In this document: positions 1 to 64,000 of the stretch, piece by piece
How positions within the stretch are numbered: the stretch's first letter is position 1
How the letters are laid out: each line of letters begins with the position of its first letter
DNA from: an uncultured Gammaproteobacteria bacterium
GTDB lineage: Bacteria > Pseudomonadota > Gammaproteobacteria > Pseudomonadales > Halieaceae
DNA length: 64,000 nt
Direction of reading: 5' to 3'
Assembly: GCA_963704965.1 (NCBI GenBank)
Contig: CAVPIH010000018.1
Coordinates: 57,684 to 121,683, forward strand
Made by a program: the position numbers and the translations under genes
Notes under the pieces: generated by a model
Seen by the model: only the letters and a program-made list of their open reading frames with translations
What the model was told of the DNA's origin: nothing
Database searches by the model: none

Positions 1-493
1 CCATTGTGGCGGGCAGGCCCTTGCTCACCAGGCCCAGGACCACCTGGTGGGCGATAAACTTGGACATGATGTACTCGCTTGCCCAGGGCCAGCAGTTGAA
101 GGGGGTCTCCTCATTGGACATTTCCCCCGGGTTGATGCCGATGGCGGCAATGGAGCTGGTGTAGACAATCTTTTCGAGATCTGCCCGCAGGGCCGCCTTC
201 ATCAGGGCCTCGGTACCCTGCACATTGATCTTGTAGTGCAGGTCGGGGTCTTTGGTCCAGATGGCGAACAGCGCGGCGAGGTGGTACATCCGCTCCACGC
301 CCTTCAGGGCCGTTGCAAACGTCGACTGATCCAGCAGGTTGCCCTCGACGAACTCCACGTCCATGCCGTCCAGTGGGGAACGGTCCTCGCCGGGCATCAC
401 CATTACGCGCACCTCGTCTCCGGCCTCGAGCGCCATCCGGGTTACGTGATTGCCGATGAAACCGGTGGCACCGGTGATCAAAACCTTACTCAT
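1..493 (-). CDS. NAD(P)-dependent epimerase/dehydratase-family (extended SDR) protein, N-terminal part only; the gene runs off the left edge
   Basis: My own minus-strand translation from the ATG at 493-491 gives MSKVLITGATGFIGNHVTRMALEAGDEVRV... This contains a Rossmann GxxGxxG motif (TGATGFIG). The frame stays open to position 1. It is missing from the ORF track because no stop lies in the window. The ATG overlaps the upstream stop (ATGAGTAA). Confidence 0.8.
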   Translation of the reverse strand, partial: MSKVLITGATGFIGNHVTRMALEAGDEVRVMVMPGEDRSPLDGMDVEFVEGNLLDQSTFATALKGVERMYHLAALFAIWTKDPDLHYKINVQGTEALMKAALRADLEKIVYTSSIAAIGINPGEMSNEETPFNCWPWASEYIMSKFIAHQVVLGLVSKGLPATM

Positions 494-2114
494 CAGATTC
501 TCCTTTGACCAGCGCGTCGCGGGCGAACCCGGTGACGAAGGCGTAATCGGGCTTGCCGTTGGGGGCTCTTTGCAGCGAGGGAATCGCCAGCACCTCCCGG
601 GGCACCTTGTAATCCGCAAGGTGAGCCGCCACGTGGGCGCGCACAGCTTCGCTATCGAGGGTGTCTGCCTCCAGACCCGGGCCCTCGACCACGGCGACCA
701 CCATCTTGCCGAAGCGCGGGTGGGGGAGGCCCACAACCAGGGCGTCGGTGATGGCGGGGTGGTCGATCAGCACCCGTTCCACTTCCCCCGTATAGACTTT
801 TTCGCCGCCGGTATTGATGACGGTGCTATCGCGTCCCAGCAGGACCAGGTTGCCGTCTGCACGCACGGTGCAGCGATCACCGACCATCACGTAGCGCTTG
901 CCGTCGATTTCGGGGAACGTCTCGGCGGATTTCTTCGGCTCGTTGTAATAGCCCACCGGCTGGTAGCCGCTCCAGTAGATCATGCCGATGGTGTCACTGC
1001 CCGGCGCCACATCGCGCAGTCCATCATCCAGCACGCGCACACCGCGCTGGGGCTTGAAGACACCCGGCTCGCCGGTGGCCATCGCAAAGCCGGATGACTC
1101 AGAAGAGCCCAGGGTGTCGATCACCACCAGGCCGGGGTTGTGCCGATGCAGGCCGGCACGGGTCTCAAGGCCCAGGGCCGCGCCGGAGGATATCATTACC
1201 CCCAGCGAGCTGATCAGTGCTTCATTCGCGCGCCGGTCCAGCGCCGCCAGCAGGGGCACGGCAAAGGCGTCGCCCACCAGCGCGACACAACCGATCCGGT
1301 GCCGCTTGATGAAGGTCAGGGTAGCATCGGCATCGAATTTCTGGCCCGATACCGTTGCCACCGGCACGCCCTGGGCGATCATCAGCAGTGCCGTCATGAA
1401 ACCGGCACCGTGCATCAGGGGGGACAGCGACAGGAAAGGCGGCGGCGACGGCAGCGAGGCCACGTTGGCGACGTGCTCGTCAAGCGATTTGGGATGGGCC
1501 TGTAGCTGCAGTGGTTCCAGGGCCATGTGGGTGCCCGTACCCATCTTGCGCCACAGGTCCTCGTTGCGCCACTGGGTGCCCTTGGGCAGGCCGGTGGTGC
1601 CCCCGGTGGCAATAAGGATGAGATCGTCGCTGGAAGTCACGGTTTGAAAAGCCCCCGTGGCGCGATCGTAGAGTGAGGCCAGTGGTACGGCGAATTCGCA
1701 GGCAGGCGCGGCGCTGCAAACCTCTATGAAAGCGACCGTTTTTTCCAGGCCCTCGCGAATGGCGGCCACCCACTCCGCAAACTCCGTGTCGTACACCAGC
1801 ACCCGGATGTCCAGCCCGTTGGCCAGCCCGATCAGCTCGTCATCGCGGTAGCGGTAGTTGACATTGACGTGGGCGTGGCCGGCGAGACCCGCGCCGGCAT
1901 AGGTTTCCATGTAGGCATTGGAATTGCGCAGGTAATGGCCAATATGCGAGCCCGCCGGCAGGTCCAGGGACTGCAGGTAGCTGGCAATACCGGTCGCCCG
2001 GCGTCGCAGTTCGCCATAGGAGATGACCAGCTCGTCGTGGATCAGGGCAGGGCGGTCCGCGGTCCGGCCAGCTCCCAGGCGGTAAATGGTCTCGGCAAAA
2101 TTCCAGCGGCTCAT
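486..2114 (-). CDS. AMP-dependent acyl-CoA synthetase/ligase (ANL superfamily)
   Basis: 542-aa ORF. It has the AMP-binding motif IATGGTTGLPKG, and later GDRCTVRADGNLVLLGRDSTVINTGGEKVY and a C-terminal YKVPRE...NGKPDY. The stop overlaps the start of the next gene. Confidence 0.85.
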   Translation of the reverse strand: MSRWNFAETIYRLGAGRTADRPALIHDELVISYGELRRRATGIASYLQSLDLPAGSHIGHYLRNSNAYMETYAGAGLAGHAHVNVNYRYRDDELIGLANGLDIRVLVYDTEFAEWVAAIREGLEKTVAFIEVCSAAPACEFAVPLASLYDRATGAFQTVTSSDDLILIATGGTTGLPKGTQWRNEDLWRKMGTGTHMALEPLQLQAHPKSLDEHVANVASLPSPPPFLSLSPLMHGAGFMTALLMIAQGVPVATVSGQKFDADATLTFIKRHRIGCVALVGDAFAVPLLAALDRRANEALISSLGVMISSGAALGLETRAGLHRHNPGLVVIDTLGSSESSGFAMATGEPGVFKPQRGVRVLDDGLRDVAPGSDTIGMIYWSGYQPVGYYNEPKKSAETFPEIDGKRYVMVGDRCTVRADGNLVLLGRDSTVINTGGEKVYTGEVERVLIDHPAITDALVVGLPHPRFGKMVVAVVEGPGLEADTLDSEAVRAHVAAHLADYKVPREVLAIPSLQRAPNGKPDYAFVTGFARDALVKGESDE

Positions 2115-2126
2115 GGCGGGGTGTCG

Positions 2127-3680
2127 CTAGCCGATTTCCCTGCCGGCATCCTTCCAGTAGGGTTCGCGCAAGACCTTCTTGAGAATCTTGCCGGAGGGAT
2201 TGCGCGGCAGTTCCGAGACTATCTCCAGTCGGCGGGGAATTTTGTAGCCGGCGATCTTGTCCCGGCAGAACTCGATCATTTCCTCCACGGCCAGACTCAT
2301 GCCCGGTTTGGTGACGACAAAGGCCAGCAGGGCCTCGCCGAATTTTTCATCGGGCACGCCGATCACGGCCACGTCGGCCACCGCCTCGAGCTTGGCCAGT
2401 GTGTTTTCCACCTCGACGGGATAGATGTTTTCGCCGCCGCTGACCACCATATCCTTGATGCGGTCCTTGAGGTAGAGATAGCCCTCGTCGTCCAGGTAGC
2501 CGGCATCCCCCGTGTGTACCCAGCCATCGGTGAGATTGGCGGCGGTGGCCTCGGGCAGGTTGTAGTAGCCCAGCATATTGGTATCGGATTTCACCCAGAT
2601 TTCCCCCACCTCACCGGTGCTGACTTCCTTGCCCGCGCTATCCATGATCCTGATCTCGACGCCCACGGAGGGTCGACCGCAGGATCTCAATAGTTCGGGT
2701 TTGCCCGCCAGCGCCCGGCGGTGGTCACCGGGTGAGAGGTTGACCACGGTACCGGTGGTTTCGGTCATGCCGTACATTTGCACGAACTCGCACTGGAACA
2801 CCTCGATGGCGCGGCGCAGGACGGTTTCCGAGATCGGAGAAGCGCCGTAGAACACCGTTTCCAGCTTGCTGAAGTCCCGCTGCTCCACACCGGGAACCTG
2901 CAGCACGGCCATGATCATGGCGGGGACCATGAAAATGCTGGTAACCGGGTAGGTTTCCATATCGTTTAGTAATTGCACGGGATCGAATACCCGGTGCAGC
3001 AGTGTATGTTGGCCGTTATAGATGCCGGCCACTACCGACCCGGCCCCGCCGATGTGGAACAGCGGCGCGCAGACGATGCCCGCAGACCCGGCATGTGGCC
3101 GCCTGGGTGTGGCGATAATGTTCATCATGGTCAATTGCAGGATGTTGAAGTGGGAGGTCACCACGCCCTTGGGGTTGCCGGTGGTGCCGCTGGTATACAG
3201 CTGGATGAACGGATCGTCCCTGTCTACCTCGACACTGGGACTGGTGCGGGGCAGGCGGGCCAGCAAATCCTCCCAGTGCAGGCTGTCGGCCTGGCCGGAG
3301 GTGATGATGGCAATGTCGGCGGGTAGCTGGGGGCGCAGTGCCGCCAGCGCCGCTTCCATGCCATCCAGCACCAGCAGCACCCGGGTGTTGGAGTCTTCGA
3401 CAATGAATGCCAGCTCAGCCGGCGCCAGCCGGTAGTTGAGCGGCACGGCGACCGCGCCCACCTTGCTGGCGGCCATGAACAGCAGGCAGTGCTGGATGCT
3501 GTTTTCACCCAGGACCGCCACCCGTTGCCCCACCTCGACGCCCAACTCGAGAAAGCAGTTGCCCAACTGGTTGGCTATGGCGTCGACCTCGCCATAGCTC
3601 ATTGAGGTTTCATGGTGGCTGATGCAGGGGGCGTCAGCGGTATTTCTTGCGTAGAATTCCAGGTAGTGGTGAACGAGCAT
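2127..3680 (-). CDS. AMP-dependent acyl-CoA synthetase/ligase (long/medium-chain fatty-acid-CoA-ligase-like)
   Basis: 517-aa ORF. Motifs are LYTSGTTGNPKGV, GWVHTGDAGYLDDEGYLYLKDRIKDMVVSGGENIYPVEVE and a C-terminal PRNPSGKILKK. It lies 12 nt upstream of the previous ligase on the same strand. Confidence 0.9.
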   Translation of the reverse strand: MLVHHYLEFYARNTADAPCISHHETSMSYGEVDAIANQLGNCFLELGVEVGQRVAVLGENSIQHCLLFMAASKVGAVAVPLNYRLAPAELAFIVEDSNTRVLLVLDGMEAALAALRPQLPADIAIITSGQADSLHWEDLLARLPRTSPSVEVDRDDPFIQLYTSGTTGNPKGVVTSHFNILQLTMMNIIATPRRPHAGSAGIVCAPLFHIGGAGSVVAGIYNGQHTLLHRVFDPVQLLNDMETYPVTSIFMVPAMIMAVLQVPGVEQRDFSKLETVFYGASPISETVLRRAIEVFQCEFVQMYGMTETTGTVVNLSPGDHRRALAGKPELLRSCGRPSVGVEIRIMDSAGKEVSTGEVGEIWVKSDTNMLGYYNLPEATAANLTDGWVHTGDAGYLDDEGYLYLKDRIKDMVVSGGENIYPVEVENTLAKLEAVADVAVIGVPDEKFGEALLAFVVTKPGMSLAVEEMIEFCRDKIAGYKIPRRLEIVSELPRNPSGKILKKVLREPYWKDAGREIG

Positions 3681-3905
3681 GGCGATCTCTTTTTTTTGCT
3701 GGTGAGTTATCGGTCAATACCGGCTATTTTGTCCCAGGGGTACCTCGATACCGCGGCAGGCATCCTGCAGGGCGACTTTACCGGGGCGTCCATGTCGAGT
3801 CCAATGCTTCGCAACCGGTCTGGAAAGCCTCGGTGGGCCCGGTCGCCCATTCGCTGTCCACGGTTTGTTCCCGCCAACAGTAAACACATAGCAGGAGAGT
3901 ATCAG

Positions 3906-4694
3906 ATGAGCGATAACGAAGGATCCATTACGGTAGAAGTGCGCGACCACCTGTTGCTGATCGGCATCAACCGGCCTGAAAAATACAACAGTTATACGCC
4001 GCATATGGAGCGGCAACTCATCGAAGCCTTTACCCGCCTGGATGAAGATCCGCAGTTGTGGGTAGGCGTGCTGTTTGGGCATGGCGACCACTTTACGGCG
4101 GGTCTGGACCTGCCGAAATGGACTGCTAAGATGGCCGCTGGCGGCGAGGGCCGCAATCGCGAGTCGCAGGTGGATCCGATGGCGCTGGGTCGCAGTTGCC
4201 GCAAGCCAATCGTGACCGCGGTGCAAGGCATCACCTTTACCTTTGGTATCGAGCTGGCGCTGGCCGGGGATATCGTCATTGCGGCGGACAATTGCCGGTT
4301 TTCGCAACTGGAGCCCGCCAGGGGTATTCATGCCACCGGGGGCGCAACCTTTCGCATTACCGAGCGGGCCGGCTGGGGCAACGCCATGTACCACCTGTTG
4401 ACCAGCGACGAATTTGACGCCAACGAGGCCTATCGCATCGGCCTGGTTCAGGAGGTGGTCGTTGTCGGGTCGCAGCTGGATCGCGCCATCGAAATTGCCC
4501 AGCGCATCGCCGCCCAGGCTCCCCTGGCAGTGCAGGCGACCAAGGCCTCGGCGCGCCGCTATCTCAACGAGGGCGTGCAGGCCTGTGTAGCGGCGCTGGG
4601 TCCGGTACAGGCTCAGCTGCTGGCCAGCGAAGATGCGCAGGAGGGGGTCAGGTCATTCATTGAGCGCCGCACGGCGGTGTTCGCGGGCAAGTAA
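3906..4694 (+). CDS. Enoyl-CoA hydratase/isomerase (crotonase) family protein
   Basis: ATG at 3906 is preceded by AGGAGAG (3893-3899). Crotonase motifs are LIGINRPEKYNSYT, GHGDHFTAGLDL and GITFTFGIELALAGDIVIAADNCRFSQLE. The track ORF start at 3612 would overlap the divergent ligase and is unlikely. Confidence 0.8.
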   Translation: MSDNEGSITVEVRDHLLLIGINRPEKYNSYTPHMERQLIEAFTRLDEDPQLWVGVLFGHGDHFTAGLDLPKWTAKMAAGGEGRNRESQVDPMALGRSCRKPIVTAVQGITFTFGIELALAGDIVIAADNCRFSQLEPARGIHATGGATFRITERAGWGNAMYHLLTSDEFDANEAYRIGLVQEVVVVGSQLDRAIEIAQRIAAQAPLAVQATKASARRYLNEGVQACVAALGPVQAQLLASEDAQEGVRSFIERRTAVFAGK

Positions 4695-4700
4695 GGGAAC

Positions 4701-5516
4701 ATGGAGAGAGCAATGGACGAGCGTATAAGCATAACCGTGGAGCAGGGCATAGCCGATGTGCGCCTGATTCGCAGCGACAAGATGAACGCCCTGGACGGAC
4801 GCATGTTCGCGGCGTTTGAAAAAGCCGGGGAGCAACTGCGCGGCAATCCGGAGATTCGGGTGGTTGTGCTGTCCGGAGAGGGAAAAGCGTTCTGTGCCGG
4901 ACTGGATGTTGCCAACTTCGCCGGCATCAGCCCGGGGAATGCCTCCCAGTCGATTCCGAACTCGTTGAGCGAGCGAACCAATGGCATCGCCAATTTACCC
5001 CAGTACGCGGCCTGGATGTGGCGCGAGTTACCGGTTCCGGTGATTACAGCCTTGCACGGGGTCGCCTTTGGCGGTGGCTTCCAGGTGGCATTGGGCGCGG
5101 ATATTCGCATCGCCGCACCGGGTACACGCATGTCGGTAATGGAAATAAAATGGGGCCTGGTTCCCGATATGGCCGGCACCCAGCTCATGCGGCACCTGGC
5201 CCGCGACGACGTGATCAGGGAGCTGACCTACACGGGGCGGATTTTCGATGCCGAGGAGGCGCTCGCTATGGGCTTTGTTACCCGCATAGCGAACGACCCA
5301 CTGGGAGAGGCCATGGATATCGCCCGGCAAATCAGTCAGCGCAGTCCCGACGCAATTCGTGGCGACAAGCAACTGCTGAACGAGTGTCTCTACCTGCACC
5401 CGGCAGAGGGCCTGTTGCTGGAGTCGCAGCTGCAGGACCGCATAATGGGCAAGCCCAACCAGGTCGAGGCAGTCATGTCCCAGCTGGAGGGCAGGCCGGC
5501 GGCTTTCAGCTCCTGA
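4701..5516 (+). CDS. Enoyl-CoA hydratase/isomerase (crotonase) family protein
   Basis: 271-aa ORF. Motifs are VVVLSGEGKAFCAGLDV and ALHGVAFGGGFQVALGADIRIAAPGTRMSVMEIKWGLVPD. It starts 6 nt after the previous crotonase. An alternative ATG is at 4713. Confidence 0.85.
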   Translation: MERAMDERISITVEQGIADVRLIRSDKMNALDGRMFAAFEKAGEQLRGNPEIRVVVLSGEGKAFCAGLDVANFAGISPGNASQSIPNSLSERTNGIANLPQYAAWMWRELPVPVITALHGVAFGGGFQVALGADIRIAAPGTRMSVMEIKWGLVPDMAGTQLMRHLARDDVIRELTYTGRIFDAEEALAMGFVTRIANDPLGEAMDIARQISQRSPDAIRGDKQLLNECLYLHPAEGLLLESQLQDRIMGKPNQVEAVMSQLEGRPAAFSS

Positions 5517-5523
5517 GGCCCAC

Positions 5524-5841
5524 TCAGGCCTCGCTGTCGAGCTTCCACACGCAGCTGGAAGAGGCGCTCAGGTTCTGCCGCGCGGTGACAGCGGCAGGGT
5601 TTTGCCGGTCGGCCTCCCTGAACACGGCAACCGTGAATGCGATGCCCCCGATGACCAGCAGGTGCGCCAGCCAGGTCAGCCCGAATTCGAAGATGGATAG
5701 GAACGACAGGCTGAAAACCATGCTCCACATCCACCCCAACACCTGCATGAAGTAGTGCTGGGAGGCGAGGTCAAGATGCCTGAGGGGGTTGCGTTGGTTG
5801 TCCATTACTGCGTCCCAGCTGTCGATAATCAGTTGTTTCAT
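5524..5841 (-). CDS. Small hypothetical membrane protein
   Basis: 105-aa ORF with two hydrophobic helices (VLGWMWSMVFSLSFLSIF and LAHLLVIGGIAFTVAVF). I do not recognise the family. Confidence 0.5.
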   Translation of the reverse strand: MKQLIIDSWDAVMDNQRNPLRHLDLASQHYFMQVLGWMWSMVFSLSFLSIFEFGLTWLAHLLVIGGIAFTVAVFREADRQNPAAVTARQNLSASSSCVWKLDSEA

Positions 5842-5975
5842 GGCTGTGTGCTCCTGTTGGGTCCTGTATTGATACGGGCTGACTGCGAACCCGGTTCAGT
5901 CGAGGCGTCCGATGTCGCGATTCCCTCCGGAGCCTGGCTGCCGCTTGCAACTATTGCTGGCCTTGTAGTACCTGC

Positions 5976-6212
5976 TCAGGATTTACGGCCCAGTAGTCGT
6001 TGCCACCAGGATTTTTTGCTGCTGCGGTCGCCGCGCTGATGGGTGTCGGGCACGCCGTGCAGGGCGTACCACTGCTCCCATTCGTGGGGGGTGAGGGTCC
6101 TGGGGACTGAAGTCGTGGTTGCACGCTTGAGGGACTGTGCGCGCAGGGAGAGGTCAGAGCTGGCCTGCTCCTCTCCCAGGAGTTGCGCAATACGGTCGTG
6201 ATCGACGGCCAT
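5976..6212 (-). CDS. Hypothetical small protein
   Basis: 78-aa ORF with an ATG start and GC-rich third codon positions like its neighbours. It lies between the fasciclin gene and the small membrane-protein gene on the same strand. No motif recognised. Confidence 0.35.
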   Translation of the reverse strand: MAVDHDRIAQLLGEEQASSDLSLRAQSLKRATTTSVPRTLTPHEWEQWYALHGVPDTHQRGDRSSKKSWWQRLLGRKS

Positions 6213-6237
6213 CAGGTACCCCGCTGTGCCCTGTCTA

Positions 6238-6756
6238 TCAGGAACCGGGCATGATCACCGCGTCTATCACATGAATGACGCCGTTGGATGCCTCTATATC
6301 TGTCGCGACAACCGTGGCACCGTCAACCATTACGCTGCCGTCTTCTGCACTGATGGCGATAGTGTCTCCTTCCAGGCTGGTCGCCTCGGTCAAGGTCACT
6401 ACATCCGCGGCCATTACTTTACCCGGGACCACGTGATAGGTAAGAATTGCCACCAGTTTGTCCTTGTTCTCGGGCAGGAGCAGCATATCGAGCGTGCCGG
6501 CGGGCAGCTGGGCGAAGGCCTCATTAGTGGGGGCGAAAACCGTGAACGGACCGTCGCCAGACAGTGCTTCTACCAGGCCCGCGGCTTGCAGCGCGGCTAC
6601 CAGGGTTGAAAAGTCCGCATTGCCGACCGCGATCTCGACGACCGTAGGTTCGGCCTGTGCCTCGCCACCCTCGTGATGGGCGGCATAGCTGATGGTGGTG
6701 GTAAACAGTGCGCCGCAGAGGGCGGCGGCAGCAAATATTCTTCCAGTGATGGTCAT
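6238..6756 (-). CDS. Secreted fasciclin (FAS1) domain protein
   Basis: 172-aa ORF with a signal peptide ([25 protein letters not shown]). FAS1 motifs are [21 protein letters not shown] and [13 protein letters not shown]. Confidence 0.85.
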
Positions 6757-6912
6757 AGTGAGTTCCTCGCAGAGGGTTCAGGGGCGGAAGCAGGATTGTT
6801 CCGCTACATTCCTTGTACGCGCATTCACTCGCCCCGGACTCGTGCTGTCATGGTTGTGCCCAGTTCCCCGCTGTGAACCTTCGGCATTTTTACTTCATGG
6901 TCGCGGTACAGT

Positions 6913-8094
6913 TCAGCCCACCACGCAGGTGAATTCCGCGTCGTTGAGTTGCGGGCAGAGCGTTCGTAGCGGCTTGCGCTGCTGTTCGTCCAGGGCGTCC
7001 CAGGACTGGCAGAGGTCCCGCCACACGGGTACCTGGAAACTTTTGACCACCGCGCGAAAAGGCTGGTCCATGAGGGTGCCGTCATACAGTGCCTGCCGCT
7101 GGTCGAAGGCCGCCTCGTTGAACAGGGTCTGCCCCCGCTCCACTGCTGCCCGGTACGCGCCGGTATTTTGTCGCATCAGGGGCACGAAGGTCTCTGCAAT
7201 AACCTTCAGTAGTGGACGCAAACTCTCATGCAGATACAGTTTTCCCGCGCTACCCTGGTGTCCGCCGTCGCGAATCATGCACAGCCACTGGAGGGTTCGT
7301 GGCGCCAGCTCTCCCAGCAGGCTGGCAGCGCGTCCGTCCACCAGGTTCATGGCGAGCTGGCCGTAGGCACTTGCATCGGCCAGGGTAAAATGTTCCCCAA
7401 GCAGATAGGGCTGCCGCTCCAGTACCGTTTCTATGGCCGCGAGGTATTGGCGCCACGCGTTGTCGAGAAGTTCGTGGGTCGGTGGAAAACCCGGTAGTGC
7501 CGGTGGCGTGAGTTCCCGGCTTACCCCGGCGTCAAATCCCAGCGGAGCCACGCTGAACAAGTAGGGGCAGCGCCGCACCTGGCGTTTTGCCAGGCTGCGG
7601 GCAACTCGCCGGTGCAGGCCCAAAGGAAACAGCTTGCGCATTTCCCGGCTGGTAAACTCGCCCATGCGGTTGGTTGCAGCGGAGATGACCCAGCGATTGT
7701 GGTGCACCATGTAAAGACCGAACTCGTCAAAGGCCTCATCGATAAGTTGGCACGCGAACCGCAGGCCCGGCTCAGGCGGCAACAGTCCCTGGGCGGCTGG
7801 CGTGAGTCGCAGCAGATGGTAGCCGAGTCCGCTGGAATCGTAGTAGAAGGTTTTACCGTCCAGCGTGTAAAAGGGTACAGAAGGGTATTCGTCCAGGCCG
7901 GCCACTCGCGAAGGCAGGCGTTCGATGGACTCGGTACGGATCGCCCGGCGCAATCGCCAGGCCATCCCCAGGGCTCGGGCGCTACTGAGCTGTTCCGGTG
8001 CGCGCTGCCAGGGGATGCCGGCGGCATTTGCCAATGCCTGCATCTTGAGCTGATAGGGAGAGGCCGTGACCCCCCAGAAGGTAATCTGTGGCAT
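6913..8094 (-). CDS. Long GST-like protein with a roughly 100-aa C-terminal extension (paralog 1 of 3)
   Basis: The N-terminus ITFWGVTASPYQLKMQALANAAGIPW looks like the thioredoxin-like GST_N fold with an SPY motif. QPYLLGEHFTLADASAYGQL looks like GST_C. The C-terminal tail is shared with the genes at 9803 and 22285. I prefer the ATG at 8094, which has AAGGGA 5 nt upstream. The track start at 8115 is a TTG. Confidence 0.7.
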   Translation of the reverse strand: MPQITFWGVTASPYQLKMQALANAAGIPWQRAPEQLSSARALGMAWRLRRAIRTESIERLPSRVAGLDEYPSVPFYTLDGKTFYYDSSGLGYHLLRLTPAAQGLLPPEPGLRFACQLIDEAFDEFGLYMVHHNRWVISAATNRMGEFTSREMRKLFPLGLHRRVARSLAKRQVRRCPYLFSVAPLGFDAGVSRELTPPALPGFPPTHELLDNAWRQYLAAIETVLERQPYLLGEHFTLADASAYGQLAMNLVDGRAASLLGELAPRTLQWLCMIRDGGHQGSAGKLYLHESLRPLLKVIAETFVPLMRQNTGAYRAAVERGQTLFNEAAFDQRQALYDGTLMDQPFRAVVKSFQVPVWRDLCQSWDALDEQQRKPLRTLCPQLNDAEFTCVVG

Positions 8095-8146
8095 TGGGGT
8101 CCCTTGAAGATTCAAGCTGGTTCATGGTTTTCTGGTGTCGTAAAAT

Positions 8147-8165
8147 ATGGCATAAATGCTGCCAT
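8147..8165. promoter_or_regulatory. Candidate operator palindrome ATGGCA-N7-TGCCAT (site 1 of 4)
   Basis: The sequence is ATGGCATAAATGCTGCCAT, with perfect 6-bp inverted arms and an AT-rich spacer. It lies in the divergent intergenic region between GST-like paralog 1 and the TetR gene. It matches site 2 at 16 of 19 positions. Confidence 0.6.
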
Positions 8166-8236
8166 AAGATGATCGGCCATGCCGGTTCCTATGATAATAT
8201 AGCTGATGAAGACGAATACGATACCTGGACCTCATA

Positions 8237-8833
8237 GTGAACAAGAGCGCGCAGATAGAAATCACCGTCGTTCCGGACGGCAGGCGCCTGCGCAGCGAGC
8301 GCAGCAAGCAGGCCATCATCGACGCGTCCCTGGCGCTGATGGAGGAGGGCAACCTCATCCCCACGGCACAACAGATTTCCGACCGTTCGGGGGTGGGCAT
8401 TCGATCCTTTTTTCGTCACTTCGAGGATATGGAGAACCTGTTTGCCACCATCGAGCAACAGATTCGTGAGACGACTGAAGCGCTGTTTCTTGGGGGTGAT
8501 CGGGACGGGACTCTTGAAGAGCGCGTGCTGCACGCGGTAGAGCGTCGCGCGGCGGGCTACGAAGTGGAGCGGAATATGATTCTCTCCACGCTTGCCCAGT
8601 TGTGGCGCTCGGAAACCCTGCGCCGAAACTACGCCCGTTACCAGCGCGGCTTGCGCAAGGACCTGGACGATTGGCTGCCGGAACTGGCGCAATTGACAGG
8701 CAACCAGCGCGAGGCCGTGGACGCGCTGACCTCCTTCGAAATGTGGCACCGCCTGCGCTATCACCAGGGGCTTGGTAAGGCGGCGGCCATCGATGTTATC
8801 GTCGGCATGCTGAAAGCGCAGCTACAGGGATGA
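8237..8833 (+). CDS. TetR/AcrR-family transcriptional regulator
   Basis: 198-aa ORF with a GTG start. The N-terminal HTH is RSKQAIIDASLALMEEGNLIPTAQQISDRSGVGIRSFFRHFEDMENLF. It is a clear paralog of the TetR gene at 60936. Confidence 0.85.
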   Translation: MNKSAQIEITVVPDGRRLRSERSKQAIIDASLALMEEGNLIPTAQQISDRSGVGIRSFFRHFEDMENLFATIEQQIRETTEALFLGGDRDGTLEERVLHAVERRAAGYEVERNMILSTLAQLWRSETLRRNYARYQRGLRKDLDDWLPELAQLTGNQREAVDALTSFEMWHRLRYHQGLGKAAAIDVIVGMLKAQLQG

Positions 8834-8948
8834 GCGTTCTCAGGAATGAATAGCCCCCGGCGGTTCCTCGCCCTGTAATCCGTTTGCGTCCTCTGCCTGT
8901 CAGCCTGCTATGCAGGGCCGGCAAAGTTGCTTTCCCAGGAGATTGCCC

Positions 8949-9806
8949 ATGAAAAAGTTACTCACCATCGCCGTCGTGCTGTTCGCCCTGGTCGGGGCCT
9001 TGTTGCTATCACTGCCCACGATTTTGCACAGCGCCGGCCTGCACCCCGAATATGACGGACCATCGGTGGCTTTGCCTGGCAAGCGCGCCCTGATCATCAC
9101 TACCAGCCACGGAGTGCTGGCGGCGCCGGGACAAACCGGGGGCCCTGCCACCGGTGTGTTTGGTTCCGAGCTGACTCACCCCTACTACACTTTCCTGGAT
9201 GGTGGCATGGAAGTCGACGTGGCCAGTATCCGCGGTGGTTCAATACCCGTTGATCCCCAGAGCTTCCTGTTCATGATCAAGTCACCCGAGGACGAGCGTT
9301 ACCTCAACGACCCCGTAGCACAGGCCAGGGTGAAGAACTCCATTCCTATTGCCGAGGTGGATATCGACCAGTACGACATTGTGTTCATCTCGGGAGGCTG
9401 GGGGGCAGCCTATGACCTGGCGCAATCCCCCGAACTGGCGGCAAAGGTGAGCGCAGCCTATTACGGCCACAAGGAGGCGATTATCGGCGGTGTCTGCCAC
9501 GGCGTGCTGGGCCTGGTGAGCGCACGGGACCGGGACGGTGATCTGCTGATTGCCGGACGGCGCATGACCGGCGTGACCGACAAGCAGATCGGGGAACTTG
9601 ATATAGAAATCACGCCGCTGCACCCCGAAACGGAGCTGCGCAAGGCGGGCGCCGTGTTTGAGGCCCAGACGGCATTCAGGGACATTTTCGCCACCCATGT
9701 CGCGGTCGACGATGAGCAGCGCTTTGTTACCGGGCAGAACCAGAACTCCGGGCTGGAAACCGCGCACCTGATGATGCAACTTGTTGCGCAGAGGCAGCAG
9801 CAATGA
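8949..9806 (+). CDS. DJ-1/PfpI (type 1 glutamine amidotransferase-like) protein with an N-terminal signal or anchor
   Basis: ATG at 8949 gives MKKLLTIAVVLFALVGALLLSLP, a hydrophobic N-terminus. IFISGGWGAAYDL and the nucleophile elbow IIGGVCHGVLGL fit the family. The stop overlaps the next start (ATGA at 9803-9806). Confidence 0.7.
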   Translation: MKKLLTIAVVLFALVGALLLSLPTILHSAGLHPEYDGPSVALPGKRALIITTSHGVLAAPGQTGGPATGVFGSELTHPYYTFLDGGMEVDVASIRGGSIPVDPQSFLFMIKSPEDERYLNDPVAQARVKNSIPIAEVDIDQYDIVFISGGWGAAYDLAQSPELAAKVSAAYYGHKEAIIGGVCHGVLGLVSARDRDGDLLIAGRRMTGVTDKQIGELDIEITPLHPETELRKAGAVFEAQTAFRDIFATHVAVDDEQRFVTGQNQNSGLETAHLMMQLVAQRQQQ

Positions 9807-10936
9807 CTTCAAAGGATGTATACCGCCTATACGCCATCACCCACTCACTGTATTCCGGGCGGGCGCGTTCTTACCTGATCAAGCAGGGCATACCGTTCCG
9901 GGAGTTATCCACCGGGCATGAGAGCTTCAAGGCGGAGGTTCTGCCCCGGGGCAAGTTGCCGACCATACCGACCCTGGTGACCCCCTCGGGAGACGTGATT
10001 CGTGACGGTGCCGCCATTATCGAGCACTTCGAGGCGATCGGCGGCCGTCCCTGCCAGCCCACCGGGCCGCGCCAGCAGATCATCAGCGCGCTGTTTGACG
10101 TGATCGGGACCGACGGTCTGTTGCGTCCGGCCATGCACTATCGCTGGAATTTCCCCCAGGACAACCTCGACTTTATCCGCTACCACTTCCTCTATTCGCA
10201 GCGGGACCTGCCACAGCGGGAGCAAAAGACCGAGCAGATGATGGGCCGGATGCGCCACGCGGCGCAGCTGTTCGGTGTTACCGAACAATCGCAGGAACTG
10301 GTGGAGGGTCTGTACCTGGAATACCTCGATGCGCTCAACGCCCACTTCGAGCAATATCCCTACCTGCTGGGCTGGCGCCCGTGCATAGGGGACTTCGGCT
10401 TGCTGGCGCCCATGTATGCTCACCTGGGACGGGATCCTTATCCGGCGCGCTTGATGCAGCAGCGGGCGACCCGTGTTTATCGCTGGGTGGAGCGAATGAA
10501 CCGCGCCGACCAGGACGTGCCGGAGTATTTTGAGGCGGGTACGGACTTCCTGGGCGATGACGAGGTGCCGGCAACCCTGTTGGCGGTGCTGCGTGTGCTG
10601 GCGGAGGACTTTGTGCCGGAGACCCGGGCCGCCGCCGGGCGTATCAACGCCTGGCTGGCGGAGACGCAACCCGAGGCCGGGGTGTCGGCCGTGACGCGAC
10701 CCGGTAGCGGGCCCGGCAACGCCGAATTTTCCCTGCGCGGGCAGACCATCAGTGCCCTGGCCCAGCCCTATCGTTTTTACCTGTTGCAGCGGGTGCAGGC
10801 CATTTACACGGGCCTGGCTTCGCAAGACCGCGCGTTGGTGGATGACATGCTTGCCGCCTGCAATATGTCTGAGCTGCCAGACATCACGCTGGATCGACGG
10901 ATTGCCAGGGCAGACAATCTGGAAGTCTGGACTTGA
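9803..10936 (+). CDS. Long GST-like protein with a C-terminal extension (paralog 2 of 3)
   Basis: 377-aa ORF. YRLYAITHSLYSGRARSYLIKQGIPF looks like GST_N and YPYLLGWRPCIGDFGLLAPM like GST_C. The tail (LAEDFVPETR...YTGLASQDRALVDDMLAAC) is shared with paralogs 1 and 3. Confidence 0.7.
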   Translation: MTSKDVYRLYAITHSLYSGRARSYLIKQGIPFRELSTGHESFKAEVLPRGKLPTIPTLVTPSGDVIRDGAAIIEHFEAIGGRPCQPTGPRQQIISALFDVIGTDGLLRPAMHYRWNFPQDNLDFIRYHFLYSQRDLPQREQKTEQMMGRMRHAAQLFGVTEQSQELVEGLYLEYLDALNAHFEQYPYLLGWRPCIGDFGLLAPMYAHLGRDPYPARLMQQRATRVYRWVERMNRADQDVPEYFEAGTDFLGDDEVPATLLAVLRVLAEDFVPETRAAAGRINAWLAETQPEAGVSAVTRPGSGPGNAEFSLRGQTISALAQPYRFYLLQRVQAIYTGLASQDRALVDDMLAACNMSELPDITLDRRIARADNLEVWT

Positions 10937-10987
10937 TGCACGACCTGATTACCGCATACAGCGGCAACTGATATAGGGAGAAGTAAC

Positions 10988-12202
10988 ATGGGATTTGAAG
11001 TCAGCGAAAATGTTGTGGCGCTGAATGCCAAACTCGAGGCGTTTATGCGGGAGCATATCTACCCCCGGGAGCACGACTGGCAGGCGTTTACCCTGGACCA
11101 GGACAACCTTTGGCAAGTGCCACCGTGGTTTGACGGCTTGCGGGAGAAGGCCAGGGCCGCGGGACTTTGGAACCTGTTCCTGCCCCACGAGTACCAGCCC
11201 TGGAGCCCCGGCTTGACCAATGCCGAAATCGCCCCGCTGTTTGAAACCATGAGCAAGGTGATGTGGGCGCAAGCGGTGTTTAACTGCAACGCGCCGGATC
11301 GCGGCAATATGGAGGTGCTGGCAAAGTACGGCACGCCTGAACAGCAGAAGCGGTGGCTGGAGCCCCTGCTGGCGGGCGAGATTCGCTCGGCCTACGCCAT
11401 GACCGAACCCCAGGTGGCTTCGTCCGATGCCACCAATATGGAACTGGAGATCAAGCGCGACGGCGATGAGTACGTGCTCAACGGCCGCAAATGGTGGACC
11501 ACCAACGCCGTGGGCGGGCGCTGCAAGATCATGCTGGTGATGGGCTTGTCCAACCCCGATGCGGAGCGCCACCGCCGGCACTCCACCATTCTGGTGCCGC
11601 GCGATACCCCGGGAATTACGCTGGTGCGCCCCTTGCGGGTGTTTGATAATTTGCATTCGCCAGGCGGCGAAGCGGAGTTCCTGTTCGAGGATGTACGGGT
11701 ACCTGTTGGCAACATGATCAAGGGCGAGGGCTGCGGTTTCGAGATTGCGCAGGGCCGCCTCGGGCCGGGCCGTTTCCAGTATGCGATGACCCTGGTGGGT
11801 GCGGCGCAGCGCTGCCTGGAGTTGATGTGCGCACGCGCCGAGGAGCGCGTGGCATTCGGCGAGAAACTCAGCAAGAAAACCAGTGTCCAGCATGAGATCG
11901 CCCGCTGTCGTTGCGAGATCGAACAGTGTCGCCTGCTGGTCCTGCAGGCCGCGGAGGTGATGGACAAGCAGGGTATGAAGGCCGCCTTGCCCTACATCTC
12001 CATGGTCAAGATTGTCGCGCCGCAGATGGCGCAGAACGTGGCCGATCGCGCCATGCAGGTGTTCGGCGGTATGGGCGTCTGCCAGGACACACTAATCCCC
12101 GACGTGTTCACCCACGCGCGCTTCTGCCGTATCGCGGATGGCCCGGACGAGGTGCATATGTCGCAGCTGGCCAAGCTGACCATCCGCGACCTGGTGGGAT
12201 AA
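10988..12202 (+). CDS. Acyl-CoA dehydrogenase (FadE2/ACAD10-11-like)
   Basis: 404-aa ORF. The N-terminus LEAFMREHIYPRE...LWNLFLP is followed by YAMTEPQVASSDATNM and a C-terminal RFCRIADGPDEVH. GGGAGAAG lies upstream of the ATG. Confidence 0.85.
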   Translation: MGFEVSENVVALNAKLEAFMREHIYPREHDWQAFTLDQDNLWQVPPWFDGLREKARAAGLWNLFLPHEYQPWSPGLTNAEIAPLFETMSKVMWAQAVFNCNAPDRGNMEVLAKYGTPEQQKRWLEPLLAGEIRSAYAMTEPQVASSDATNMELEIKRDGDEYVLNGRKWWTTNAVGGRCKIMLVMGLSNPDAERHRRHSTILVPRDTPGITLVRPLRVFDNLHSPGGEAEFLFEDVRVPVGNMIKGEGCGFEIAQGRLGPGRFQYAMTLVGAAQRCLELMCARAEERVAFGEKLSKKTSVQHEIARCRCEIEQCRLLVLQAAEVMDKQGMKAALPYISMVKIVAPQMAQNVADRAMQVFGGMGVCQDTLIPDVFTHARFCRIADGPDEVHMSQLAKLTIRDLVG

Positions 12203-12205
12203 CAA

Positions 12206-14407
12206 TCAGAAAACGTACCGCAGGGTTGCCCCGTAGGTGCGCGGTGCAGCCAGGAATTCTGCCTGCATGCCGGTCAGCAAAAAGGGTGCCGCCGACAGCG
12301 ACGAATAGGATTCGTCGGTGGCGTTCTTAACCCATAGGGACGCATCCCAGCTATCGTTGCGCCAGCCTAGGCGGGCGTTGACCAGTTCCCGGTTCTGCTC
12401 GGTGTCCGGGGGCTGGTAGGTTGCATTGGTGTAGTGATCACCCATGAAGCTGTAGTCGGCGCGCAGGTAAGTCATGCCCCCGGCGAGAGGCAGGAGCAAG
12501 GTGGCGGCAATATTGCCACTCCAGTCCGGGGCGAAAACGACGTCGAACCGCTCCAGTTCCCCCTCGGTGTATTTAGCGTCCAGGTACTGCAGGCCGCCGT
12601 CCAGGATCAGGTTGGGGAGTGGCATGGCCGTAAATCCCAGGTCGACCCCTTCGATTTCAGCCCTGGCGGCGTTGCTTACGAAGGTGCCGGCACCGATTGG
12701 CTTCTGGGCTAAAAACTGCAGATCGTCGAACTCAGAGTAAAATGCCGTGGCGTTCAGTTTGAGCCGGTTTTCGAACAGCTCTGTTTTCACCCCCAATTCG
12801 TAGTTGGTGGTTTTCTCTTCCTCGAACTCGAGTTGGGGGTCACCCGGGTTGTTGAATCCCGGTGACTTGGTGCCCGTGGCCACAGAGGCGAACAACATGG
12901 TGTCGTCGCCGAGGAAGTAGCGCAGATTTGCCAGCCAGGTGAATCCGTCCTTCTCCAGGTCTTCGTTGCCGGCGCCGGGCGCGGCGATCAGATCGACGAA
13001 AGTGGGCACTCCTGGAATATTCGCGGCCGGTGCCGTGGAGACGTTTTCTACATACCCATCCACCGTCTTCTCCTCGGCGGTATAGCGCAGGCCCAGGGTC
13101 AGCAGCCACTCATCGGTAAAGCTGTAGGTAGTCTGGCCGAAGGCGGCATAGACATCGGTTTCGTAGTTGGCCTTGGCGGTAATGTAGTCACCGGGTGCAG
13201 CCAATACCGCCAACTGTGGCCCGAAAGTGACGGTGCCGACCGAGAGGATATCCTCGCCCAGGATGGTGAAGGGTTCAGGGTTGTCCCGCTTGTTTTCCTC
13301 GTGCAGGTAGTAGAGTCCGGCCAGATACTGCAGGGGGCCGTCCAGATCGCTGCTGAGGCGGAACTCCTGGGACCAGGCACTGCCCGAGAAGGTGTCGTTG
13401 ACAAAGTAGAGAATGTCGAACTGGGACCGGTCGGCGTCCGCTGAGGACTTGTAATCATATTCGTTCCAGGCAGTGAGAGAAGTCAGTTGCGCCCGGTCCA
13501 TATCGTAGTCGACGTTCAGGATCACCATATCTGACGTCATGGTGAATTCACTGCTCCGGTCGGCGTTGTTTTTCCAGTCCCAGGCATCGTTTTTGGGTAC
13601 CGGCAAATCGTTTTCCGCCAACAGGGCCAGCAGGGTTTCCGTCTGCAGTGCGTCCGCCGCGCAGCAGCGGTCATCGCGGTCGACGTGGCTTGCCGTCAGC
13701 ATAATGCTCCAGGCATCGGTCGGCAGCCACTGTATCTTCCCCCGCAGATTCCAGTCCTGCGCCGACATCTGGTCCGGGCCAGTTCCGTTCTCCAACCAAC
13801 CATCCTGCTCGCGCCAGTTGCCTGCCATCCGGTAGGCGAGTTCGTCATTGACCGGACCTGTCACCGACGCGGTGTACTGCTGCAGGCCGTAGTCGCCCAC
13901 CGTTCCCTCCAGGTAACCTTCGACTTCCTCGAAATTCGGGTTGCTGGTTACGACGCTGACGACACCGGCGTTGGAGTTCTTGCCGTACAGAGTGCCCTGG
14001 GGGCCCTGCAGTACCTCGACGCGCTCGATATCCGTCAGGTCTGACATACCCAGGCCGGAGCGCCCCATGTAGACCCCGTCGACCACAAAGGCAACCGACG
14101 CCTCCAGGGCGATGGAATTCTGGGAGGTGCCGATACCGCGAATACGTATGCCAGTGGCAAACGGACTGAGATTAGTGGTGGTGGTCAGTGACGGCACCAG
14201 CTGTGCCACGTCGGCCAGGTCGACGACGCCGGCGGCCTGCAGGGTCTCTGCAGTGACCGCGTTCACCGTGACCGGAATGTCCTGCAGGCTCTCCGCCCGT
14301 TTGGTTGCCGTCACTACTACCTCTTCGAGGGCGCCGGTCAGGCCCAGCGCGGCGGAAGCATAAATTGTCAGGGCGATGGCAGACGCAAGCGGCTTGATGT
14401 TCCGCAT
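12206..14407 (-). CDS. TonB-dependent outer-membrane receptor
   Basis: 733-aa ORF with a signal peptide (MRNIKPLASAIALTIYASAALG) and a TonB-box/plug region (EEVVVTATKRAESLQDIPVTVNAV). The C-terminal beta-barrel ends in TYGATLRYVF. GGAG lies 9 nt before the ATG. Confidence 0.9.
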   Translation of the reverse strand: MRNIKPLASAIALTIYASAALGLTGALEEVVVTATKRAESLQDIPVTVNAVTAETLQAAGVVDLADVAQLVPSLTTTTNLSPFATGIRIRGIGTSQNSIALEASVAFVVDGVYMGRSGLGMSDLTDIERVEVLQGPQGTLYGKNSNAGVVSVVTSNPNFEEVEGYLEGTVGDYGLQQYTASVTGPVNDELAYRMAGNWREQDGWLENGTGPDQMSAQDWNLRGKIQWLPTDAWSIMLTASHVDRDDRCCAADALQTETLLALLAENDLPVPKNDAWDWKNNADRSSEFTMTSDMVILNVDYDMDRAQLTSLTAWNEYDYKSSADADRSQFDILYFVNDTFSGSAWSQEFRLSSDLDGPLQYLAGLYYLHEENKRDNPEPFTILGEDILSVGTVTFGPQLAVLAAPGDYITAKANYETDVYAAFGQTTYSFTDEWLLTLGLRYTAEEKTVDGYVENVSTAPAANIPGVPTFVDLIAAPGAGNEDLEKDGFTWLANLRYFLGDDTMLFASVATGTKSPGFNNPGDPQLEFEEEKTTNYELGVKTELFENRLKLNATAFYSEFDDLQFLAQKPIGAGTFVSNAARAEIEGVDLGFTAMPLPNLILDGGLQYLDAKYTEGELERFDVVFAPDWSGNIAATLLLPLAGGMTYLRADYSFMGDHYTNATYQPPDTEQNRELVNARLGWRNDSWDASLWVKNATDESYSSLSAAPFLLTGMQAEFLAAPRTYGATLRYVF

Positions 14408-14438
14408 TATTACACTCCATTTTTATACTTATCTTAAA

Positions 14439-14457
14439 ATGGCATAAACTGTGCCAT
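14439..14457. promoter_or_regulatory. Candidate operator palindrome ATGGCA-N7-TGCCAT (site 2 of 4)
   Basis: The sequence is ATGGCATAAACTGTGCCAT. It lies 31 nt upstream of the TonB-dependent receptor ATG, in the divergent region shared with the gene at 14614. An extra ATGGCA half-site is at 14464-14469. Confidence 0.6.
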
Positions 14458-14613
14458 AATGTAATGGCAGAGACTATGTTAATATAATCGTTTTTGCAAG
14501 CGTCTTCGATTGCGCATGGGCTTTGATTCAACCTCGGCGAGGCGGGCTCCGGTCTTTCCCGCGGGGATCATTGGCCGGTCCTCAGGACATTCAGGCAGAG
14601 GGAACACAGAAGC

Positions 14614-15294
14614 GTGAAACCGATTATACTCGCTATAGTACTCGTCCTGCTCGGCGCGTTCCTATTCTGGTTGGGGTACCTGTCTCCCCGACCGCCGCTT
14701 ACCACCGATCCGGCCACCCTGGCGGGCGATGGCAGCACCATCAATTACTGTGAATTGCCGACACTCGACGGCAGTGGCAAGCTGGCCGCGGATATTCCCA
14801 AGGGCAATACGCCGGGCTGCGGCTACTCGCACTTTCCGCTGCCGATTCTGGCCCAGTGCACCGAGCGATTACCCGCAGGAGCCGACGATATCCGGGGCCT
14901 GTGGCTCGGTGTCGAGGGCGGGCATGTGGGGCACCTTGAACGGGTTGAGCAGTGCGGCAGCCGTACCGTGGTAACGTCCAGCGGAATCATCCACGACTAT
15001 GGCCCAAACAGTACTGCAGGCCTCAATACTGACGATACCGAGGGTTCGGTACTGTTCACGATCGGTGATGAGGAGTACTGCATGCGCACCTCGGCCTCCA
15101 TGATCTGGGAGGAGGGCGTGCTCCACTTTCACGCCTTCGGCTGGGGGCCGGTGGTTGTGAAGCGCTACAGAGATGGCGAGCAACTGGTGTGGGAGTACGC
15201 AGATGGCAGTACCACCCACATGGACAGGATCTGCACTCTCCCCGCGGAGCACAAAGTACCCCGACCCAGGGGTAGGCGATATTCGTTGTTCTGA
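14614..15294 (+). CDS. Hypothetical membrane-anchored, Cys-containing protein
   Basis: 226-aa ORF with a GTG start. The N-terminal TM segment is MKPIILAIVLVLLGAFLFWLGYL. Six Cys residues lie in the soluble part. I do not recognise the family. Confidence 0.55.
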   Translation: MKPIILAIVLVLLGAFLFWLGYLSPRPPLTTDPATLAGDGSTINYCELPTLDGSGKLAADIPKGNTPGCGYSHFPLPILAQCTERLPAGADDIRGLWLGVEGGHVGHLERVEQCGSRTVVTSSGIIHDYGPNSTAGLNTDDTEGSVLFTIGDEEYCMRTSASMIWEEGVLHFHAFGWGPVVVKRYRDGEQLVWEYADGSTTHMDRICTLPAEHKVPRPRGRRYSLF

Positions 15295-15336
15295 TTCCAG
15301 GCGCTACCCGCCAGTCGGGTTGTGAAACCCGCGCGT

Positions 15337-15978
15337 TCAGCCCAGGCCCAGTGCTTTCGCCTCTTTCTGCAGCACCGCCGCTACCTGCGGCATTGCCTTC
15401 ACCCGGGCGATCAGTCCCGCGAGACGTGGCCAGCGCGATGGGTCTACCTCGTAGCCGGCATAGGAGGCGTTGTAGAAGGGCGAGGCGATGCTCAGGTCCG
15501 CCATGGTGAAGTCGCCGAAAACGAAGCCTTCTGCCGGCACCTGGCCTTCCAGGTAGTCCAGCATCGGCGGCAGGCGCTTGTCGATGATATTGGCAACCAG
15601 CTCCTCGTCGGGCTCCTGCTTGAAGGCGAAGGGGCGCATAAAGCGCTGGAAGAAAATGCCTGCAGCCATTTCGGCAACGGCGCCGCCACACAGGTCCTCG
15701 TACCAGTCCGCCATCGCCCGCTGGGCGGTATCCCGCGGATACAGGGCCGGCTCCGGGTAGGCGCTTTCGATATACCGGCAAATCACCTTGGAGTCGCCTA
15801 GCGTCAGGTCACCGTCCACCAGGGTGGGTATCTTGCCCAGCGGGTTGATCTTGAGGTATTCCTTGTCGCCGGAAAACGGCATCTGGGGGATTGTTTCGTA
15901 GGGGATATTCTTGATATCCAGCGCGATGAAAACCTTGCGCACGAAGGGAGACCCGTGCACACCGTATACCTTGATCAT
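15337..15978 (-). CDS. Glutathione S-transferase (canonical, about 213 aa)
   Basis: The internal ATG at 15978 gives MIKVYGVHGSPFVRKVFIALDIKNIPYE...INPLGKIPTLVDG, the GST_N fold with a catalytic Ser-Pro-Phe. The longer track ORF (to 16245) overlaps the upstream gene and is unlikely. Confidence 0.85.
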   Translation of the reverse strand: MIKVYGVHGSPFVRKVFIALDIKNIPYETIPQMPFSGDKEYLKINPLGKIPTLVDGDLTLGDSKVICRYIESAYPEPALYPRDTAQRAMADWYEDLCGGAVAEMAAGIFFQRFMRPFAFKQEPDEELVANIIDKRLPPMLDYLEGQVPAEGFVFGDFTMADLSIASPFYNASYAGYEVDPSRWPRLAGLIARVKAMPQVAAVLQKEAKALGLG

Positions 15979-15980
15979 TG

Positions 15981-16643
15981 TTACTGCTCCTTGGCGCTTG
16001 CGCTCGCTGCCTGCGATAGTTTTGCCGACATCTTCCAGCCGTCTACCAGTGCGGTCAATGCCAGCAGTATCAAGCCCAGCAGCAGCCTGGGGTCGCCCAG
16101 GTAGAGACTGGGCTCTATCGGGTAGGCGATAGTCTTGTCCAGCGCCGCGAGCTTGAAGTGGTGGGGACCCAGTATAGCGGGATTGCTGATGATCTCCATA
16201 AGTGCGCGCCGGCTGCGGTAGCGGAACAGGGCGGCGCTGGTCCACTGCTCGGCGCCCTCGATGCCGCTGATGTCGATTGCCGGATACACCGCGGGCCCCA
16301 TGATGACAGGGTGACAGGCGCGTTTGAGCAGTTCCGGGATCATGTGCTCCATGTACAGGCCCATCAGGGTATCGGCATCGGCGTTCGCCGGGGCGCCCTC
16401 CACGGCGGGGGGATTTTCATTCATATCGAGGTTGTTGACCATCAGGAACTGGCGACCGGTGTCCTGGCGCAGGAATTGGGCGTAAAACTCGATCTTCTCC
16501 GGGTTGGCGCCATTGCCAGTCATCACCTCGATGAAATGGTCGACCTCCGCATTGCTCAGGGGGCCCCTGAAATCGGTGTACCAGAACACGAAAGCGGCGT
16601 AGAGCAGGGCGGGGAACAGCCAGAGTTTCATGCGTGGTGACAT
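15981..16643 (-). CDS. Hypothetical membrane protein (N- and C-terminal TM helices, central alpha/beta domain)
   Basis: ATG at 16643 gives MSPRMKLWLFPALLYAAFVFWY. The C-terminal TM is LLLGLILLALTALV. The central part vaguely resembles DUF1330/dimeric alpha-beta-barrel proteins, which is a weak impression only. The stop lies 2 nt before the GST start. Confidence 0.5.
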   Translation of the reverse strand: MSPRMKLWLFPALLYAAFVFWYTDFRGPLSNAEVDHFIEVMTGNGANPEKIEFYAQFLRQDTGRQFLMVNNLDMNENPPAVEGAPANADADTLMGLYMEHMIPELLKRACHPVIMGPAVYPAIDISGIEGAEQWTSAALFRYRSRRALMEIISNPAILGPHHFKLAALDKTIAYPIEPSLYLGDPRLLLGLILLALTALVDGWKMSAKLSQAASASAKEQ

Positions 16644-16739
16644 GGGAGTTTCCCGTGCTGGTGTGGTAACGCCTTGCACTACCGCCAGGGCGTGTACAAG
16701 GGCTTCCAGATAATGAATCTGCTGCACGCAGCCTTACAT

Positions 16740-16760
16740 ATTGACAGCCTGTATGTCAAT
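16740..16760. promoter_or_regulatory. Perfect inverted repeat ATTGACA-N7-TGTCAAT
   Basis: The sequence is ATTGACAGCCTGTATGTCAAT, with 7-bp perfect arms and a 7-nt spacer. It lies between the BVMO stop (16788) and the start of the downstream membrane-protein gene (16643). The arms are AT-rich, so it looks more like an operator or promoter element than a terminator. Confidence 0.4.
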
Positions 16761-16787
16761 AAGATGGGCTGCGATGTCCAGGCCTGC

Positions 16788-18308
16788 CTAGCCGTTCACA
16801 ACGGCCTGTGCGGGGCGGGTGCCGTAGACGAGTTGCGGCTCGTCCAGGTCCAGGGCGGGGAGGATATCTTTCTCTATGTAATAGTCGTTGCAGAAGGTCC
16901 AGGGTTCGTGGCTCCCCTGTTTCGGCAACAGGTGCATGCTGCGCTGCAAATAGCCCGGGTTGAAGTCGTCGCTGGAGATCCAGGGCAGCGGCTCCATGGC
17001 CTGCTCGCTCGCCAGCAGGGTGGGCGTCACACTGGTGGCGCCTTTGTGATCCATGTGATTCAGCATGCGGCAAACCACATCCGCAAGCAGGTCGACCCGC
17101 ATCGTCCAACTGGTGCGCAGGTAACCGAACATGGCAGCCATATTGGGGATTCCGGAATTCATGAAGCCGCGATAGGTGAAGGTGCGGGCGAAATCCACGG
17201 GCTTGCCGTCCAGGTCGAAAGCGATGTCGCCCATCACGCAGATGTCGAAGCCGGTGGCCGTGACAATGATATCCGCCTCCAGCAACTCGCCGGAGCGGGT
17301 GAGGATGCCCTTGTCGGTAAAACGCTCTATATGGTCGGTCACCACGGACACCTTGCCGGACTTGATCGAATCGAACAGGTCGCCGTCAGGCACATAGGCA
17401 ATGCGCTGCTGCCAGGGTCGGTAGGAGGGGGTGAAATGGGACATGTCGAAGTCCTCCCCCAGGTAGTCGCGAATCACCCTGAACAGTTCTTCCTTCATCG
17501 CCTCCGGGTCCTGTTCCGACGCCTGGTAGATATCCTGCCCCAGTTTGAGCAGATCCCGGCGCACGATATCGTGAACGATGTCTTCCTCCACTCCCAGCCC
17601 GCGCAGGCGATCCGCCAGTTCGTTGCGATTCTCGCCGGTCCAGAAATAGGTGGGCGAGCGCTGCAGCATGGTGATGTGCTCGCAGTCCTGGGCCATGTTG
17701 GGGATCAGGGTCGCGGCGGTGGCACCGGAGCCTATGACCACTACCCGCTTGCCCTTGTAGTCCAGGTCCTCCGGCCAGGTCTGGGGGTGGACGATAGTCC
17801 CCCCGAATTCGTCCATACCCTGCCATTGGGGTGTATAACCCTGCTCGTGGCGATAGTAGCCCTGGCACATCCACAGGAAGCTGGCGGTGAAGTGCGCGAT
17901 GTCGCCACTGGCAGCGCGCTTCGCCTCAATAATCCAGTGCTGGTCTTCGCTGGACCAGGAGGCGCTCAGCACCTGGTGTTGATAGCGAATGTGCTGGTCG
18001 ATGTGGTCGTCTTCGATAGCCTCTCCCAGGTAGTCCAGGATCGCGTCGGCCGCGGCGACAGGTTTGCCCGACCAGGGCTTGAAGCCATAGCCGAAGGTGT
18101 ACAGGTCGCTGTCCGAACGCACGCCCGGGTAACTGTGCTGGCGCCAGGTACCACCGAATGAGGCCTTGTTTTCAAGCATGACGAAGGTCTTGCCGGGGCA
18201 CTTGGCCAGCAGGTGGTGCGCCGCGTCGATGCCGGAGATGCCGGCGCCGACAATCAATACGTCGAAGTGTTCGCTGGTCGGGGTGTGCATGGCGGTTACT
18301 GTGGACAT
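16788..18308 (-). CDS. Baeyer-Villiger-type flavin monooxygenase (class B FMO/BVMO)
   Basis: FAD motif VGAGISG, BVMO fingerprint FGGTIVHPQTWPED (FxGxxxHxxxWP) and NADPH motif VIGSGATA. I prefer the ATG at 18308, which has AGGGAGA 8 nt upstream. The track start at 18344 is a GTG. Confidence 0.85.
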   Translation of the reverse strand: MSTVTAMHTPTSEHFDVLIVGAGISGIDAAHHLLAKCPGKTFVMLENKASFGGTWRQHSYPGVRSDSDLYTFGYGFKPWSGKPVAAADAILDYLGEAIEDDHIDQHIRYQHQVLSASWSSEDQHWIIEAKRAASGDIAHFTASFLWMCQGYYRHEQGYTPQWQGMDEFGGTIVHPQTWPEDLDYKGKRVVVIGSGATAATLIPNMAQDCEHITMLQRSPTYFWTGENRNELADRLRGLGVEEDIVHDIVRRDLLKLGQDIYQASEQDPEAMKEELFRVIRDYLGEDFDMSHFTPSYRPWQQRIAYVPDGDLFDSIKSGKVSVVTDHIERFTDKGILTRSGELLEADIIVTATGFDICVMGDIAFDLDGKPVDFARTFTYRGFMNSGIPNMAAMFGYLRTSWTMRVDLLADVVCRMLNHMDHKGATSVTPTLLASEQAMEPLPWISSDDFNPGYLQRSMHLLPKQGSHEPWTFCNDYYIEKDILPALDLDEPQLVYGTRPAQAVVNG

Positions 18309-18433
18309 GGATTGTATCTCCCTGGGATATGATTCCTGAGCCACTATCCTAGCGCTGGAGGGGGAGGCGGTGACATTGCCAAACGGGACGGAAAATTGAT
18401 ATTTTGGGACATATTCGGTCTATTGGGTAATGC

Positions 18434-19519
18434 ATGAAGCAGGGCTCCACGATCCTGGCCAGCGGCAACCTCGCCAGTCCCCGCCGCTTGATAGCGGGCA
18501 TACTGGGCCAGTTCGGCTTTCTCGGTATCGACGGGGATGCCGCCCGGGCCATCATCACCAGTGCCGGCCTGCCGGCGCGGGCCCTGCAGGAGCCGGATTT
18601 CCCGGTGTCGCTGCAACAGGAACTGGAAATCATAGCCGTGCTGGTGGCCCAATTGCCCGCGGGCACATCTCCCATCCGGCTGCTGTTCGGCGCGCTCCCC
18701 GACCTGGGTATAGACAACCTGGGGGTGGTGGGCATGGCCATGTGCCATGCCGGGACCGCCATCGATGCCCTGAAGGTGCCGCTCACCTACCCGGAGTTGA
18801 CCATGGGGCACTGCCGCATGCTGGTGCGGCGCCGGCAGGAAACGGCAGTGTTTGTCTTTCAAATGGACCGGCCGAGCTTGCCGGATGCTGACGATGCCCT
18901 CACGGACCGCCTGATGCAGTACTGCATGGTACTGGATCTCACCAGCTCGCTGCGCAATATCGAGGACATGCTCGGCTCCGATCGACTGCCTGTGGCGGTG
19001 ACTTTGCCCTACCCGGAGCCCGAGGACTGGGCCGCGGTTGCCCGGGACCTGCACTTCCCGGTGCAATTCTGCGCGGAGGAGGCCAGCTTCACCTACCCGG
19101 CAGCCCTCAATCGCGCGCCGCTGCCAAAAGCCAATCCCGTGATGCATGCCATGTACGTGTCCATTGCCGACAAGCTGTCCCTGATGCTGGCCGAGGAAGT
19201 GGGGCTGGCGGAGCGGGTAAGTCGCTGGTTGTGGGCGTATACACCCTCCTTGAGTCGGGGGGAAATCGCGGAGCTTATGGCGATGTCGGAGCGCAACCTC
19301 ACCCGCCAGCTGAGCGCGGCGGGCACCTCCTACTCCGAGTTGTTGGCCCGCGTGCAATCCGAGCGTGCCTGCAACCTGCTGCGCAACCGGGGACTGTCGG
19401 TGTCCCAGATCGGCTACCGGCTGGGATATGCCGAGCCGGCGGCCTTTACCCGGGCATTCACCCGCTGGACGGGGCAGTCGCCGCTCAAATGGCGCCAGGC
19501 GCACGGTGGCGCGGATTGA
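18434..19519 (+). CDS. AraC-family transcriptional regulator
   Basis: 361-aa ORF. The C-terminal AraC HTH is MSERNLTRQLSAAGTSYSELLARVQSERACNLLRNRGLSVSQIGYRLGYAEPAAFTRAFTRWTGQSP. It is divergent from the BVMO gene. Confidence 0.85.
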   Translation: MKQGSTILASGNLASPRRLIAGILGQFGFLGIDGDAARAIITSAGLPARALQEPDFPVSLQQELEIIAVLVAQLPAGTSPIRLLFGALPDLGIDNLGVVGMAMCHAGTAIDALKVPLTYPELTMGHCRMLVRRRQETAVFVFQMDRPSLPDADDALTDRLMQYCMVLDLTSSLRNIEDMLGSDRLPVAVTLPYPEPEDWAAVARDLHFPVQFCAEEASFTYPAALNRAPLPKANPVMHAMYVSIADKLSLMLAEEVGLAERVSRWLWAYTPSLSRGEIAELMAMSERNLTRQLSAAGTSYSELLARVQSERACNLLRNRGLSVSQIGYRLGYAEPAAFTRAFTRWTGQSPLKWRQAHGGAD

Positions 19520-19616
19520 CGGGTGGTCGCTGCCGCGCAGCTGCCGAGGAGGTCGTTTATAACACCCGCAAGTGTGCTATCGTCGCGGCTTTCCCGACCA
19601 TCAAAGGAGCACAACA

Positions 19617-19907
19617 ATGGCTTTAGGATTACTGGCAACCATCACCGTCCAGGAAGGCAAGAACGCTGAATTCGAGAAGGTGTTCATGGACCTGACCGCG
19701 CAGGTGCGCGCCAACGAACCGGGCAATATTTTTTATATCCTGCATCGCAGCAAGTCCAACCCGCAGGTGTACAAGGTGATGGAACAGTACGAGAGCGCCG
19801 AGGCACTCGAGGCGCACGGCAAGACCGACTACTTCCGCGAAGCCAACAAGGCGCTGGGCGCGCTGGTGGCCGCCGCGCCGGAGATCGAGGTGTTGGACAC
19901 CGTCTGA
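19617..19907 (+). CDS. Antibiotic-biosynthesis-monooxygenase (ABM) domain protein
   Basis: The ATG at 19617 follows AAAGGAG. The 96-aa product reads MALGLLATITVQEGKNAEFEKVF...YKVMEQYESAEALEAHGKTDYF, typical of the ABM ferredoxin-like fold. Confidence 0.75.
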   Translation: MALGLLATITVQEGKNAEFEKVFMDLTAQVRANEPGNIFYILHRSKSNPQVYKVMEQYESAEALEAHGKTDYFREANKALGALVAAAPEIEVLDTV

Positions 19908-19951
19908 ATGCCCGCCGATCCAGGCCGGCGGCGCGGCAGGGCGGGCGGTTC

Positions 19952-21022
19952 CTACAGCCCTTCGCGGGTGAGAATGATCTCGTCGGAACCGGCGGGTAGT
20001 GAAAAGCTCACGCCGTCCTGGCCAATGGTGTAGTTCGGGAAGATCTCCCCGGCACCATCCAGGTACAGGATATCCTGGCCGGGAAACACCAGCGGCGGCA
20101 CGATGTGGTAGTACAGCAGGTGGCCGACGCCGGCATCCCGGGCGGTCTCCGCGGCTTCAACAGGGCTGGCGTGGTAGGTCAGGATATCGTCGGTGATCTG
20201 CGCCATGATCGGGTTGCCGCTTTGCGCGGCGGCGGCGTGCATCATCCCCACCAGGTTCGGGGCCAGCGCCTCGTGCACCAGCAGGTCCACGCCCTGGGCG
20301 AATTTTTCGATATTGGCGAGCTTGACCGTGTCCCCGGTTATCAGCAGGGAGCGGTCCTTGTAAGTGAAGCGATAGCCCACCGCGGGCTCCACGGGGGAGT
20401 GGTCCACCGCCAGCGCCTCCACAGTCAGGTCGCCAGTGCTGTAAAGGGTGACCAGTTCCCCGGCGCCGGGCTTGGTGAAACTCTTCGCCACCATGCCGGC
20501 GCCGCTCAGCGGGGCCACGCTGTCGCCGTGGTGGGCGTGGCGATAGTCGGCATCGAAGGCGTAGGCGGTATTGAATCCGTCCACGACCTGCTGGACACCC
20601 TCCGGCCCGTAGACGGGCAGGGGGCTGGTGTGGGCGCCGCTGGCCCAGCGAATCGTGGCAGTCTCACCGAGGCCGTCGATATGATCGGAATGGAAGTGGG
20701 TGAGAAACACCGCCTCGATATCCGCCGGCTGGTATCCCATCCTGGAAATATTGCGCACGCCGTCTGTGCCGGCGTCCACCACGAACATCTGCTTCCCGGC
20801 CACTACCACCACGCAGGGGCCGGAGGCGTTGGGCGCCGGCATCGGGCCGCCGGCGCCACACAGGGCCAGGTGCAGTCCGTCCTCCAGGGTGTCGATCATG
20901 TTCGCGCCCATGCGGGCCTCCAGGCCCTTCTCCATAACCCTGGTGACTATGGTTGCGCGCTGGCTATAGGCCAGCAGCCCGATGGCAATTATCGCCAGGG
21001 CGATGAGGAGTGTTTTTTTCAT
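19952..21022 (-). CDS. MBL-fold metallo-hydrolase (RNase Z/arylsulfatase-like), membrane-anchored or secreted
   Basis: 356-aa ORF. The N-terminal hydrophobic segment is MKKTLLIALAIIAIGLLAY. The metal motif is FLTHFHSDHIDGL (HxHxDH), followed by a later HEAL...YHASP. Confidence 0.8.
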   Translation of the reverse strand: MKKTLLIALAIIAIGLLAYSQRATIVTRVMEKGLEARMGANMIDTLEDGLHLALCGAGGPMPAPNASGPCVVVVAGKQMFVVDAGTDGVRNISRMGYQPADIEAVFLTHFHSDHIDGLGETATIRWASGAHTSPLPVYGPEGVQQVVDGFNTAYAFDADYRHAHHGDSVAPLSGAGMVAKSFTKPGAGELVTLYSTGDLTVEALAVDHSPVEPAVGYRFTYKDRSLLITGDTVKLANIEKFAQGVDLLVHEALAPNLVGMMHAAAAQSGNPIMAQITDDILTYHASPVEAAETARDAGVGHLLYYHIVPPLVFPGQDILYLDGAGEIFPNYTIGQDGVSFSLPAGSDEIILTREGL

Positions 21023-21037
21023 TGCAGTTTCCAGTTA

Positions 21038-21056
21038 ATGGCACATATGATGCCAA
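21038..21056. promoter_or_regulatory. Candidate operator palindrome ATGGCA-N7-TGCCAA (site 3 of 4)
   Basis: The sequence is ATGGCACATATGATGCCAA, with one mismatch at the outermost arm position. It begins 16 nt upstream of the MBL-fold gene ATG, in the divergent region shared with the dehalogenase-like gene. Confidence 0.5.
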
Positions 21057-21245
21057 TACAGTAGCATTGCACGGGTCGGAAATATACGGGTAATGGGCAG
21101 GTCATCGGGCCCTTTTTGCGGAGCTGGTGCTTTTTTCCATTGATATGGCAACCTGCGTCTTGAGGTATTCGCCCATACCCGTTTAAGGTGATCCCGCGCA
21201 GGCGTTATCGCCGCCGCCAACATTCTCGACAAGGACTGAATTTTC

Positions 21246-22241
21246 GTGGAATTCAAACGCACACCCGAGGAAAGATTTGCCGAGCTTGCGGATTACTCCT
21301 TCGCTCCCCACTACCTGCAGGTGAGTGATACGGAGGGTGGGCAGCTGCGAATTCACTACCTGGACGAAGGTCCACCCACTGGCGACGTGGTGCTGTTGCT
21401 GCACGGCCAGCCTGCCTGGAGCTACCTCTATCGCCACATGATTCCGCTGCTGGTGGCGCGAGGCTTCCGTGTCCTGGCGCCCGACCTGGTGGGCTTCGGT
21501 CGTTCCGACAAGCCCACCCGGATGCAGGATTACACCTACGCACGACATATCACCTGGATGAGTGAGTGGCTCACCGCCCTGGACCTGAAGGGCATTACCG
21601 TGTTCTTCCAGGACTGGGGCAGCCTGATCGGGCTGCGCCTGGTGACGGCCTTCCCGGAACGCTTTGCCAGGGTGGTACTGGCCAATGGTGGTCTGCCCGC
21701 GGGCACCATCCCGGCGCAACACACGGACGCCCTGAAACAGGCCTACGAGACCCTGCCGGTGGTGCCGGCAAGGGAATTGAATGCGCGCTTTCGGGACCGC
21801 AGCGGCATTCCCGGCTTCCTGTACTGGCGCAAATTCTGCGCCGCCAGCCCCGACCTGGACATTGGCAGCCTGATGGCGGCGGTCTCGGCCAGGCCGCTGT
21901 CAGCCGCGGAAATAGCCGCCTACTCGGCGCCCTTTCCCGACCAGAGCTATATGGCGGGGGCGCGCCAGTTCCCCAGCCTGGTGCCGGTGTTTCACGATGA
22001 ACCGGAAGTGGAGGAGAACAAGGCGGCCTGGGAAGTGCTGCGCCGCTTTGACAAGCCGTTCATGCTGGCATTTGCGGACGGCGATCCGGTGACGGCTGGC
22101 GGCGACAAGAAATTTATCGCCGAAGTGCCCGGCTGCGAGGGCATTGCCCACCGCACAATCAAGGACGCAGGCCACTTCCTGCAACAGGACCAGCCCGGGC
22201 AATGCGTACAGGCGATCCTGGACATCTGCGGCCGGGCTTGA
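21246..22241 (+). CDS. Haloalkane-dehalogenase-like alpha/beta hydrolase (HLD-I-like)
   Basis: 331-aa ORF with a GTG start. Motifs are RIHYLDEGP, LLLHGQPAWSYLYRHMIP, DLVGFGRSDKP, the nucleophile motif FFQDWGSLIGL (Asp) and a C-terminal DAGHFLQQDQP (His). Confidence 0.75.
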   Translation: MEFKRTPEERFAELADYSFAPHYLQVSDTEGGQLRIHYLDEGPPTGDVVLLLHGQPAWSYLYRHMIPLLVARGFRVLAPDLVGFGRSDKPTRMQDYTYARHITWMSEWLTALDLKGITVFFQDWGSLIGLRLVTAFPERFARVVLANGGLPAGTIPAQHTDALKQAYETLPVVPARELNARFRDRSGIPGFLYWRKFCAASPDLDIGSLMAAVSARPLSAAEIAAYSAPFPDQSYMAGARQFPSLVPVFHDEPEVEENKAAWEVLRRFDKPFMLAFADGDPVTAGGDKKFIAEVPGCEGIAHRTIKDAGHFLQQDQPGQCVQAILDICGRA

Positions 22242-22284
22242 ATGGCACAGGCCGACAACTGAACTTCGATGCGGAGGTGCGCGC

Positions 22285-23328
22285 GTGTTAACAGACGACT
22301 GTATTCGACTGGTGGGTAATACCGGCTCGCCCTATACACAGAAAATGGTGGCGCTGCTGCGCTACCGGCGGGTGCCCTATGCCATTACCTGGGGCGAACC
22401 GGGCGCGGTCTGCGATGCCCTGGGGGTGCAAAGGCCCAGGCCGGTTTTCATGCCCACTTTTTTCTTCCCTGGTGACGGTGGTGAAATGCAGGCGGTGTGC
22501 GACTCCACCCCGATCATTCGCCGCCTCGAGGAAATGTATCCGGAACGTTCCGTCCTGCCCGGGGACCCGGCCCTGGCCTTCATCGACTACCTGATAGAGG
22601 ACTTCGCCGACGAGTGGTGCACCAAGTACATGTTTCACTACCGCTGGTACCCCGCGCAGGATGCCGACAACGCGGGCACGCTGCTGCCACTGGGCCTGGA
22701 TGTGAGCATGCCCGCTGAGCAGTTGCAGGAAGCCAAACACTGGTTTTCCCAGCGCCAGATCGGGCGCCTCTACGTGGTGGGATCCAACGACACCACCGCA
22801 CCGGTGATCGATGCCAGCTACCGGCGTTTCCTGGCTGCCATGGAGAGCCACCTGGCCAGCCAGAAGTTCACGCTGGGCGGCCGCCCCGGGGCGGGTGATT
22901 TCGGCCTGCACGGCCAGCTGACCCAACTGGTGGGATTCGACCCCACGCCGCGGGCCATCGCCCACGAGGTTTCGCCCCGCACGGTCGCCTGGGTCGATCG
23001 CATGCGGGACCAGAGCGGCCTGGAACCGCAGGACAGCGACTGGGTGGCGCTGGAAGACCAGCCGGACAGCCTGCGCGGGCTGCTCACGGAAATTGGCCGG
23101 GTCTACGCGCCCGCGCAGCTTGCCAACGCCAGGGCGGTACAGGCGGGGGAGAAAACCTGGGAGTGCGAGATCGACGGTGCCACCTGGACCCAGCAGACCT
23201 TCCCCTACCAGGCCAAGTGCCTGCGGTGGACCAACGAACGCTACCGGGCGCTGGGCGCGCAGGATCGTGCCCGTGTGGACGCACTGCTCGCGGGCACGGG
23301 CACAGAGGATATGTTGTTGCAGTCCTGA
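22285..23328 (+). CDS. Long GST-like protein with a C-terminal extension (paralog 3 of 3)
   Basis: The GTG at 22285 gives VLTDDCIRLVGNTGSPYTQKMVALLRYRRVPY, the same SPY..K motif as paralog 1. GGRPGAGDFGLHGQL looks like GST_C. The tail is YRALGAQDRARVDALLAGT. The longer track ORF from 22144 overlaps the previous gene. Confidence 0.7.
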   Translation: MLTDDCIRLVGNTGSPYTQKMVALLRYRRVPYAITWGEPGAVCDALGVQRPRPVFMPTFFFPGDGGEMQAVCDSTPIIRRLEEMYPERSVLPGDPALAFIDYLIEDFADEWCTKYMFHYRWYPAQDADNAGTLLPLGLDVSMPAEQLQEAKHWFSQRQIGRLYVVGSNDTTAPVIDASYRRFLAAMESHLASQKFTLGGRPGAGDFGLHGQLTQLVGFDPTPRAIAHEVSPRTVAWVDRMRDQSGLEPQDSDWVALEDQPDSLRGLLTEIGRVYAPAQLANARAVQAGEKTWECEIDGATWTQQTFPYQAKCLRWTNERYRALGAQDRARVDALLAGTGTEDMLLQS

Positions 23329-23337
23329 AGCGGCATA

Positions 23338-23355
23338 CACCGGTCATGACCGGTG
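23338..23355. terminator. Perfect 18-nt palindrome CACCGGTCATGACCGGTG (possible terminator hairpin or binding site)
   Basis: It begins 10 nt after the stop of GST-like paralog 3. It could form a 7-bp stem with a 4-nt loop. No U-tract follows, so an intrinsic-terminator call is weak. Confidence 0.35.
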
Positions 23356-23616
23356 CCGGCCCCTCAGGCTGACCAGTGGGGCATCGTTCGCCGGGCGTCT
23401 TGAAATTTTTTTGCCAGTCCTTATCTTTCCCTCAGTCACTCGTCACGAAACTTGTTTAGCGGGAACCGCCCTGCCATTGAGGAACAGAAAAACAATATCT
23501 GTCGCGATTGGGATTTCTACCGCCAGGGCGCGTCCCCCTCCCTGCTGACTTCCTGAAAGGAACGTCAGCGCGCCCCGGGCGTTGTCCAGGGGCTCTTGTC
23601 TTGTCAGGAGGGTCAG

Positions 23617-24603
23617 ATGCTGGAGGTCAGCCAGTTAACACGCAGCTACGGCGAATTCGTCGCCGTGGACCAGGTCAGTTTCGCCATCGGTCGAGGGGAA
23701 ATCGTCGGCCTGCTGGGGCACAACGGTGCCGGCAAAACCACGATCATGAAAATGCTCAGTGGCTACCTGGAGCCCGATCAGGGCGCTATCTCTATTGCCG
23801 GGCTGGACCTGGCGGCGCATACCAAGGAGGCCCAGCGCCAGTTGGGATACCTGCCCGAGAATCTGCCCGTGTACCCGGAAATGGTGGTGGCGGACTACCT
23901 CGAGTTCGCCGCCCGTCTCAAGGGCCTGCGGGGCAGCGCCGGGCGCGCGGAGATCCGGCGCGTGGTGCGCGCCACCGATCTGGGCGCGCGGCTGTTGTCG
24001 CCCATCGCCACCCTGTCCAGGGGCCTGAAGCAGCGGGTCGGGGTCGCCCAGGCGATCCTGGGCAAGCCCGGCCTGCTCATCCTGGACGAACCCACCAACG
24101 GCCTGGATCCGACCCAGACCGGACACATGCGCGGGCTGATCCGCGAGCTGGCCAACGAGGCCACTGTCATCCTGTCCACCCACATCATGCAGGAAGTGGA
24201 CGCCCTGTGCGATCGCGTGCTCATATTGCGCGCCGGGCAGTTGTCGGTGGACGCCCGGCTGGAAGCCCTGCGGCGCAGCAATCGCGTCCTGCTGGCCACC
24301 ACGCTGGCCCCCGACGATGCCCTCGACGCCCTGGCGGCGGTGCAGGGGGTGGCGGCGGTCACCCGCCAGGAGGGTGCGGGGCAGGGCGCCGCCCATCGCT
24401 ACCAGTTGGAGCTGGACGGGCAGGGCGACCGGCAGTTGATCTGCGGCCAGCTGGCGCGGGCGGTGCTGGATACCGGGGCCGAACTGTTCACCCTGCAGGT
24501 GGAGCATCGCGACCTGGAAACCCTGTTCAGGGAAGTCAGCGAGGCGCCCCTGAGCACCCTGCCTGGCGCTGCGGAGCAGCGGGAGGTGGCCGATGCCGCG
24601 TGA
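23617..24603 (+). CDS. ABC transporter ATP-binding protein (ABC-2/GldA-like)
   Basis: The ATG at 23617 follows AGGAGG. Walker A is GLLGHNGAGKTT, the signature is LSRGLKQRVGVAQA and Walker B is LLILDEPTNGLD. The stop overlaps the next start by 11 nt. Confidence 0.9.
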   Translation: MLEVSQLTRSYGEFVAVDQVSFAIGRGEIVGLLGHNGAGKTTIMKMLSGYLEPDQGAISIAGLDLAAHTKEAQRQLGYLPENLPVYPEMVVADYLEFAARLKGLRGSAGRAEIRRVVRATDLGARLLSPIATLSRGLKQRVGVAQAILGKPGLLILDEPTNGLDPTQTGHMRGLIRELANEATVILSTHIMQEVDALCDRVLILRAGQLSVDARLEALRRSNRVLLATTLAPDDALDALAAVQGVAAVTRQEGAGQGAAHRYQLELDGQGDRQLICGQLARAVLDTGAELFTLQVEHRDLETLFREVSEAPLSTLPGAAEQREVADAA

Positions 24604-27502
24604 TAACCGGGCCGGAGCTACCGTGCTGCGTATTGCCGCCAAGGAAACCGCCATCTTTTTTGCCTCGCCGGTCGCCTACCTGTTTCTGGCGACCTTCGCG
24701 GCGGTGACCCTGTTCGTGTTCTTCTGGGGCGAGGCCTTCTTTGCCCGCAACATCGCCGATGTGCGGCCGCTGTTCGAGTGGATGCCCATCCTCCTGATAT
24801 TCCTGGCCAGCGCGCTGACGATGCGCATGTGGAGCGAGGAGCGCCGCTCCGGCACCCTGGAATACGTGCACGCCCAACCCGTGCCGCTGTGGCACTTTAT
24901 CGTCGGCAAGTTCCTCGCCTGCCTGGGCCTGCTGCTGGCGGCGCTGCTGATCACGCTGCCGCTGCCGGTCACCGTGGCGCTGCTGGGGGACCTGGACTGG
25001 GGGCCAGTGGGCGCCGGTTACCTGGCGACTTTCCTGCTGGGCGCGGCCTACCTCAGCATGGGCCTGTTCGTGTCGGCGCGCAGTGACAACCAGATCGTCA
25101 GCCTGATCAGCGCCGCGGCACTGTGTGGGGTGTTCTACCTGCTGGGCACCGGCACCATCACCGATTTTTTCGGAGTCCAGGCCGCGCAGTGGTTGCGACA
25201 GTTGGGTACCGGGGCGCGCTTCGAGTCCATCACCCGGGGGGTTATCGACCTGCGCGACCTTTACTATTACCTGAGCCTGGTGGCGGTGTTCCTGGTACTC
25301 AACGCCCTGGTGCTGGAACGGGAGCGCTGGTCAGGGGCGGCCAGCGCCGGCGGCCATGGCGGGGTGCGCCTGCTGGCCGGGCTGCTGATCGCCAACGCGC
25401 TGGCGGGTAACCTGTGGCTGGGCCAGCTCAAGGGCCTGCGGGTGGACGTTACCGAGGGGCGGCTGTACTCCATTTCGGATGCCACCGGGAACTACCTGCG
25501 CCAGCTCCGGGAACCGCTGTTGATCCGCGGTTATTTCAGCGCCCGCACCCATCCCCTGCTCGCCCCCCTGGTGCCGCAGCTGGAGGATCTGCTGAAAGAG
25601 TACGAGATAGCCGGTGGCGGCAAACTGCGCCTGGAAATCATCGACCCGGCGCAGTGGCCCGAGCTTGAAGAGGAGGCCAATCGGCAGTTCGATATTCGCC
25701 CGGTGCCCTTCCAGGTGGCGGATCGCTACCAGGCATCCATTGTGAGTTCCTACTTCAATATCCTGGTGCAATACGGCGACGAGTCCGAGGTGCTGGGCTT
25801 CCAGGACCTGGTGGAGATCCGCGCCGGCAGCGATGCCGGCGCGGAAGTGCAGTTGCGCAACCCGGAGCACGATATTACCCGGGCCATCAGGAAGGTGCTG
25901 AACAGCTACCAGGCCGGGGGCAACCTGTTCGAAACGGTTACCGGTGACTTGCAGGTCACCGCCTATGTGTCGCCCCGTGACCGGCTGCCGGAGAACCTCG
26001 CCAGCTTCCGGGATACGGTGGAGCAGGTACTGCAGGAGTATGCGGCCTCGGCCGAGGGCAGGCTGAAAGCGGAATTTGTCGACCCGGACGCCGGCGACGG
26101 CGCGCTGCGGGAGCAGCTGTTCGAAGACTTCGGTTTCCAGCCCATGACGACCAGCCTGCTGGACGACGACGCGTTTTTCTTTTACCTCACCGTGGCCAGC
26201 GACGACCTGGTCGTGCAGTTGCCCCTGGGCGATCTGACGGAAGCCGGTTTCAGGCGCAATCTCGAGGCCGGGATCAAGCGCTTTGCCCGCGGCTTTACCC
26301 GCACCGTCGCCGTGGTGAAGCCGCTGGCAGATCCCATGTACACCCAGTACGGCCTGGCGGACAACGGCTTTACCCTGCTGCGTGAATTCCTGGGCTCGGA
26401 ATTGAATATTGTCGAGGAGGATCTCACCGACGGTGCCGTGGCCGGGGAGGCCGATCTGCTGCTGTTGCTGGCACCGCAGGTCAACAATGACCGGGAGCTG
26501 TTCGCCATCGACCAGTTCCTGATGCAGGGTGGCACTGTCATCCTCGCCAGCTCCCCTTTCAATATGCAGTTTGTCGGCCGCAGCATGCACATGCAGCACC
26601 ATGACAGCGGCCTGGGTGACTGGCTGGCGCACCACGGCCTGCGGGTGGGCGAGCAACTGGTGATGGACACGCAAAACGCTCCCTTCCCGCTGCCGGTGAC
26701 CCGCGATGTCGGCGGTTTCCAGGTGCAGGAAGTGCGCATGTTCGATTACCCCTACTTTATTGATGTGCGCGGGGCGGGACTGAACCCCGACAACCCCATC
26801 ACGGCGGACCTGCCCCAGGTGAGTATCGCCTGGGCCTCGCCCATCACCCTGGATGAAGCCGCCGGCCAGCAGCGCCGGCTCACACAGTTGCTGCGCAGTT
26901 CGCCGCACAGCTGGTTGTCCGACGCCAGGGACGTGACCCCGGGGCTGGCAGCGGAAGAGATCGAGGCGATGAGCCCCCGCGGTGAGCAGGAATCCCATTT
27001 ACTGGGCGTTATCAGCGAGGGCCGCTTCGATTCCTGGTTCGCCGGCCGGACCTCGCCCCTGCTGGCTGCGGCGGAGGTCGCCGCTGAAGCGAGCGATGAG
27101 GCGGTCGAGGCGGGCCCTGCAGCGAGCGCGGCAACCGACACCGGGTCTGTCGGGGGCGTGATCGAGCGCTCGCCGGAATCGGCGCGCATTGTCCTGTTCA
27201 GCTCCAACGATTTTCTCAAGGACAGCGTGATCGGCATGGCCGGCGTGGCAGTGGGGAGTGAGTACCTCAACTCCCTGCAGCTGATGGCGAACGCCGTCGA
27301 CTGGTCGCTTGAAGACCAGGGGCTGCTGGGCATTCGCTCCCGCGGGCATTTCAATCGCACCCTGCCGGCCATGGATCACAGCGAGCAGAGCTTCTGGGAG
27401 TACCTCAACTACGGACTGGCACTGGCGGCACTGGGCCTGATAGCGCTGCTGTGGCAGTTGCGCCAGCGCCAGCGGCGGCGCGCGTTTCTCGAGTACGCAT
27501 AG
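24593..27502 (+). CDS. Fusion of an ABC-2 permease (GldF-like) with a GldG-like auxiliary domain
   Basis: 969-aa ORF. The first ~250 aa carry multiple TM helices (ABC-2 type, WSEERRSGTLEY). The rest resembles the GldG / ABC-type uncharacterised transport system domain (RVDVTEGRLYSIS...LIRGYFS...). It ends in a C-terminal TM anchor plus a basic tail (LIALLWQLRQRQRRR). Confidence 0.75.
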   Translation: MPRDNRAGATVLRIAAKETAIFFASPVAYLFLATFAAVTLFVFFWGEAFFARNIADVRPLFEWMPILLIFLASALTMRMWSEERRSGTLEYVHAQPVPLWHFIVGKFLACLGLLLAALLITLPLPVTVALLGDLDWGPVGAGYLATFLLGAAYLSMGLFVSARSDNQIVSLISAAALCGVFYLLGTGTITDFFGVQAAQWLRQLGTGARFESITRGVIDLRDLYYYLSLVAVFLVLNALVLERERWSGAASAGGHGGVRLLAGLLIANALAGNLWLGQLKGLRVDVTEGRLYSISDATGNYLRQLREPLLIRGYFSARTHPLLAPLVPQLEDLLKEYEIAGGGKLRLEIIDPAQWPELEEEANRQFDIRPVPFQVADRYQASIVSSYFNILVQYGDESEVLGFQDLVEIRAGSDAGAEVQLRNPEHDITRAIRKVLNSYQAGGNLFETVTGDLQVTAYVSPRDRLPENLASFRDTVEQVLQEYAASAEGRLKAEFVDPDAGDGALREQLFEDFGFQPMTTSLLDDDAFFFYLTVASDDLVVQLPLGDLTEAGFRRNLEAGIKRFARGFTRTVAVVKPLADPMYTQYGLADNGFTLLREFLGSELNIVEEDLTDGAVAGEADLLLLLAPQVNNDRELFAIDQFLMQGGTVILASSPFNMQFVGRSMHMQHHDSGLGDWLAHHGLRVGEQLVMDTQNAPFPLPVTRDVGGFQVQEVRMFDYPYFIDVRGAGLNPDNPITADLPQVSIAWASPITLDEAAGQQRRLTQLLRSSPHSWLSDARDVTPGLAAEEIEAMSPRGEQESHLLGVISEGRFDSWFAGRTSPLLAAAEVAAEASDEAVEAGPAASAATDTGSVGGVIERSPESARIVLFSSNDFLKDSVIGMAGVAVGSEYLNSLQLMANAVDWSLEDQGLLGIRSRGHFNRTLPAMDHSEQSFWEYLNYGLALAALGLIALLWQLRQRQRRRAFLEYA

Positions 27503-27511
27503 GGGGATCGT

Positions 27512-28114
27512 ATGAATGCGCGATATGGTTTTCTGGTCCTGCTGCTGGGCGCCCAACTGGTGGCGGCGGGCTTGCTCTACCGGGCCGGTTTACAGCCCGC
27601 GGACGGGTACCAAGCCCGACCGCTGCTGGCTGTCGACAGCGGCGCTGTGGACCGCCTGGTAATCGCTGACGGCGACACCGAGGCGGTCCTGGTCAGGCAG
27701 GGTGACGGATGGCACTTGCCCGCCCTGGGCGACTTGCCGGCGGACAGCGCGCTGGTGCAGGCAGCGCTGGATCGGGTGGCCGGCACCCGAATCCAGTGGC
27801 CGGTGACAACCACCGGGTTCAGTCATGAGCGCTTTGACGTGGCCGCAGACGATTACCAGCGCAAGGTGCAACTGTTCAGCGGTGACCGCCTTGTCGGCGG
27901 TTTTTATCTCGGCACCGCGCCGGGTTTCAGGCGGGTGCACCTGCGGAACCTGGAAGGGGACGAGGTGTACGTGGTCGAGATGAATGTCAGTGACCTGCCG
28001 GCCACGGGCGACGCCTGGCTGGACCAGACCCCGCAGGTGGCATCGGACTCCGCGCCTGTTGCGGACGCAGAAGCGGAGATGCCGGGTGGGGAGCCGGGCC
28101 CGGCCGAGCCCTGA
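27512..28114 (+). CDS. DUF4340-like protein (usual partner of GldG-type ABC systems)
   Basis: 200-aa ORF. AGGGGGA precedes the ATG. The N-terminal TM is MNARYGFLVLLLGAQLVAAGLLY. The pattern LVIADGDTEAVLVRQGDGWHLP...FYLGTAPGFRRVHLR fits my memory of DUF4340. Confidence 0.6.
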   Translation: MNARYGFLVLLLGAQLVAAGLLYRAGLQPADGYQARPLLAVDSGAVDRLVIADGDTEAVLVRQGDGWHLPALGDLPADSALVQAALDRVAGTRIQWPVTTTGFSHERFDVAADDYQRKVQLFSGDRLVGGFYLGTAPGFRRVHLRNLEGDEVYVVEMNVSDLPATGDAWLDQTPQVASDSAPVADAEAEMPGGEPGPAEP

Positions 28115-28232
28115 ACTCCCCGAGCCTTCGCAAGCGCCTGTGTCTGCGCCGCTGTGCGCTTGAAACCTGGCAGTTTTCGGGCGGTGTGCGTCAACAATGA
28201 AGGCCGGGGCCGTTGAGTCCAATAATTTGGCC

Positions 28233-28266
28233 CGGGGCGGCGCATCATTGGTTGACGGCCGCCCCG
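28233..28266. terminator. GC-rich hairpin (9-bp stem, 16-nt loop)
   Basis: CGGGGCGGC (28233-28241) pairs with GCCGCCCCG (28258-28266). It lies in the 192-bp gap after the ABC/DUF4340 operon. There is no clear U-tract. Confidence 0.3.
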
Positions 28267-28306
28267 TACTTTCCTAGCTTAGCTGCTGCAAAAGGGGAGC
28301 GATTGC

Positions 28307-30676
28307 TTGAGCGGGGAAATCCAGGGCCTGGACCAGGTCAGCGATACGTCAGTGGGCGGCAAGGCCTACGGGTTGGCGCGCCTGGTCACCATGGGCCTGC
28401 AGGTGCCGCCGGCATTCATCATACGCGATGCCTGCTCGGGAATTTATCCCCCTGACCTGGACCGGTATTACCACAGCCTGGGTAGCGACAAGGTGGCGGT
28501 ACGTTCCTCCGCCCAGGGTGAAGACGGGGCTGAGGCCTCCTTTGCCGGCCAGTACGATACGGTCCTGAATGTGGTCGGCGCCACCCACCTGCGCCAGGCC
28601 ATCGATCACTGCGTCGCCTCGGCGCTGACCGAGCGCGCCAGGAGTTACCAGGCCGCGCAGGCAGGTGGCTCGGTTGCCGGCATGAACCTGGTGGTGCAAA
28701 GCATGGTCGATGCCCGCGTGGCCGGTGTCGTGTTCACGGCCGATCCGGTAAGCGCCAGGCGCGACCTGTTGATAATCGACGCGGTAGCCGGGCTGGGAGA
28801 GTCGCTGGTCAGCGGCGAGGCCACGCCCGACCACTACGGCGTCAACGCCGCCGGCGCGATCGTGCGCCGGCAGCTGGTGGGCGATACGCCGCTGCTGGAC
28901 GATGTGCAAATAGCCCTGATCGCCAGGCAGGCGCTGGCGGCGGCGGTGCACGAGGGCCAGCCGTTGGACCTGGAGTGGGCGATAGACCAGGACGGCGAGC
29001 TGTTCTGGCTGCAGGCCAGGCCCATCACCACCCTGCCTGCCGACCTCAACGAACTCGATACCAGCCTGCCGCGCCCGGACGACGTGCTGACCATCAGCAA
29101 TATCAGCGAAATGATGCCCGGTGCGGTCTGCCCCCTGACCATGTCATTCACCGGGTGGGGCATAGATTACGGGCTGCAACACATGCAGGTGACCGTGGGG
29201 GCACGCCAGACCATAGACAGCAACTGGCAGGTCACCGCCTCGGCCTACGGCCACCTGTTCCTCAACCTCACGGGCAATGTGGTCATGTCGGCGGGTGTGC
29301 TGGGGTCCAGCCCCGAGCAGGCGGCACAGACCCTGTGCGGGCGCATGGTGCCCGAGCTCCGGGAGCTGCCCCCGCTGCCCTGGTGGCGCAGGTTGGTGAA
29401 TACCGGAAAACTGTTGCGCTATTGCCTGGCGGCCCCGGGGGTGGTGGAGCGCTTCGGTGGCGAGCTGGAGCAATTCCAGCTGGAAGAAAAGCGCAGCAGC
29501 GCCGCCATGTGGGAGGAAATTGCCGCGAAATCCTGGTTTTTTGAGCACGCCATGGCCGTGCATATCCAGTCCTCCGCCCTGTCGGGCTTCCTGTGCGCCA
29601 TCGTCGAGAATATGGTCTCGGGCAGGTCCAACGACAGTACCGTCGCCGAGCAGGCCGAGGCCGTGCGCCTGCTGGCCGGCGCCAGCGATGTGGAAAGCGC
29701 CCTGATGCTCGAGCAATTGGACGAGTTACTGGACCAGGTAGCCCGGCACCCGGATGCCGAGCGGGGTTTCCAGCGCGCCACGGTGGAGGCGGCCACCGCC
29801 TGGCTGCGCGCGACCCCCGAGCTGGGACCGTTGTTCGAGCAATTTTTACACAGCCACGGGCATCGCGGTTATCGCGAGCTGTGCATGCGTGACCCCTCCT
29901 GGAGCGATGAGCTCACGCCGCTGATCCAGAGTATGCAGGCCGCGGTGCACGGCCGGTTGCTGACCGGCGGTCACAGGGAACTGCACAGCGAGAACATAGA
30001 CTGGTCGGCACTGGGCCGCGGCCTGCGCTGGATCCTGCCCAGGGCGCACAATGCCATCCGCCGCAGGGAGCACACCAAGTCGCAGTTGGTGGAGCTGGCA
30101 CACCGCTTCAAGCTGGCCTTTCGCTGCCTGGGGGAGCGCATGGTCGCCGAGGGCCTGCTGCCCGATGCGGACCTGGTGTTTTTCTTTACCACCGCTGAAC
30201 TGCCGGCATTCCTCGCCGCACCGGACGCCGCCGCTGTGCAACACGCCAGCGCGCGACGCCGGGCGCTGGATTACCAGCAGCGGCTTGAATTCCCGGAGAT
30301 CTGCGTGGGCCTGCCGCAGCCGCTGGAGTTACAACAGATAGACCGTGGCGACGGTGTGCTGCACGGCCGGCCGGCATCGTGCGGTGTGGTGGAAGGCGTT
30401 GTCAGGGTTGCCCATACCCTGCAGGAAGCCGCGGCGCTGGAGGCGGGAGAAATTCTGGTCACGCCGATTACCGATATCGGCTGGACGCCCTATTTCAGCC
30501 TGATAGGCGGGCTGGTGACAGACCTGGGCAGCTCCGTTTCCCACGGGGCGGTCATCGCCAGGGAGTATGGCCTGCCCTGCGTGGTGAACACCCGGCAGGG
30601 CACCCGTTTCCTGCAAACCGGCAACCGGGTGCGCCTCGATGGCGACACCGGCACCGTGACCCTGCTGGCCGGGTGA
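28307..30676 (+). CDS. PEP/pyruvate-binding plus PEP-utilising mobile-domain enzyme (PEP synthase / rifampin-phosphotransferase-like)
   Basis: 789-aa ORF with a TTG start and GGGGAG 7 nt upstream. The N-terminal ATP-grasp is VGGKAYGLARL...VAVRSSAQGEDG..SFAGQYDT. The C-terminal swivel His domain is VTDLGSSVSHGAVIAREYGLPCVVN. A long helical middle region separates them. Confidence 0.75.
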   Translation: MSGEIQGLDQVSDTSVGGKAYGLARLVTMGLQVPPAFIIRDACSGIYPPDLDRYYHSLGSDKVAVRSSAQGEDGAEASFAGQYDTVLNVVGATHLRQAIDHCVASALTERARSYQAAQAGGSVAGMNLVVQSMVDARVAGVVFTADPVSARRDLLIIDAVAGLGESLVSGEATPDHYGVNAAGAIVRRQLVGDTPLLDDVQIALIARQALAAAVHEGQPLDLEWAIDQDGELFWLQARPITTLPADLNELDTSLPRPDDVLTISNISEMMPGAVCPLTMSFTGWGIDYGLQHMQVTVGARQTIDSNWQVTASAYGHLFLNLTGNVVMSAGVLGSSPEQAAQTLCGRMVPELRELPPLPWWRRLVNTGKLLRYCLAAPGVVERFGGELEQFQLEEKRSSAAMWEEIAAKSWFFEHAMAVHIQSSALSGFLCAIVENMVSGRSNDSTVAEQAEAVRLLAGASDVESALMLEQLDELLDQVARHPDAERGFQRATVEAATAWLRATPELGPLFEQFLHSHGHRGYRELCMRDPSWSDELTPLIQSMQAAVHGRLLTGGHRELHSENIDWSALGRGLRWILPRAHNAIRRREHTKSQLVELAHRFKLAFRCLGERMVAEGLLPDADLVFFFTTAELPAFLAAPDAAAVQHASARRRALDYQQRLEFPEICVGLPQPLELQQIDRGDGVLHGRPASCGVVEGVVRVAHTLQEAAALEAGEILVTPITDIGWTPYFSLIGGLVTDLGSSVSHGAVIAREYGLPCVVNTRQGTRFLQTGNRVRLDGDTGTVTLLAG

Positions 30677-30686
30677 GGGGCGGGCG

Positions 30687-31085
30687 TCACGGAGCCGGCT
30701 GTGGCGCCGGCCCATTCTGGCGGTACTGTTCCAGGGCCTGGTAAAGCCAGTCCCTGCTGGGCCGGGTGACACCGTCGCAGACTACTGTGTAGGGCTTGCC
30801 GCTCCAGGAACTTTCGCTGGCCAGCCGGTCGATGAATTGCTCTGCACTGTCAACGTAGTTTGCGCCCCGGCTGTACTTGAGGCGCAGGTGATCGGCGGCA
30901 TCCGCTGGATCGTGAGCCGTGCCATTGCGAACGAAGCTGCACTGGCTGGCGGCGACGAAAGCCAGCAGGTACTGGATCTCGGTGTCGGTCTGGGTGTCGC
31001 TCCAGGCCGGTGTGCACAGGGATAGCCCCAGGGCGAGGCACAGGCTTGCAAGGGGCTGTGTGAACCGGCTGCCCGCGGCTGGCAT
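30687..31085 (-). CDS. DUF5329-like small secreted protein
   Basis: The ATG at 31085 shares a base with the upstream stop (TGATG). The signal peptide is MPAAGSRFTQPLASLCLALGLSLCTPAWS. EIQYLLAFVAASQCSFVRNG...SAEQFIDRLASESSWSGKPYTVVC matches my memory of DUF5329. Confidence 0.6.
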   Translation of the reverse strand: MPAAGSRFTQPLASLCLALGLSLCTPAWSDTQTDTEIQYLLAFVAASQCSFVRNGTAHDPADAADHLRLKYSRGANYVDSAEQFIDRLASESSWSGKPYTVVCDGVTRPSRDWLYQALEQYRQNGPAPQPAP

Positions 31086-31936
31086 CAGTCCAGGCTCAGG
31101 CTTACCCGCAGCGGGTTGTGGTCGGAGGTCGAGACCGCCACCACCCGCGCCTCCAGGGTGCGCATGCCGCGCACGTAGATGTGATCCAGTGCCCTGCCAA
31201 ATACGGTGGAGCGCAGGTCGGGGCTGAAGGATACCGCCCCCAGGCCGTATTTGCCGGTGAATTCGTCTACCCACGCCTGGCGCTGTTCGCTCCATGTGTT
31301 GAGGTCTCCCGCCAGGATGACGGGTCCCTCGTGACTTGCCAGCAACTCGTCCAGCCCCCGGAACTGTTGCTCGAAGTCCTCCAGTCCCAGGGCGAAATTA
31401 ACCGCGTGCAGGTTGATCGCCAGCAGCGTGTCCTGGCGATCAGCCAGGGCAAATTCGGTGACACTGGTGGCCTTGGGGGTGCCCAGCCAGGGCTCCATGC
31501 TGGTAAAGGCGCAATCCAGGCTGGGTGCGCTGCTGCTGAGGGTCATTACGCCCGTCTCCAGGGCTCCGCTGCGGTAACCTGCGGCGAAGGCAGGGTGCAG
31601 CAGGCCGCCGAGCACGGTGGGAATTTGCGCCTGCAGGGACGCTTCCTGGATAAAGGCCAGGTTGACGCCCTGGCCCAGGCCGTTAAGGTCCTCCGACCAG
31701 CCGCTGTTGCTGGCTTTCTGGATATTCCAGCTGAGAATTTCCAGCGTTCCCGACAGGGCCGCGGGCGCGCTGCCAAGGTTCGGGGGGGCGGCGGAGGAGC
31801 AGTATTGCGCCCTGGCGTCCTGGCTGTCGGCGCTGGCGGGCGGCAGCCAACAGGTCGCGAGGATAAGCAGGGGGGTGGCGAACCGCTGTATCACTGCCTG
31901 CAGTGGGCGCCGGTTGTCGGTGCGATGGTTGTTCAT
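31085..31936 (-). CDS. Endonuclease/exonuclease/phosphatase (EEP) family protein, secreted (YafD-like)
   Basis: The ATG at 31936 gives MNNHRTDNRRPLQAVIQRFATPLLILATCWLPPASA, a signal peptide. EEP motifs are ILSWNIQKA, LAFIQEASL, ILAGDLNTW, LDHIYVRG and STSDHNPL. Confidence 0.8.
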   Translation of the reverse strand: MNNHRTDNRRPLQAVIQRFATPLLILATCWLPPASADSQDARAQYCSSAAPPNLGSAPAALSGTLEILSWNIQKASNSGWSEDLNGLGQGVNLAFIQEASLQAQIPTVLGGLLHPAFAAGYRSGALETGVMTLSSSAPSLDCAFTSMEPWLGTPKATSVTEFALADRQDTLLAINLHAVNFALGLEDFEQQFRGLDELLASHEGPVILAGDLNTWSEQRQAWVDEFTGKYGLGAVSFSPDLRSTVFGRALDHIYVRGMRTLEARVVAVSTSDHNPLRVSLSLD

Positions 31937-32031
31937 GCGCTTATTTGAGCACCTCCGAGCGGGCCTGGTCCATGGCAATTCCCGCCAATATTAAAGCTTA
32001 GCTGGCGCTTGCGGCGCTTGGCACGCGCCGC

Positions 32032-32496
32032 TCACCCGCCAGCTGCCATCCTTTGTCGGTAATCCCAGCTGAACATGCGGGTGATCTCCACCCGGACCAG
32101 CAACTCATCCTCGGCCCGCGAGAGCAGCCACTGGGCCAGGCTGGAGTCCGTGCCGCCCAGGTAGCGGTGCAGGTGGATGCGCAGCGTGTCGGCCCCGCCA
32201 TCCTCGTGCAGGCTGACCAGCCCCTGTCCGCGCACTCCGTGGTAGGGCGGTTCATTGGGCGACACCTCGAAACCGACCTTGTGGTTGTTGCGCAACAGGG
32301 TGCTCAGTTTGGAATCCCGGTGGGTTACGCAATAGAATGCGGCACCGTCGTAGCGGTACCACAGGGAGACCACCCGGGGGAAACCGTCGCTGCCCACGCA
32401 GGCCAGGCGCAGCGGCCAGGTGGATTCCGTGAGGAAACCCGTCACCTCCGCATGCTTCCAGGGCCCCTTTATCTCGAACGTATCCGGCATGATCAA
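32032..32496 (-). CDS. Pyridoxamine 5'-phosphate oxidase-like FMN-binding split-barrel protein
   Basis: 154-aa ORF. WPLRLACVGSDGFPRVVSLWYRYDGAAFYCVTHRDSKLSTLLRNNHKVGFEVS is typical of the PNPOx-like fold. Confidence 0.65.
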   Translation of the reverse strand: MIMPDTFEIKGPWKHAEVTGFLTESTWPLRLACVGSDGFPRVVSLWYRYDGAAFYCVTHRDSKLSTLLRNNHKVGFEVSPNEPPYHGVRGQGLVSLHEDGGADTLRIHLHRYLGGTDSSLAQWLLSRAEDELLVRVEITRMFSWDYRQRMAAGG

Positions 32497-32574
32497 TTCC
32501 CTTTCATTCCCGCTGCACCAACCACGGTTCCAGTCTGGTAAAGTGTGGAGCAGTTCCCCCCCGAGAGCAACGCC

Positions 32575-33693
32575 GTGAGCCGAATACCTGTCCTGATGCC
32601 GCTGTTTCTATGTCTGCTTGCCTGCAGCCCCACGCCGCAACCGCAGCGCAGCGTGGAGGTAGTGGTGGACACGGTCGTTGAAAAGGACTACCGGTACAGC
32701 ACCAAGTACATCGGGCGCCTGCGCGCGCGCGACGACGTCGCCATCCAGGCACTGGTGACCGGCTACCTGATGAGCCGCGATTTCCAGGAGGGAGCGCTGG
32801 TGGACGCCGGCGATGTGCTCTATACCATCGACCCGTCGGAATACGAGGCGGCCATGGCGCGCGCCCAGGCGGACCTGGCAGCGGCGATCGCGCTGCAGGC
32901 CAATGCGGAACGCAATTACAACCGCGGCCGTGAATTGCTGCCACGGGGGGCCATCTCGCAGTCGGAAGTGGACGACCTCATGGCCAAGAAGCTGGATGCT
33001 GACGCCCACATCGAGGCGGCCCGCGCCCTGATCACCAGTGCCCAGGTCAATCTCAATTACACCGTGATAACCGCCCCCATACGCGGGCGCATCGGTCGCA
33101 GTGCCGCCAGTGTGGGCGACCTGGTGGGGCCCAACACGGGCACACTGACCACGCTGGTGAGTATCGACCCCATCGAGGCCCTGTTCCAGGTCAGTGAACT
33201 GGTCTTTATCGAAATCGCCACGGGCAGTGCCGATTACTCCAGCAGTGCCAGGATCCAGGATATCCAGGTGACCCTGGAACTCAGCAACGGGGTGATTTAT
33301 CCGGAGACTGGCAGGATCGACTACATCGCCAACCGCATAGACGCCACCACGGGGACGCTGGAGGCCCGCGCCAGCATTCCCAATCCCAGGCAGCTGCTGG
33401 TGCCGGGACAGTATGTGCGGGTGATACTCACCGACCCGACGCCGCGGCAGGCGCTGTTCATACCGCAGGCCTCCGTGCAGGCGGACCAGCAGGGTAATTT
33501 CGTGCTGGTTGTGGATGCCGATAACACGGTGCGGCGGCGCGCGGTGGAACTGGGGCACCGCGACGACGACCGGGTGCTGGTAAAGCAGGGCGTGGAGGAG
33601 GGTGAGCGGGTTATCGTGCGCGGCCTGCAGCAGGTCCGTCCGGGTATGCAGGTAGAGGTGAAATCCATCGCCGGCCTGGCGGCACAGGACTGA
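32575..33693 (+). CDS. RND efflux periplasmic adaptor (membrane fusion protein)
   Basis: The GTG at 32575 gives (M)SRIPVLMPLFLCLLAC, a lipobox. YTIDPSEYEAAMARAQADLAAA, NLNYTVITAPIRGRIG and QGNFVLVVD...VELG are typical of RND adaptors. The start is uncertain and the track gives 32545. Confidence 0.85.
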   Translation: MSRIPVLMPLFLCLLACSPTPQPQRSVEVVVDTVVEKDYRYSTKYIGRLRARDDVAIQALVTGYLMSRDFQEGALVDAGDVLYTIDPSEYEAAMARAQADLAAAIALQANAERNYNRGRELLPRGAISQSEVDDLMAKKLDADAHIEAARALITSAQVNLNYTVITAPIRGRIGRSAASVGDLVGPNTGTLTTLVSIDPIEALFQVSELVFIEIATGSADYSSSARIQDIQVTLELSNGVIYPETGRIDYIANRIDATTGTLEARASIPNPRQLLVPGQYVRVILTDPTPRQALFIPQASVQADQQGNFVLVVDADNTVRRRAVELGHRDDDRVLVKQGVEEGERVIVRGLQQVRPGMQVEVKSIAGLAAQD

Positions 33694-33696
33694 GCC

Positions 33697-36600
33697 GTGT
33701 TCAGCGCCTTTTTTATCGAGCGCCCCAAGTTCGCCATGGTCATCGCCATTGTCATGACCCTGGCGGGTGCGCTGGCCATAGCGACCCTCCCGGTGACAGA
33801 GTACCCGGCGATCTCGCCGCCCAATATCACGGTATCCGGCGTTTATCCCGGCGCCTCCGCGGAAATCGTGGAAGCGGCGGTGGGCGTGCCCATCGAGGAC
33901 GCGGTGAACGGCGTGGAAGACATGATCTACATGTCTTCCAAGAGCGCCAACGACGGCAGCTATCGCCTGACGATCACTTTCAGGGTGGGAGCGGACCCGG
34001 ACATGGCCCTGGTCAGGGTGCAGAACCGGGTCAAGCTTGCGGAGCCCTCCCTGCCCACGGAAGTGACCGCCATGGGTCTGACCATCTCCGAGCGCTCGCC
34101 CGACATGCTCAAACTGGTCAGTTTCTACTCCCCCGATAAATCGCTGGATTACAAGTTCATATCCAATTACGTCAAGATCAACATCCAGGGCGCCATGACG
34201 CGGCTGGACGGGGTTTCCGCGGCGAATATCATGGGCGAGGCCGACTACTCCATGCGCCTGTGGCTGGACCCGGACAGGATGGCGGCCCTGGGCCTGTCCG
34301 TGACCGACGTGCGGGACGCCCTGCGCGAGCAGAATGTGCAGGCGCCCGTGGGCAAGATTGGCGCACCGCCCTTCGACGGCTCCCTGCAGACTGAATACAC
34401 CCTGCAGACCCGGGGCCGGCTGCAGGAGGTGGAGGAGTTCGAGCAGATCATCCTGCGCGCCCTGCCCGACGGCTCCGCCATCTACCTGCGGGATGTCGCC
34501 AGGGTCGAGCTGGGGCAGGCGGGCTATAACTTCTTCGGCGAGACCAATGGCTTTCCCTCGGTCAGCCTGGCCATGTACCAGGCGGCGGGGGCCAACGCGC
34601 TGGCCACCGGCGCCGCCATCGACGCCCTGGTCGCGGAGCTGTCCCAGGGCTTTCCGGAGGGCCTGGACTACGTGGTCAGTTACGACACCACCCGCTATGT
34701 TTCCGCCGCGGTGCGGCAGGTGGTCATTTCGCTGCTGCAGGCGGTGGCCCTGGTGGTCGCGGTCACCTTTGTGTTCCTGGGCAACTGGCGCTCGGCGCTG
34801 ATTCCCACCATAGCCATCCCCGTGTCCCTGGTAGCGACCTTCGCGGTGCTGCTGTTCATGGGTATGTCCATCAACACCGTTACCCTGTTTGGCCTGATCC
34901 TGGCGATCGGCATCGTCGTGGACGACGCCATCCTGGTTATCGAGAACTGCGAGCGTCACCTGCGGGAGGACCCCACCATGACGCCCAGGGAGGCGGCCCT
35001 GGTGACCATGCGCGAGGTAGGCAGCGCAATCATAGCAACCACCCTGGTGCTGCTCGCGGTGTTTGTGCCGGTGGCGATGCTGCCCGGGATCACCGGGGTG
35101 ATGTACAAGCAGTTCGCGGTGACTATCTGTGTTGCCGTGGTGCTGTCGTCGGTCAACGCCCTGACCCTGAGCCCGGTGCTGTGCTCGCTGCTGCTCAGGC
35201 CCGGTGAGCAGCAGGACGCCGGCTGGTATCGGCGCTTTCTCGCCGGCTTCGGCAGGATTACGCGGCACTACGACAGCGGCGTGCAATGGGTGCTGCGCAG
35301 GCTGCGGCTGGTGGTCATTATGTTCCTGGCCTGGCTGGGCGCACTGGCCGTGGGCGCGCTGGTCACTCCGACTGGATTCGTGCCCGACGAGGACAAGGGC
35401 CTGTTGCTGGTCAGCGTGCAACTGCCCGACGCCTCTTCCATCAGCCGCACCCGGGCGGCCATAGACAAGCTCATGGCTATCCTGGAGCAGGACCCGGCAG
35501 TGGAAACGGTGACGGCAATCACGGGCTACTCCATCCTCACCGGCGCCATGGCCAGCAACGGTGGCACCCTGTTCGTGGTGCTGCGTCCCTGGGAGGAGCG
35601 CAGTGGCGGCCAGCAGTCGTCGTTTGAGCTGGTGCGTCGCATCAACGCCACGGCATTTGCCCGTCTGCCCGAGGCCCAGGTGTATGCCATCAACCCGCCG
35701 GCGATCCGTGGCATGGGTGCGGTGGGTGGCCTGGAACTGCTGTTGCAGGACACGCTGTCGCGCTCGCCCGCCGAGTTGGCCGGGGTGCTCAACAACTTTA
35801 TCGTGGATGCCAACCAGGCGCCCGCGCTGCAGCGGGTGTTTTCCAGTTACCGCGCCAATGTTCCCCAGTACTTTATCGATGTGGACCGAATCAAGGCCAA
35901 GAACCTCGGGGTGCCCCTGAGTGAAATATTTATCACCCTGCAGGCGCAGATGGGGTCGCTGTACATCAACGATTTCAATATTTTCGGGCAGACCTACAAG
36001 GTCATCATGCAGGCGCAATCCGCCTATCGCTCCGACCTCGCCGACCTGGCCCACTTCTATGTGAAAACCGGTGGCGGTGAAATGGTGCCGCTGAGCACCC
36101 TGGTGAGCACCCGGCCTGTGCTGGGAGCCGATGTCGCGGCCCGCTACAATCTCTACCGCGCGGCCCCGGTGCAGGCCAGCGCGGCCCCCGGTTACAGTTC
36201 CGGGGAGGCCATGGGTGCCCTGGAGGAACTGGCCGCCCGCACCCTGCCTCCCGGCTATCGCATCGAATGGACCGGCATGGCCTACCAGGAGCGGGAGGCG
36301 GGACAGACAGCGGTGCTGGCCTATGGGCTGGCGCTGATGTTTATCTACCTGTTCCTGGTCGCCCAGTACGAGAGCTGGTCCATCCCGGTGGCGATTATCC
36401 TCGTGGTGCCCATGGCCGTAGGCGGCGCTATCGCGGCCCTGCTGCTGAGTGGCTACGCCCTCAATCTCTACGCCCAGATCGGCGTGGTGCTGCTGATAGC
36501 CATGGCCGCCAAGAACGCCATCCTGATCGTCGAGTTCGCCCGCCAGCAGCGGGAGCGGCAGGACCAGCCAATCCTGGTGGCGGCGCGGGAGGCGGGCCGG

Positions 36601-36840
36601 CTGCGTTTTCGCGCGGTGTGCATGACGGCGGTATCGTTTATTCTCGGCATCCTGCCGTTGGTATTTGCCTCCGGCGCGGGAGCGTTTGGCCAGCGCTCGC
36701 TGGGGATAACCGTGTTCGGCGGGATGCTGGCGGCACTGCTGGTGGGCACCTTCTTCATTCCCGGTTTCTATGCCATCGTGCAGACACTGCGGGAGCGGGT
36801 GAGGGCGGGTTGGCAGGCGCGCGGCGCCCGCAAGGCGTAG
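33697..36840 (+). CDS. RND efflux permease (HAE1, AcrB/MexB-like)
   Basis: 1047-aa ORF with a GTG start. The N-terminus [24 protein letters not shown] is canonical for this family. It has the 12-TM architecture with two large periplasmic loops, and [11 protein letters not shown]. Confidence 0.92.
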
Positions 36841-36852
36841 CAGGGGTGCCAA

Positions 36853-38220
36853 TCAGGGGCCCGGCGGCGCCCTGTCCAGGCTGAAGGTCTCGCGCCGGCC
36901 GTCGCGCAGGCGGGTAACGGAGATTGGCGCCCGCTGCAGGCCGAACAGTCCCACCGCGTCCAGCAAGCTGCAGAAGCCCGCGAAATCGGTGTCGGTGGTG
37001 TCTCGGCCATCGACCTCCACCAGCTGGTCCCCCAGTTCAAGTCCCGCCTGCTGCGCAGGGCTCCCGCTCCAGAGGGTGCCGACAACCAGGCCGTTGTCCG
37101 CCAGTTCCGGGGTGAAGCCGTAGCTCGCGTAATCGTAGTAGAGTGCCGCTAGGGGCGTCCGCAGTTCGAGATAGAGCTGGTCGTTGAGCCAGTCTATGGT
37201 CACCCGAAAATGACGCAGGAATTCTATGCCGACGTGGAAGTCGGAGACAGACGGACCGGTGATCACCGGGAAGTCCGCGAGCTGCAGGTCTCCCAGGCGC
37301 AGTTCCCCGATGCGGGCGATGCGCGTTTCCGATTGCCCGTCTCCCAGCACCGTCGAGGCCCCCCGGCCCCGCTCCCGCGGCGCTGCGTCGGTAATCCTGT
37401 CCCCCGCCGCCTCCAGCATTGCCGTCGGCATAGCCAGGGACCCGTTGAAACCAAGGTCTATGAGCAGGGACAGGTCCTGCGAGTTGCTCACCCCCACCGA
37501 GATCCGCGGCGACCCGGCGGCATCGGCGCGGATAAAGGGCAGCCTGGTAGCGCGGTTCAGCCCGGGCAGTCGGGATGGCGAGTCAGTGATGGTAATGACG
37601 CCGGACTGGAAATCGATCTGCCAGATGGCGGCCTGCAGCAGGCTGGCACCGAGCAGCCCGTCGCGCGACAGGCAGGCGAGTTCATCGGGCGGCTGTACCC
37701 AGTCGATGACGCTGCCCACGTCCATGAAAGTGAGCCCGGCGATCCCGACCCGCGGGATACGCGTCAGGGGCACCTGGTCGTAGCCACCCGCGGGGCCCGC
37801 CAGCGCGATGTTGCCGGATGCCTGCAGCGCGAGGTCGCCCGCCAGCGCCGGCGAGATGGTCATCGGCGCGCCCGAATCGAGGATGAAGGTGCGCGCCGGC
37901 GCGGCACTGCCGGTATCGGCCTGCAGGCGGATGGTGTTCTGGGTCAGCTCGAAGTGGGTGGAGACCAGGTACTCGCTGTTGTCGGTGCCGGTGCCGGTGA
38001 GCAGTTCTGTGGCCGTCGGAGCGGCCCGGGTCCCGGGCGATTCTGCGCCGCTGCTGCCGGTGCCCGCGGTCAGCAGCCAGACGCCCAGCGCGATGGCCAC
38101 CGCGTTGCCAATCCCGGTCGGCGCGGCGGCTGATGCCGGGGGCAGATCCATGGCGGCGGTTGCTGGCAAAGTGACCTCAAGGGCGGGGAGGGGATACAGG
38201 GCGAGTTTAGTCCGTCTCAT
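36853..38220 (-). CDS. Two-lobed retropepsin-like aspartic protease with a C-terminal PDZ domain
   Basis: There are two aspartic-protease signatures, FILDSGAPMTI and LLIDLGFNGSLAM. The C-terminal PDZ-like segment is GLVVGTLWSGSPAQQAGLELGDQLVEVDG. The hydrophobic N-terminal segment is NAVAIALGVWLLTAG. The start is uncertain: 38220, 38151, or the track's 38367. Confidence 0.65.
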   Translation of the reverse strand: MRRTKLALYPLPALEVTLPATAAMDLPPASAAAPTGIGNAVAIALGVWLLTAGTGSSGAESPGTRAAPTATELLTGTGTDNSEYLVSTHFELTQNTIRLQADTGSAAPARTFILDSGAPMTISPALAGDLALQASGNIALAGPAGGYDQVPLTRIPRVGIAGLTFMDVGSVIDWVQPPDELACLSRDGLLGASLLQAAIWQIDFQSGVITITDSPSRLPGLNRATRLPFIRADAAGSPRISVGVSNSQDLSLLIDLGFNGSLAMPTAMLEAAGDRITDAAPRERGRGASTVLGDGQSETRIARIGELRLGDLQLADFPVITGPSVSDFHVGIEFLRHFRVTIDWLNDQLYLELRTPLAALYYDYASYGFTPELADNGLVVGTLWSGSPAQQAGLELGDQLVEVDGRDTTDTDFAGFCSLLDAVGLFGLQRAPISVTRLRDGRRETFSLDRAPPGP

Positions 38221-38320
38221 CCTCGCAGCATAGCATCCGGGCCCGCCCCCGGTCGCAGGTGGCAGCTGAGCGCCGCCGGCAGGTACACTGTCTGGCCAGG
38301 ACCTTATCAGTAGCTCCCGG

Positions 38321-38806
38321 ATGGCTGAGACGTTTTTTACATTGCTGTTAATGCTGGTGGCCAGCAATGCCGGGCCGGTGCTGGTCGCCTGGTTGCTGCA
38401 ATCCCGCTGGGCCCTGCCCGTGGACCTGGGCAGGCAGTACCGGGACCAGCGGCCGATCTTCGGTCCGGCGAAAACCTGGCGCGGGGTGATTGCGGCCCTC
38501 GCTGCGGCCTGCGCGCTCGCGCTGCTGCTGGGCTACGGGGTCGGGTTTGGCATCGTCTTTGGCCTGTTGGTGGTGGCCGGGGACCTGCTGTCCAGCTTTA
38601 TCAAACGCAGAATGGCCCTGGCGCCCAGCAGTCGTTGCCTGGGCCTGGACCAGTTGCCCGAGTCACTTTTTCCCGCCGTGTATGCCGTGGCAGTGCTGGA
38701 ACTGGCCTGGTGGTGGGCGCCGCTGTTGGCGCTGGCGTTTCTACTGGTCGACGTGCTGGTCTCCGGGCCGCTGTACCTGCTGAAAATACGCAAACGCCCC
38801 TACTGA
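38321..38806 (+). CDS. CDP-archaeol synthase-like (DUF46/CarS family) integral membrane protein
   Basis: 161-aa ORF with four or five TM helices. Motifs are GPAKTWRGV, LLSSFIKRR and GLDQLPES, as in the CarS/cytidylyltransferase-like family. Confidence 0.6.
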   Translation: MAETFFTLLLMLVASNAGPVLVAWLLQSRWALPVDLGRQYRDQRPIFGPAKTWRGVIAALAAACALALLLGYGVGFGIVFGLLVVAGDLLSSFIKRRMALAPSSRCLGLDQLPESLFPAVYAVAVLELAWWWAPLLALAFLLVDVLVSGPLYLLKIRKRPY

Positions 38807-38825
38807 GCAGCGCTGGCGGGCAGGC

Positions 38826-39788
38826 CTACCCGTCGCCCCGGCGCAGCTTGTGCAGGGTTATTTCGGGTGGGCAGTTAAAGCGCGCAGGCACCACAGAGCT
38901 GCCCGTTCCGGCCGATGTATAGCCCTGCATGAGATCGTATGACCAGGGACCGACGCCGGTAAAACGGGGCGCGGAGGAATTGAAGGTGAGCGCCAGACCT
39001 CCCGGCAGGCAAATCTGGCCGCCGTGCGTGTGCCCGCACAGCATGACATCGAAACCGACATAGGCGGCGTGCCGGTAGATTTCCGGGGAGTGGGCCAGCA
39101 GCACGGACACCGCCTCGTCGGGTATACCTTCATAGGCCTTTTCCAGGTTATCCGCGCAGAAGTAGTGGGGGTCGTCTATTCCCGCCAGCCAAATCCTGTG
39201 GCCGTCGCGCTGCAGCGGTATGTTTTCATTCAGCAGCAGCCGTATACCCATCGCCTCGATGGGACGCACCATCGCGACGGGATCATGATTGCCCAGAATG
39301 GCGTACATGTCCGCGGTGATGTCCCTGCGCAACCGCTCCAGGCCCAGCATGGCGTTGTGGTGCGGGCCGTGGGTGAGGAAACGGTAATCCCCGGTCAGCA
39401 CGCAGATATCGAACTCGAGCTCACTGATTTTGTCAGCCAACACCTCGGGAAACGCAGCCAGGGAGTCCAGGTGCAGGTCACTCAGTTGCAGCAGGGTGTA
39501 ACCATCGAAAATTTCCGGCAGATGGGGCAGCACCAGCTCGTTGCGGCGCAGCTGCAGGTCCAGCACGTTGGCCCTGCCGCGCGCCTCCATGCCGGTAAGC
39601 CGCAGTACCAGCTTGATGAACGTGGCGGCGGCGTTCCAGTTTTCGATGTGGAACAAGGTGCGGCCCTGGCCAAAGCGGTCGGCCATGTGTTCCGCTTCGA
39701 CGCCAATGCGCCGCCGCAGGTGGGCCTTGCCGATGCGGTGCAGCAGGTATTCGTGAAGTTCATGGTCCGGTGTGTACAGTTTCGACAT
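38826..39788 (-). CDS. Metallophosphoesterase (YaeI/YkuE-like)
   Basis: 320-aa ORF. Calcineurin-like motifs are LLQLSDLHLD, VLTGDY, AILGNHD and LCGHTHGGQ. Confidence 0.85.
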   Translation of the reverse strand: MSKLYTPDHELHEYLLHRIGKAHLRRRIGVEAEHMADRFGQGRTLFHIENWNAAATFIKLVLRLTGMEARGRANVLDLQLRRNELVLPHLPEIFDGYTLLQLSDLHLDSLAAFPEVLADKISELEFDICVLTGDYRFLTHGPHHNAMLGLERLRRDITADMYAILGNHDPVAMVRPIEAMGIRLLLNENIPLQRDGHRIWLAGIDDPHYFCADNLEKAYEGIPDEAVSVLLAHSPEIYRHAAYVGFDVMLCGHTHGGQICLPGGLALTFNSSAPRFTGVGPWSYDLMQGYTSAGTGSSVVPARFNCPPEITLHKLRRGDG

Positions 39789-40013
39789 GCCTGGCCTGCA
39801 GTTTGCCCCAGTTTACACCAGGGGAGTACTGCCGCAATCGACGCCCGCCCCGTGGTTGCTGGAACTTTCCAGGGCCATTGCTAGACTAATACTATGGATG
39901 CACGACCAGGCCGGGACATGAGGCCACAGTCGCCTGCGTCAGGGTACTGTCATGCCCCGGTCTCCGTTGTGACAAGACAACAGAGCGGGATTTTCCCGCG
40001 CAGGAGAATCATC

Positions 40014-40769
40014 ATGGCAACCACAATCGATATGTTTCCCGTGCACAGGGTGCCGATCAGCCGACCTTTCGTATGGCTGGAAAGAGGCTGGGATGACCTG
40101 CGGCACGCGCCTCTTGCCAGCCTTGCCTACGGCTGGTTGATGGCCTCTCTCGGGGCACTGATACTGGCCTATTCGCGCCATCCGGTTTTTCTGGCCTCCG
40201 CCATCGTCGGCTTTTTGCTGGTGGGGCCGGTGGTGACTGCCGGGGTATGCGAATTATCCCGTCGCCGCGACCACGGCGAAACCCTGACATTCCAGGATTC
40301 CCTGCGCGGGCTGGCGGTAGCCCGGCGCGGGCTGCTGGGTTTTTCCGCGCTGCTGTTGCTGCTGGCGATAGGCTGGTTTGCCGTGTCTGCCCTGTTCCTG
40401 TTGGTCAGTGAAGGCGGCGTGGCGCCGGACATCGGCAGCACCGTCTGGGGCAACGTCGCGGCCCAGCTCAGCGCCGGGCAGGTCAGCGCCTACGCGGTGG
40501 TCTTTATCGTGTTGGCCTGTACGGTCTTTGCGGTATCGGTGGTCAGCGTGCCCATGCTAATCGATCGCCACGTGGATGCGGCGACGGCGATCAGGATGAG
40601 TTTGCGGGTAACCGCCCGGGACTTTTCCGCCATGCTGGTATGGGCGCTGCTGATCGTCGGCCTGGTCGCGCTGGGCTATGTCACCTGGCTGCTGGGCATG
40701 GTAGTGGTGTTACCGCTGCTGGGGCACGCGACCTGGCACGCCTATCGGGATATCGTCGAGGAGGCCTGA
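40014..40769 (+). CDS. DUF2189-like integral membrane protein
   Basis: The ATG at 40014 follows AGGAGA. The product begins MATTIDMFPVHRVPISRPFVWLERGWDDLRHAP and then has several TM helices. The family assignment is from memory. Confidence 0.55.
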   Translation: MATTIDMFPVHRVPISRPFVWLERGWDDLRHAPLASLAYGWLMASLGALILAYSRHPVFLASAIVGFLLVGPVVTAGVCELSRRRDHGETLTFQDSLRGLAVARRGLLGFSALLLLLAIGWFAVSALFLLVSEGGVAPDIGSTVWGNVAAQLSAGQVSAYAVVFIVLACTVFAVSVVSVPMLIDRHVDAATAIRMSLRVTARDFSAMLVWALLIVGLVALGYVTWLLGMVVVLPLLGHATWHAYRDIVEEA

Positions 40770-40799
40770 TGCCCGCCGCTGCGACGCTTGCGGCAGCCT

Positions 40800-42974
40800 T
40801 CAGACGTAGCCGGCCTCGCGCAGTTCCGCCAGGATCAGTTTCTGCACGGCGGCTTCCTTGAGATCGTGTGGCTGGTCCAGCCCCATTCGCGCCAGGTAGG
40901 GCTGGGCCGCCGGGGGCATCGCCATGCCCGCGGTGCCTACCGCGCCGGCCAGGGTCCTGAACAGGGTGCGGCGCGAGCCCATCTTGGCTTTCAGGTTCTG
41001 CAGCACGTCGCCCAGCACCTGTTCTTCATGGGTGAAGTCGGTGCCGAAGGGGAATTTCGGAAACAGGCCCTCGGCTCGCAGGCGGCCGGCAACCCGCTCC
41101 AGGCGCTCCGGCGTATTGTGCCGGTACCGGGCGGGAATCTCGTAGTCCGCATCGATCTTGCCACAGCTCTTGGCCTGGGCGAGCAACTCCTCCTGGAAGC
41201 GCGAATCGGCAATGTTCAGCAGGCGGGCGATGACATCCTTCTCCCGCTGGCCGCGCAGCATGGCGATGCCGTATTCAGTGATGACGATATCGCGCAGGTG
41301 GGCCGGTATGGTGGTGTGCCCGTAGTTCCACACGATATTGGAGGAGACCTTGTCTCCCTTGGTGCGGGTGCTGCGGCACATCAGGATGGAGCGGGCATCG
41401 TCCAGGGCATGGGCCATGGCGACGAAATTGTACTGGCCGCCGACACCGCTGATTTTACCGCCGTTATCCAGGCCGTCCGAGCAGGCTGCACCCAGCAGCG
41501 AAACCATGATGGTGGTGTTGACGAAGCGGGCTTTCTGGCGCTGGGCACGGGCGATCTCCTCGCAACCGTAAAGCTGGTTGACGTAGGCGATGTCGGTCAT
41601 GCAGATCTTTCTGGCTTCTTCCTCCGGCATGCTCCTCAGTTGCTGGTACATGGCCTGCGGGCCGAGGAAAAAGCCGGCGTGCAGGACAATACCGCCCCTG
41701 AGTGCAGTACCCAGGCAGTTCTGCTGGATGGCCTGGCGCGACTTGCCGTCGGCGAGGTCGGCCCTGATTTCGGTGCCGTCTGCGCAGCGCAGCATGCCGT
41801 CGGCAAGGGTGACGGAGTCCCGGAAGATGCCGTACTTCTGCAGAAACTCCAGATCACCAGCCGAGAGTTCACTGTCTATCAGGCCTTCGGCCAACAGCGT
41901 GTCGAGGGTCGCCGGGGTGACCTCGGCGCTGATCTTGCCGGCGTTGACCAGGCGCTGCAGGCGCGCATCGTCGTACACGGCGCGCTTGAGTATGCCGTGG
42001 TTATAGAGGTGGCGAAAGCCGTCGGCGAACATCTCGGTAGAGCCGTAAAGTCCTCTATCAAAGGGTTCGGTCCCTCCCACTTGCTCGATAGCAGTGCCGA
42101 AGTTTTCCAGTACCCCCAGTTCGGACAGCACCGACTTGAAGCGTGCGTTCTGCTCCTGCCGCAGGATGCAGCCGTAAGTAATGGCATCCCCGAGGGCGCC
42201 AATGCCGATTTGCAGGGTGCCGCCGTCGGGCAGCAGGCTGGTGGCATTCAGCCCGATCATGTAGTCGGTGGTGTCCACGGGCGGTGAGGGCGGGCCCAGC
42301 AGCGTGTGGTTGTAGGCCGGGTTTTCCAGGATGAAGTCGTAGGTTTCCGGTGGCACGATGGCATCGTTGTACATGAAGGGCAGCTCTTCATTGAGCTGGC
42401 CGATGACGGCCACTTTCTTTCCCTGCTCCCGCAGGGATTGCAGGCGTGGCAGTATATCCAGAGCATAGGCGTCGCCGCTCATGCTGTAGCACAGTTTGCC
42501 GTCGATCTCCCGCTTGCAGGTCATCTGGCTGAACACGTTGCAACCCTGTTCCACCATGTCGCGCAGCCAGTGGGTAAAGTTGCTGTAGACGAAGTTTTCC
42601 TGGGCGTGCCTGTTGTTCAGATACGTACCGGCCTGCAGGAATACCTCGACGATCTCGATATTACTGGGCAGTTGGCCCTTGAGGTAGGGCTCCACGTAGT
42701 CCAGATCCGGCAGGTTGCCGAAGACCCTCTCCACGAAGGGGTCGATAAAACGCTTTTCCAGGTCACTGCTGCCCTTCGGGCGGCTGAAGGAAACCCCGGT
42801 GATTATGGTCAGATCGATTCCCGGGTCGGCCACCGCGCGCCGGTACAGTTCGTTGAAAAGATGCGCGGGACGCCCGAAGCCTCCGGCGATGACCACCTTG
42901 TTGCCGACGTGCTGCAGCAGTGCTTCCACGCACTGTTCGAGATCCGAGAAGTATTTCGGTGAGGGTGCTGTCAT
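40800..42974 (-). CDS. Acetyl-CoA hydrolase/transferase family protein (large form)
   Basis: 724-aa ORF. The central region GGTLQIGIGALGDA... and the later ISGVGGQYNFVAMAHAL resemble the CoA-transferase/hydrolase N- and C-domains. Confidence 0.65.
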   Translation of the reverse strand: MTAPSPKYFSDLEQCVEALLQHVGNKVVIAGGFGRPAHLFNELYRRAVADPGIDLTIITGVSFSRPKGSSDLEKRFIDPFVERVFGNLPDLDYVEPYLKGQLPSNIEIVEVFLQAGTYLNNRHAQENFVYSNFTHWLRDMVEQGCNVFSQMTCKREIDGKLCYSMSGDAYALDILPRLQSLREQGKKVAVIGQLNEELPFMYNDAIVPPETYDFILENPAYNHTLLGPPSPPVDTTDYMIGLNATSLLPDGGTLQIGIGALGDAITYGCILRQEQNARFKSVLSELGVLENFGTAIEQVGGTEPFDRGLYGSTEMFADGFRHLYNHGILKRAVYDDARLQRLVNAGKISAEVTPATLDTLLAEGLIDSELSAGDLEFLQKYGIFRDSVTLADGMLRCADGTEIRADLADGKSRQAIQQNCLGTALRGGIVLHAGFFLGPQAMYQQLRSMPEEEARKICMTDIAYVNQLYGCEEIARAQRQKARFVNTTIMVSLLGAACSDGLDNGGKISGVGGQYNFVAMAHALDDARSILMCRSTRTKGDKVSSNIVWNYGHTTIPAHLRDIVITEYGIAMLRGQREKDVIARLLNIADSRFQEELLAQAKSCGKIDADYEIPARYRHNTPERLERVAGRLRAEGLFPKFPFGTDFTHEEQVLGDVLQNLKAKMGSRRTLFRTLAGAVGTAGMAMPPAAQPYLARMGLDQPHDLKEAAVQKLILAELREAGYV

Positions 42975-43215
42975 GTCTGGCTTGCTCCGGAGCTGCGGTG
43001 ATGCCCCACATGCTGCATGGGACTGTTACTGGTTTTATGGCTAAGGTATAGCACCCGGTGCCTCCAGTTTCCATAGCAGTGGTCATGGTGCCGCGTTTTT
43101 TTCTGCAGTGGCTGGCGCAGCGGCCTGCGCTAATATACGCTAGTTGAACAACCCGGAGCCGCGTGTTCGGCTTGCCATCGCCGGCGAAGGTGCCGGTGAA
43201 AAAGGAGAGTGCGCC

Positions 43216-43644
43216 ATGTCAGAGCAGAATATGAATACCGTTCGCCGCCTGCTGCAGGAGGTGTGGACCCAGGGTGATCTCGCCCTGCTGCCGGAGTTGT
43301 TGGCTGACAATGCGCTGGCCCGCCCCATGCCGCACATGGGCGCCTTGCAGGGCCCCGATGAATACATGCATTTTATCGCGGTGTACAAGGGCGCCTTCCA
43401 GGATATGTCCTTCAGTATCGAGGACCAGTTTTCCGCGGACAACAAGGTGGCCACCCGCTGGGTCGCCACGGTGAGCGATGCCGGAGGCGGTGGCGGTGAG
43501 CAGATCTCGATAGACGGTACCACCATCACCCATCACGACAGCGACGGCAAAATCATCGCCGAATGGGGCACCTGGGATACCCACAGCCTGCTGGAATCGA
43601 CAGCGGCACCGCAGATCTACGAGCAACTGTCCGTCAATATCTGA
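43216..43644 (+). CDS. SnoaL-like ester cyclase / NTF2-fold protein
   Basis: The ATG at 43216 follows AAAGGAGAG. MSEQNMNTVRRLLQEVWTQGDLALLPELLADN...YKGAFQDMSFSIEDQFSADNKVATRW is typical of the ester-cyclase family. Confidence 0.7.
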   Translation: MSEQNMNTVRRLLQEVWTQGDLALLPELLADNALARPMPHMGALQGPDEYMHFIAVYKGAFQDMSFSIEDQFSADNKVATRWVATVSDAGGGGGEQISIDGTTITHHDSDGKIIAEWGTWDTHSLLESTAAPQIYEQLSVNI

Positions 43645-43648
43645 ACCG

Positions 43649-43670
43649 CAGCGCCCCGCCGGTGGCGCTG
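43649..43670. terminator. Hairpin CAGCGCC-N8-GGCGCTG after the SnoaL-like gene
   Basis: 7-bp GC stem starting 5 nt after the stop codon. There is no clear U-tract and the next gene starts 36 nt later. Confidence 0.3.
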
Positions 43671-43705
43671 TCACCTTAACCGCGGTCCCCGGGAGACAGC
43701 CGGTC

Positions 43706-45163
43706 TTGTCCACGCAAACTCCAGGTAACCCTCCGTCGCCGCTGCGGATGCCAGACACCTATTTGCTGATCGGCGCCGTGGGGCTGTTCGCCTACGCCCT
43801 GAGTTTCGTGCTGAACCCCGGTTTCTTCGCCGTCCAGGAGGTGCTGCGCAATGGCGTACCCACGGTGGCCATTGATCCCGACAGTTTCCGTTTCGTCGAA
43901 GGCGGTGCCGGGTTGCCACTGTTTTCCAGCGATGGCTCTCCCGCCTTGTTCAACGCGATTTTCGAGGGCCTGGTTTCCGGCGGCCGCAGTGGCGGGGCGG
44001 TCGGCATCATGGCCTTCATCCTGCTCACCGGCGGAGCTTTCGGGGTGGTGCTGGCAACCGGGTCGGTGAATCGCGGCCTGGGGCGCTTGATCGCGCGTCA
44101 CGCCACCGATGGACGGGTACTGCTGGCCAGCCTGTTCCTCGCGTTTTCCCTGGGGGGCGCCATCTTCGGCATGAGCGAGGAGACCATTCCCTTCGTGTTG
44201 ATGCTGGTACCGGTCATGCAGCGCCTGGGCTATGACAATGTCACCACGCTGCTGGTCACCTTCATTGCCACCCAGATCGGCTTCGCCACCTCCTGGATGA
44301 ATCCCTTCAACGTGGCCGTCGCCCAGGGTATCGCCCAATTGCCCCTGCTGAGCGGGCTGCCCCTGCGGCTGGCCATGTGGGTGGTATTCACCGCTTTTGG
44401 AATCCTGTTCACCCTGCGCTACGCGGCGCGCACCCGCAACCTCGACGTTGCCGCAGAACCCCTGCACGTCGGCGCAGCAGACAGGCTGCAACTGGCCGAC
44501 AGGCTGTTGCTGTGCGCCCTGGTGGCTACCATCCTGTGGATAGTCTGGGGAGTGGTTTTCGGCGGCTACTACCTGCCTGAAATTGCCACCCAGTTCGTCA
44601 TCCTGGGAATCGTGTCCGGGTTTATCGGTTGCATCTTCCGCCTGGACGGTATGCACGCCAACCAGGCGGTGGAGGCTTTTCGCCAGGGAGCCATGGGCCT
44701 GCTGCCGGCCGCCCTGGTGGTGGGCTTTGCCCGGGGCATTGTCTTCCTGTTGGGCGGCGACGACCCCACCCAGCCCAGCCTGGTCAACACCCTGCTGCAC
44801 TACGGCAGCCAATCCCTGGAGGGCCTGCCGGGCTGGCTGGCAGCCTGGGGCATGCTCTGTTTCCAGTCCGTGTTCAATTTCTTCGTCCCCTCCGGCTCCG
44901 GCCAGGCGGCGCTTACCATGCCGCTGATGGCGCCGCTATCCGATCTCATCGGGGTGACCCGGCAGGTGGCAGTGCTGGCTTTCCAACTCGGCGACGGGCT
45001 CACCAACATGCTGGTGCCGACCTCCGCATCGCTGATGGGTTGCCTGGGCGCCGCGCGGCTGGACTGGCTGCAGTGGGTGCGGGTTGCCCGCGGCTTTTTC
45101 CTGGCGTTGTTTGTACTGGCCAGCGTATTCGTGCTGGCGGCGTCCCTGTCAGGCTATCACTAG
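43706..45163 (+). CDS. YfcC-family (DcuC-like fold) membrane transporter
   Basis: 485-aa polytopic ORF. The N-terminus ...RMPDTYLLIGAVGLFAYALSF is typical of YfcC proteins. The start is either the TTG at 43706 or the ATG at 43748. Confidence 0.65.
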   Translation: MSTQTPGNPPSPLRMPDTYLLIGAVGLFAYALSFVLNPGFFAVQEVLRNGVPTVAIDPDSFRFVEGGAGLPLFSSDGSPALFNAIFEGLVSGGRSGGAVGIMAFILLTGGAFGVVLATGSVNRGLGRLIARHATDGRVLLASLFLAFSLGGAIFGMSEETIPFVLMLVPVMQRLGYDNVTTLLVTFIATQIGFATSWMNPFNVAVAQGIAQLPLLSGLPLRLAMWVVFTAFGILFTLRYAARTRNLDVAAEPLHVGAADRLQLADRLLLCALVATILWIVWGVVFGGYYLPEIATQFVILGIVSGFIGCIFRLDGMHANQAVEAFRQGAMGLLPAALVVGFARGIVFLLGGDDPTQPSLVNTLLHYGSQSLEGLPGWLAAWGMLCFQSVFNFFVPSGSGQAALTMPLMAPLSDLIGVTRQVAVLAFQLGDGLTNMLVPTSASLMGCLGAARLDWLQWVRVARGFFLALFVLASVFVLAASLSGYH

Positions 45164-46098
45164 CGCGACTGCGATTGACGCAACAGCGTCGGGGCCAGTG
45201 CCTGCAGTTGTCGCCTGATGCCATCGCGCCAGTCCACTCCCGTGGCCCCGATCAGTTCGTGCATGCGAGTGGTGTCGATATGCAGGCTGCCGAATGCGGT
45301 GTCGGTCTCCCTGAACACCGGCTCGAAGCCGGTCAGTTCCGTTATGTAGGCGCACCATTCCTCGATACTGGTTTTCTGTGAACCGCCGAAATTGGTGGTG
45401 GTGACCCCGGGCGTCGCGGCCGCCAGCAGATAGGGTATCTTGTCGATATAGTCGTCCACGTGCAGCAGGTTGTAGTAGTTGGGCCGCTCCGGGTGGATGT
45501 CTATGGGGATGCCCTGCTGCATCATCAGCAGGTGGTAGTACGGCCACCCGCCGTTGTCACCGTAGGGTACGCTCAGGCGGGCGATGGTGGTGGGTATCCC
45601 CTGTGAGCGGGCGACAAAGCGACACACCGACTCGGCGGCGATCTTGGAAAGGCTGTAGGTGGGGAACATGGCGCGGTGGTTATCGCCCAGCGGATCGCTT
45701 TCCTTGCGCGCTTCCTGGCCGCCGTATTGGTAAACCGCGGTGGAGGAAAAATGCAGGAAGGCTCGCGCGTTACTGCAGTGAGCCATCAGGTAGCCCGCGC
45801 CCTCGGCGTTGGCGGCCAGGTCATAGTCAAAGTTGCCGGTCTTTACCACCGCAAAATTGAGCACGTAGTCGTAGTCGTCGGGTATCGCGGCGATGGCCTG
45901 CGGATCGGCGAGGTCCGCCTGTATTGCCTTCGCGCCCAGGGATTCCATGGCGGCCCGGTCTTCCGCTTTGCTGAACCGGGCCAGGGCATGGACCTCGGCG
46001 ATTTTTGCGAACTGTTCGACGACGGGGCGCGCCACCTGGCCGGTGGGGCCGGTGACAAGGATTTTGCTGCCGTTCAGGTCAACGGGTTGTACTGGCAT
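45160..46098 (-). CDS. NAD-dependent epimerase/dehydratase family (SDR) protein
   Basis: 312-aa ORF. The Rossmann motif is KILVTGPTGQVARPVV and the catalytic region is YSLSKIAAE (YxxxK). Confidence 0.8.
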   Translation of the reverse strand: MPVQPVDLNGSKILVTGPTGQVARPVVEQFAKIAEVHALARFSKAEDRAAMESLGAKAIQADLADPQAIAAIPDDYDYVLNFAVVKTGNFDYDLAANAEGAGYLMAHCSNARAFLHFSSTAVYQYGGQEARKESDPLGDNHRAMFPTYSLSKIAAESVCRFVARSQGIPTTIARLSVPYGDNGGWPYYHLLMMQQGIPIDIHPERPNYYNLLHVDDYIDKIPYLLAAATPGVTTTNFGGSQKTSIEEWCAYITELTGFEPVFRETDTAFGSLHIDTTRMHELIGATGVDWRDGIRRQLQALAPTLLRQSQSR

Positions 46099-46177
46099 AT
46101 CGTCTTAGCCTCGCTAATCTGGTCAGTGATAAAGGGGCCGTGGATTGCACCGCGACCCCCCGGGTAGCCGGGCTTGC

Positions 46178-48622
46178 TCAGGTGCCAGCGCAATCCACCG
46201 GGTCCATGGCATTGATCCACTCCTCGATCAACTGCACGCCCTCGGTATGGATGACGCTGCGCCCGATCTCCGGCATGCGCACCGCCGGTTCGTTGGACTC
46301 CATGCGGAAATCCAGGATGGACGCCTCTGAGTCGCCGGGCACGATGTCGTAGTCCAGGTCGCCGGCGCCGTCACCGGCAGCGACCGGCGTCTTGCACTCG
46401 CCGACGTCGTAACCGAAGGGGCGGAAGTACTCCAGGAACAACCCCGAGGTGTCGGCGGCCCCGCCGGGTTCGTGGCAATGGGCGCAGTTGACATCGAGGT
46501 AGCCCCGCGCGCGGTCATCGAGGTCGGCAGCCGTATCGCCCCACAGGGGGATGGTATCGATTGAGCTCTTGTCCCCGGGCGCGCCGATCAGGATGCCCTG
46601 GTCGGTCCAGTAATCCAACTGATTGGCAGTGCCGCCGGCGTAGGCAAAGTCCTTGTTCAGGTGGCGTGCCTTGGGCCCTATGGGCAGCAAGGTGTCCTCA
46701 CCGTGGCAGTTGGCGCAGTTATTGGTGTTGGGTATCACATAGTCGGTAGCCTGCTGCACGCCATTGACGTCGATCCAGCTTACCGCCTGGGTTCCCCCTA
46801 TCCTCGTCAGCACCGCGTCCGTCTTGCCCTGGTTCCAGATGTAGGGCAGGGCCACCCAGCCTTCCTTGCGGTGGACCAGCAGGCGCGTCTCGATAAGCTC
46901 CTCGGCGCTGTCGTCATCCCGCAGATCGGCCTGGATGGTAAACGTCTTGGCGATAATGGTGCCCACCGGGAAGTCGAATACTTCCCGGGAGCGGTAGGCC
47001 GCCTGCACACCCTCGGGCACGAACACGAAGCGGTGCTTGTTGGCGTAGTCAGTGAACAGCGGCGTGTTGAGGTCGTAGATGATGCCGCCGTTGGCTTCGC
47101 CCATGGGGTTGGTGGGGTCGGCGAACAGCCGGTAGTCAGATAACTGTGGGCAGTCCGCGACATAGGCCCCGGTGTTCAGGCCGTCACCCTCGGCGCCGCA
47201 CAGTGCCTCTGTATCCACCGGGTTGTCACCGCCGCCACCCGGCTCTACCGGCGGTTCCAGTTCTATGGCCGGCAGGGAGGCGTGGCGACAATTAAAGTAG
47301 TCGGGATCGGTGGAAATACCCGGGTCGTAAGCGAGACCGCCGGTGACCACCGAAATATTGAAGCGTCCCATACTGGTCTCGGGCCCGTTGTCGACGATGC
47401 AGATCGCCTGGCTTTCGCTGAGCCCGTCGGGAAACTCCAGCAACAAACCGGCGTCGGTGCCAACGCCGGAGCTGTCGTAGAAATTGGCGGTGGGCTCGCC
47501 CAGCACCAGGCCGATCAGGGCCGCGTCGGCCTGCTGGTCATAGGAGTTGTTGCTCATCTCGTTGTCGTGAACGTAGATTTTTTCCGGCACGGGATCGTAA
47601 GTCGGTTTGCTGATACCCAGGTCGACCGCGTAGTAGCTGACGATCAGCACCGCCGAGGACTGGTTGCCGGTGATGGTGTTGCCAAAGACCTCGATATCGT
47701 CATTGGCCATGATCATCAAGCCGGTGCCGGTGGGCACAGTGCCGACGATGTTGCCCGCGGGGGCGAAGTTGGGTTCGTTGTTATCGATGATCTCGTTGTT
47801 GAAGACACGGGTGGCCTCGCCGCCCTGTACGGGGGGCCCCGGCAGGTCGAACACCAGGATGCCGCCGGTATTACCGGTGGTCAGGTTGTCGTAGACGTCG
47901 GCGAACTTGGAGTTCTCGATCTCGATGCCGGCGACGTTTTCATAGACATAGTTGCGGCGCACGATGATGACCTCGGACTGGCCCACGTAGACACCGGCAT
48001 CGCTGGCGCCGCGCACCTCGCAGTCCTCGATCAGCACGTTGCGGGTCTGTACCGGGTACAGGCCGTAGGCGCCGTTGTTTTCGTCCGGGCCATTGGTCCA
48101 CTCCACCCGGACGCGGCGTATGGTCACGCCGTTGGAACCCTCGACCTTGATCGAGTCTCCAGGGGTGTTCTCGATGGCGATATCCTCGATGACGAAGTTG
48201 TTGCCGGTGGCGAATACACCCTGGGCGCCGCTGGCCTGGTTGTCGAAGCGCAGCACGGTACCGCTGTCGTTGTCCATGCCGGTACCGCGGATGACCACGT
48301 TGTCCACGCTGACGCTCAACTCGCCGGTGAAGTCGTAGACCCCGGCGGGAAACTGCACCACGGTTTTCGGTTGCGCGGTAATCAGCGCTTCCAGCGCCCG
48401 GCTTTCCAGGTCGTCACCCGCTGCCAACTCCACCAGGGTATAGTCCGGGTAGTCTGGATCCACCGGCACTTCCGGTACTTCCGGCACCTCGGGTTGCTGG
48501 TCGTTGTTATTGTTATTGCCGTCGCTGCAGCCAGCCACCAGGGCCAGCAGCAGGGGCAGCAGGAACAGGGCAGCCAGGCCCCGTCCGGAACCAGAGGTCA
48601 GTTGGTCTCGCATAGTAGTCAC
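46178..48622 (-). CDS. Lipoprotein fusing a right-handed parallel beta-helix domain to a C-terminal diheme c-type cytochrome domain
   Basis: 814-aa ORF with lipobox LALVAG|C. An N5 and PEVPEVPEVP linker follows. Beta-helix repeats run through about aa 85-360 (for example NNFVIEDIAIEN, NVLIEDCEVRG, NYVYENVAGIEIENS). Two CxxCH sites are present: CANCH at 46703-46717 and CAHCH at 46472-46486. Confidence 0.75.
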   Translation of the reverse strand: MTTMRDQLTSGSGRGLAALFLLPLLLALVAGCSDGNNNNNDQQPEVPEVPEVPVDPDYPDYTLVELAAGDDLESRALEALITAQPKTVVQFPAGVYDFTGELSVSVDNVVIRGTGMDNDSGTVLRFDNQASGAQGVFATGNNFVIEDIAIENTPGDSIKVEGSNGVTIRRVRVEWTNGPDENNGAYGLYPVQTRNVLIEDCEVRGASDAGVYVGQSEVIIVRRNYVYENVAGIEIENSKFADVYDNLTTGNTGGILVFDLPGPPVQGGEATRVFNNEIIDNNEPNFAPAGNIVGTVPTGTGLMIMANDDIEVFGNTITGNQSSAVLIVSYYAVDLGISKPTYDPVPEKIYVHDNEMSNNSYDQQADAALIGLVLGEPTANFYDSSGVGTDAGLLLEFPDGLSESQAICIVDNGPETSMGRFNISVVTGGLAYDPGISTDPDYFNCRHASLPAIELEPPVEPGGGGDNPVDTEALCGAEGDGLNTGAYVADCPQLSDYRLFADPTNPMGEANGGIIYDLNTPLFTDYANKHRFVFVPEGVQAAYRSREVFDFPVGTIIAKTFTIQADLRDDDSAEELIETRLLVHRKEGWVALPYIWNQGKTDAVLTRIGGTQAVSWIDVNGVQQATDYVIPNTNNCANCHGEDTLLPIGPKARHLNKDFAYAGGTANQLDYWTDQGILIGAPGDKSSIDTIPLWGDTAADLDDRARGYLDVNCAHCHEPGGAADTSGLFLEYFRPFGYDVGECKTPVAAGDGAGDLDYDIVPGDSEASILDFRMESNEPAVRMPEIGRSVIHTEGVQLIEEWINAMDPVDCAGT

Positions 48623-48816
48623 CTTGTGCGGAATAAAAGTTGTTCAGGCAGGCGTTGTTCGAGTGCTGTAAAAGCCGCTGAAGTTCACCGGCGGCTGCCG
48701 GTGGAAACGATTGCCGGTTATTGTTGTTATCCAGCGGTCGAGTGTGCGCGAAACCAGTTTGTTAAGCAAATGCGCAGGGCGCCTTGCGCGCCAGCAGCAG
48801 CGGCAGGCCGCCGAAT

Positions 48817-49470
48817 TCAGTCGCCCGCGGGCACCGGGCCTTGCCATCGGCGCAGTTGCTCACCGGCCGTCCCGGCATCCACCAGCGCGGCGGTGTGGGG
48901 GTAGTCGGCGGTCAATACCGCCAGCAACTGGCTGGCTGCGTTGACGAAGGCGGTTTCATCCCCGAAATCGAGATACTCGATGGCCGCGGCGACGGCCGGG
49001 TTGCCGCGCACCGCGCCCGCCAGTACGGTTGCGGGGATGGTGATGGCATCGTCCCCGGGGGTCGCGTCCAGCGACTGCAGCAGGCGCGCAATATTGATTG
49101 CTGCGGCGCTGCGGTCATCGCCATCGGGTACCAGTTCCAGGGGGGTGATCACCGCTTGGCCGCGCACCGGCGAGCCCAGCGCGATGTCGCCCAGGGCAAA
49201 CCGTACCGGCTCGCCGGGCACGTACTCGAACTCCCCGGCGGGTCCGGTGATGCCCTCCACCGTCCCCGAGCTATACGACACCCCCTGGACCGGGGCGTTG
49301 GTGAAGTTGCCGGTGCGGGTGGCGACCACGATCTTGTCCTTGTCCTCGTCCTTGTCATCGTCATCCGAGTCACCCGAACTGAACAGCACCACGCACTGGC
49401 TGGCAACGATGAATGGCAGCGCCGCCAATAACAGCAGCAGGCGGTTTCGGGAACTCAACAATATTCTCAT
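48817..49470 (-). CDS. Hypothetical secreted protein with an acidic linker
   Basis: The ATG at 49470 gives MRILLSSRNRLLLLLAALPFIVASQCVVLFSSG, followed by DSDDDDKDEDKDK. No family recognised. It is on the same strand and upstream of the beta-helix/cytochrome gene. Confidence 0.5.
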   Translation of the reverse strand: MRILLSSRNRLLLLLAALPFIVASQCVVLFSSGDSDDDDKDEDKDKIVVATRTGNFTNAPVQGVSYSSGTVEGITGPAGEFEYVPGEPVRFALGDIALGSPVRGQAVITPLELVPDGDDRSAAAINIARLLQSLDATPGDDAITIPATVLAGAVRGNPAVAAAIEYLDFGDETAFVNAASQLLAVLTADYPHTAALVDAGTAGEQLRRWQGPVPAGD

Positions 49471-49548
49471 GACGCGGGACCACGCGGGTTGCCGGGCAGG
49501 CTCTAAAAATGGCACATCCGCAATGGAAAGGAAAGTCGCCCGGTGCGG

Positions 49549-50505
49549 TCATGCGCCGTAGTCGACAGCCGGCCCGATGGGGACCACACCGGTGGGGTTG
49601 ATGTTGCGGTGCGAGGCGTAGTAGTGCGTCTTGATGTGCTCGAAATCGACCGTGGCAGCCACACCGGGCAGGCGGTAGATATCCCTGACGTAGCGCGGCA
49701 GGGCATCGAAATCCTCCAGTCGCTGGCGGTTGCACTTGAAGTGACCGTGGTAGACCGCGTCGAAGCGGATCAGGGTGGTGAACAGGCGGATGTCGGCCTC
49801 GGTCAGTTGCTCGCCCAGCAGGTAGCGGTGGTGCGCCAGGTGGGCGTCGATGTGGTCCAGTTCGGCGAACACCTCGGTGTAGGCCTCTGCATAGGCCTGC
49901 TGGCTGGTGGCGAAGCCCGCCCGGTACACGCCGTTGTTGACGGCCGGGTAGATGCGTTCGTTCCAGGCGTCGATGTCGGCGCGCAGTGCCTGCGGGTAAT
50001 AGTCCGCGCGGTTGCCGGTGAGGTCGTTGAAGGCGGTATTGAGCATGCGGATGATCTCCGCGGACTCGTTATTGACGATGACGCCCTGTTGTTTGTCCCA
50101 CAGTACCGGCACGGTGACCCGCCCGCTGTAATCCGGCTGGTGGGCGGTATAGACCTGGTGCAGGAAATCGTGTCCGCCCAGCCGGTCGCCGCTGCTGCCC
50201 TCCTGCCGGGCGAAGGTCCAGCCCTGCTCCAGCATCAGCGGGCTGACGACCGACACGTCGATGATGTCGGCCAGGTCCTTGAAGGCGCGCATGATCAGTG
50301 TGCGGTGCGCCCAGGGGCAGGCCAGGGAGACGTACAGGTGGTAGCGTCCGGCCTCGGCGCGGAACCCGCCCTCGCCGCTGGGTCCGGCACTGCCGTCGGC
50401 GGTGACCCAGTTGCGAAACTGTGATTCCTTGCGCACGAAGCGGCCGCCAGAGGATTCGGTGTCGTACCATTGGTCATGCCAGGTACCGTCTATCAGTAAG
50501 CCCAT
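49549..50505 (-). CDS. yqjG: Glutathionyl-hydroquinone reductase (Xi-class GST, YqjG/ECM4 family)
   Basis: 318-aa ORF. It carries the diagnostic YHLYVSLACPWAHRT motif (Cys-Pro-Trp-Ala-His-Arg) and the N-terminus GLLIDGTWHDQWYDT...GRF.R..S.FRNW. Confidence 0.88.
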   Translation of the reverse strand: MGLLIDGTWHDQWYDTESSGGRFVRKESQFRNWVTADGSAGPSGEGGFRAEAGRYHLYVSLACPWAHRTLIMRAFKDLADIIDVSVVSPLMLEQGWTFARQEGSSGDRLGGHDFLHQVYTAHQPDYSGRVTVPVLWDKQQGVIVNNESAEIIRMLNTAFNDLTGNRADYYPQALRADIDAWNERIYPAVNNGVYRAGFATSQQAYAEAYTEVFAELDHIDAHLAHHRYLLGEQLTEADIRLFTTLIRFDAVYHGHFKCNRQRLEDFDALPRYVRDIYRLPGVAATVDFEHIKTHYYASHRNINPTGVVPIGPAVDYGA

Positions 50506-50633
50506 TTTGCTACTCCTTTCCGATCAGTTACATGTCGCGCCGGGGCCACTGGCCATCGGCTTGTTGCTGGGCATAATGAATTCGATCGAGTGGAATTAAA
50601 ATTGCAAATAAACGGCTTAAACTTTCGAAAATA

Positions 50634-51536
50634 TCAGAAGGTTTTCTGGTAGCGCCGGGTTTCCTCCCGCAGTAGTGCCGCCAGGGCGCAGGTTGCCGGT
50701 CCCGCCAGGTCGGGATCGGCGTAGGTCAGGTACACATTGGCTAACCTGCGAGAGCCGCTTGCCAGGGGCAACTCCCTGAGGGAGCCGGCTTGCAACTGTG
50801 CGCCGATGCGGGTGCTCGGCAACCAGGCGAAACCCATGCCGCGAGCGATCATGTCCACAGACGTGGCCACGTGGCTGACGGTCCAGCGCTGTTCGGCCCC
50901 CAACCAGCCGGAGTCGGCGCGCGCACCCAGGGCCGAGTCGCGCACCACGATCTGGCGCTGCCGGGCCAGGTCCTGCAGCGTGGGCGGCCGGCCCAGCTGG
51001 TGCAGGGCGTGCTGCGGATGAGCCACGGCGATGAATTCCACCTCCAGGATCGGCTCGCCCAGAAAGCCCTGGGGCACGCTGCCGGCCACCAGCAGGTCTA
51101 CCTGGCCAGCCAGCAGTTTCTCGGGACCGCCGGACAGCACGGTTTCGGTCAGTTCCACCCGGGTATTGGGATAGGCCTCTGCCAGTCCCTGCAGGGCCCC
51201 GGCCAGGCAGGCATGGGGATAGATTTCATCTACCGCCAGGTAGATCTCCGGTTCGGTGCCCCTGGCAAGGCTGGCGGCGATATTTTCCAGTTGGCCCGCC
51301 TGGTCCAGCAATTGTCCGGCGCGGCGCAGCATCAGTGCCCCCGCATCGGTCAGCTGCGCCTTGCGGCCGACGACCTCCAGCAGCTTGAGCCCCAGCTGGT
51401 CCTCCAGCTTGTGTACCGCGTGGTTGATGGTCGACTGGCTTTTGTGCACGGCCGCCGCCGCCTGGGCGAAACCGCCGTGTTCGACCACGGCCTGCAACAT
51501 GCGCCATTGTTCCAGTGTACTTTTGTGCATGGCCAA
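50634..51536 (-). CDS. LysR-family transcriptional regulator
   Basis: 300-aa ORF. The N-terminal HTH is LEQWRMLQAVVEHGGFAQAAAAVHKSQSTINHAVHKLEDQLGLKLLEVVGRKAQLTDAG. The C-terminal part is a substrate-binding domain. Confidence 0.9.
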   Translation of the reverse strand: MAMHKSTLEQWRMLQAVVEHGGFAQAAAAVHKSQSTINHAVHKLEDQLGLKLLEVVGRKAQLTDAGALMLRRAGQLLDQAGQLENIAASLARGTEPEIYLAVDEIYPHACLAGALQGLAEAYPNTRVELTETVLSGGPEKLLAGQVDLLVAGSVPQGFLGEPILEVEFIAVAHPQHALHQLGRPPTLQDLARQRQIVVRDSALGARADSGWLGAEQRWTVSHVATSVDMIARGMGFAWLPSTRIGAQLQAGSLRELPLASGSRRLANVYLTYADPDLAGPATCALAALLREETRRYQKTF

Positions 51537-51733
51537 CCCTGTAAATTCTAATAAATCGAAAACAACAGGCTTTATAATGCGTTTATTGTTCTAAATATGC
51601 GAGGGCCGTATCGGCCTCAATGGTACTGGAGGTCATCATGCGACAGCGAACAGTCAGGGAAATCCGCCGTGCCCACGCCAGCAGGGACGGTGACGGGGAG
51701 CTTCCTCCGGGACGCAGCGCGCCAATGAAGCTT

Positions 51734-51752
51734 ATGGCATTATAAGTGCCAT
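51734..51752. promoter_or_regulatory. Candidate operator palindrome ATGGCA-N7-TGCCAT (site 4 of 4)
   Basis: The sequence is ATGGCATTATAAGTGCCAT with perfect arms. It lies in the 328-bp region between the LysR gene and the DUF2855-like gene, and ends 113 nt upstream of the ATG at 51865. Confidence 0.5.
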
Positions 51753-51864
51753 TATATTCAGCCGGTGCTACAATTCGGCGGGCTGGTGCCAGCGTCCGGG
51801 GAACAACCGGCGTGGGCGGGGCAGGAAAATGATAGCCGGGCACTGCGCGCGGCGGGAGCAAGCA

Positions 51865-52950
51865 ATGACACAGTGTACGGAATTATGGGTGGACCGTGCC
51901 GACCCTCGCAGGACCCGGGTCGTTACCCGGCCCCTGCCTGTGCCGGGGCAGGGCGAGGTGCTGGTAGCCATCGACAAGTTCGGCCTCACCTCCAACAACG
52001 TCAGCTATGCGGTCACCGGGGACCTGATCGGTTACTGGGGCTTTTACCCCGCCGAGGAACACTGGGGCAAGGTGCCCGTGTGGGGCTGCGCCGAGGTGGT
52101 GGCCTCCGGCTGTGACCAGGTGCCGGTGGGCGAGCGCCTGTGGGGTTTCTTTCCCATGGCCAGCCACGCAATCCTGCAGCCGGGCAAGGTGCGCGAAGAC
52201 CAGTTTGTCGATGTCGCCGCGCACCGCCAGGCGCTGCCCGCCCTGTACAATGGCTACCGCCGCACCCGGGCTGAACCGGCCTTTCTGCAGGACATGGAAG
52301 TGGAACGCTGCCTGTTGTTTCCGCTGCTGGCCACCTCCTGGTTGATCTACGATTTCCTGGTGGACAACGACTTCTTTGGCGCCGGCCAGGTGCTCATCGG
52401 CTCGGTGTCCTCCAAGACCGGTGCGGGCCTGGCGGAGATGTTGCACGCCGACCCCCAGGTCAGCCAGCGCGTTATCGGCCTCACTTCGCCGGGCAATGTG
52501 GCCTATGTGGAGCGGTTGGGCTGCTGCGACGAGGTGGTGGTCTACGGCCAGGAGCAGCGCATCGATGCCGCGGTGCCGGCGGCTTACGTGGATATGTCGG
52601 GTGATGCGCGGCTGACCACGACCTTGCACCAGCTGTTGGGGACCAATATGGTGAACAGCGCCATGGTGGGCGCCACCCACTGGGAGCAGCGCGGCGAGAC
52701 CGGCGACCTGCCCGGCGCCAAACCCACTTTCTTCTTTGCCCCGGCGCAGATCGGCAAGCGCGATGCCCAGTGGGGGCCGGGTGCCGCGATGGCCAAAGCC
52801 ATGGCGGCCAGCGCCCAGGTGGCGCAGAAGTGGCAGGGTGAGTTGGCGGTGGAATGGACCCGCGACGTGGACGGGCTCGCCGCATTGTGGCGGCAGTTGC
52901 TGGACAACGAAATTGCCCCCTCCCGCGGCCTGATGGTCTCGCTGCTGTAA
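51865..52950 (+). CDS. DUF2855-like protein (MDR/zinc-independent dehydrogenase-like fold)
   Basis: The ATG at 51865 gives MTQCTELWVDRADPRRTRVVTRPLPVPGQGEVLVAIDKFGLTSNNVSYAVTGDLIGYWGFYP. This resembles what I recall of the DUF2855 family. VLIGSVSSKTGAGLA is a Rossmann-like segment. Confidence 0.55.
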   Translation: MTQCTELWVDRADPRRTRVVTRPLPVPGQGEVLVAIDKFGLTSNNVSYAVTGDLIGYWGFYPAEEHWGKVPVWGCAEVVASGCDQVPVGERLWGFFPMASHAILQPGKVREDQFVDVAAHRQALPALYNGYRRTRAEPAFLQDMEVERCLLFPLLATSWLIYDFLVDNDFFGAGQVLIGSVSSKTGAGLAEMLHADPQVSQRVIGLTSPGNVAYVERLGCCDEVVVYGQEQRIDAAVPAAYVDMSGDARLTTTLHQLLGTNMVNSAMVGATHWEQRGETGDLPGAKPTFFFAPAQIGKRDAQWGPGAAMAKAMAASAQVAQKWQGELAVEWTRDVDGLAALWRQLLDNEIAPSRGLMVSLL

Positions 52951-53013
52951 CAGCGGGTCCCGGTGCGAGGCGAGCCTGGGTTGCTACCCCTGCACAGAAC
53001 CGCCGAGGTATAA

Positions 53014-54705
53014 ATGAAAAAGCTGATCTCCCTGTTACTCGTGCTGGCCATAGGCGCCGCACTGGCCTGGCACAACCGCGTCAACATCCTGGTGTGGGGC
53101 CTGCCCATTGTCAGTTCCGTGCTGCGCCCGGTGGGGCCGAATGTGCCGGTCAACTGGCCCCAGGGCCCCGCCACCAGCGAGCAGGCACCCGCGCAGCGGC
53201 CGCCCAATATCATCCTGATCCTGGCCGATGACATGGGGTTCAACGATGTGTCGCTGTACAACGGCGGCGCCGCCGACGGCAGCCTGATGACACCCCATAT
53301 CGATGCCATCGCCCGCCAGGGTGTGGTCTTCGAGAACGGCTATGCGGCCAACGCGGTCTGCGCCCCGTCCCGGGCCGCGTTGATGACCGGTCGCTACTCC
53401 ACCCGCTTCGGTTTCGAGTACACACCGTTTTTCAAGATCGGGCCCACCATATTCCAGTGGATGAGCGATCTGGACCCGCCGCCGCTGCCGATATTCATCG
53501 ATCGCGAGGAAGCGGCCCGGATGCCGGAAATCACCGAGCTGGGGATGCCGCCGGGTGAAATAACGGTGGCCGAGGTACTGCAGCAGGCGGGCTATTACAC
53601 CGCCCATATCGGCAAGTGGCACCTGGGCTCGGTGGGCGACATGGTGCCCGAGCGACAGGGCTTTGACGACAGCCTGAATCTCGCCGGCACCCTGTTCCTG
53701 CCGGAGGATGACCCGGACGTGGTGAACGCCAAACGCGAACAGGATTACGTCGACCAGATGGTGTGGGCGACGGCCCGCTACGCGGCGAATTTCAATGGCA
53801 GCGAGCCCTTTGCGCCGGACGGGTACCTGACGGACTACTACACCGACGAAGCCGTCAAGGTGATAGAGGCCAACCGCAACCGGCCCTTCTTCCTCTACCT
53901 GGCGCACTGGGCGGTGCACAATCCGCTGCAGGCGAAGCGCGAGGACTATGACGCCTTCCCGCATATTGCAGACCACACCCTGCGGGTATACGCCGGCATG
54001 ATACGCGCCCTGGACCGCAGCGTGGGGCGGGTACTGCAGGCGCTCGAGGACCACGGCCTGAGTGACAACACCCTGGTGATTTTCACCAGCGACAACGGCG
54101 GCGCGGGCTATATCGGCCTGCCGGATATCAACAGGCCTTATCGCGGCTGGAAACTGAATCACTTCGAGGGCGGCACCCACGTGCCCTTCATGGCGCGCTG
54201 GCCCGCGCGCATCCAGCCCGGCAGCGTGCTGGCGGCGCCGGTGCACCATGTGGATGTATTCCACACCGCGGCCGCCGCCGCCGGGGCCCAGGTGCCCACA
54301 GACCGCAAACTGGACGGGGTCGACCTGCTGCCCTTTGTGACCGGTGAGCGCGATGGCCTGCCCCACGATGGCGTGCCCCACGACACCCTGTTCTGGCGCG
54401 AGGGCTACCAGCAGACGGTGCTGCACGACGGCTGGAAGCTGATCCGCGCCGACCAGCCCGACCAACCACCGGGAACCGGCCAGAAGAAATGGTTGTTCGA
54501 CCTGGGTGCCGATCCCACCGAACAGCACAACCTGGCGGCGCAGTTTCCCGAGCGGGTGGCGGCCCTGGAAGCCCTGTTGGCGGCGCACAACGCCGAGCAG
54601 GCCGAGCCCCTGTGGCCCAGCGTGATCCAGTCGCCCCAGCGTATCGACAAAACCGGTATCGAACCCTATGCGGAAGATGATGAGTATATTTACTGGCCGA
54701 ACTAG
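53014..54705 (+). CDS. Cys-type sulfatase (arylsulfatase family), membrane-anchored or secreted
   Basis: 563-aa ORF. The N-terminal hydrophobic segment is MKKLISLLLVLAIGAALAW. ILADDMGFNDVS and the formylglycine motif CAPSRAALMTGR are present, followed by later GKWHLG and TSDNGG motifs. Confidence 0.9.
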   Translation: MKKLISLLLVLAIGAALAWHNRVNILVWGLPIVSSVLRPVGPNVPVNWPQGPATSEQAPAQRPPNIILILADDMGFNDVSLYNGGAADGSLMTPHIDAIARQGVVFENGYAANAVCAPSRAALMTGRYSTRFGFEYTPFFKIGPTIFQWMSDLDPPPLPIFIDREEAARMPEITELGMPPGEITVAEVLQQAGYYTAHIGKWHLGSVGDMVPERQGFDDSLNLAGTLFLPEDDPDVVNAKREQDYVDQMVWATARYAANFNGSEPFAPDGYLTDYYTDEAVKVIEANRNRPFFLYLAHWAVHNPLQAKREDYDAFPHIADHTLRVYAGMIRALDRSVGRVLQALEDHGLSDNTLVIFTSDNGGAGYIGLPDINRPYRGWKLNHFEGGTHVPFMARWPARIQPGSVLAAPVHHVDVFHTAAAAAGAQVPTDRKLDGVDLLPFVTGERDGLPHDGVPHDTLFWREGYQQTVLHDGWKLIRADQPDQPPGTGQKKWLFDLGADPTEQHNLAAQFPERVAALEALLAAHNAEQAEPLWPSVIQSPQRIDKTGIEPYAEDDEYIYWPN

Positions 54706-54723
54706 CACCGCGGACACCGGCGC

Positions 54724-55461
54724 ATGAGTTCCGCCGCGCAATACCAGCCCACCCCGGCGGGGGCGGGCGAGTACCGCGAGGGCGGTGGCAGGGCGGTGCG
54801 CCCCAGGGATGCGGCGACCCTGATCGTGGTGCGCCGGGACGGCAGGCTGCCGCGGGTGCTGGTGGGCCAGCGCGCCGCCGGCCACAAGTTCATGCCCAAC
54901 AAGTTCGTGTTCCCGGGTGGCAGGGTTGACCCGGGTGATGGCCGCCTGCGCCCGCCCCACGACCTGCACCCGGCGGTGCTGGCGCGCCTGCTGCAAGGCT
55001 GCAGCGAGACCCGCGCCCGGGCACTGGCCATGGCGGCGATTCGCGAAACCTACGAGGAAACCGGGCTGGTGTTGGGGGAGCCGCATTCGCCGACCCTGAA
55101 AACCCGCTCGCCCCAGTGGCGGGATTTCCTGCAGTACGACGTCAACCCCCGCCTGGACCAGCTGCAGCTGGTGGCGCGCGCCATTACCCCTCCCTATCGC
55201 AACCGGCGCTTCGATGCGCGCTTCTTCATGGCCGATGCGGAATTGATACAGGGTGAGGTGCACGAGCGGCCGCAGGGTTCCGGGGAATTATTGCAGTTGC
55301 ACTGGGTTTCGCTGCAAGATGCCCAGGCACTGGAGCTGCCCAATATTACCCGCATCGTGCTGGCCGAAGTGGAGCGGCGCCTGCGGGAAGGGCACGGCCC
55401 GGGCGACCCGGGGCCTTTCGTCTATTTTCGCCACGGCAAACCGGTGGTGGACCAGGTTTGA
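54724..55461 (+). CDS. NUDIX-family hydrolase (atypical, with an interrupted Nudix box)
   Basis: 245-aa ORF. FPGGRVDPGD and AAIRETYEETGLVLG are separated by an insertion of roughly 30 aa. Confidence 0.7.
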   Translation: MSSAAQYQPTPAGAGEYREGGGRAVRPRDAATLIVVRRDGRLPRVLVGQRAAGHKFMPNKFVFPGGRVDPGDGRLRPPHDLHPAVLARLLQGCSETRARALAMAAIRETYEETGLVLGEPHSPTLKTRSPQWRDFLQYDVNPRLDQLQLVARAITPPYRNRRFDARFFMADAELIQGEVHERPQGSGELLQLHWVSLQDAQALELPNITRIVLAEVERRLREGHGPGDPGPFVYFRHGKPVVDQV

Positions 55462-55485
55462 ATTGAAGCGAGACCTCTAACAAGG

Positions 55486-56613
55486 ATGCAAACACAGACC
55501 ATGAGTGACACCGAAGAGCTGCTGTTCGACATAACCCCGACCGAAGAGCAGCAGATGACCCGCGAGGTGATGCAGCGCTTCGCCCGCGAGGAGATGGCCG
55601 CGGCGGCGCGGGCCGCTGACGAGGCGGGCGAGCTGCCGGCGGGCTTGCTGGCCAAAACCGTGGACCTGGGCCTGAACTTCATGCCGATTCCCGAGGCCCT
55701 GGGCGGCATGGGCGCCGGGCGCAGCCCGGTTTCCAACGTGCTCAATATCGAGGATTTGGCCTGCGGCGATATGTCCATGGCGATCGCGACCCTGGCACCC
55801 CTGGCGGTCATCAACTGCATCATGGACTGCGGCACCCGGGGCCAGCAGGAGCGGGTGAGCCAGGCCCTGGCCAGTGCGCAGTTTACCCCGGCGGCCCTGG
55901 CGTGGATGGAGCCCGGTATCGGTTTCGATGCGCGCCGCCTGCAAGCGACGGCCGCCCGGCAGGGGGACGGCAGTTTTATCCTCAACGGTCGCAAAAGTAT
56001 GGTGGCTTTCGGTCCCGAGGCGCAGCTGCTGGTGGTATTTGCCGACGTGGAGGGGGAGGGCACCCAGGGCTTCCTGGTGGAGGGCGACAGTGCCGGTCTC
56101 AGCTTCGAGCGCGAGGACTACATGGGCCTGCGCCCGCTGCCGCTGTATGCGATGACGCTGGACAATGTTGCCATGCCGGCCTCGTCCCGGCTGGCCGCCG
56201 GCTTCGACGCGGAGCGCCTGCTGAGCCTCAGCCGGATAGCCATCGCCGCGCTGGCGGTGGGTACCTGCCAGGCCGTGCTGGACTATGTCATCCCCTATGT
56301 GAATGAGCGGGTGGCTTTTGGCGAGCCGATTTCCAATCGCCAGGCGGTGGCTTTCATGGTGGCGGACATGGCCACGGAAATCGAGGGCCTGCGCCTGCTG
56401 GTGTATCGCGCCGCCGGCCAGGCGGAGCGCGGCATGGACTTCACCCGCAGCGCTTTTCTGGCGCATCGCAGTGCCATCAAGTACGGCATGAAAGTCGGCA
56501 CCGACGGCGTGCAGTTGCTGGGTGGGCACGGCTTCACCCGGGAGCACCCGGTGGAACTGTGGTATCGCAACCTGCGGGCCCTGGCGGTCCTCGACGGCAT
56601 GCTGCTGGCCTGA
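55486..56613 (+). CDS. Acyl-CoA dehydrogenase family protein lacking the canonical YEGT catalytic motif
   Basis: 375-aa ORF with an ACAD fold (GGHGFTREHPVELWYRNLRA). At the position of IYEGT it has VLDGM, and the protein ends 3 residues later. Confidence 0.8.
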   Translation: MQTQTMSDTEELLFDITPTEEQQMTREVMQRFAREEMAAAARAADEAGELPAGLLAKTVDLGLNFMPIPEALGGMGAGRSPVSNVLNIEDLACGDMSMAIATLAPLAVINCIMDCGTRGQQERVSQALASAQFTPAALAWMEPGIGFDARRLQATAARQGDGSFILNGRKSMVAFGPEAQLLVVFADVEGEGTQGFLVEGDSAGLSFEREDYMGLRPLPLYAMTLDNVAMPASSRLAAGFDAERLLSLSRIAIAALAVGTCQAVLDYVIPYVNERVAFGEPISNRQAVAFMVADMATEIEGLRLLVYRAAGQAERGMDFTRSAFLAHRSAIKYGMKVGTDGVQLLGGHGFTREHPVELWYRNLRALAVLDGMLLA

Positions 56614-56656
56614 TGCCCCGGCACCCCTATAAAGCGAATCTGGAGAGGGCGACACG

Positions 56657-57865
56657 ATGATCAACCTGGAACTACCGAAAAAAATAGAGGACACCCGGGC
56701 GCTGCTGCGCCAATTTTCCCGGGATGGCCTGCGGCCCCTGTCGCGCAAGTACGACCTGGCGGAACAGAAAGAGATGCCCGAGGAATTGTACGAGCTGAGC
56801 AAGCTGCTGCGCGCCAGGCCCAACCGCGGCAAGGCTGTCGACGCGCAGCCGGCGGCCAGTGCAACCAGCAACCGCAACGGCAACAACCTGAGCATGGTGG
56901 TCAGCTCGGCGGAGTTGTGCTGGGGTGACGTGGGGCTGTTCCTGGCGCTGCCGACCATCGGTTTGGGCAATGCCGCGGTGAGCGCGGTGGCCTCCGCCGA
57001 GCAGCAGGCCGAGTGGGGCGAGCTGTTCGCGGCCATGGCCATTACCGAGCCCGGTGCCGGCTCCGACTCCGCCGCCATCAAGACTACAGCGGTGCTGGAC
57101 GGTGACGAGTGGGTGCTCAACGGCGAAAAAATATTCGTGACAGACGGCTACCGCAGCAAGCAGGTGGTGGTGTGGGCGTCGCTGGACCTGACCCTGGGCA
57201 AGGCGGCGATCAAGTCTTTTCTGGTGCCCAAGGGCACGCCGGGCATGACCGTAACCCGGGTGGAGCACAAACTGGGCATTCGGGCCTCGGACACCGCCCA
57301 GATAGTGCTGGAGAACTGCCGGGTGCCGAAGGCCAATCTGCTGGGCAATCCGGAGATCGCCACCACGGCGGAGGCGCGCAAGAAGGCCTTCGGTGGCGTC
57401 ATGCAGACCTTCGATAACACCCGCCCCATGGTGGCGGCCCAGGCTGTGGGTCTGGCCCGGGCGGCGCTGGATTTGACCGAGGAACTGCTCGCCGAGCAGG
57501 GCGTGGAACTGGATTTCCGCAAGAGTTACCACCAGATGAGTGCGGTGGAGAGCGATCTCTACGAACTGGAGGCGGAATACGAAACGGCACGCCTGCTGGT
57601 ACTGAAAGCCGCCTGGATGGCGGACAACAAGCAGCCCAACTCCAGGAACGCCTCCATGTCCAAGGCCAAGGCCGGACGCATGGGCAACCAGGTGGCCCTT
57701 AAGTGCGTGGAGATCTGCGGGCAGCTGGGCTACAGCAAGGCCCAGCTGCTGGAAAAATTTGCCCGCGACTCCAAGATTATCGATATCTACGAGGGTACCC
57801 AGCAGATCCAGCAACTTATCGTGGCCCGCCAGGTGCTGGGCAAGAGTTCCAGCGAACTGAAATAA
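56657..57865 (+). CDS. Acyl-CoA dehydrogenase (canonical catalytic subunit)
   Basis: 402-aa ORF. Motifs are AMAITEPGAGSDSAAIKT and CGQLGYSKAQLLEKFARDSKIIDIYEGTQQIQQLIVAR, which contains the catalytic Glu. Confidence 0.9.
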   Translation: MINLELPKKIEDTRALLRQFSRDGLRPLSRKYDLAEQKEMPEELYELSKLLRARPNRGKAVDAQPAASATSNRNGNNLSMVVSSAELCWGDVGLFLALPTIGLGNAAVSAVASAEQQAEWGELFAAMAITEPGAGSDSAAIKTTAVLDGDEWVLNGEKIFVTDGYRSKQVVVWASLDLTLGKAAIKSFLVPKGTPGMTVTRVEHKLGIRASDTAQIVLENCRVPKANLLGNPEIATTAEARKKAFGGVMQTFDNTRPMVAAQAVGLARAALDLTEELLAEQGVELDFRKSYHQMSAVESDLYELEAEYETARLLVLKAAWMADNKQPNSRNASMSKAKAGRMGNQVALKCVEICGQLGYSKAQLLEKFARDSKIIDIYEGTQQIQQLIVARQVLGKSSSELK

Positions 57866-57875
57866 GCCCTGCATG

Positions 57876-57904
57876 GGAAACCGGTGGCACTGCCCCCGGT
57901 TTCC
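57876..57904. terminator. Probable bidirectional terminator hairpin
   Basis: GGAAACCGG (57876-57884) pairs perfectly with CCGGTTTCC (57896-57904) around an 11-nt loop. It lies between convergent stops at 57865 and 57917. T-rich stretches (GGTTTCCGGTTTG) follow. Confidence 0.5.
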
Positions 57905-57916
57905 GGTTTGCCTGTG

Positions 57917-59620
57917 CTAGCCCGCGTCGGCGACGTCCAGGATTTCCTTCAGCTCCCGCTTGAGGAACTTGCCGCTGGCATTGCGCGGCAGGGGCTCGTC
58001 CAGGATCCAGATGTAACGGGGCGCCTTGTAGGCGGCCAGCTTGGTCTTGCAGAACTCGCGCAGTTCCTCGGCCGTGGGTTTGCTGCCCGGGGTCGGGAAG
58101 ATGGCTGCGCCGACTTCCTCGCCCAGGCGTTCATCGGGCACCGCGAACACGGAGCACTCGGCCACGCCGGGGTGTTCGTAGATCGCTACTTCCACCTCGG
58201 AACAGAAGACGTTTTCCCCTCCGCGCAACACCATGTCCTTGGCCCGGTCCACCAGGTAGACAAAATTGTCCTCGTCCACATAACCGATATCGCCGGTGTG
58301 CAGCCAGCCGTCGACGATGGTCTCGGCGGTGGCATCGGGCCGGTTCAGGTAGCCCTTGATCACCTGCGGGCCGCGCACACAGATTTCACCCCGCGCTCCC
58401 GCGGGTAGCGCGTTGCCATCGGCGTCTATGGTCTTGATGTCGTAGATCGGCATGAGTATGCCGGTGCTGGTGGGTTTGTCGGCCAGGAAAAACCCGCTGG
58501 CGGAGCTGATAATGCCGCAGGTCTCGGTCATGCCGTAACCCTGGCCCGGCTGGGCCCCGCGGCCCACCTTGGCGATCTTGTCGACCAGGTCAGGCTGCAC
58601 CGCCGCGCCGCCGCCATTGAACGCGGACAGGGTAGAGGTGTCGCGCTTGCTGAAATCCGGGTGCATGATGATTTCCCGGCTCATGGTGGGCACACCGCTG
58701 AACACGGTGATTTTTTCTTCCTCGATGATGCGCAGTGCCTCCCCCGCGTCCCACTTGTGCATATGCACCATTTTGCCGCCGGCGACGGTGGCGGTCTGCG
58801 CCGCGCAGTTGTTGGCCGTTACATGGAACAGGGGGGTGGCGACTATCGTCGCCATCTGCGGCCCGCCACCACCCAGCAGGTCGGGGGCTTGCTTGCCCAG
58901 GGCCGTCGCCTGGGCGGTAGCCTGGGACAGGGTGGCGAAAATGACGCTGAAGACATTGTTGACGCAGCCGCGATGGGTGAGCCGGGCGCCCTTGGGCTTG
59001 CCAGTGGTGCCGGAGGTATAGAATATGCAGGCGTCGTCATCCGGCGCGATGCTGGCCTCGGGCAGGGCCGGCTCTGTCGCGAGCACCTCACTCCAGGGGG
59101 TGGCCCAGGAGGGCACGTCGTCCACCCGCACCGCGGCTGTCTTCATGGCGGGGAAATCCTCGCGGATCTCAGCAAAACGGGCCAGGCGCTCGCTGTCGCA
59201 TATCAGTACGCTGGTGTCGGAGTCCTGCAAGCCATAGCGCAGCTCATCCGTGACCCACCAGGCATTGACGCCCACTGAGACCGCACCGATGCTGGCGATG
59301 GCCCAGTAGGACAGCATCCACTCCGGGTAGTTGCGCATGGCGATTGCCACCCGATCCCCGGGGCCGACTCCCTGGGAGACCAGCCAGTTGGCGATGCGCG
59401 CCACCTCCTCGTGGGCCTGGCTGTAGGTCCAGCGCTCATCGCGGTAGACCAGGTAGTCGGCCGCGGCGTGCCTGGCTGTACTGAGCCAGACATCGCGCAG
59501 CGAATTGGGGGCCATGGCCCAGGTTCTGAGCTTCTCGCCGCCTACCTCGACCTCGGCAATGCTGAACATCTGCCCCGGGGCAGTCATGGCTGCGGTGGTT
59601 TCCTTCAGTTCCTTGTACAT
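57917..59620 (-). CDS. AMP-dependent acyl-CoA synthetase/ligase
   Basis: The ATG at 59620 gives MYKELKETTAAMTAPGQMF. Motifs are IFYTSGTTGKPKGARLTH, GWLHTGDIGYVDEDNFVYLVDRAKDMVLRGGENVF and C-terminal PRNASGKFLKR. The track start at 59749 is further upstream. Confidence 0.88.
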   Translation of the reverse strand: MYKELKETTAAMTAPGQMFSIAEVEVGGEKLRTWAMAPNSLRDVWLSTARHAAADYLVYRDERWTYSQAHEEVARIANWLVSQGVGPGDRVAIAMRNYPEWMLSYWAIASIGAVSVGVNAWWVTDELRYGLQDSDTSVLICDSERLARFAEIREDFPAMKTAAVRVDDVPSWATPWSEVLATEPALPEASIAPDDDACIFYTSGTTGKPKGARLTHRGCVNNVFSVIFATLSQATAQATALGKQAPDLLGGGGPQMATIVATPLFHVTANNCAAQTATVAGGKMVHMHKWDAGEALRIIEEEKITVFSGVPTMSREIIMHPDFSKRDTSTLSAFNGGGAAVQPDLVDKIAKVGRGAQPGQGYGMTETCGIISSASGFFLADKPTSTGILMPIYDIKTIDADGNALPAGARGEICVRGPQVIKGYLNRPDATAETIVDGWLHTGDIGYVDEDNFVYLVDRAKDMVLRGGENVFCSEVEVAIYEHPGVAECSVFAVPDERLGEEVGAAIFPTPGSKPTAEELREFCKTKLAAYKAPRYIWILDEPLPRNASGKFLKRELKEILDVADAG

Positions 59621-59708
59621 TGGCCTGTTACTCCCAGCTAAACGCATGATCGGATCGGACCGTCCATTCTGCCTGTCTGGCCCCGGCATGCAAGCGGTGT
59701 CGGCCAGG

Positions 59709-59733
59709 TGTTGCGGCAAGCTGTTGCGGTAAG
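59709..59733. repeat. Tandem direct repeat TGTTGCGGCAAG / TGTTGCGGTAAG (1-nt gap)
   Basis: Two 12-nt copies that agree at 11 of 12 positions, in the divergent intergenic region 59621-59832. The first copy contains the palindrome TTGC-G-GCAA. It may be a regulator binding site. Confidence 0.35.
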
Positions 59734-59832
59734 TGTAGCCCAGTCTCACACGGCCGCTGTCATGTCACTGGCCAAGGCAGCGCAACAATGTGACACTCTC
59801 CCTCCCCTTTAAGAAATGATGGATCCCCGGCC

Positions 59833-60927
59833 ATGAAGAGACTGTATGCCCCTGTTCGCTCCCTGCTCGCCGCCGCCCTGGCGCTCACGCTGTATGGCTG
59901 CGGCGTGCCGGAGGGCACCCTGGTCACCGATTGTGAGGACCGCGGCCCGCTGCACCCGGTGTGTGGACTGCAAAGCCCCGAGGATATCGCCGTCGTGCCC
60001 GGAGGAGATTACCTGTTGCTCAGCGAACTCGGCAATATGGGCGAGTTTCCCGGCCGCATAGCCCTGTTCAGGGTGGACGATGAAAGCGTGCGTCCACTGT
60101 TTCCGGTCACCGGCGCCGCAGCACCCGGGGTCCTGCAGGGCGACCCCGCCTGCACCGAGCCCCCGGGGGAGGAGATGAGCCCCCACGGCACCCACCTGGT
60201 GCAGCTGGAGGACGGCAGCTGGCGCTACCTGGTGGTCAACCACGGCGGTCGCGAGGCGGTGGAGCTGTTTTCCCTGGCACTGCCGGCCGACGGCGAACCG
60301 CAGTTGCACTGGCAGGGCTGTGTCTTCCCCGCGGACAACACCCTGATCAACGACGTGGTGGGTCTGGCCAACGGTGATGTCATCTACACCCGCATGTTCC
60401 GCCCAGACGATGTTCTCGGTTCGCAACGTGCGCTGCTGGGCTTCCAGTCAGGGGATGTGTGGCGCTGGAGTCAGGGCAGCGGCCCCAGGCTGTTGCCGGG
60501 AACCGCGGGCGCCCTGACCAACGGTATCGAGATAAGCCCCGATGAGCGCTATATCTTCATCAACCAGTACATGGACGGGGAAATACACAAATACGACTTG
60601 CAGACTGAGCAGCGGGTGGCCACAGCGGAGGTGGCTAATGCCGACAACAGCAGCTGGGGACCCGATGGCCAGTTGTGGCTTGCCTCCCACCAGATGGAGA
60701 TCCCGGTCTACCTCGCCTGTACCGAGGACCATGGCGTCACCTGCGGCATGGGCTTCGAAATCGTCGCCCTGGACCCCGAGACCATGGCAACGCGCGTACT
60801 GTTCCGGCACCAGGGGCCACCCATGGGTGCGGCCACCGTCGCCACGGCGCATCGCGACAAGGTCTACCTGGGCTCCTTTCTGGGCGACCGCCTGTTGATC
60901 GTGCCGCTGGCCGAGTTTGAGCAATAG
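59833..60927 (+). CDS. Lipoprotein, arylesterase/paraoxonase- or SMP-30-like beta-propeller
   Basis: 364-aa ORF with lipobox ALTLYG|C. PEDIAVVPGGDYLLLSE, NGIEISPDERYIFINQ, ADNSSWGPDGQLWLASH and the terminal KVYLGSFLGDRLLIVPL resemble PON/arylesterase-type six-bladed propellers. Confidence 0.55.
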   Translation: MKRLYAPVRSLLAAALALTLYGCGVPEGTLVTDCEDRGPLHPVCGLQSPEDIAVVPGGDYLLLSELGNMGEFPGRIALFRVDDESVRPLFPVTGAAAPGVLQGDPACTEPPGEEMSPHGTHLVQLEDGSWRYLVVNHGGREAVELFSLALPADGEPQLHWQGCVFPADNTLINDVVGLANGDVIYTRMFRPDDVLGSQRALLGFQSGDVWRWSQGSGPRLLPGTAGALTNGIEISPDERYIFINQYMDGEIHKYDLQTEQRVATAEVANADNSSWGPDGQLWLASHQMEIPVYLACTEDHGVTCGMGFEIVALDPETMATRVLFRHQGPPMGAATVATAHRDKVYLGSFLGDRLLIVPLAEFEQ

Positions 60928-60935
60928 CAGGTGTT

Positions 60936-61583
60936 ATGAACAAGGCAAGCAGACTCGACCCCGGTACCAAACCCGACGGCCGCCTGCAGCGCAGTGAGCG
61001 CAGCAGGCGCCTTATCGTGGAGGCCTCGCAACAACTCATTGGCGAGGGTATCCTGGTGCCCACCGCGCAGCAGGTGGCGGACCGGGCCGGGGTGGGGATT
61101 CGCACCCTGTTCCGGCACTTCGCGGACATGGAAAGCCTGTATGCGACCGTGGACAGTTACCTGCGGGCAAGCTACGAGGGTCTGTTCCTGGGCGGTGACC
61201 GCGCCGGTACCCTGGCCGAACGCGTCCTGCACGCGATCGAGGCCAGGGCCACCGCTTACGAAAAACTCTCGCCACTGATTTTATCCACCAGGGCCCAGAT
61301 GTGGCGCTCGGCGGTATTGCGGAAAAACTATGCCCGCAACCAGCGCGGCCTGCGCAAGGACCTCGCCGACTGGCTGCCGGAGCTGCTGGAACTGCCGCCG
61401 CACAAGCGCGAGGCGGTGGAGGCCGTTACCTCATTTGAGACCTGGGACCGGCTGCGGTCCATGCAGGGCCTGACCAGAAAAACCAGTATTGAAGTTATTT
61501 ACGAGATGCTGTGCCTGTTGTTCGTGGTCGATCAGGCCGCGCCCGGGGACAGCGCAACCAGAGAAGGAGACGTTCGAACGTGA
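60936..61583 (+). CDS. TetR/AcrR-family transcriptional regulator (paralog of the gene at 8237-8833)
   Basis: 215-aa ORF. The HTH is RSRRLIVEASQQLIGEGILVPTAQQVADRAGVGIRTLFRHFADMESLY. Long blocks are shared with the other TetR (LFLGGDR.GTL.ERVLHA, QRGLRKDL.DWLPEL, REAV.A.TSFE.W.RLR). Confidence 0.88.
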   Translation: MNKASRLDPGTKPDGRLQRSERSRRLIVEASQQLIGEGILVPTAQQVADRAGVGIRTLFRHFADMESLYATVDSYLRASYEGLFLGGDRAGTLAERVLHAIEARATAYEKLSPLILSTRAQMWRSAVLRKNYARNQRGLRKDLADWLPELLELPPHKREAVEAVTSFETWDRLRSMQGLTRKTSIEVIYEMLCLLFVVDQAAPGDSATREGDVRT

Positions 61584-62533
61584 CTATTGATAACCGGGTA
61601 ACCCGCATGACCGGCACCCAGTACCCGATAATACAGGCGCCCATGGGCTGGATAGCCCGGGCCCAATTGGCCTCGGCCGTGAGCAATGCCGGCGGCCTGG
61701 GAATCATCGAAACCTCCTCGGGAGAACTGGACAATATCAAGCGCGAAGTCCAGTTGATGCGCGAACTGACCGACAAACCCTTCGGCATGAATGTGGCGCT
61801 GTCCTATGTCAAGGGCAGCAATATCATCGACTTCGTGATCGAGCAGGGTATCAAGTTCGTGACCACCTCATCGGGCAGTCCCAGCGTTTGCACACGGGAT
61901 TTCCAAGCGGCGGGTATCACGGTCTTTCACGTGGTGCCCACCCTGGACATGGCGCTCAAGGCCATCGATGCCGGCGTGGATGGCCTGGTCGTAGAGGGCG
62001 GCGAGGGCGGTGGTTTCAAAAACCCCAGCCCGGTGTCGACCATGGTGCTGCTGCCGCTGGTGCGCTCCCGGGTCGAGGTGCCCATCATCGCCGCCGGTGG
62101 CATCAGCGACGGTCCCTCGATGGCGGCGGCCTTCGCCCTGGGGGCGGAGGGGGTGCAGATGGGCACCCGCATGCTGTCCTGCGCGGAGTCCCCGGTGCAT
62201 GACAACTGGAAGCAGGCGGTGGTGGCCGCCCGCGAGACCGACACCGTGTTTCTCAACCAGCAGTCCCGCCCGGCCCTGCGCGCCCTGCGCACCGGGCGCA
62301 CCGCCGCCCTGGAGCCCCTGGGCAAGTTCAATGTCATGGAGAATATGGCGGGTATTCCCCAGCTGTATTTCGGCGGTGACATGGAAGCCGCCATTCCCCT
62401 GTCTGGCCAGGTCTGCGGGCGCATCGATGCCGTGCTCACTGCCCGGCAGGTAATCGATGACACCATGGCGGGCTTCCACGAGGTGGTGGCCGGCATGTCG
62501 CGGCAGTATGCCCCGGAAGCTAACCCTGCCTGA
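61580..62533 (+). CDS. Nitronate monooxygenase / 2-nitropropane dioxygenase-like FMN enzyme (NMO/FabK-like)
   Basis: Motifs are YPIIQAPMGWIARAQLASAVSNAGGLGIIE, VDGLVVEGGEGGGF and PIIAAGGISDG. I propose the GTG at 61580, which overlaps the TetR stop (GTGA) and has GAGAAGGAGA 10 nt upstream. An alternative ATG is at 61607. Confidence 0.8.
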   Translation: MTIDNRVTRMTGTQYPIIQAPMGWIARAQLASAVSNAGGLGIIETSSGELDNIKREVQLMRELTDKPFGMNVALSYVKGSNIIDFVIEQGIKFVTTSSGSPSVCTRDFQAAGITVFHVVPTLDMALKAIDAGVDGLVVEGGEGGGFKNPSPVSTMVLLPLVRSRVEVPIIAAGGISDGPSMAAAFALGAEGVQMGTRMLSCAESPVHDNWKQAVVAARETDTVFLNQQSRPALRALRTGRTAALEPLGKFNVMENMAGIPQLYFGGDMEAAIPLSGQVCGRIDAVLTARQVIDDTMAGFHEVVAGMSRQYAPEANPA

Positions 62534-62572
62534 GGCCGACCGCACCAACCAACTTTAAGGGAGATTGAAGCG

Positions 62573-64000
62573 ATGCAGCTCACCAGCATGGTCGACTATG
62601 AAAACGTGGATGGGGTGGCCGTGCTTACGCTGGACAACCCACCGGTAAACGCCCTCAGCCAGGGCGTCCGCCAGGGCCTGCTGGAGGGTGTGGCCAAGGC
62701 GGTGGCGGACGATTCGGTACAGGCCATCCTGATTATCTGCGCGGGCAAAACCTTTATTGCCGGCGCGGACATTACCGAGTTCGCCAGCGGGCCCGCGGAG
62801 CCGGGCCTGCACGCGGTCCTGGCAAGCATAGACAATGCCTCCAAGCCCGTCATTGCCGCCATCCATGGCACCGCCCTGGGGGGTGGCCTGGAGACGGCGC
62901 TGTGCTGCCATTACCGGGTGGCGGTGCCCCAGGCCAGGCTGGGCCTGCCGGAGGTAAACCTGGGCCTGTTGCCCGGCGCGGGTGGCACCCAGCGCCTGCC
63001 CCGGGTGGTCGGCGTGGAAAAAGCGCTGCAAATGGTCACCTCGGGGGCGCCGATCAGCGCTGCCGAGGCGCTGGAGGCCGGGCTGGTGGACCGGGTTGTG
63101 GAGGGCGACCTGCGCGAGGATGCGCTGGCCTTCGCCAGGGAAATCATTGCCCGGGGCGAGCCACTGCCGCGCATCCGCGACCGCGACGACAAACTGCAGG
63201 CGGCCCGCGATAATCCCGCCGTATTCGAGCAGTTCCGCCGGGGCATTGCTCGCAAAACCCGGGGTTTTCTCGCCCCCGAATACAATATTCGCTGCATCGA
63301 GGCGGCGGTAAACCAGCCCTTCGACGAGGGCATGAAAACCGAGTCCAAACTGTTCAGGGAGTTGCTGCAGGGCCCGCAGTCCGCGGCCCAGCAGTACTTT
63401 TTCTTCGCCGAGCGCCAGGCGGCGAAAATTCCCGATATCGACCGGGATACGCCCGAGATACCCATTGCCGCGGTGGGCGTGATCGGCGCGGGCACCATGG
63501 GTGGCGGCATCGCCATGAACATGGCCAATGTGGGTATCCCGGTCACCATCGTCGAGACCAGCCAGGAGGCGCTGGACCGGGGCCTGGGGGTGATCCGCAG
63601 GAACTACGAGAACACGGCCAGCAAGGGCCGCATCAGCGCCGCGGACGTGGAACAGCGCATGGGCCTGATAAGCGGGTCGCTGCAGCTGGAGGACCTGGCG
63701 AACTGCGACCTGGTCATCGAGGCCGTGTTCGAGAACATGGAGGTGAAAAAAGCTATCTTCGGGCGCCTGGAAGCCATCGTGAAACCCGGCGCGATACTCG
63801 CGTCCAATACCTCCGCCCTGGACCTCAACGAGATGGCCGCCGCGACCGCGCGCCCCGAGGCGGTGATAGGGCTGCACTTCTTTTCGCCGGCCAACGTGAT
63901 GAAGCTGCTGGAAGTGGTGCGCGGCGACGCCACCGCCAAAGCGGTGATCAAGACCTGCATGGCCTTTGCCAAACGAATCAAAAAGGTCCCGGTACTGGTG
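62573..64000 (+). CDS. FadB/FadJ-like multifunctional enoyl-CoA hydratase / 3-hydroxyacyl-CoA dehydrogenase, C-terminus beyond the window
   Basis: My own translation from the ATG at 62573 (AAGGGAGA upstream) gives MQLTSMVDYENVDGVAVLTLDNPPVNAL...AIHGTALGGGLETALCCHYRVA, a crotonase domain. It is followed by VGVIGAGTMGGGIAMN...NTSALD...GLHFFSPANVMKLLEVV, a 3HCDH domain. The frame stays open to 64000, so it is not in the ORF track. Confidence 0.88.
   Translation, partial: MQLTSMVDYENVDGVAVLTLDNPPVNALSQGVRQGLLEGVAKAVADDSVQAILIICAGKTFIAGADITEFASGPAEPGLHAVLASIDNASKPVIAAIHGTALGGGLETALCCHYRVAVPQARLGLPEVNLGLLPGAGGTQRLPRVVGVEKALQMVTSGAPISAAEALEAGLVDRVVEGDLREDALAFAREIIARGEPLPRIRDRDDKLQAARDNPAVFEQFRRGIARKTRGFLAPEYNIRCIEAAVNQPFDEGMKTESKLFRELLQGPQSAAQQYFFFAERQAAKIPDIDRDTPEIPIAAVGVIGAGTMGGGIAMNMANVGIPVTIVETSQEALDRGLGVIRRNYENTASKGRISAADVEQRMGLISGSLQLEDLANCDLVIEAVFENMEVKKAIFGRLEAIVKPGAILASNTSALDLNEMAAATARPEAVIGLHFFSPANVMKLLEVVRGDATAKAVIKTCMAFAKRIKKVPVLV

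Follow-up and report, generated by a model that had tools for sequence, protein, structure and literature searches.

A palindrome-marked candidate TetR regulon of long GST-like proteins, an outer-membrane receptor and hydrolases conserved in marine Halieaceae and Porticoccaceae

A TetR-family regulator gene and candidate repressor (8237 to 8833, + strand; TetR_N, 25.5 bits, cut-off 24) was found in the 64-kb window, the whole stretch of DNA analyzed here. Divergent from it lies P1, a long GST-like paralogue of 393 aa (6913 to 8094, - strand; GST_C_2, 28.8 bits). Downstream of the regulator are a DJ-1/PfpI (Hsp31-like) gene (8910 to 9806, +; DJ-1_PfpI, 36.2 bits), whose product on inspection carries an N-terminal hydrophobic anchor and the Cys-His motif GVCHG; the second paralogue, P2 (377 aa; 9803 to 10936, +; GST_N_3, 30.6 bits), which begins with a 4-bp overlap of the DJ-1 stop; and an ACAD10/11-type acyl-CoA dehydrogenase (10988 to 12202, +). 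The dehydrogenase matches human ACAD11 (2wbi) with an E value of 6e-115 and 8v3u, also an ACAD11, with 2.7e-114, and is 91 to 93% identical to its Halioglobus and Kineobactrum orthologues. ACAD10/11 enzymes process 4-hydroxyacyl-CoA via a kinase step (PMC12440821, PMC11342911).

The next gene encodes an outer-membrane receptor of the TonB-dependent type (TBDR; 12206 to 14407, -; Plug, 73 bits; beta-barrel, 128.7 bits). It is followed by unk226 (14614 to 15294, +), a 226-aa Cys-containing protein with an N-terminal anchor and no match in Pfam or NCBIfam, whose orthologues (67 to 86% identity, 16 loci) adjoin P2 also in clades without the palindrome described below. An ordinary 213-aa GST, GST213 (15337 to 15978, -; GST_N_3, 82.3 bits; GST_C_3, 33.8 bits), is the second gene of a unit led by unk219 (15981 to 16640, -), a 219-aa protein with an N-terminal anchor, no family match in the profile search, and orthologues in 28 loci. 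An MBL-fold (RNase Z-like) hydrolase, also with an N-terminal anchor (19952 to 21022, -; Lactamase_B_2, 64 bits), has orthologues in 18 loci. On the opposite strand, an HLD-I haloalkane dehalogenase (HLD; 21246 to 22241, +; NF002043, 427 bits, cut-off 265; 363 bits to 5esr), in which the catalytic pentad Asp, Trp, Trp, Asp, His aligns with that of the 1b6g dehalogenase and the cap insertion is about 34 aa, precedes the third paralogue, P3 (347 aa; 22285 to 23328, +; GST_N_3, 32.4 bits; GST_C_2, 25.3 bits). Farther along, a DUF2855 gene (51865 to 52950, +; PF11017, 310.5 bits) precedes a formylglycine-type sulfatase with an N-terminal anchor (53014 to 54705, +; PF00884, 190.2 bits) and a CAPSR motif read from its sequence. 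ORF translations and profile matches uphold the gene identities that an earlier sequence-only reading gave for 6913 to 23328; the genes it named were confirmed, and the sulfatase, DUF2855 and ordinary GST genes of the set had been overlooked.

These units lie behind copies of a 17-bp palindrome with the core TGGCA-N7-TGCCA and AT-rich flanks. The window contains six copies, all (6/6) intergenic and each preceding regulon genes. Exact ATGGCA-N7-TGCCA occurs at 8147, 14439, 21038 and 51734, and allowing up to one mismatch gives 10 strand-matches where 2.25 are expected, with 0 of 100 shuffles yielding as many as 10. A search with a 25-bp weight matrix at a cut-off of at least 20 bits returned exactly six sites in the window, at 8148, 14440, 14465, 16742, 21039 and 51735, and down to 10 bits nothing further except a shifted overlap of site 1. 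The three sites listed in the sequence-only reading were all recovered, whereas those at 14465, 16742 and 51735 had been missed; its claim that each paralogue belongs to a unit starting at a palindrome stands with the sites at 8148 and 21039.

Operator 1 (TGGCATAAATGCTGCCA; 8148 to 8164; 27.1 bits) lies between P1 and the TetR operon, its center 62 and 81 bp from the starts of P1 and TetR, respectively, and the equivalent P1/TetR intergenic site of Halioglobus maricola (L001:2826) scores 28.8 bits. Operator 2 (TGGCATAAACTGTGCCA; 14440 to 14456; 34.1 bits) separates the TBDR from unk226 and is accompanied, 25 bp away, by a weak tandem copy, operator 2b (TGGCAGAGACTATGTTA; 14465 to 14481; 21.2 bits). 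A similar tandem pair (14303, 14328) is found upstream of the TBDR in L028, and TBDR orthologues have a site 37 to 69 bp upstream in L001, L002, L005, L008, L011, L028 and L058. Operator 3 (TGACAGCCTGTATGTCA; 16742 to 16758; 21.9 bits) lies upstream of the unk219-GST213 unit; unk219 orthologues have a site 53 to 225 bp upstream in L002, L006, L040, L043, L045, L050 and L058, and in L021 a site precedes the GST213 orthologue itself. Operator 4 (TGGCACATATGATGCCA; 21039 to 21055; 28.7 bits) has the MBL gene on one side and the HLD-P3 unit on the other. One common site serves divergent MBL/P3 pairs in L040, L042, L043, L044, L047 and L050, and TBDR/HLD pairs in seven loci. Operator 5 (TGGCATTATAAGTGCCA; 51735 to 51751; 32.5 bits), beyond 6913 to 23328, lies upstream of DUF2855, the first gene behind it, and the sulfatase; the DUF2855 orthologue in L011 has a site about 310 bp upstream, and in L001 and L058 sites precede sulfatase orthologues. 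A Xi-type GST is encoded near operator 5.

For comparison we used 81 loci from Halieaceae and Porticoccaceae genomes together with the window (82 in all). At 20 bits or more these contain 123 sites, where Markov-1 sequences predict about 1, with scores somewhat inflated because the matrix was trained on the same loci; 112 of the 123 are non-coding by ORF calls that are heuristic in the related loci. The median distance from site center to nearest start codon is 59.5 bp, and 35 sites lie between divergent genes. Sites were found upstream of orthologues of DJ-1, the commonest first gene (13 loci), HLD (12), P3 (10 to about 13, at 34 to 135 bp), TBDR (9), MBL (8, as first gene), unk219 (7, as first gene), the sulfatase (7), TetR (5 to 7), P2 (4, plus 3 P2-like) and P1 (2), and DUF2855, NMO and ECH genes also recur downstream. 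Conservation of the half-sites is two-fold symmetric, flanks included; the third base is G in only 72% and A in 20%, and many functional-looking sites read TGACA/TGTCA on both arms (for example, window position 16742 and L083:9931).

The gene set is conserved in Halieaceae (OM60/NOR5) and Porticoccaceae (SAR92), abundant coastal marine bacteria. Among the 82 loci its members are co-conserved around P2, whose neighbors include sulfatases (45), TetR (34), unk219 (28), HLD (24), DJ-1 (18) and MBL (18), and a P3 orthologue of at least 45% identity lies near P2 in about 29. Many loci have an orthologue of the window sulfatase, at about 50% identity, beside TetR or P2. Translational coupling is seen in about 30 loci, where the start of P2 overlaps or directly adjoins a sulfatase stop; this sulfatase carries a signal peptide, the formylglycine motif C-A-P-A-R and a hydrophobic helix at its C-terminus. 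Besides sulfatases, relatives add FadB, thiolase, enoyl reductases, of which FabK/NMO-type enzymes are regulon members, and an APH kinase paired with an ACAD11-type dehydrogenase. In Porticoccaceae a separate APH kinase lies behind motif sites with FadB and FabK-like genes, and the H. maricola cluster contains thiolase, patatin and WS/DGAT genes. The window has no coupled DUF4345-sulfatase module and no APH kinase, and some of the pathway is therefore read from relatives.

P1, P2 and P3 share 21 to 26% pairwise identity and align end to end, which confirms their shared C-terminal extension; they are ancient paralogues within one family, a large one that forms 3,131 clusters at 50% identity. 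P2 is about 80% identical across Halieaceae genera and P3 about 80% across Halieaceae, P2 has relatives in at least 596 species genomes, and the P1 orthologue of H. maricola, likewise divergent from TetR, is 58% identical. Near-invariant residues of the family are Ser15, Pro56, Asp68, Arg114-Trp115 and Asp197. The core is a canonical GST fold (Foldseek probability, 1.0; the AF2 model of P2 has a pLDDT of 95.5), and the C-terminal module of about 100 to 140 aa is confidently modeled and matches no solved structure in the PDB. With no specific Pfam or NCBIfam family match and at most 21% identity to any solved GST, the long GSTs fall outside any characterized GST class, and their C-terminal module is novel. 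Family members are fused to an acyl-CoA-binding domain (an 89-member cluster) or to an alpha/beta-hydrolase, and these fusions point to lipid or acyl-CoA substrates. DUF2855 has long-GST genes as neighbors in L054 and also in L084, an unrelated genome, where a hydrolase::long-GST fusion shares an operon with a GPAT-like acyltransferase, WS/DGAT, G3P dehydrogenase, DSBA and DUF2855; the GPAT, WS/DGAT and G3P dehydrogenase genes beside this one fusion hint at lipid synthesis or remodeling over catabolism. In another taxon, a P1-like gene adjoins an alkenal-reductase-type MDR gene.

We consider it fairly probable that these genes form a regulon, repressed by TetR and inducible by its substrate, for taking up and catabolizing functionalized long-chain aliphatic compounds (sulfated, possibly halogenated or oxygenated); most likely the gene set imports and degrades a modified lipid. 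The resemblance to an uptake and catabolism or detoxification system noted earlier gains support from comparative genomics, through the extra members in relatives and the domain fusions. The TetR dimer most likely binds TGGCA-N7-TGCCA in its AT-rich flanks, at operators about 20 to 140 bp upstream of start codons and often common to divergent genes, and we infer that eight or more of the window's units would be under its repression: P1; TetR-DJ1-P2-ACAD; the TBDR; unk226; unk219-GST213; MBL; HLD-P3; and DUF2855-sulfatase. A consensus promoter scan of the operator regions found no sigma-70 promoter, which we count against this explanation. Release of TetR from the operators would come about through a lipophilic ligand, which would be the substrate itself or else an acyl-CoA intermediate. 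The receptor would carry the substrate over the outer membrane; membrane-anchored and presumably periplasm-facing enzymes (formylglycine sulfatases, MBL hydrolase and DJ-1/Hsp31-like protein) would process it; and the cytoplasmic dehalogenase and long GSTs, putatively GST-fold enzymes of the serine type that bear an additional C-terminal module and use lipid or acyl-CoA-linked substrates, would remove leaving groups or rearrange the chain. The product would enter a specialized beta-oxidation branch, represented in the window by the ACAD11-type dehydrogenase and extended in relatives by APH kinase, FadB, thiolase, FabK-like enoyl reductases, enoyl-CoA hydratases and acyl-CoA synthetases. We infer how the anchored proteins are oriented, in what order the steps run and what the substrate is. 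It would be a functionalized long-chain aliphatic compound from algae, for which sulfation is certain in relatives that have the coupled sulfatase and halogenation, hydroxylation or epoxidation is possible; a halogenated ligand is a guess. Detoxification is as good a fit as nutrition for several members, namely the GSTs, DJ-1/Hsp31-like protein, enoyl reductases and 4-hydroxy-acid branch.

The palindrome might be bound by a different regulator, encoded elsewhere or global, with the adjacent TetR controlling its own neighborhood or another target. This is possible because only 34 of the 82 loci have TetR within 10 kb of P2 and sites occur in TetR-less loci: 30 loci with a close P2 orthologue and no TetR in the region covered have 26 sites of at least 24 bits. 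Furthermore, operator 5 is flanked by a LysR gene, and the window cluster contains an AraC gene. We regard it as unlikely, however, since TetR is the sole recurrent regulator beside regulon genes (AraC was found in 1 locus) and, in both bacterial families, sites lie upstream of TetR (L001, L002, L004, L005, L048, L055 and L058) or TetR is the last gene of a site-led unit (L040, L050 and L054). The motif-less clades also lack a TetR orthologue, sites of at least 24 bits numbering 1.10 per 10 kb in TetR loci versus 0.15 in P2 clades without TetR and motif, and a 5-N7-5 palindrome suits a TetR dimer, unlike the T-N11-A box of LysR or the direct repeats of AraC. The sigma-54 promoter consensus is TGGCAC at -24 and TTGC at -12, and the TGGCA-N7-TGC spacing equals GG-N10-GC, with sites 1 to 5 matching on at least one strand. 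That the motif is such a promoter and not an operator is nevertheless hardly credible: the variable third base and the TGACA/TGTCA sites break the GG/GC dinucleotides that sigma-54 promoters keep, the two-fold symmetry extends into the flanks, 35 sites serve divergent genes, and no enhancer-binding-protein gene was seen among the annotated genes of these loci.

With a TetR operator as the preferred reading of the motif, the regulon could still be protective, TetR sensing reactive lipid electrophiles (lipid-peroxidation products, algal oxylipins and polyunsaturated aldehydes) and the GSTs, DJ-1/Hsp31-like protein, enoyl reductases and ACAD11/APH branch detoxifying the products. At least four GST-fold genes behind motif sites, the Xi-type GST, the Cys-His motif, the FabK/NMO-type reductases of relatives and the alkenal-reductase-type MDR neighbor are in keeping with this, as is the 4-hydroxy-acid route of ACAD11 and APH, such acids arising from 4-hydroxyalkenals (PMC12440821). 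We judge a protective role somewhat unlikely, because the core members include a TonB-dependent importer and P2-coupled formylglycine sulfatases, dedicated outer-membrane uptake is rare in detoxification regulons, and FadB, thiolase and acyl-CoA synthetases imply complete oxidation of the carbon chain. Synthesis or remodeling of the cell's own neutral or ether lipids, without breakdown of an imported compound, would suit the fusion operon of L084, the WS/DGAT and patatin genes of H. maricola, the membrane anchors seen on many members, and the link of ACAD10 to ether-lipid metabolism (PMC13596139). Such a role is very unlikely, given that the TBDR, exported sulfatases, dehalogenase, FadB and thiolase are hallmarks of catabolism. 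The favored reading, uptake and catabolism under TetR, also agrees with the mode of control proposed here: local repression of the TetR type, lifted by a small ligand, typifies inducible catabolism or efflux.

The palindrome ATGGCA-N7-TGCCA was found in exact form at positions 8147, 14439, 21038, and 51734 of the window. With up to one mismatch allowed, there were 10 strand-matches against 2.25 expected, a number equalled in none of 100 shuffles. A 25-bp weight matrix built from AT-flanked matches in the window and in related loci retrieved exactly six sites of 20 bits or more in the 64 kb, all six intergenic. These lie between P1, the first of three long GST-like paralogues, and the TetR operon (8148; 27.1 bits), between the TonB-dependent receptor and the uncharacterized protein unk226 (14440; 34.1 bits, with a weak tandem copy beside it at 14465-14481; 21.2 bits), upstream of unk219-GST213 (16742-16758; 21.9 bits), between the MBL-fold hydrolase and the haloalkane dehalogenase-P3 unit (21039; 28.7 bits), and between a LysR gene and the DUF2855-sulfatase unit (51735; 32.5 bits). 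The sites at 8148, 14440, and 21039, proposed in the sequence-only reading, are real, because the matrix finds six sites, all intergenic, and the one remaining window position of at least 10 bits is a shifted overlap of the site at 8148. Three sites are added here: the fourth perfect palindrome, at 51735, lay outside the span considered earlier, and the weaker sites at 14465 and 16742 were absent from that reading; the arrangements of both weaker sites were seen again in other genomes. A scan of 6800-23500 for consensus sigma-70 promoters and terminators called no promoter at the operator regions; promoter overlap, like membrane topology, was judged by eye.

An ORF listing and Pfam and NCBIfam scans confirmed the earlier gene calls. 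On the minus strand, P1 (6913-8094; GST_C_2, 28.8 bits) diverges from a plus-strand series of TetR (8237-8833; TetR_N [PF00440], 25.5 bits against a cut-off of 24), a DJ-1/PfpI-like protein (8910-9806; 36.2 bits), the second paralogue, P2 (9803-10936; GST_N_3, 30.6 bits), whose start overlaps the DJ-1 stop by 4 bp, and an acyl-CoA dehydrogenase (ACAD) with four ACAD domains (10988-12202). The TonB-dependent receptor (12206-14407, minus) matches both the plug (PF07715, 73 bits) and the 22-strand barrel domain (PF00593, 128.7 bits) of such receptors. It is followed by unk226 (14614-15294, plus), an ordinary 213-amino-acid GST, GST213 (15337-15978, minus; GST_N_3, 82.3 bits), and unk219 (15981-16640, minus); neither uncharacterized protein matched a family. 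The MBL-fold hydrolase (19952-21022, minus; Lactamase_B_2, 64 bits) diverges from the haloalkane dehalogenase (21246-22241, plus; NF002043, 427.1 bits against a cut-off of 265) and the third paralogue, P3 (22285-23328, plus; GST_N_3, 32.4 bits). The distant unit comprises a DUF2855 protein (51865-52950, plus; 310 bits) and a formylglycine (type I) sulfatase (53014-54705, plus), which combines PF00884 (190.2 bits) with the C/S-x-P-x-R signature, read as CAPSR in the translation.

Other genes surround these units. Within the cluster, a block without a motif copy (16788-19907) encodes an FMO/BVMO-like flavin monooxygenase (16788-18344, minus), an AraC regulator (18434-19519, plus; HTH_18 and Arabinose_bd), and an ABM monooxygenase (19572-19907, plus; 73.8 bits). 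ABM and AraC orthologues adjoin the P3 unit in Halioglobus maricola (locus L083), and ABM is part of the P2 operon in Porticoccaceae. A 267-bp gap separates P3 from a same-strand ABC ATPase and a 969-amino-acid ABC-2/ABC_transp_aux (GldG-like) fusion (23596-27502). On the strand of the sulfatase and 3' of it lie a NUDIX-like ORF (54724-55461) and ACAD-like coding sequence (approximately 55540-57841), and the DUF2855-sulfatase unit may extend further downstream. The LysR gene flanking the site at 51735 adjoins a gene for a Xi-class-like GST of 318 amino acids (49549-50505, minus) with a CPWAHR motif of the glutathionyl-hydroquinone-reductase type, directly upstream of which a motif copy is absent. 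One flank of the regulon carries two acyl-CoA synthetases (486-3680) and enoyl-CoA hydratases (to 5516), and the other an acyl-CoA synthetase (57917-59749) and an NMO/FabK-like reductase (61511-62533); in these lipid-gene-rich stretches (486-5516 and 57917-62533) no gene is accompanied by a motif copy that reaches 10 bits.

P2 shares about 80% identity with its counterparts in H. maricola, Kineobactrum sediminis, and many Halieaceae metagenome-assembled genomes, which assigns the window to a bacterium of the Halieaceae (OM60/NOR5). A relative of P2 is encoded in at least 596 genomes in a scan of one genome per species. We kept 80 loci of up to 21 kb each from Halieaceae, Luminiphilus, Porticoccaceae/SAR92 (including HTCC2207), and more distant clades, with heuristic ORF calls. 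The co-occurrence of the long GSTs with the receptor, part of a check suggested earlier, was seen in tblastn of the window proteins against 82 loci, in which the gene set recurs around P2: sulfatases were found in 45 loci, TetR in 34, unk219 in 28, the haloalkane dehalogenase in 24, DJ-1 and MBL in 18 each, ACAD and unk226 in 16 each, the TonB-dependent receptor in 15, ABM in 11, and DUF2855 in 3. A P3 orthologue (at least 45% identity) occurs near P2 in about 29 loci.

The motif travels with these genes. AT-flanked matches precede orthologues of TetR, DJ-1, MBL/P3, the receptor/dehalogenase, P2, unk219, the sulfatase, DUF2855, and GST213, and the simple pattern (up to one mismatch, AT-rich flanks) matched in front of such orthologues in both Halieaceae and Porticoccaceae. 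In 1.33 Mb the weight matrix scored 123 sites at 20 bits or above, where Markov-1 random sequence would yield about 1; site scores are somewhat inflated because the matrix was trained on the loci it scored, and the pattern derived from the window alone gave the same picture. Among the 123 sites, 112 fall outside the rough ORF calls and 35 lie between divergent genes, with a median of 59.5 bp from site centre to nearest start codon; 34 loci have two or more sites. When the first genes downstream of sites were clustered, the most frequent were DJ-1 (13 loci), the haloalkane dehalogenase (12), P3 (10), the TonB-dependent receptor (9), MBL (8), unk219 (7), sulfatases (5 + 2), TetR (5), P2 (4, plus 3 P2-like), and enoyl-CoA hydratase (4), followed by NMO (3), P1 (2), and DUF2855 (2). 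H. maricola has a 34-bit site between a fourth long GST and P3 and a 28.8-bit site between P1 and TetR. Chance palindromes are ruled out by the shuffles and by this excess of sites across loci, and a mobile or REP-like repeat by the confinement of sharing to the 17- to 25-bp core, the flanks being different. We are highly confident that the regulon exists.

We infer that the adjacent TetR protein is the binder of the palindrome. It has an N-terminal TetR-type helix-turn-helix domain, and a two-fold symmetric 5-N7-5 core is the expected target of a TetR dimer. Such a 17-bp core lies between TetR and P1 in both the window and H. maricola and upstream of TetR orthologues elsewhere, and in loci L040, L050, and L054 TetR closes a unit headed by a site. 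Per 10 kb there are 1.10 sites of 24 bits or more in loci with TetR, 0.59 in those with a close P2 but no TetR in the fetched stretch, and 0.15 in outgroup clades with P2 and without a TetR orthologue. Similarity to characterized TetR members is marginal (DesT and FabR are best, with E values of about 0.002 to 0.008 in PDB and NCBIfam). Binding of the palindrome by a different regulator is a doubtful alternative; TetR is the sole regulator that recurs in the P2 neighbourhood. The spacing of the motif is also that of the -24/-12 elements of sigma-54 promoters, in which GG at -24 and GC at -12 are both nearly invariant on one strand. We rejected this reading, to which we attach next to no probability, because, among 87 seed sites, only 72% have G as the third base of the half-site, both arms of several strong sites read TGACA/TGTCA, and conservation is symmetric, flanks included. 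The Fur box, CRP, and LexA were set aside on general grounds, as their half-sites and spacing differ. In one SAR92 genome, a direct 12-bp repeat, AGTCTGGCATAGAGTCTGGCATAGA, with half-site-like TGGCA copies lies just upstream of the TetR orthologue (L044:1506-1534), unlike the usual palindrome.

The three paralogues can be aligned from end to end, C-terminal extension included, with an identity of only 21 to 26%; they are old paralogues rather than recent copies. The strings SPY..K, YLLG/GDFGL, F.P, and QDR..V..LLA, noted in the sequence-only reading, are all present. A profile of the three matched 3,131 clusters (50% identity) at an E value of at most 0.001 and 524 at an E value of at most 1e-30, most of them full-length proteins of 335 to 405 amino acids. 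In an alignment of 102 sequences, Pro56, Asp68, Arg114, Trp115, Gly190, and Trp228 are invariant and Ser15, Lys20, His112, and Asp197 are at least 90% conserved, which amounts to a putative serine-type G-site, cis-proline, gamma-glutamyl-binding acid, N-capping aspartate, and family-specific HYRW motif. All three proteins score above the cut-off for GST_N_3 or GST_C_2. The AlphaFold2 model of P2 (pLDDT, 95.5) matched many GSTs with a Foldseek probability of 1.0; against the PDB these were only ordinary GSTs, the best being GSTFuA3, StyI, and LigF. The best solved relatives share 11 to 21% identity over approximately 230 to 277 alignment columns, P2 itself having 377 residues, and the query-normalized TM-score to solved GSTs is at most 0.47. 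Searches of the PDB with the P2 sequence and the family profile likewise returned only ordinary GSTs, with matches that span the N domain and a portion of the C domain.

The C-terminal extension, for which structure prediction had been proposed, is a conserved module of about 100 to 140 amino acids. The last 142 residues of P2 modelled alone gave a confident prediction (pLDDT, 92.4) consisting of a 32-residue helix, a beta-hairpin, two helices, and a terminal hairpin, the last present in the P2 type; a fold search of the PDB with the module alone found no match (best E value, 0.39; TM-score at most 0.26). Pfam and NCBIfam contain no model specific for the long GST family, for which source names are generic, and the NCBIfam IsoI model matched at 26 bits against a cut-off of 300. 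With about 40% or more identity and the same domain boundaries as the measure of a GST class, P1 to P3 fall outside the beta, theta, zeta, Nu, Xi, LigE/F, GSTFuA, and StyI/IsoI classes. The possibility that they are ordinary members of a characterized class was not borne out, given 11 to 21% identity and a C-terminal module without a PDB match. On the predicted structure and the alignments, they are putative members of the GST superfamily outside any characterized class, and a GST class with this C-terminal module is new. In one cluster of 89 members a long GST is joined to an acyl-CoA-binding domain, and an alpha/beta-hydrolase::long-GST fusion in an unrelated 4.8-Mb genome (L084:1-11088) adjoins genes for DUF2855, WS/DGAT, a GPAT-like acyltransferase, G3P dehydrogenase, and a DSBA-like protein. 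The acyl-CoA-binding-domain fusion on the P0407 contig, which is likewise from an unrelated genome, adjoins a P1-like 393-amino-acid gene, a 220-amino-acid uncharacterized protein, and an alkenal-reductase-type MDR gene.

In approximately 30 loci, a DUF4345 membrane protein and a sulfatase of about 600 amino acids lie immediately 5' of P2, the sulfatase stop overlapping or abutting the P2 start. In this sulfatase, a signal peptide and a CAPAR formylglycine motif are accompanied by a hydrophobic C-terminal helix. The window lacks the two genes, which separate DJ-1 from P2 in these relatives (e.g., L001:6945-10004 of H. maricola), in what looks like a deletion or relocation. On inspection, the N-termini of DJ-1, MBL, unk226, unk219, and the window sulfatase show a basic residue followed by a hydrophobic helix, which suggests that these probably anchored proteins act at the membrane.

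By family-model score and catalytic pentad, the protein encoded at 21246-22241 is a bona fide subfamily I haloalkane dehalogenase (HLD-I) of predicted activity. Against 5esr it reaches 363 bits and against 1b6g 178 bits, and its QDWGS, FLYWRKF, ADGDPV, and DAGHFLQ segments align with QDWGG, FTAWKYD, GMKDKL, and DAGHFVQ of 1b6g, so that the HLD-I pentad (Asp nucleophile, His base, Asp acid, and two halide-stabilizing Trp residues) is complete, with residue roles which we take to be those of DhlA. Its cap domain has an insertion of about 34 residues (roughly 155 to 188) relative to the dehalogenases 5esr, 6f9o, and 4mj3, and this insertion could change specificity or substrate range. The ACAD (10988-12202) is, by sequence similarity, of the ACAD11 type rather than of the SCAD, MCAD, or LCAD groups (E value of 6e-115 to ACAD11 versus 4.5e-41 to the next ACAD group). 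No APH homologue, the potential partner kinase, was found within the 64-kb window. In 11 Porticoccaceae loci an APH kinase lies behind motif sites, the stand-alone gene sharing its unit either with FadB plus a FabK-like reductase or with DUF2855, P3, and TetR. The H. maricola super-cluster, of about 35 kb, adds two more ACADs, an enoyl-CoA hydratase, a patatin, a thiolase, an NMO, and WS/DGAT. A PDB search with DUF2855 gave nothing significant, with a hint of crotonyl-CoA reductase at an E value of only 0.89. In clades without the motif, the dehalogenase, P2, and unk226 are still found together. Lipid or acyl-CoA chemistry is indicated by the sulfatase coupling, the anchors, HLD-I, the ACAD11-type ACAD, the lipid genes, the GST fusions, and the dehalogenase-P2-unk226 association.

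In the mechanism that we propose, TetR would repress the regulon and a ligand would induce it. The TonB receptor would import a functionalized long-chain aliphatic compound, from which membrane-anchored sulfatases would strip sulfate; in the cytoplasm, HLD-I and the long GSTs would remove or rearrange other substituents, and the chain would enter a beta-oxidation branch suited to awkward hydroxyl positions (ACAD11 type, plus the APH kinase in relatives). The whole statement, with TetR as binder and catabolism as purpose, is in our judgment probable, at a lower grade than the regulon itself. The main rival is a detoxification response to electrophiles or oxidized lipids; it has many enzymes in common with catabolism, the two are not exclusive, and we consider detoxification as the purpose somewhat unlikely. 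Endogenous lipid remodelling, a further rival, is distinctly improbable. Steroid catabolism and polysaccharide utilization were set aside on general grounds, as no steroid-catabolic or carbohydrate-active genes are among those annotated.

A more specific form of the catabolic reading, which we regard as speculative and unlikely, is that this is the first described bacterial pathway for algal lipids with both sulfate esters and halogens (for instance chlorosulfolipids, or related alkyl chains and oxylipins that are sulfated or halogenated). Before ACAD11/APH-assisted beta-oxidation, the chain would lose one kind of leaving group to the sulfatase, another to HLD-I, and a third to the long GSTs. 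If this were true, it would supply a natural substrate for HLD-I enzymes and a new GST class in which the acyl or CoA moiety of the substrate would be bound by the C-terminal module.

When phytoplankton blooms in coastal waters, Halieaceae (OM60/NOR5) and SAR92 rank with the most abundant of the responding bacteria, and to our knowledge most of their TonB-dependent receptors are without an assigned substrate. Here these ecologically dominant bacteria are shown to have a concrete operator, along with a candidate repressor and a defined set of genes that Halieaceae and Porticoccaceae both conserve. For DUF2855, two conserved uncharacterized proteins, and a GST family that spans more than 3,000 sequence clusters, these elements supply a functional context for the first time. 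They also offer a testable route to the long-open question of the natural role of haloalkane dehalogenases. Should the substrate be a sulfated or halogenated algal lipid, the regulon would add a new link to the marine cycles of carbon, sulfur, and halogens. Full-text literature searches yielded no description of the regulon, of DUF2855, or of the combination of dehalogenase, sulfatase, and TonB receptor in these clades. Regulation of this kind is familiar; what is new is to find sulfatase, HLD-I, long GSTs, and ACAD11/APH combined.

Like the fungal GSTFuA, the StyI/IsoI epoxide GSTs, and the LigF beta-etherase, P1 to P3 have a thioredoxin-like N domain and a helical C domain, with a Ser near the start of helix 1, a cis-Pro, an acidic gamma-glutamyl-site residue, and an N-capping Asp. 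They differ in the C-terminal module, absent from every solved GST, in the HYRW motif specific to the long GST family, and in an identity of at most 21%. With PsrA and DesT of Pseudomonas, FadR of Bacillus and Thermus, and KstR of actinobacteria, the system shares a small TetR repressor (here a candidate), palindromic operators at divergent promoters, acyl-CoA dehydrogenases and hydratases among the controlled genes, a regulator that probably governs its own gene, and a presumed lipophilic or acyl-CoA ligand. TGGCA-N7-TGCCA is not known to match any of their boxes, and the gene content here differs in its TonB receptor, formylglycine sulfatases, HLD-I, long GSTs, and DUF2855.

In the lindane (lin) and pentachlorophenol (pcp) pathways, the haloalkane dehalogenase LinB and the GST-fold dehalogenases LinD and PcpC strip leaving groups from a polyhalogenated skeleton. 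The presence here of both kinds of enzyme is reminiscent of those pathways. In contrast, the dehalogenase here is HLD-I rather than HLD-II, homologues of LinA, LinC, and LinE are absent, sulfatases, a TonB receptor, and beta-oxidation genes are present, and the genes form a conserved set of natural marine clades, not one recruited recently for xenobiotics. Bacterial proteins hardly come closer to ACAD11 than the ACAD of the window does. In mammals, ACAD10/11 phosphorylate 4-hydroxyacyl-CoA, then eliminate the phosphate (PMC12440821, PMC11342911); this ACAD and the stand-alone APH kinase of the Porticoccaceae would mirror that chemistry. Kinase and ACAD are here separate genes, with no kinase in the window, and belong to a larger regulon with sulfatases, a dehalogenase, and GSTs. 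As in the polysaccharide-utilization-like TonB receptor loci of proteobacteria, a TonB receptor here probably shares its regulation with exported hydrolases, sulfatases among them, and is accompanied by a local regulator; in contrast to those loci, the annotated genes include no carbohydrate-active enzymes, and the enzymes are directed at lipids and acyl-CoA, many of them anchored in the membrane.

Follow-up and report, generated by a model that had tools for sequence, protein, structure and literature searches.

Which protein, if any, reads the inverted repeat ATGGCA-N7-TGCCAT, and which genes are governed through it, are the questions raised by the 64-kb stretch of DNA analysed here (the window). 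A sequence-only reading had listed four copies of this 19-bp palindrome and suggested that the copy in front of a TetR-family gene might be the operator of an autoregulated repressor. The window belongs to a member of the Halieaceae (OM60/NOR5), a family that is abundant in coastal waters and reacts to phytoplankton blooms (PMC10100682); a literature search found no report of transcriptional regulation in the Halieaceae.

Sequence sets and gene calling

Two sets of loci were compared with the window. The first consists of 80 loci around TetR homologues in species-representative genomes (L001-L080, 1.40 Mb) and the second of 74 metagenome loci around DUF2855 relatives (L081-L154, 0.58 Mb), the latter chosen independently of the TetR gene. 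Since the 80-locus set was selected via the TetR gene, the association between motif and TetR is partly built into it, a bias that is only partly offset by the asymmetry of the site density described below and by the metagenome loci selected on DUF2855. Coding and non-coding sequence were separated with a codon-usage gene caller; an earlier GC3-based caller had placed 30 of 129 sites inside genes, which was an artefact of over-long open reading frames (1 of 221 sites with the codon-usage caller). Families of potential targets were obtained by clustering the genes that read away from sites, and the counts given for them are of genes, in 7-52 different loci.

Definition of the motif

All four palindromes of the sequence-only reading are present at their positions, with sites 1 and 2 (2a in Table 1) identical at 16 of 19 positions, and site 1 ends 72 bp upstream of the GTG start codon at 8237, in line with the distance of about 70 bp first given. 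Three of the four had been described as lying between divergent genes, whereas all four do, site 4 being flanked by the minus-strand LysR gene and the plus-strand DUF2855 gene. The recurrence also held up against shuffled sequence: near-perfect copies (at most one mismatch) occur four times in the 64-kb window, compared with a mean of 0.23 in dinucleotide shuffles of it, and none of 100 such shuffles reached four. Relaxing the search to two mismatches, as had been proposed for a wider survey, gave no enrichment of the bare core in the window (51 observed versus 52 expected), which indicates that the signal is confined to near-perfect sites and that these form a distinct class. The four-site pattern itself is real but was drawn too narrowly. 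It forms one part of a wider motif with the consensus ATAATGRCATAAWTTATGYCATTAT, and the family-wide form, TGRCA-N7-TGYCA with AT-rich flanks, gives six sites in the window.

In the window and L001-L080 combined, TGGCA and TGCCA are separated by a 7-bp spacer in 42 cases, against 1-9 at the other spacers between 4 and 10 bp, and the pentamers most enriched after TGGCA-N7 are TGCCA and TGTCA. The four R/Y combinations of TGRCA-N7-TGYCA account for 42, 30, 26 and 31 sites (129 in total), and all of them prefer the 7-bp spacer. Family-wide, 46% of half-sites are TGACA and 54% are TGGCA, and the 31 sites of the form TGACA-N7-TGTCA have the same spacing and flanks as the others. The half-site ATGNCAT is itself almost palindromic; its central bases follow an R...Y arrangement in 129 sites, a Y...R arrangement in 23 and a direct arrangement in 45. 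Positions between about -6 and +24, conserved AT-rich flanks included, exceed the background in information content, which falls to the background level beyond these limits.

A 25-bp PWM refined on the loci (consensus ATAATGGCATAAATTATGCCATTAT) produced a bimodal distribution of scores over the 80 loci and the window, with 207 sites at 20 bits or more and few at 9-18 bits. At a threshold of 16 bits, 221 sites were found in the 80 TetR loci and the window, of which 220 are located in 350 kb of non-coding sequence and one in 1.1 Mb of coding sequence; shuffled non-coding segments contained 0.75 hits on average. Both this ratio of intergenic to coding sites and the conservation of the motif across the family, as seen by footprinting upstream of orthologues, are comparisons that the sequence-only reading had called for, and both favour an operator.

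The centres of the sites mostly lie 10-120 bp from a start codon, and the distances are tight within individual target families (43-48 bp for TetR, 57-63 bp for MBL-fold hydrolases and 62-66 bp for DJ-1). Tandem pairs of strong sites spaced exactly 25 bp apart occur 21 times, including the window's own pair and, for example, that at 19591/19616 in L044, and place four half-sites in a 12-13-12 bp rhythm. Three direct 12-bp repeats of ATAATGTCATAA were observed in L022.

Sites in the window

The PWM scan of the window returned six sites (Table 1) with scores of 22.6-32.9 bits, the next best position scoring 8.3. All six are intergenic and lie in AT-rich gaps of a window with a G+C content of about 63%. 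Five lie on the downstream side of the TetR gene, no more than 13 kb from its start, and the sixth is at 51.7 kb. The left flank of the 16742 site, ttacata, is also found at sites in L015, L017, L019, L025, L026 and L040-L042.

A 35-codon ATG open reading frame is present in the GC-rich segment 51639-51746 that separates the LysR gene from site 4, and its TAA stop codon falls inside the putative operator (ATGGCATTATAA); this frame may be a chance occurrence or a gene remnant. The sequence at 50591-50607, TGGAATTAAAATTGCAA, has the GG-N10-GC spacing of sigma-54 promoters and is probably a chance match, since it runs into the LysR gene at its 3' end.

Table 1. Candidate operator sites and genes of the window; the PWM position is that reported by the scan.
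Feature	Coordinates	PWM position; score (bits)	Strand	Sequence	Context and basis
Site 1	8147..8165	8148; 26.2		ATGGCATAAATGCTGCCAT	Between GST-like (-) and TetR (+) genes; exact match
Site 2a	14439..14457	14440; 32.9 (best in window)		ATGGCATAAACTGTGCCAT	32 bp upstream of TonB-dependent receptor start; divergent from hypothetical gene
Site 2b	14464..14482 (core 14465-14481)	14465; 23.1		Core TGGCAGAGACTATGTTA	Weaker tandem partner, 25 bp from site 2a
16742 site	16741..16759 (core 16742-16758)	16742; 22.6		Core TGACAGCCTGTATGTCA	Upstream of minus-strand hypothetical-GST operon
Site 3	21038..21056	21039; 26.9		ATGGCACATATGATGCCAA	Between MBL-fold hydrolase (-) and alpha/beta hydrolase (+) genes
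Site 4	51734..51752	51735; 30.1		ATGGCATTATAAGTGCCAT	Between LysR (-) and DUF2855 (+) genes
GST-like, ~393 aa; proposed target	6913..8094		-		Divergent from TetR gene; Pfam GST_C; orthologues adjoin sites in 10 loci
TetR-family regulator; proposed binder	8237..8833		+		Pfam TetR_N; recognition helix VGIRSFFRHF; no cysteine
DJ-1/PfpI-like, GST-like, acyl-CoA dehydrogenase	8910..12202		+		Downstream of TetR gene; Pfam
TonB-dependent receptor; proposed target of sites 2a and 2b	12206..14407		-		Pfam Plug and beta-barrel; sites in 29 loci
Hypothetical protein and GST (213 aa); proposed operon under the 16742 site	15337..16727		-		Pfam; orthologues of the hypothetical protein adjoin sites in 7 loci
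MBL-fold hydrolase; proposed target	19952..21022		-		Pfam Lactamase_B; orthologues with sites in 29 loci
Alpha/beta hydrolase, then GST-like; proposed target operon	21246..23328		+		Pfam; hydrolase orthologues with sites in 19 loci
DUF2855, then sulfatase; proposed targets of site 4	51829..54705		+		Pfam
Apparent TetR2 operon	59833-64000				SMP-30/arylesterase-like, TetR2, nitronate monooxygenase, FadB-like

Genes adjacent to the sites

The site-adjacent genes of the window belong to families that recur beside sites in other loci. These families are TetR (52 genes), MBL-fold hydrolase and TonB-dependent receptor (29 each), GST-like proteins of ~346 aa and nitronate monooxygenase (NMO; 20 each), alpha/beta hydrolase (19), DJ-1/PfpI (14, with a site of its own in 14 loci), GST-like proteins of ~393 aa (10), a hypothetical protein of ~207 aa (8), enoyl-CoA hydratase (7) and sulfatase (6), and PhyH and acyl-CoA dehydrogenase families are also present. 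TetR is the sole regulator family among them. Within the window, the genes at 8910..12202, which follow the TetR gene on its strand, likely form an operon, and the N-terminus of the MBL-fold hydrolase resembles a signal peptide by eye.

Of the 58 DUF2855 relatives listed from the metagenome loci, about 14, from close as well as distant lineages, are preceded by a site at a distance of 60-146 bp. In L108, a distant lineage whose DUF2855 protein is 59% identical, the cluster comprises an alkenal-reductase-like MDR oxidoreductase, DUF2855, DJ-1, a sulfatase, a GST-like protein, an alpha/beta hydrolase and a TonB receptor, with sites before the oxidoreductase, the hydrolase and the receptor (a pair 72 bp apart in the last case). 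An IS240-family DDE transposase gene (L108 8104-8808) adjoins the site at 8910 at the edge of this regulon cluster.

As its theme, the regulon would link uptake at the outer membrane to the detoxification or catabolism of compounds that are hydrophobic or electrophilic; a tie to phytoplankton lipids or oxylipins is speculation.

Other features of the gene content may be recorded here. The window contains at least five GST-like genes (6913-8094, 9803-10936, 15337-15978, 22285-23328 and 49549-50505), three of which encode unusually long proteins (~350-400 aa), and long GST-like paralogues are among the commonest motif targets in other genomes. Three acyl-CoA ligase (AMP-binding) and two enoyl-CoA hydratase genes flank the cluster (486-5516 and 57917-59620) and are siteless, as is a Baeyer-Villiger/FMO-like monooxygenase gene (16788-18308) that lies inside the cluster and is divergent from an AraC regulator gene (18434-19519). 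Two further blocks have no site. One (23617-27502) encodes an ABC transporter together with an auxiliary protein of the GldG-like type (969 aa), and the other (32545-36840) holds two genes (382 and 1047 aa) whose sizes are like those of an RND efflux pump.

The TetR protein and its association with the motif

The product of 8237-8833 matches Pfam PF00440 with 25.5 bits against a cut-off of 24 and has more than 100 homologues at 75-98% identity, the named ones being from Halioglobus, Haliea and Seongchinamella. Its AF2 model (pLDDT 85) shows the TetR fold and consists of helices only (10 by DSSP). The top PDB matches of this model in Foldseek are all TetR-family proteins with generic folds, DesT, PvrA, FasR and FadR among them, and a PDB sequence search gave weak matches to the helix-turn-helix region only. 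The DNA-binding segment PTAQQ...GVGIRSxFRHF is invariant in the orthologues, and a more distant lineage retains it in a homologue with 37% identity whose gene adjoins sites.

A strong site is located within 250 bp upstream of the TetR gene in 58 of 81 loci (the 80 loci and the window), and in a further eight a site precedes a two-gene operon that ends in the TetR gene. The TetR gene or its operon is therefore preceded by a site in 66 of the 78 assessable loci (three of the 81 are not assessable), a result which argues for the autoregulatory operator first suggested from the sequence; against this reading, 12 of the 78 TetR homologues have no upstream site, and neither has the second TetR gene of the window. 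The kilobase that precedes the TetR gene has a density of 7.9 sites per 10 kb. The 11 kb that begin at the TetR start (the downstream side) have 0.6-2.7 per 10 kb and the stretch between -10 and -3 kb has ~0.1 per 10 kb, so that sites are ~10-25 times denser downstream of the gene than 3-10 kb upstream of it. In an alignment of 12 TetR upstream regions, which covers the orthologue of site 1, the only invariant columns are those of TG.CA...TG.CA. The divergent gap between the GST-like and TetR genes measures ~80 bp in total in several genomes, with the motif occupying about one third of it. Cultured relatives in which the motif is present include Seongchinamella unica GH4-78 (L006), Parahaliea maris (L028) and Pseudohalioglobus sediminis (L058).

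In L145, a 53%-identical TetR homologue is divergent from DUF2855, with TGTCA-N7-TGTCA between the two genes. Several genomes are represented by two TetR loci each; both members have an upstream site in the pairs L010/L036 and L015/L068, and only L039 has one in the pair L039/L052. Two loci labelled as Paracoccaceae and Alphaproteobacteria MAGs (L061 and L075) carry the 8237-8833 TetR gene, which reflects either mis-binned contigs or horizontal transfer; tandem motif sites are found upstream of the TetR gene in L075, and L061 has motif sites at 7667 and 7699 and none upstream of its better-matching TetR copy.

These comparisons suggest, with a probability that we put at roughly 0.7, that the palindrome is the operator of a TetR subfamily specific to the Halieaceae and close relatives, represented by 8237-8833, which would regulate its own gene as well as several operons.

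A second TetR gene of the window (TetR2, 60936-61583) encodes a protein that is 60% identical to the first and has nearly the same recognition helix (VGIRTLFRHF). TetR2 may share the operators of the first protein or compete for them. The PWM scan found no site upstream of the TetR2 operon at 59.8 kb (best score -0.6 bits). A different inverted repeat, TGTCAC-N22-GTGACA, is present at 59763-59796 in the gap upstream of this operon and could be a separate operator. The NMO genes in 20 other loci do carry the motif, unlike the NMO gene of the TetR2 operon.

Alternative explanations

The motif could also be bound by a different regulator encoded elsewhere, a global factor, with the TetR gene and its neighbours being conserved members of its regulon. 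Such a factor would account for sites that are common away from TetR, as in the 580 kb of DUF2855-selected loci, where 35 strong sites were found and only three loci contain TetR homologues, and as in L108, which has its cluster of sites with no TetR gene within 21 kb. The motif may also bear a loose resemblance to the 7-1-7 or 8-1-8 AT-rich palindromes of the Fur/Zur or PadR/AphA families. However, the TetR promoter is precisely where sites are densest, their density is strongly asymmetric around the gene, no second regulator family recurs beside the sites, and the TetR recognition helix is conserved along with the motif down to 37% protein identity. For a factor of the metal type, the GST, DJ-1, hydrolase and acyl-CoA enzyme content of the regulon is also unlike that of a metal regulon. 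We regard a global factor as unlikely.

It is still more improbable that the palindrome is a bidirectional promoter element read directly by RNA polymerase, with either its halves (each TGYCA followed by WTATAW) resembling extended -10 elements read outward or its AT-rich flanks serving as -10 boxes. A scan for canonical sigma-70 promoters around the original four sites found none at sites 1-3 and predicted one only at site 4, where the right half, GTGCCA, is the predicted -35 (GTGCCA-17-TACAAT). The short intergenic regions of sites 1-3, which have no other canonical promoter, would fit a promoter element, as would the many sites between divergent genes, the flanks that are TATAAT-like in ~15% of sites at each of the offsets -6, -4 and +19, and the left half that is TTGACA-like in 38% of sites. 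Sigma-70 elements nevertheless have neither an invariant C and A like those of TGRCA nor a strict spacing of 7 bp, no single hexamer offset dominates, the 12-13 bp between the -35-like half and the flank hexamer are too short for sigma-70, and tandem pairs at exactly 25 bp better fit arrays of protein-binding sites. A search of the oriented sites for a fixed -10/-35 offset likewise revealed no dominant geometry.

A sigma-54 (-24/-12) promoter of the TGGCAC-N5-TTGC type, for which the original four sites provide TGGCA-N8-TGC and a GG-N10-GC spacing that fits on both strands, is effectively ruled out by the TGACA/TGTCA variants (TGACA makes up 46% of half-sites, and the 31 TGACA-N7-TGTCA sites contain no GG or GC on either strand), the base after GC being C rather than the consensus A or T and no enhancer-binding protein being found among the genes scanned against Pfam. 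A structural element in the form of an RNA hairpin, a DNA cruciform or a small REP/MITE-like repeat has an equally slight chance of being correct: the palindromes fold modestly as RNA (-5.5 to -9 kcal/mol), but the arms of 148 distinct sites vary independently without covariation (pairing and covariation scores were matched by 157 and 107 of 500 shuffles, and G/T and A/C arm combinations occur at chance frequency), conservation ends at ~29 bp instead of extending as in a repeat, and the sites lie at orthologous positions upstream, not downstream, of orthologous genes, with no terminator-like T runs around the original four. An Rfam scan of the window at gathering thresholds gave no match.

Proposed mechanism

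The symmetry of the motif, combined with the lack of arm covariation, is consistent with a putative site for a dimeric protein. In the TetR-operator reading, a TetR dimer, or possibly two, would bind two ATGRCAT half-sites with centres 12 bp apart. For one TetR dimer this is a wide separation, a point against the reading, and the conserved footprint of ~25-29 bp makes two dimers possible. The sites lie in very short AT-rich promoter regions, where bound TetR would block RNA polymerase, and binding at its own promoter would lead to autoregulation. The shared motif would place neighbouring and some distant operons under one switch, through which GST-like, DJ-1/PfpI, acyl-CoA dehydrogenase, MBL-fold hydrolase, alpha/beta hydrolase, TonB-dependent receptor, NMO, DUF2855 and sulfatase genes would be controlled, the receptor through the tandem operator pair 25 bp apart.

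The repressor would be released by a small ligand of hydrophobic character, which may be an acyl-CoA or an electrophile derived from lipids. The structural matches of the model to DesT, PvrA, FasR and FadR give a weak hint of an acyl-CoA-type ligand class, and the absence of cysteine from the TetR protein makes a NemR-type thiol switch unlikely. Since the scan for canonical sigma-70 promoters gave none at sites 1-3, it is only the position of the sites that suggests repression by occlusion, and activation or dual regulation may take its place. The identity of the binder, repression rather than activation, and the ligand are what we infer.

A wider proposal, which we consider possible though doubtful, is that the palindrome may be the shared operator of an expanded set of paralogous TetR proteins. 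The genomes with two TetR loci and the recognition helix kept down to 37% identity point in this direction. The resulting family-wide network would have ~50-200 sites per genome and would couple TonB-dependent uptake to the detoxification or catabolism of phytoplankton-derived lipids or electrophiles by GST, DJ-1, alkenal-reductase-like and hydrolase enzymes, in a clade that ranks among the most abundant of coastal bacteria.

Significance

As a type of mechanism, a TetR repressor that acts on a palindromic operator is already known and is textbook material. What is new is the operator and its regulon, previously undescribed, in an understudied and ecologically important family. Directly observed are the motif and its conservation, the placement of its sites between genes and their link to the TetR gene, and in the window the family-wide operator PWM leaves a gap of more than 14 bits between sites and background. 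The outcome is a candidate regulator with a conserved target set that includes the uncharacterised DUF2855, two hypothetical families and the long GST-like proteins; common membership in the regulon suggests a shared physiological role for these uncharacterised genes.

Comparison with known systems

The sequence-only reading had found no known operator consensus for the palindrome, and the same conclusion is reached here: a literature search for motif strings gave no match, and the PvrA, PA3973 and tetO sequences all differ from it. QacR binds a 28-bp palindrome (IR1) as two dimers, a length similar to that of the footprint observed here. The HrtR operator, ATGACACAGTGTCAT, has the half-site ATGACA in common with the present motif, but its half-sites are 3 bp apart rather than 7 bp. 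Neither protein is among the sequence matches of the TetR protein, QacR being a generic fold match only.

The Tn10 TetR/tetO system resembles the present one in having a palindromic operator in a short gap between the regulator gene and a divergent target, a regulator with the TetR_N helix-turn-helix and the TetR fold, and tandem operator pairs, tetO consisting of two 15-bp operators 11 bp apart (PMC9736018) and the pairs described here being spaced 25 bp centre to centre. It differs in that the sequence of tetO, TCTATCATTGATAGG, is unrelated to the present motif, in which half-sites 12 bp apart are combined with conserved AT-rich flanks in a footprint of ~25-29 bp. The scale and nature of the targets are also different, with many operators distributed over several operons here compared with a single efflux gene, and with GSTs, hydrolases and a TonB receptor as proposed targets in place of the drug pump of Tn10. 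The proposed system would thus operate as the Tn10 tetR/tetA switch does, only spread over several operons.

The acyl-CoA-responsive TetR proteins (DesT, PvrA, FasR and the FadR proteins of Bacillus and Thermus) are among the best structural and weak sequence matches. They resemble the present regulator in having multi-site regulons, which here include acyl-CoA dehydrogenase and enoyl-CoA hydratase genes, with acyl-CoA ligase genes nearby. The Foldseek identities are, however, only 16-20% (DesT, PvrA, FadR and SaFadR) or 11-16% (FasR), with E values of ~1e-4 to 2e-3, and the regulon described here consists mainly of GST-like, DJ-1 and hydrolase genes and not of the beta-oxidation core. PvrA recognises CGGTCA/TGACCG (PMC10085694), and its CGGTCA motif does not match the palindrome. 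It is in the style of the regulon that the present system would resemble the lipid-responsive TetR regulators, PvrA, DesT and PA3973 among them.

PA3973 of Pseudomonas aeruginosa is an autoregulated TetR protein with a large regulon that includes an acyl-CoA dehydrogenase, and its promoter contains two closely spaced palindromes; the palindrome reads TGAATCCGGATTCA, and the motif from ChIP is SAAGRNMTGAACG (PMC9736018). Both of these motifs are unrelated to ATGRCAT-N5-ATGYCAT, whereas autoregulation, as proposed here, and an acyl-CoA dehydrogenase target are features that the two systems would have in common.
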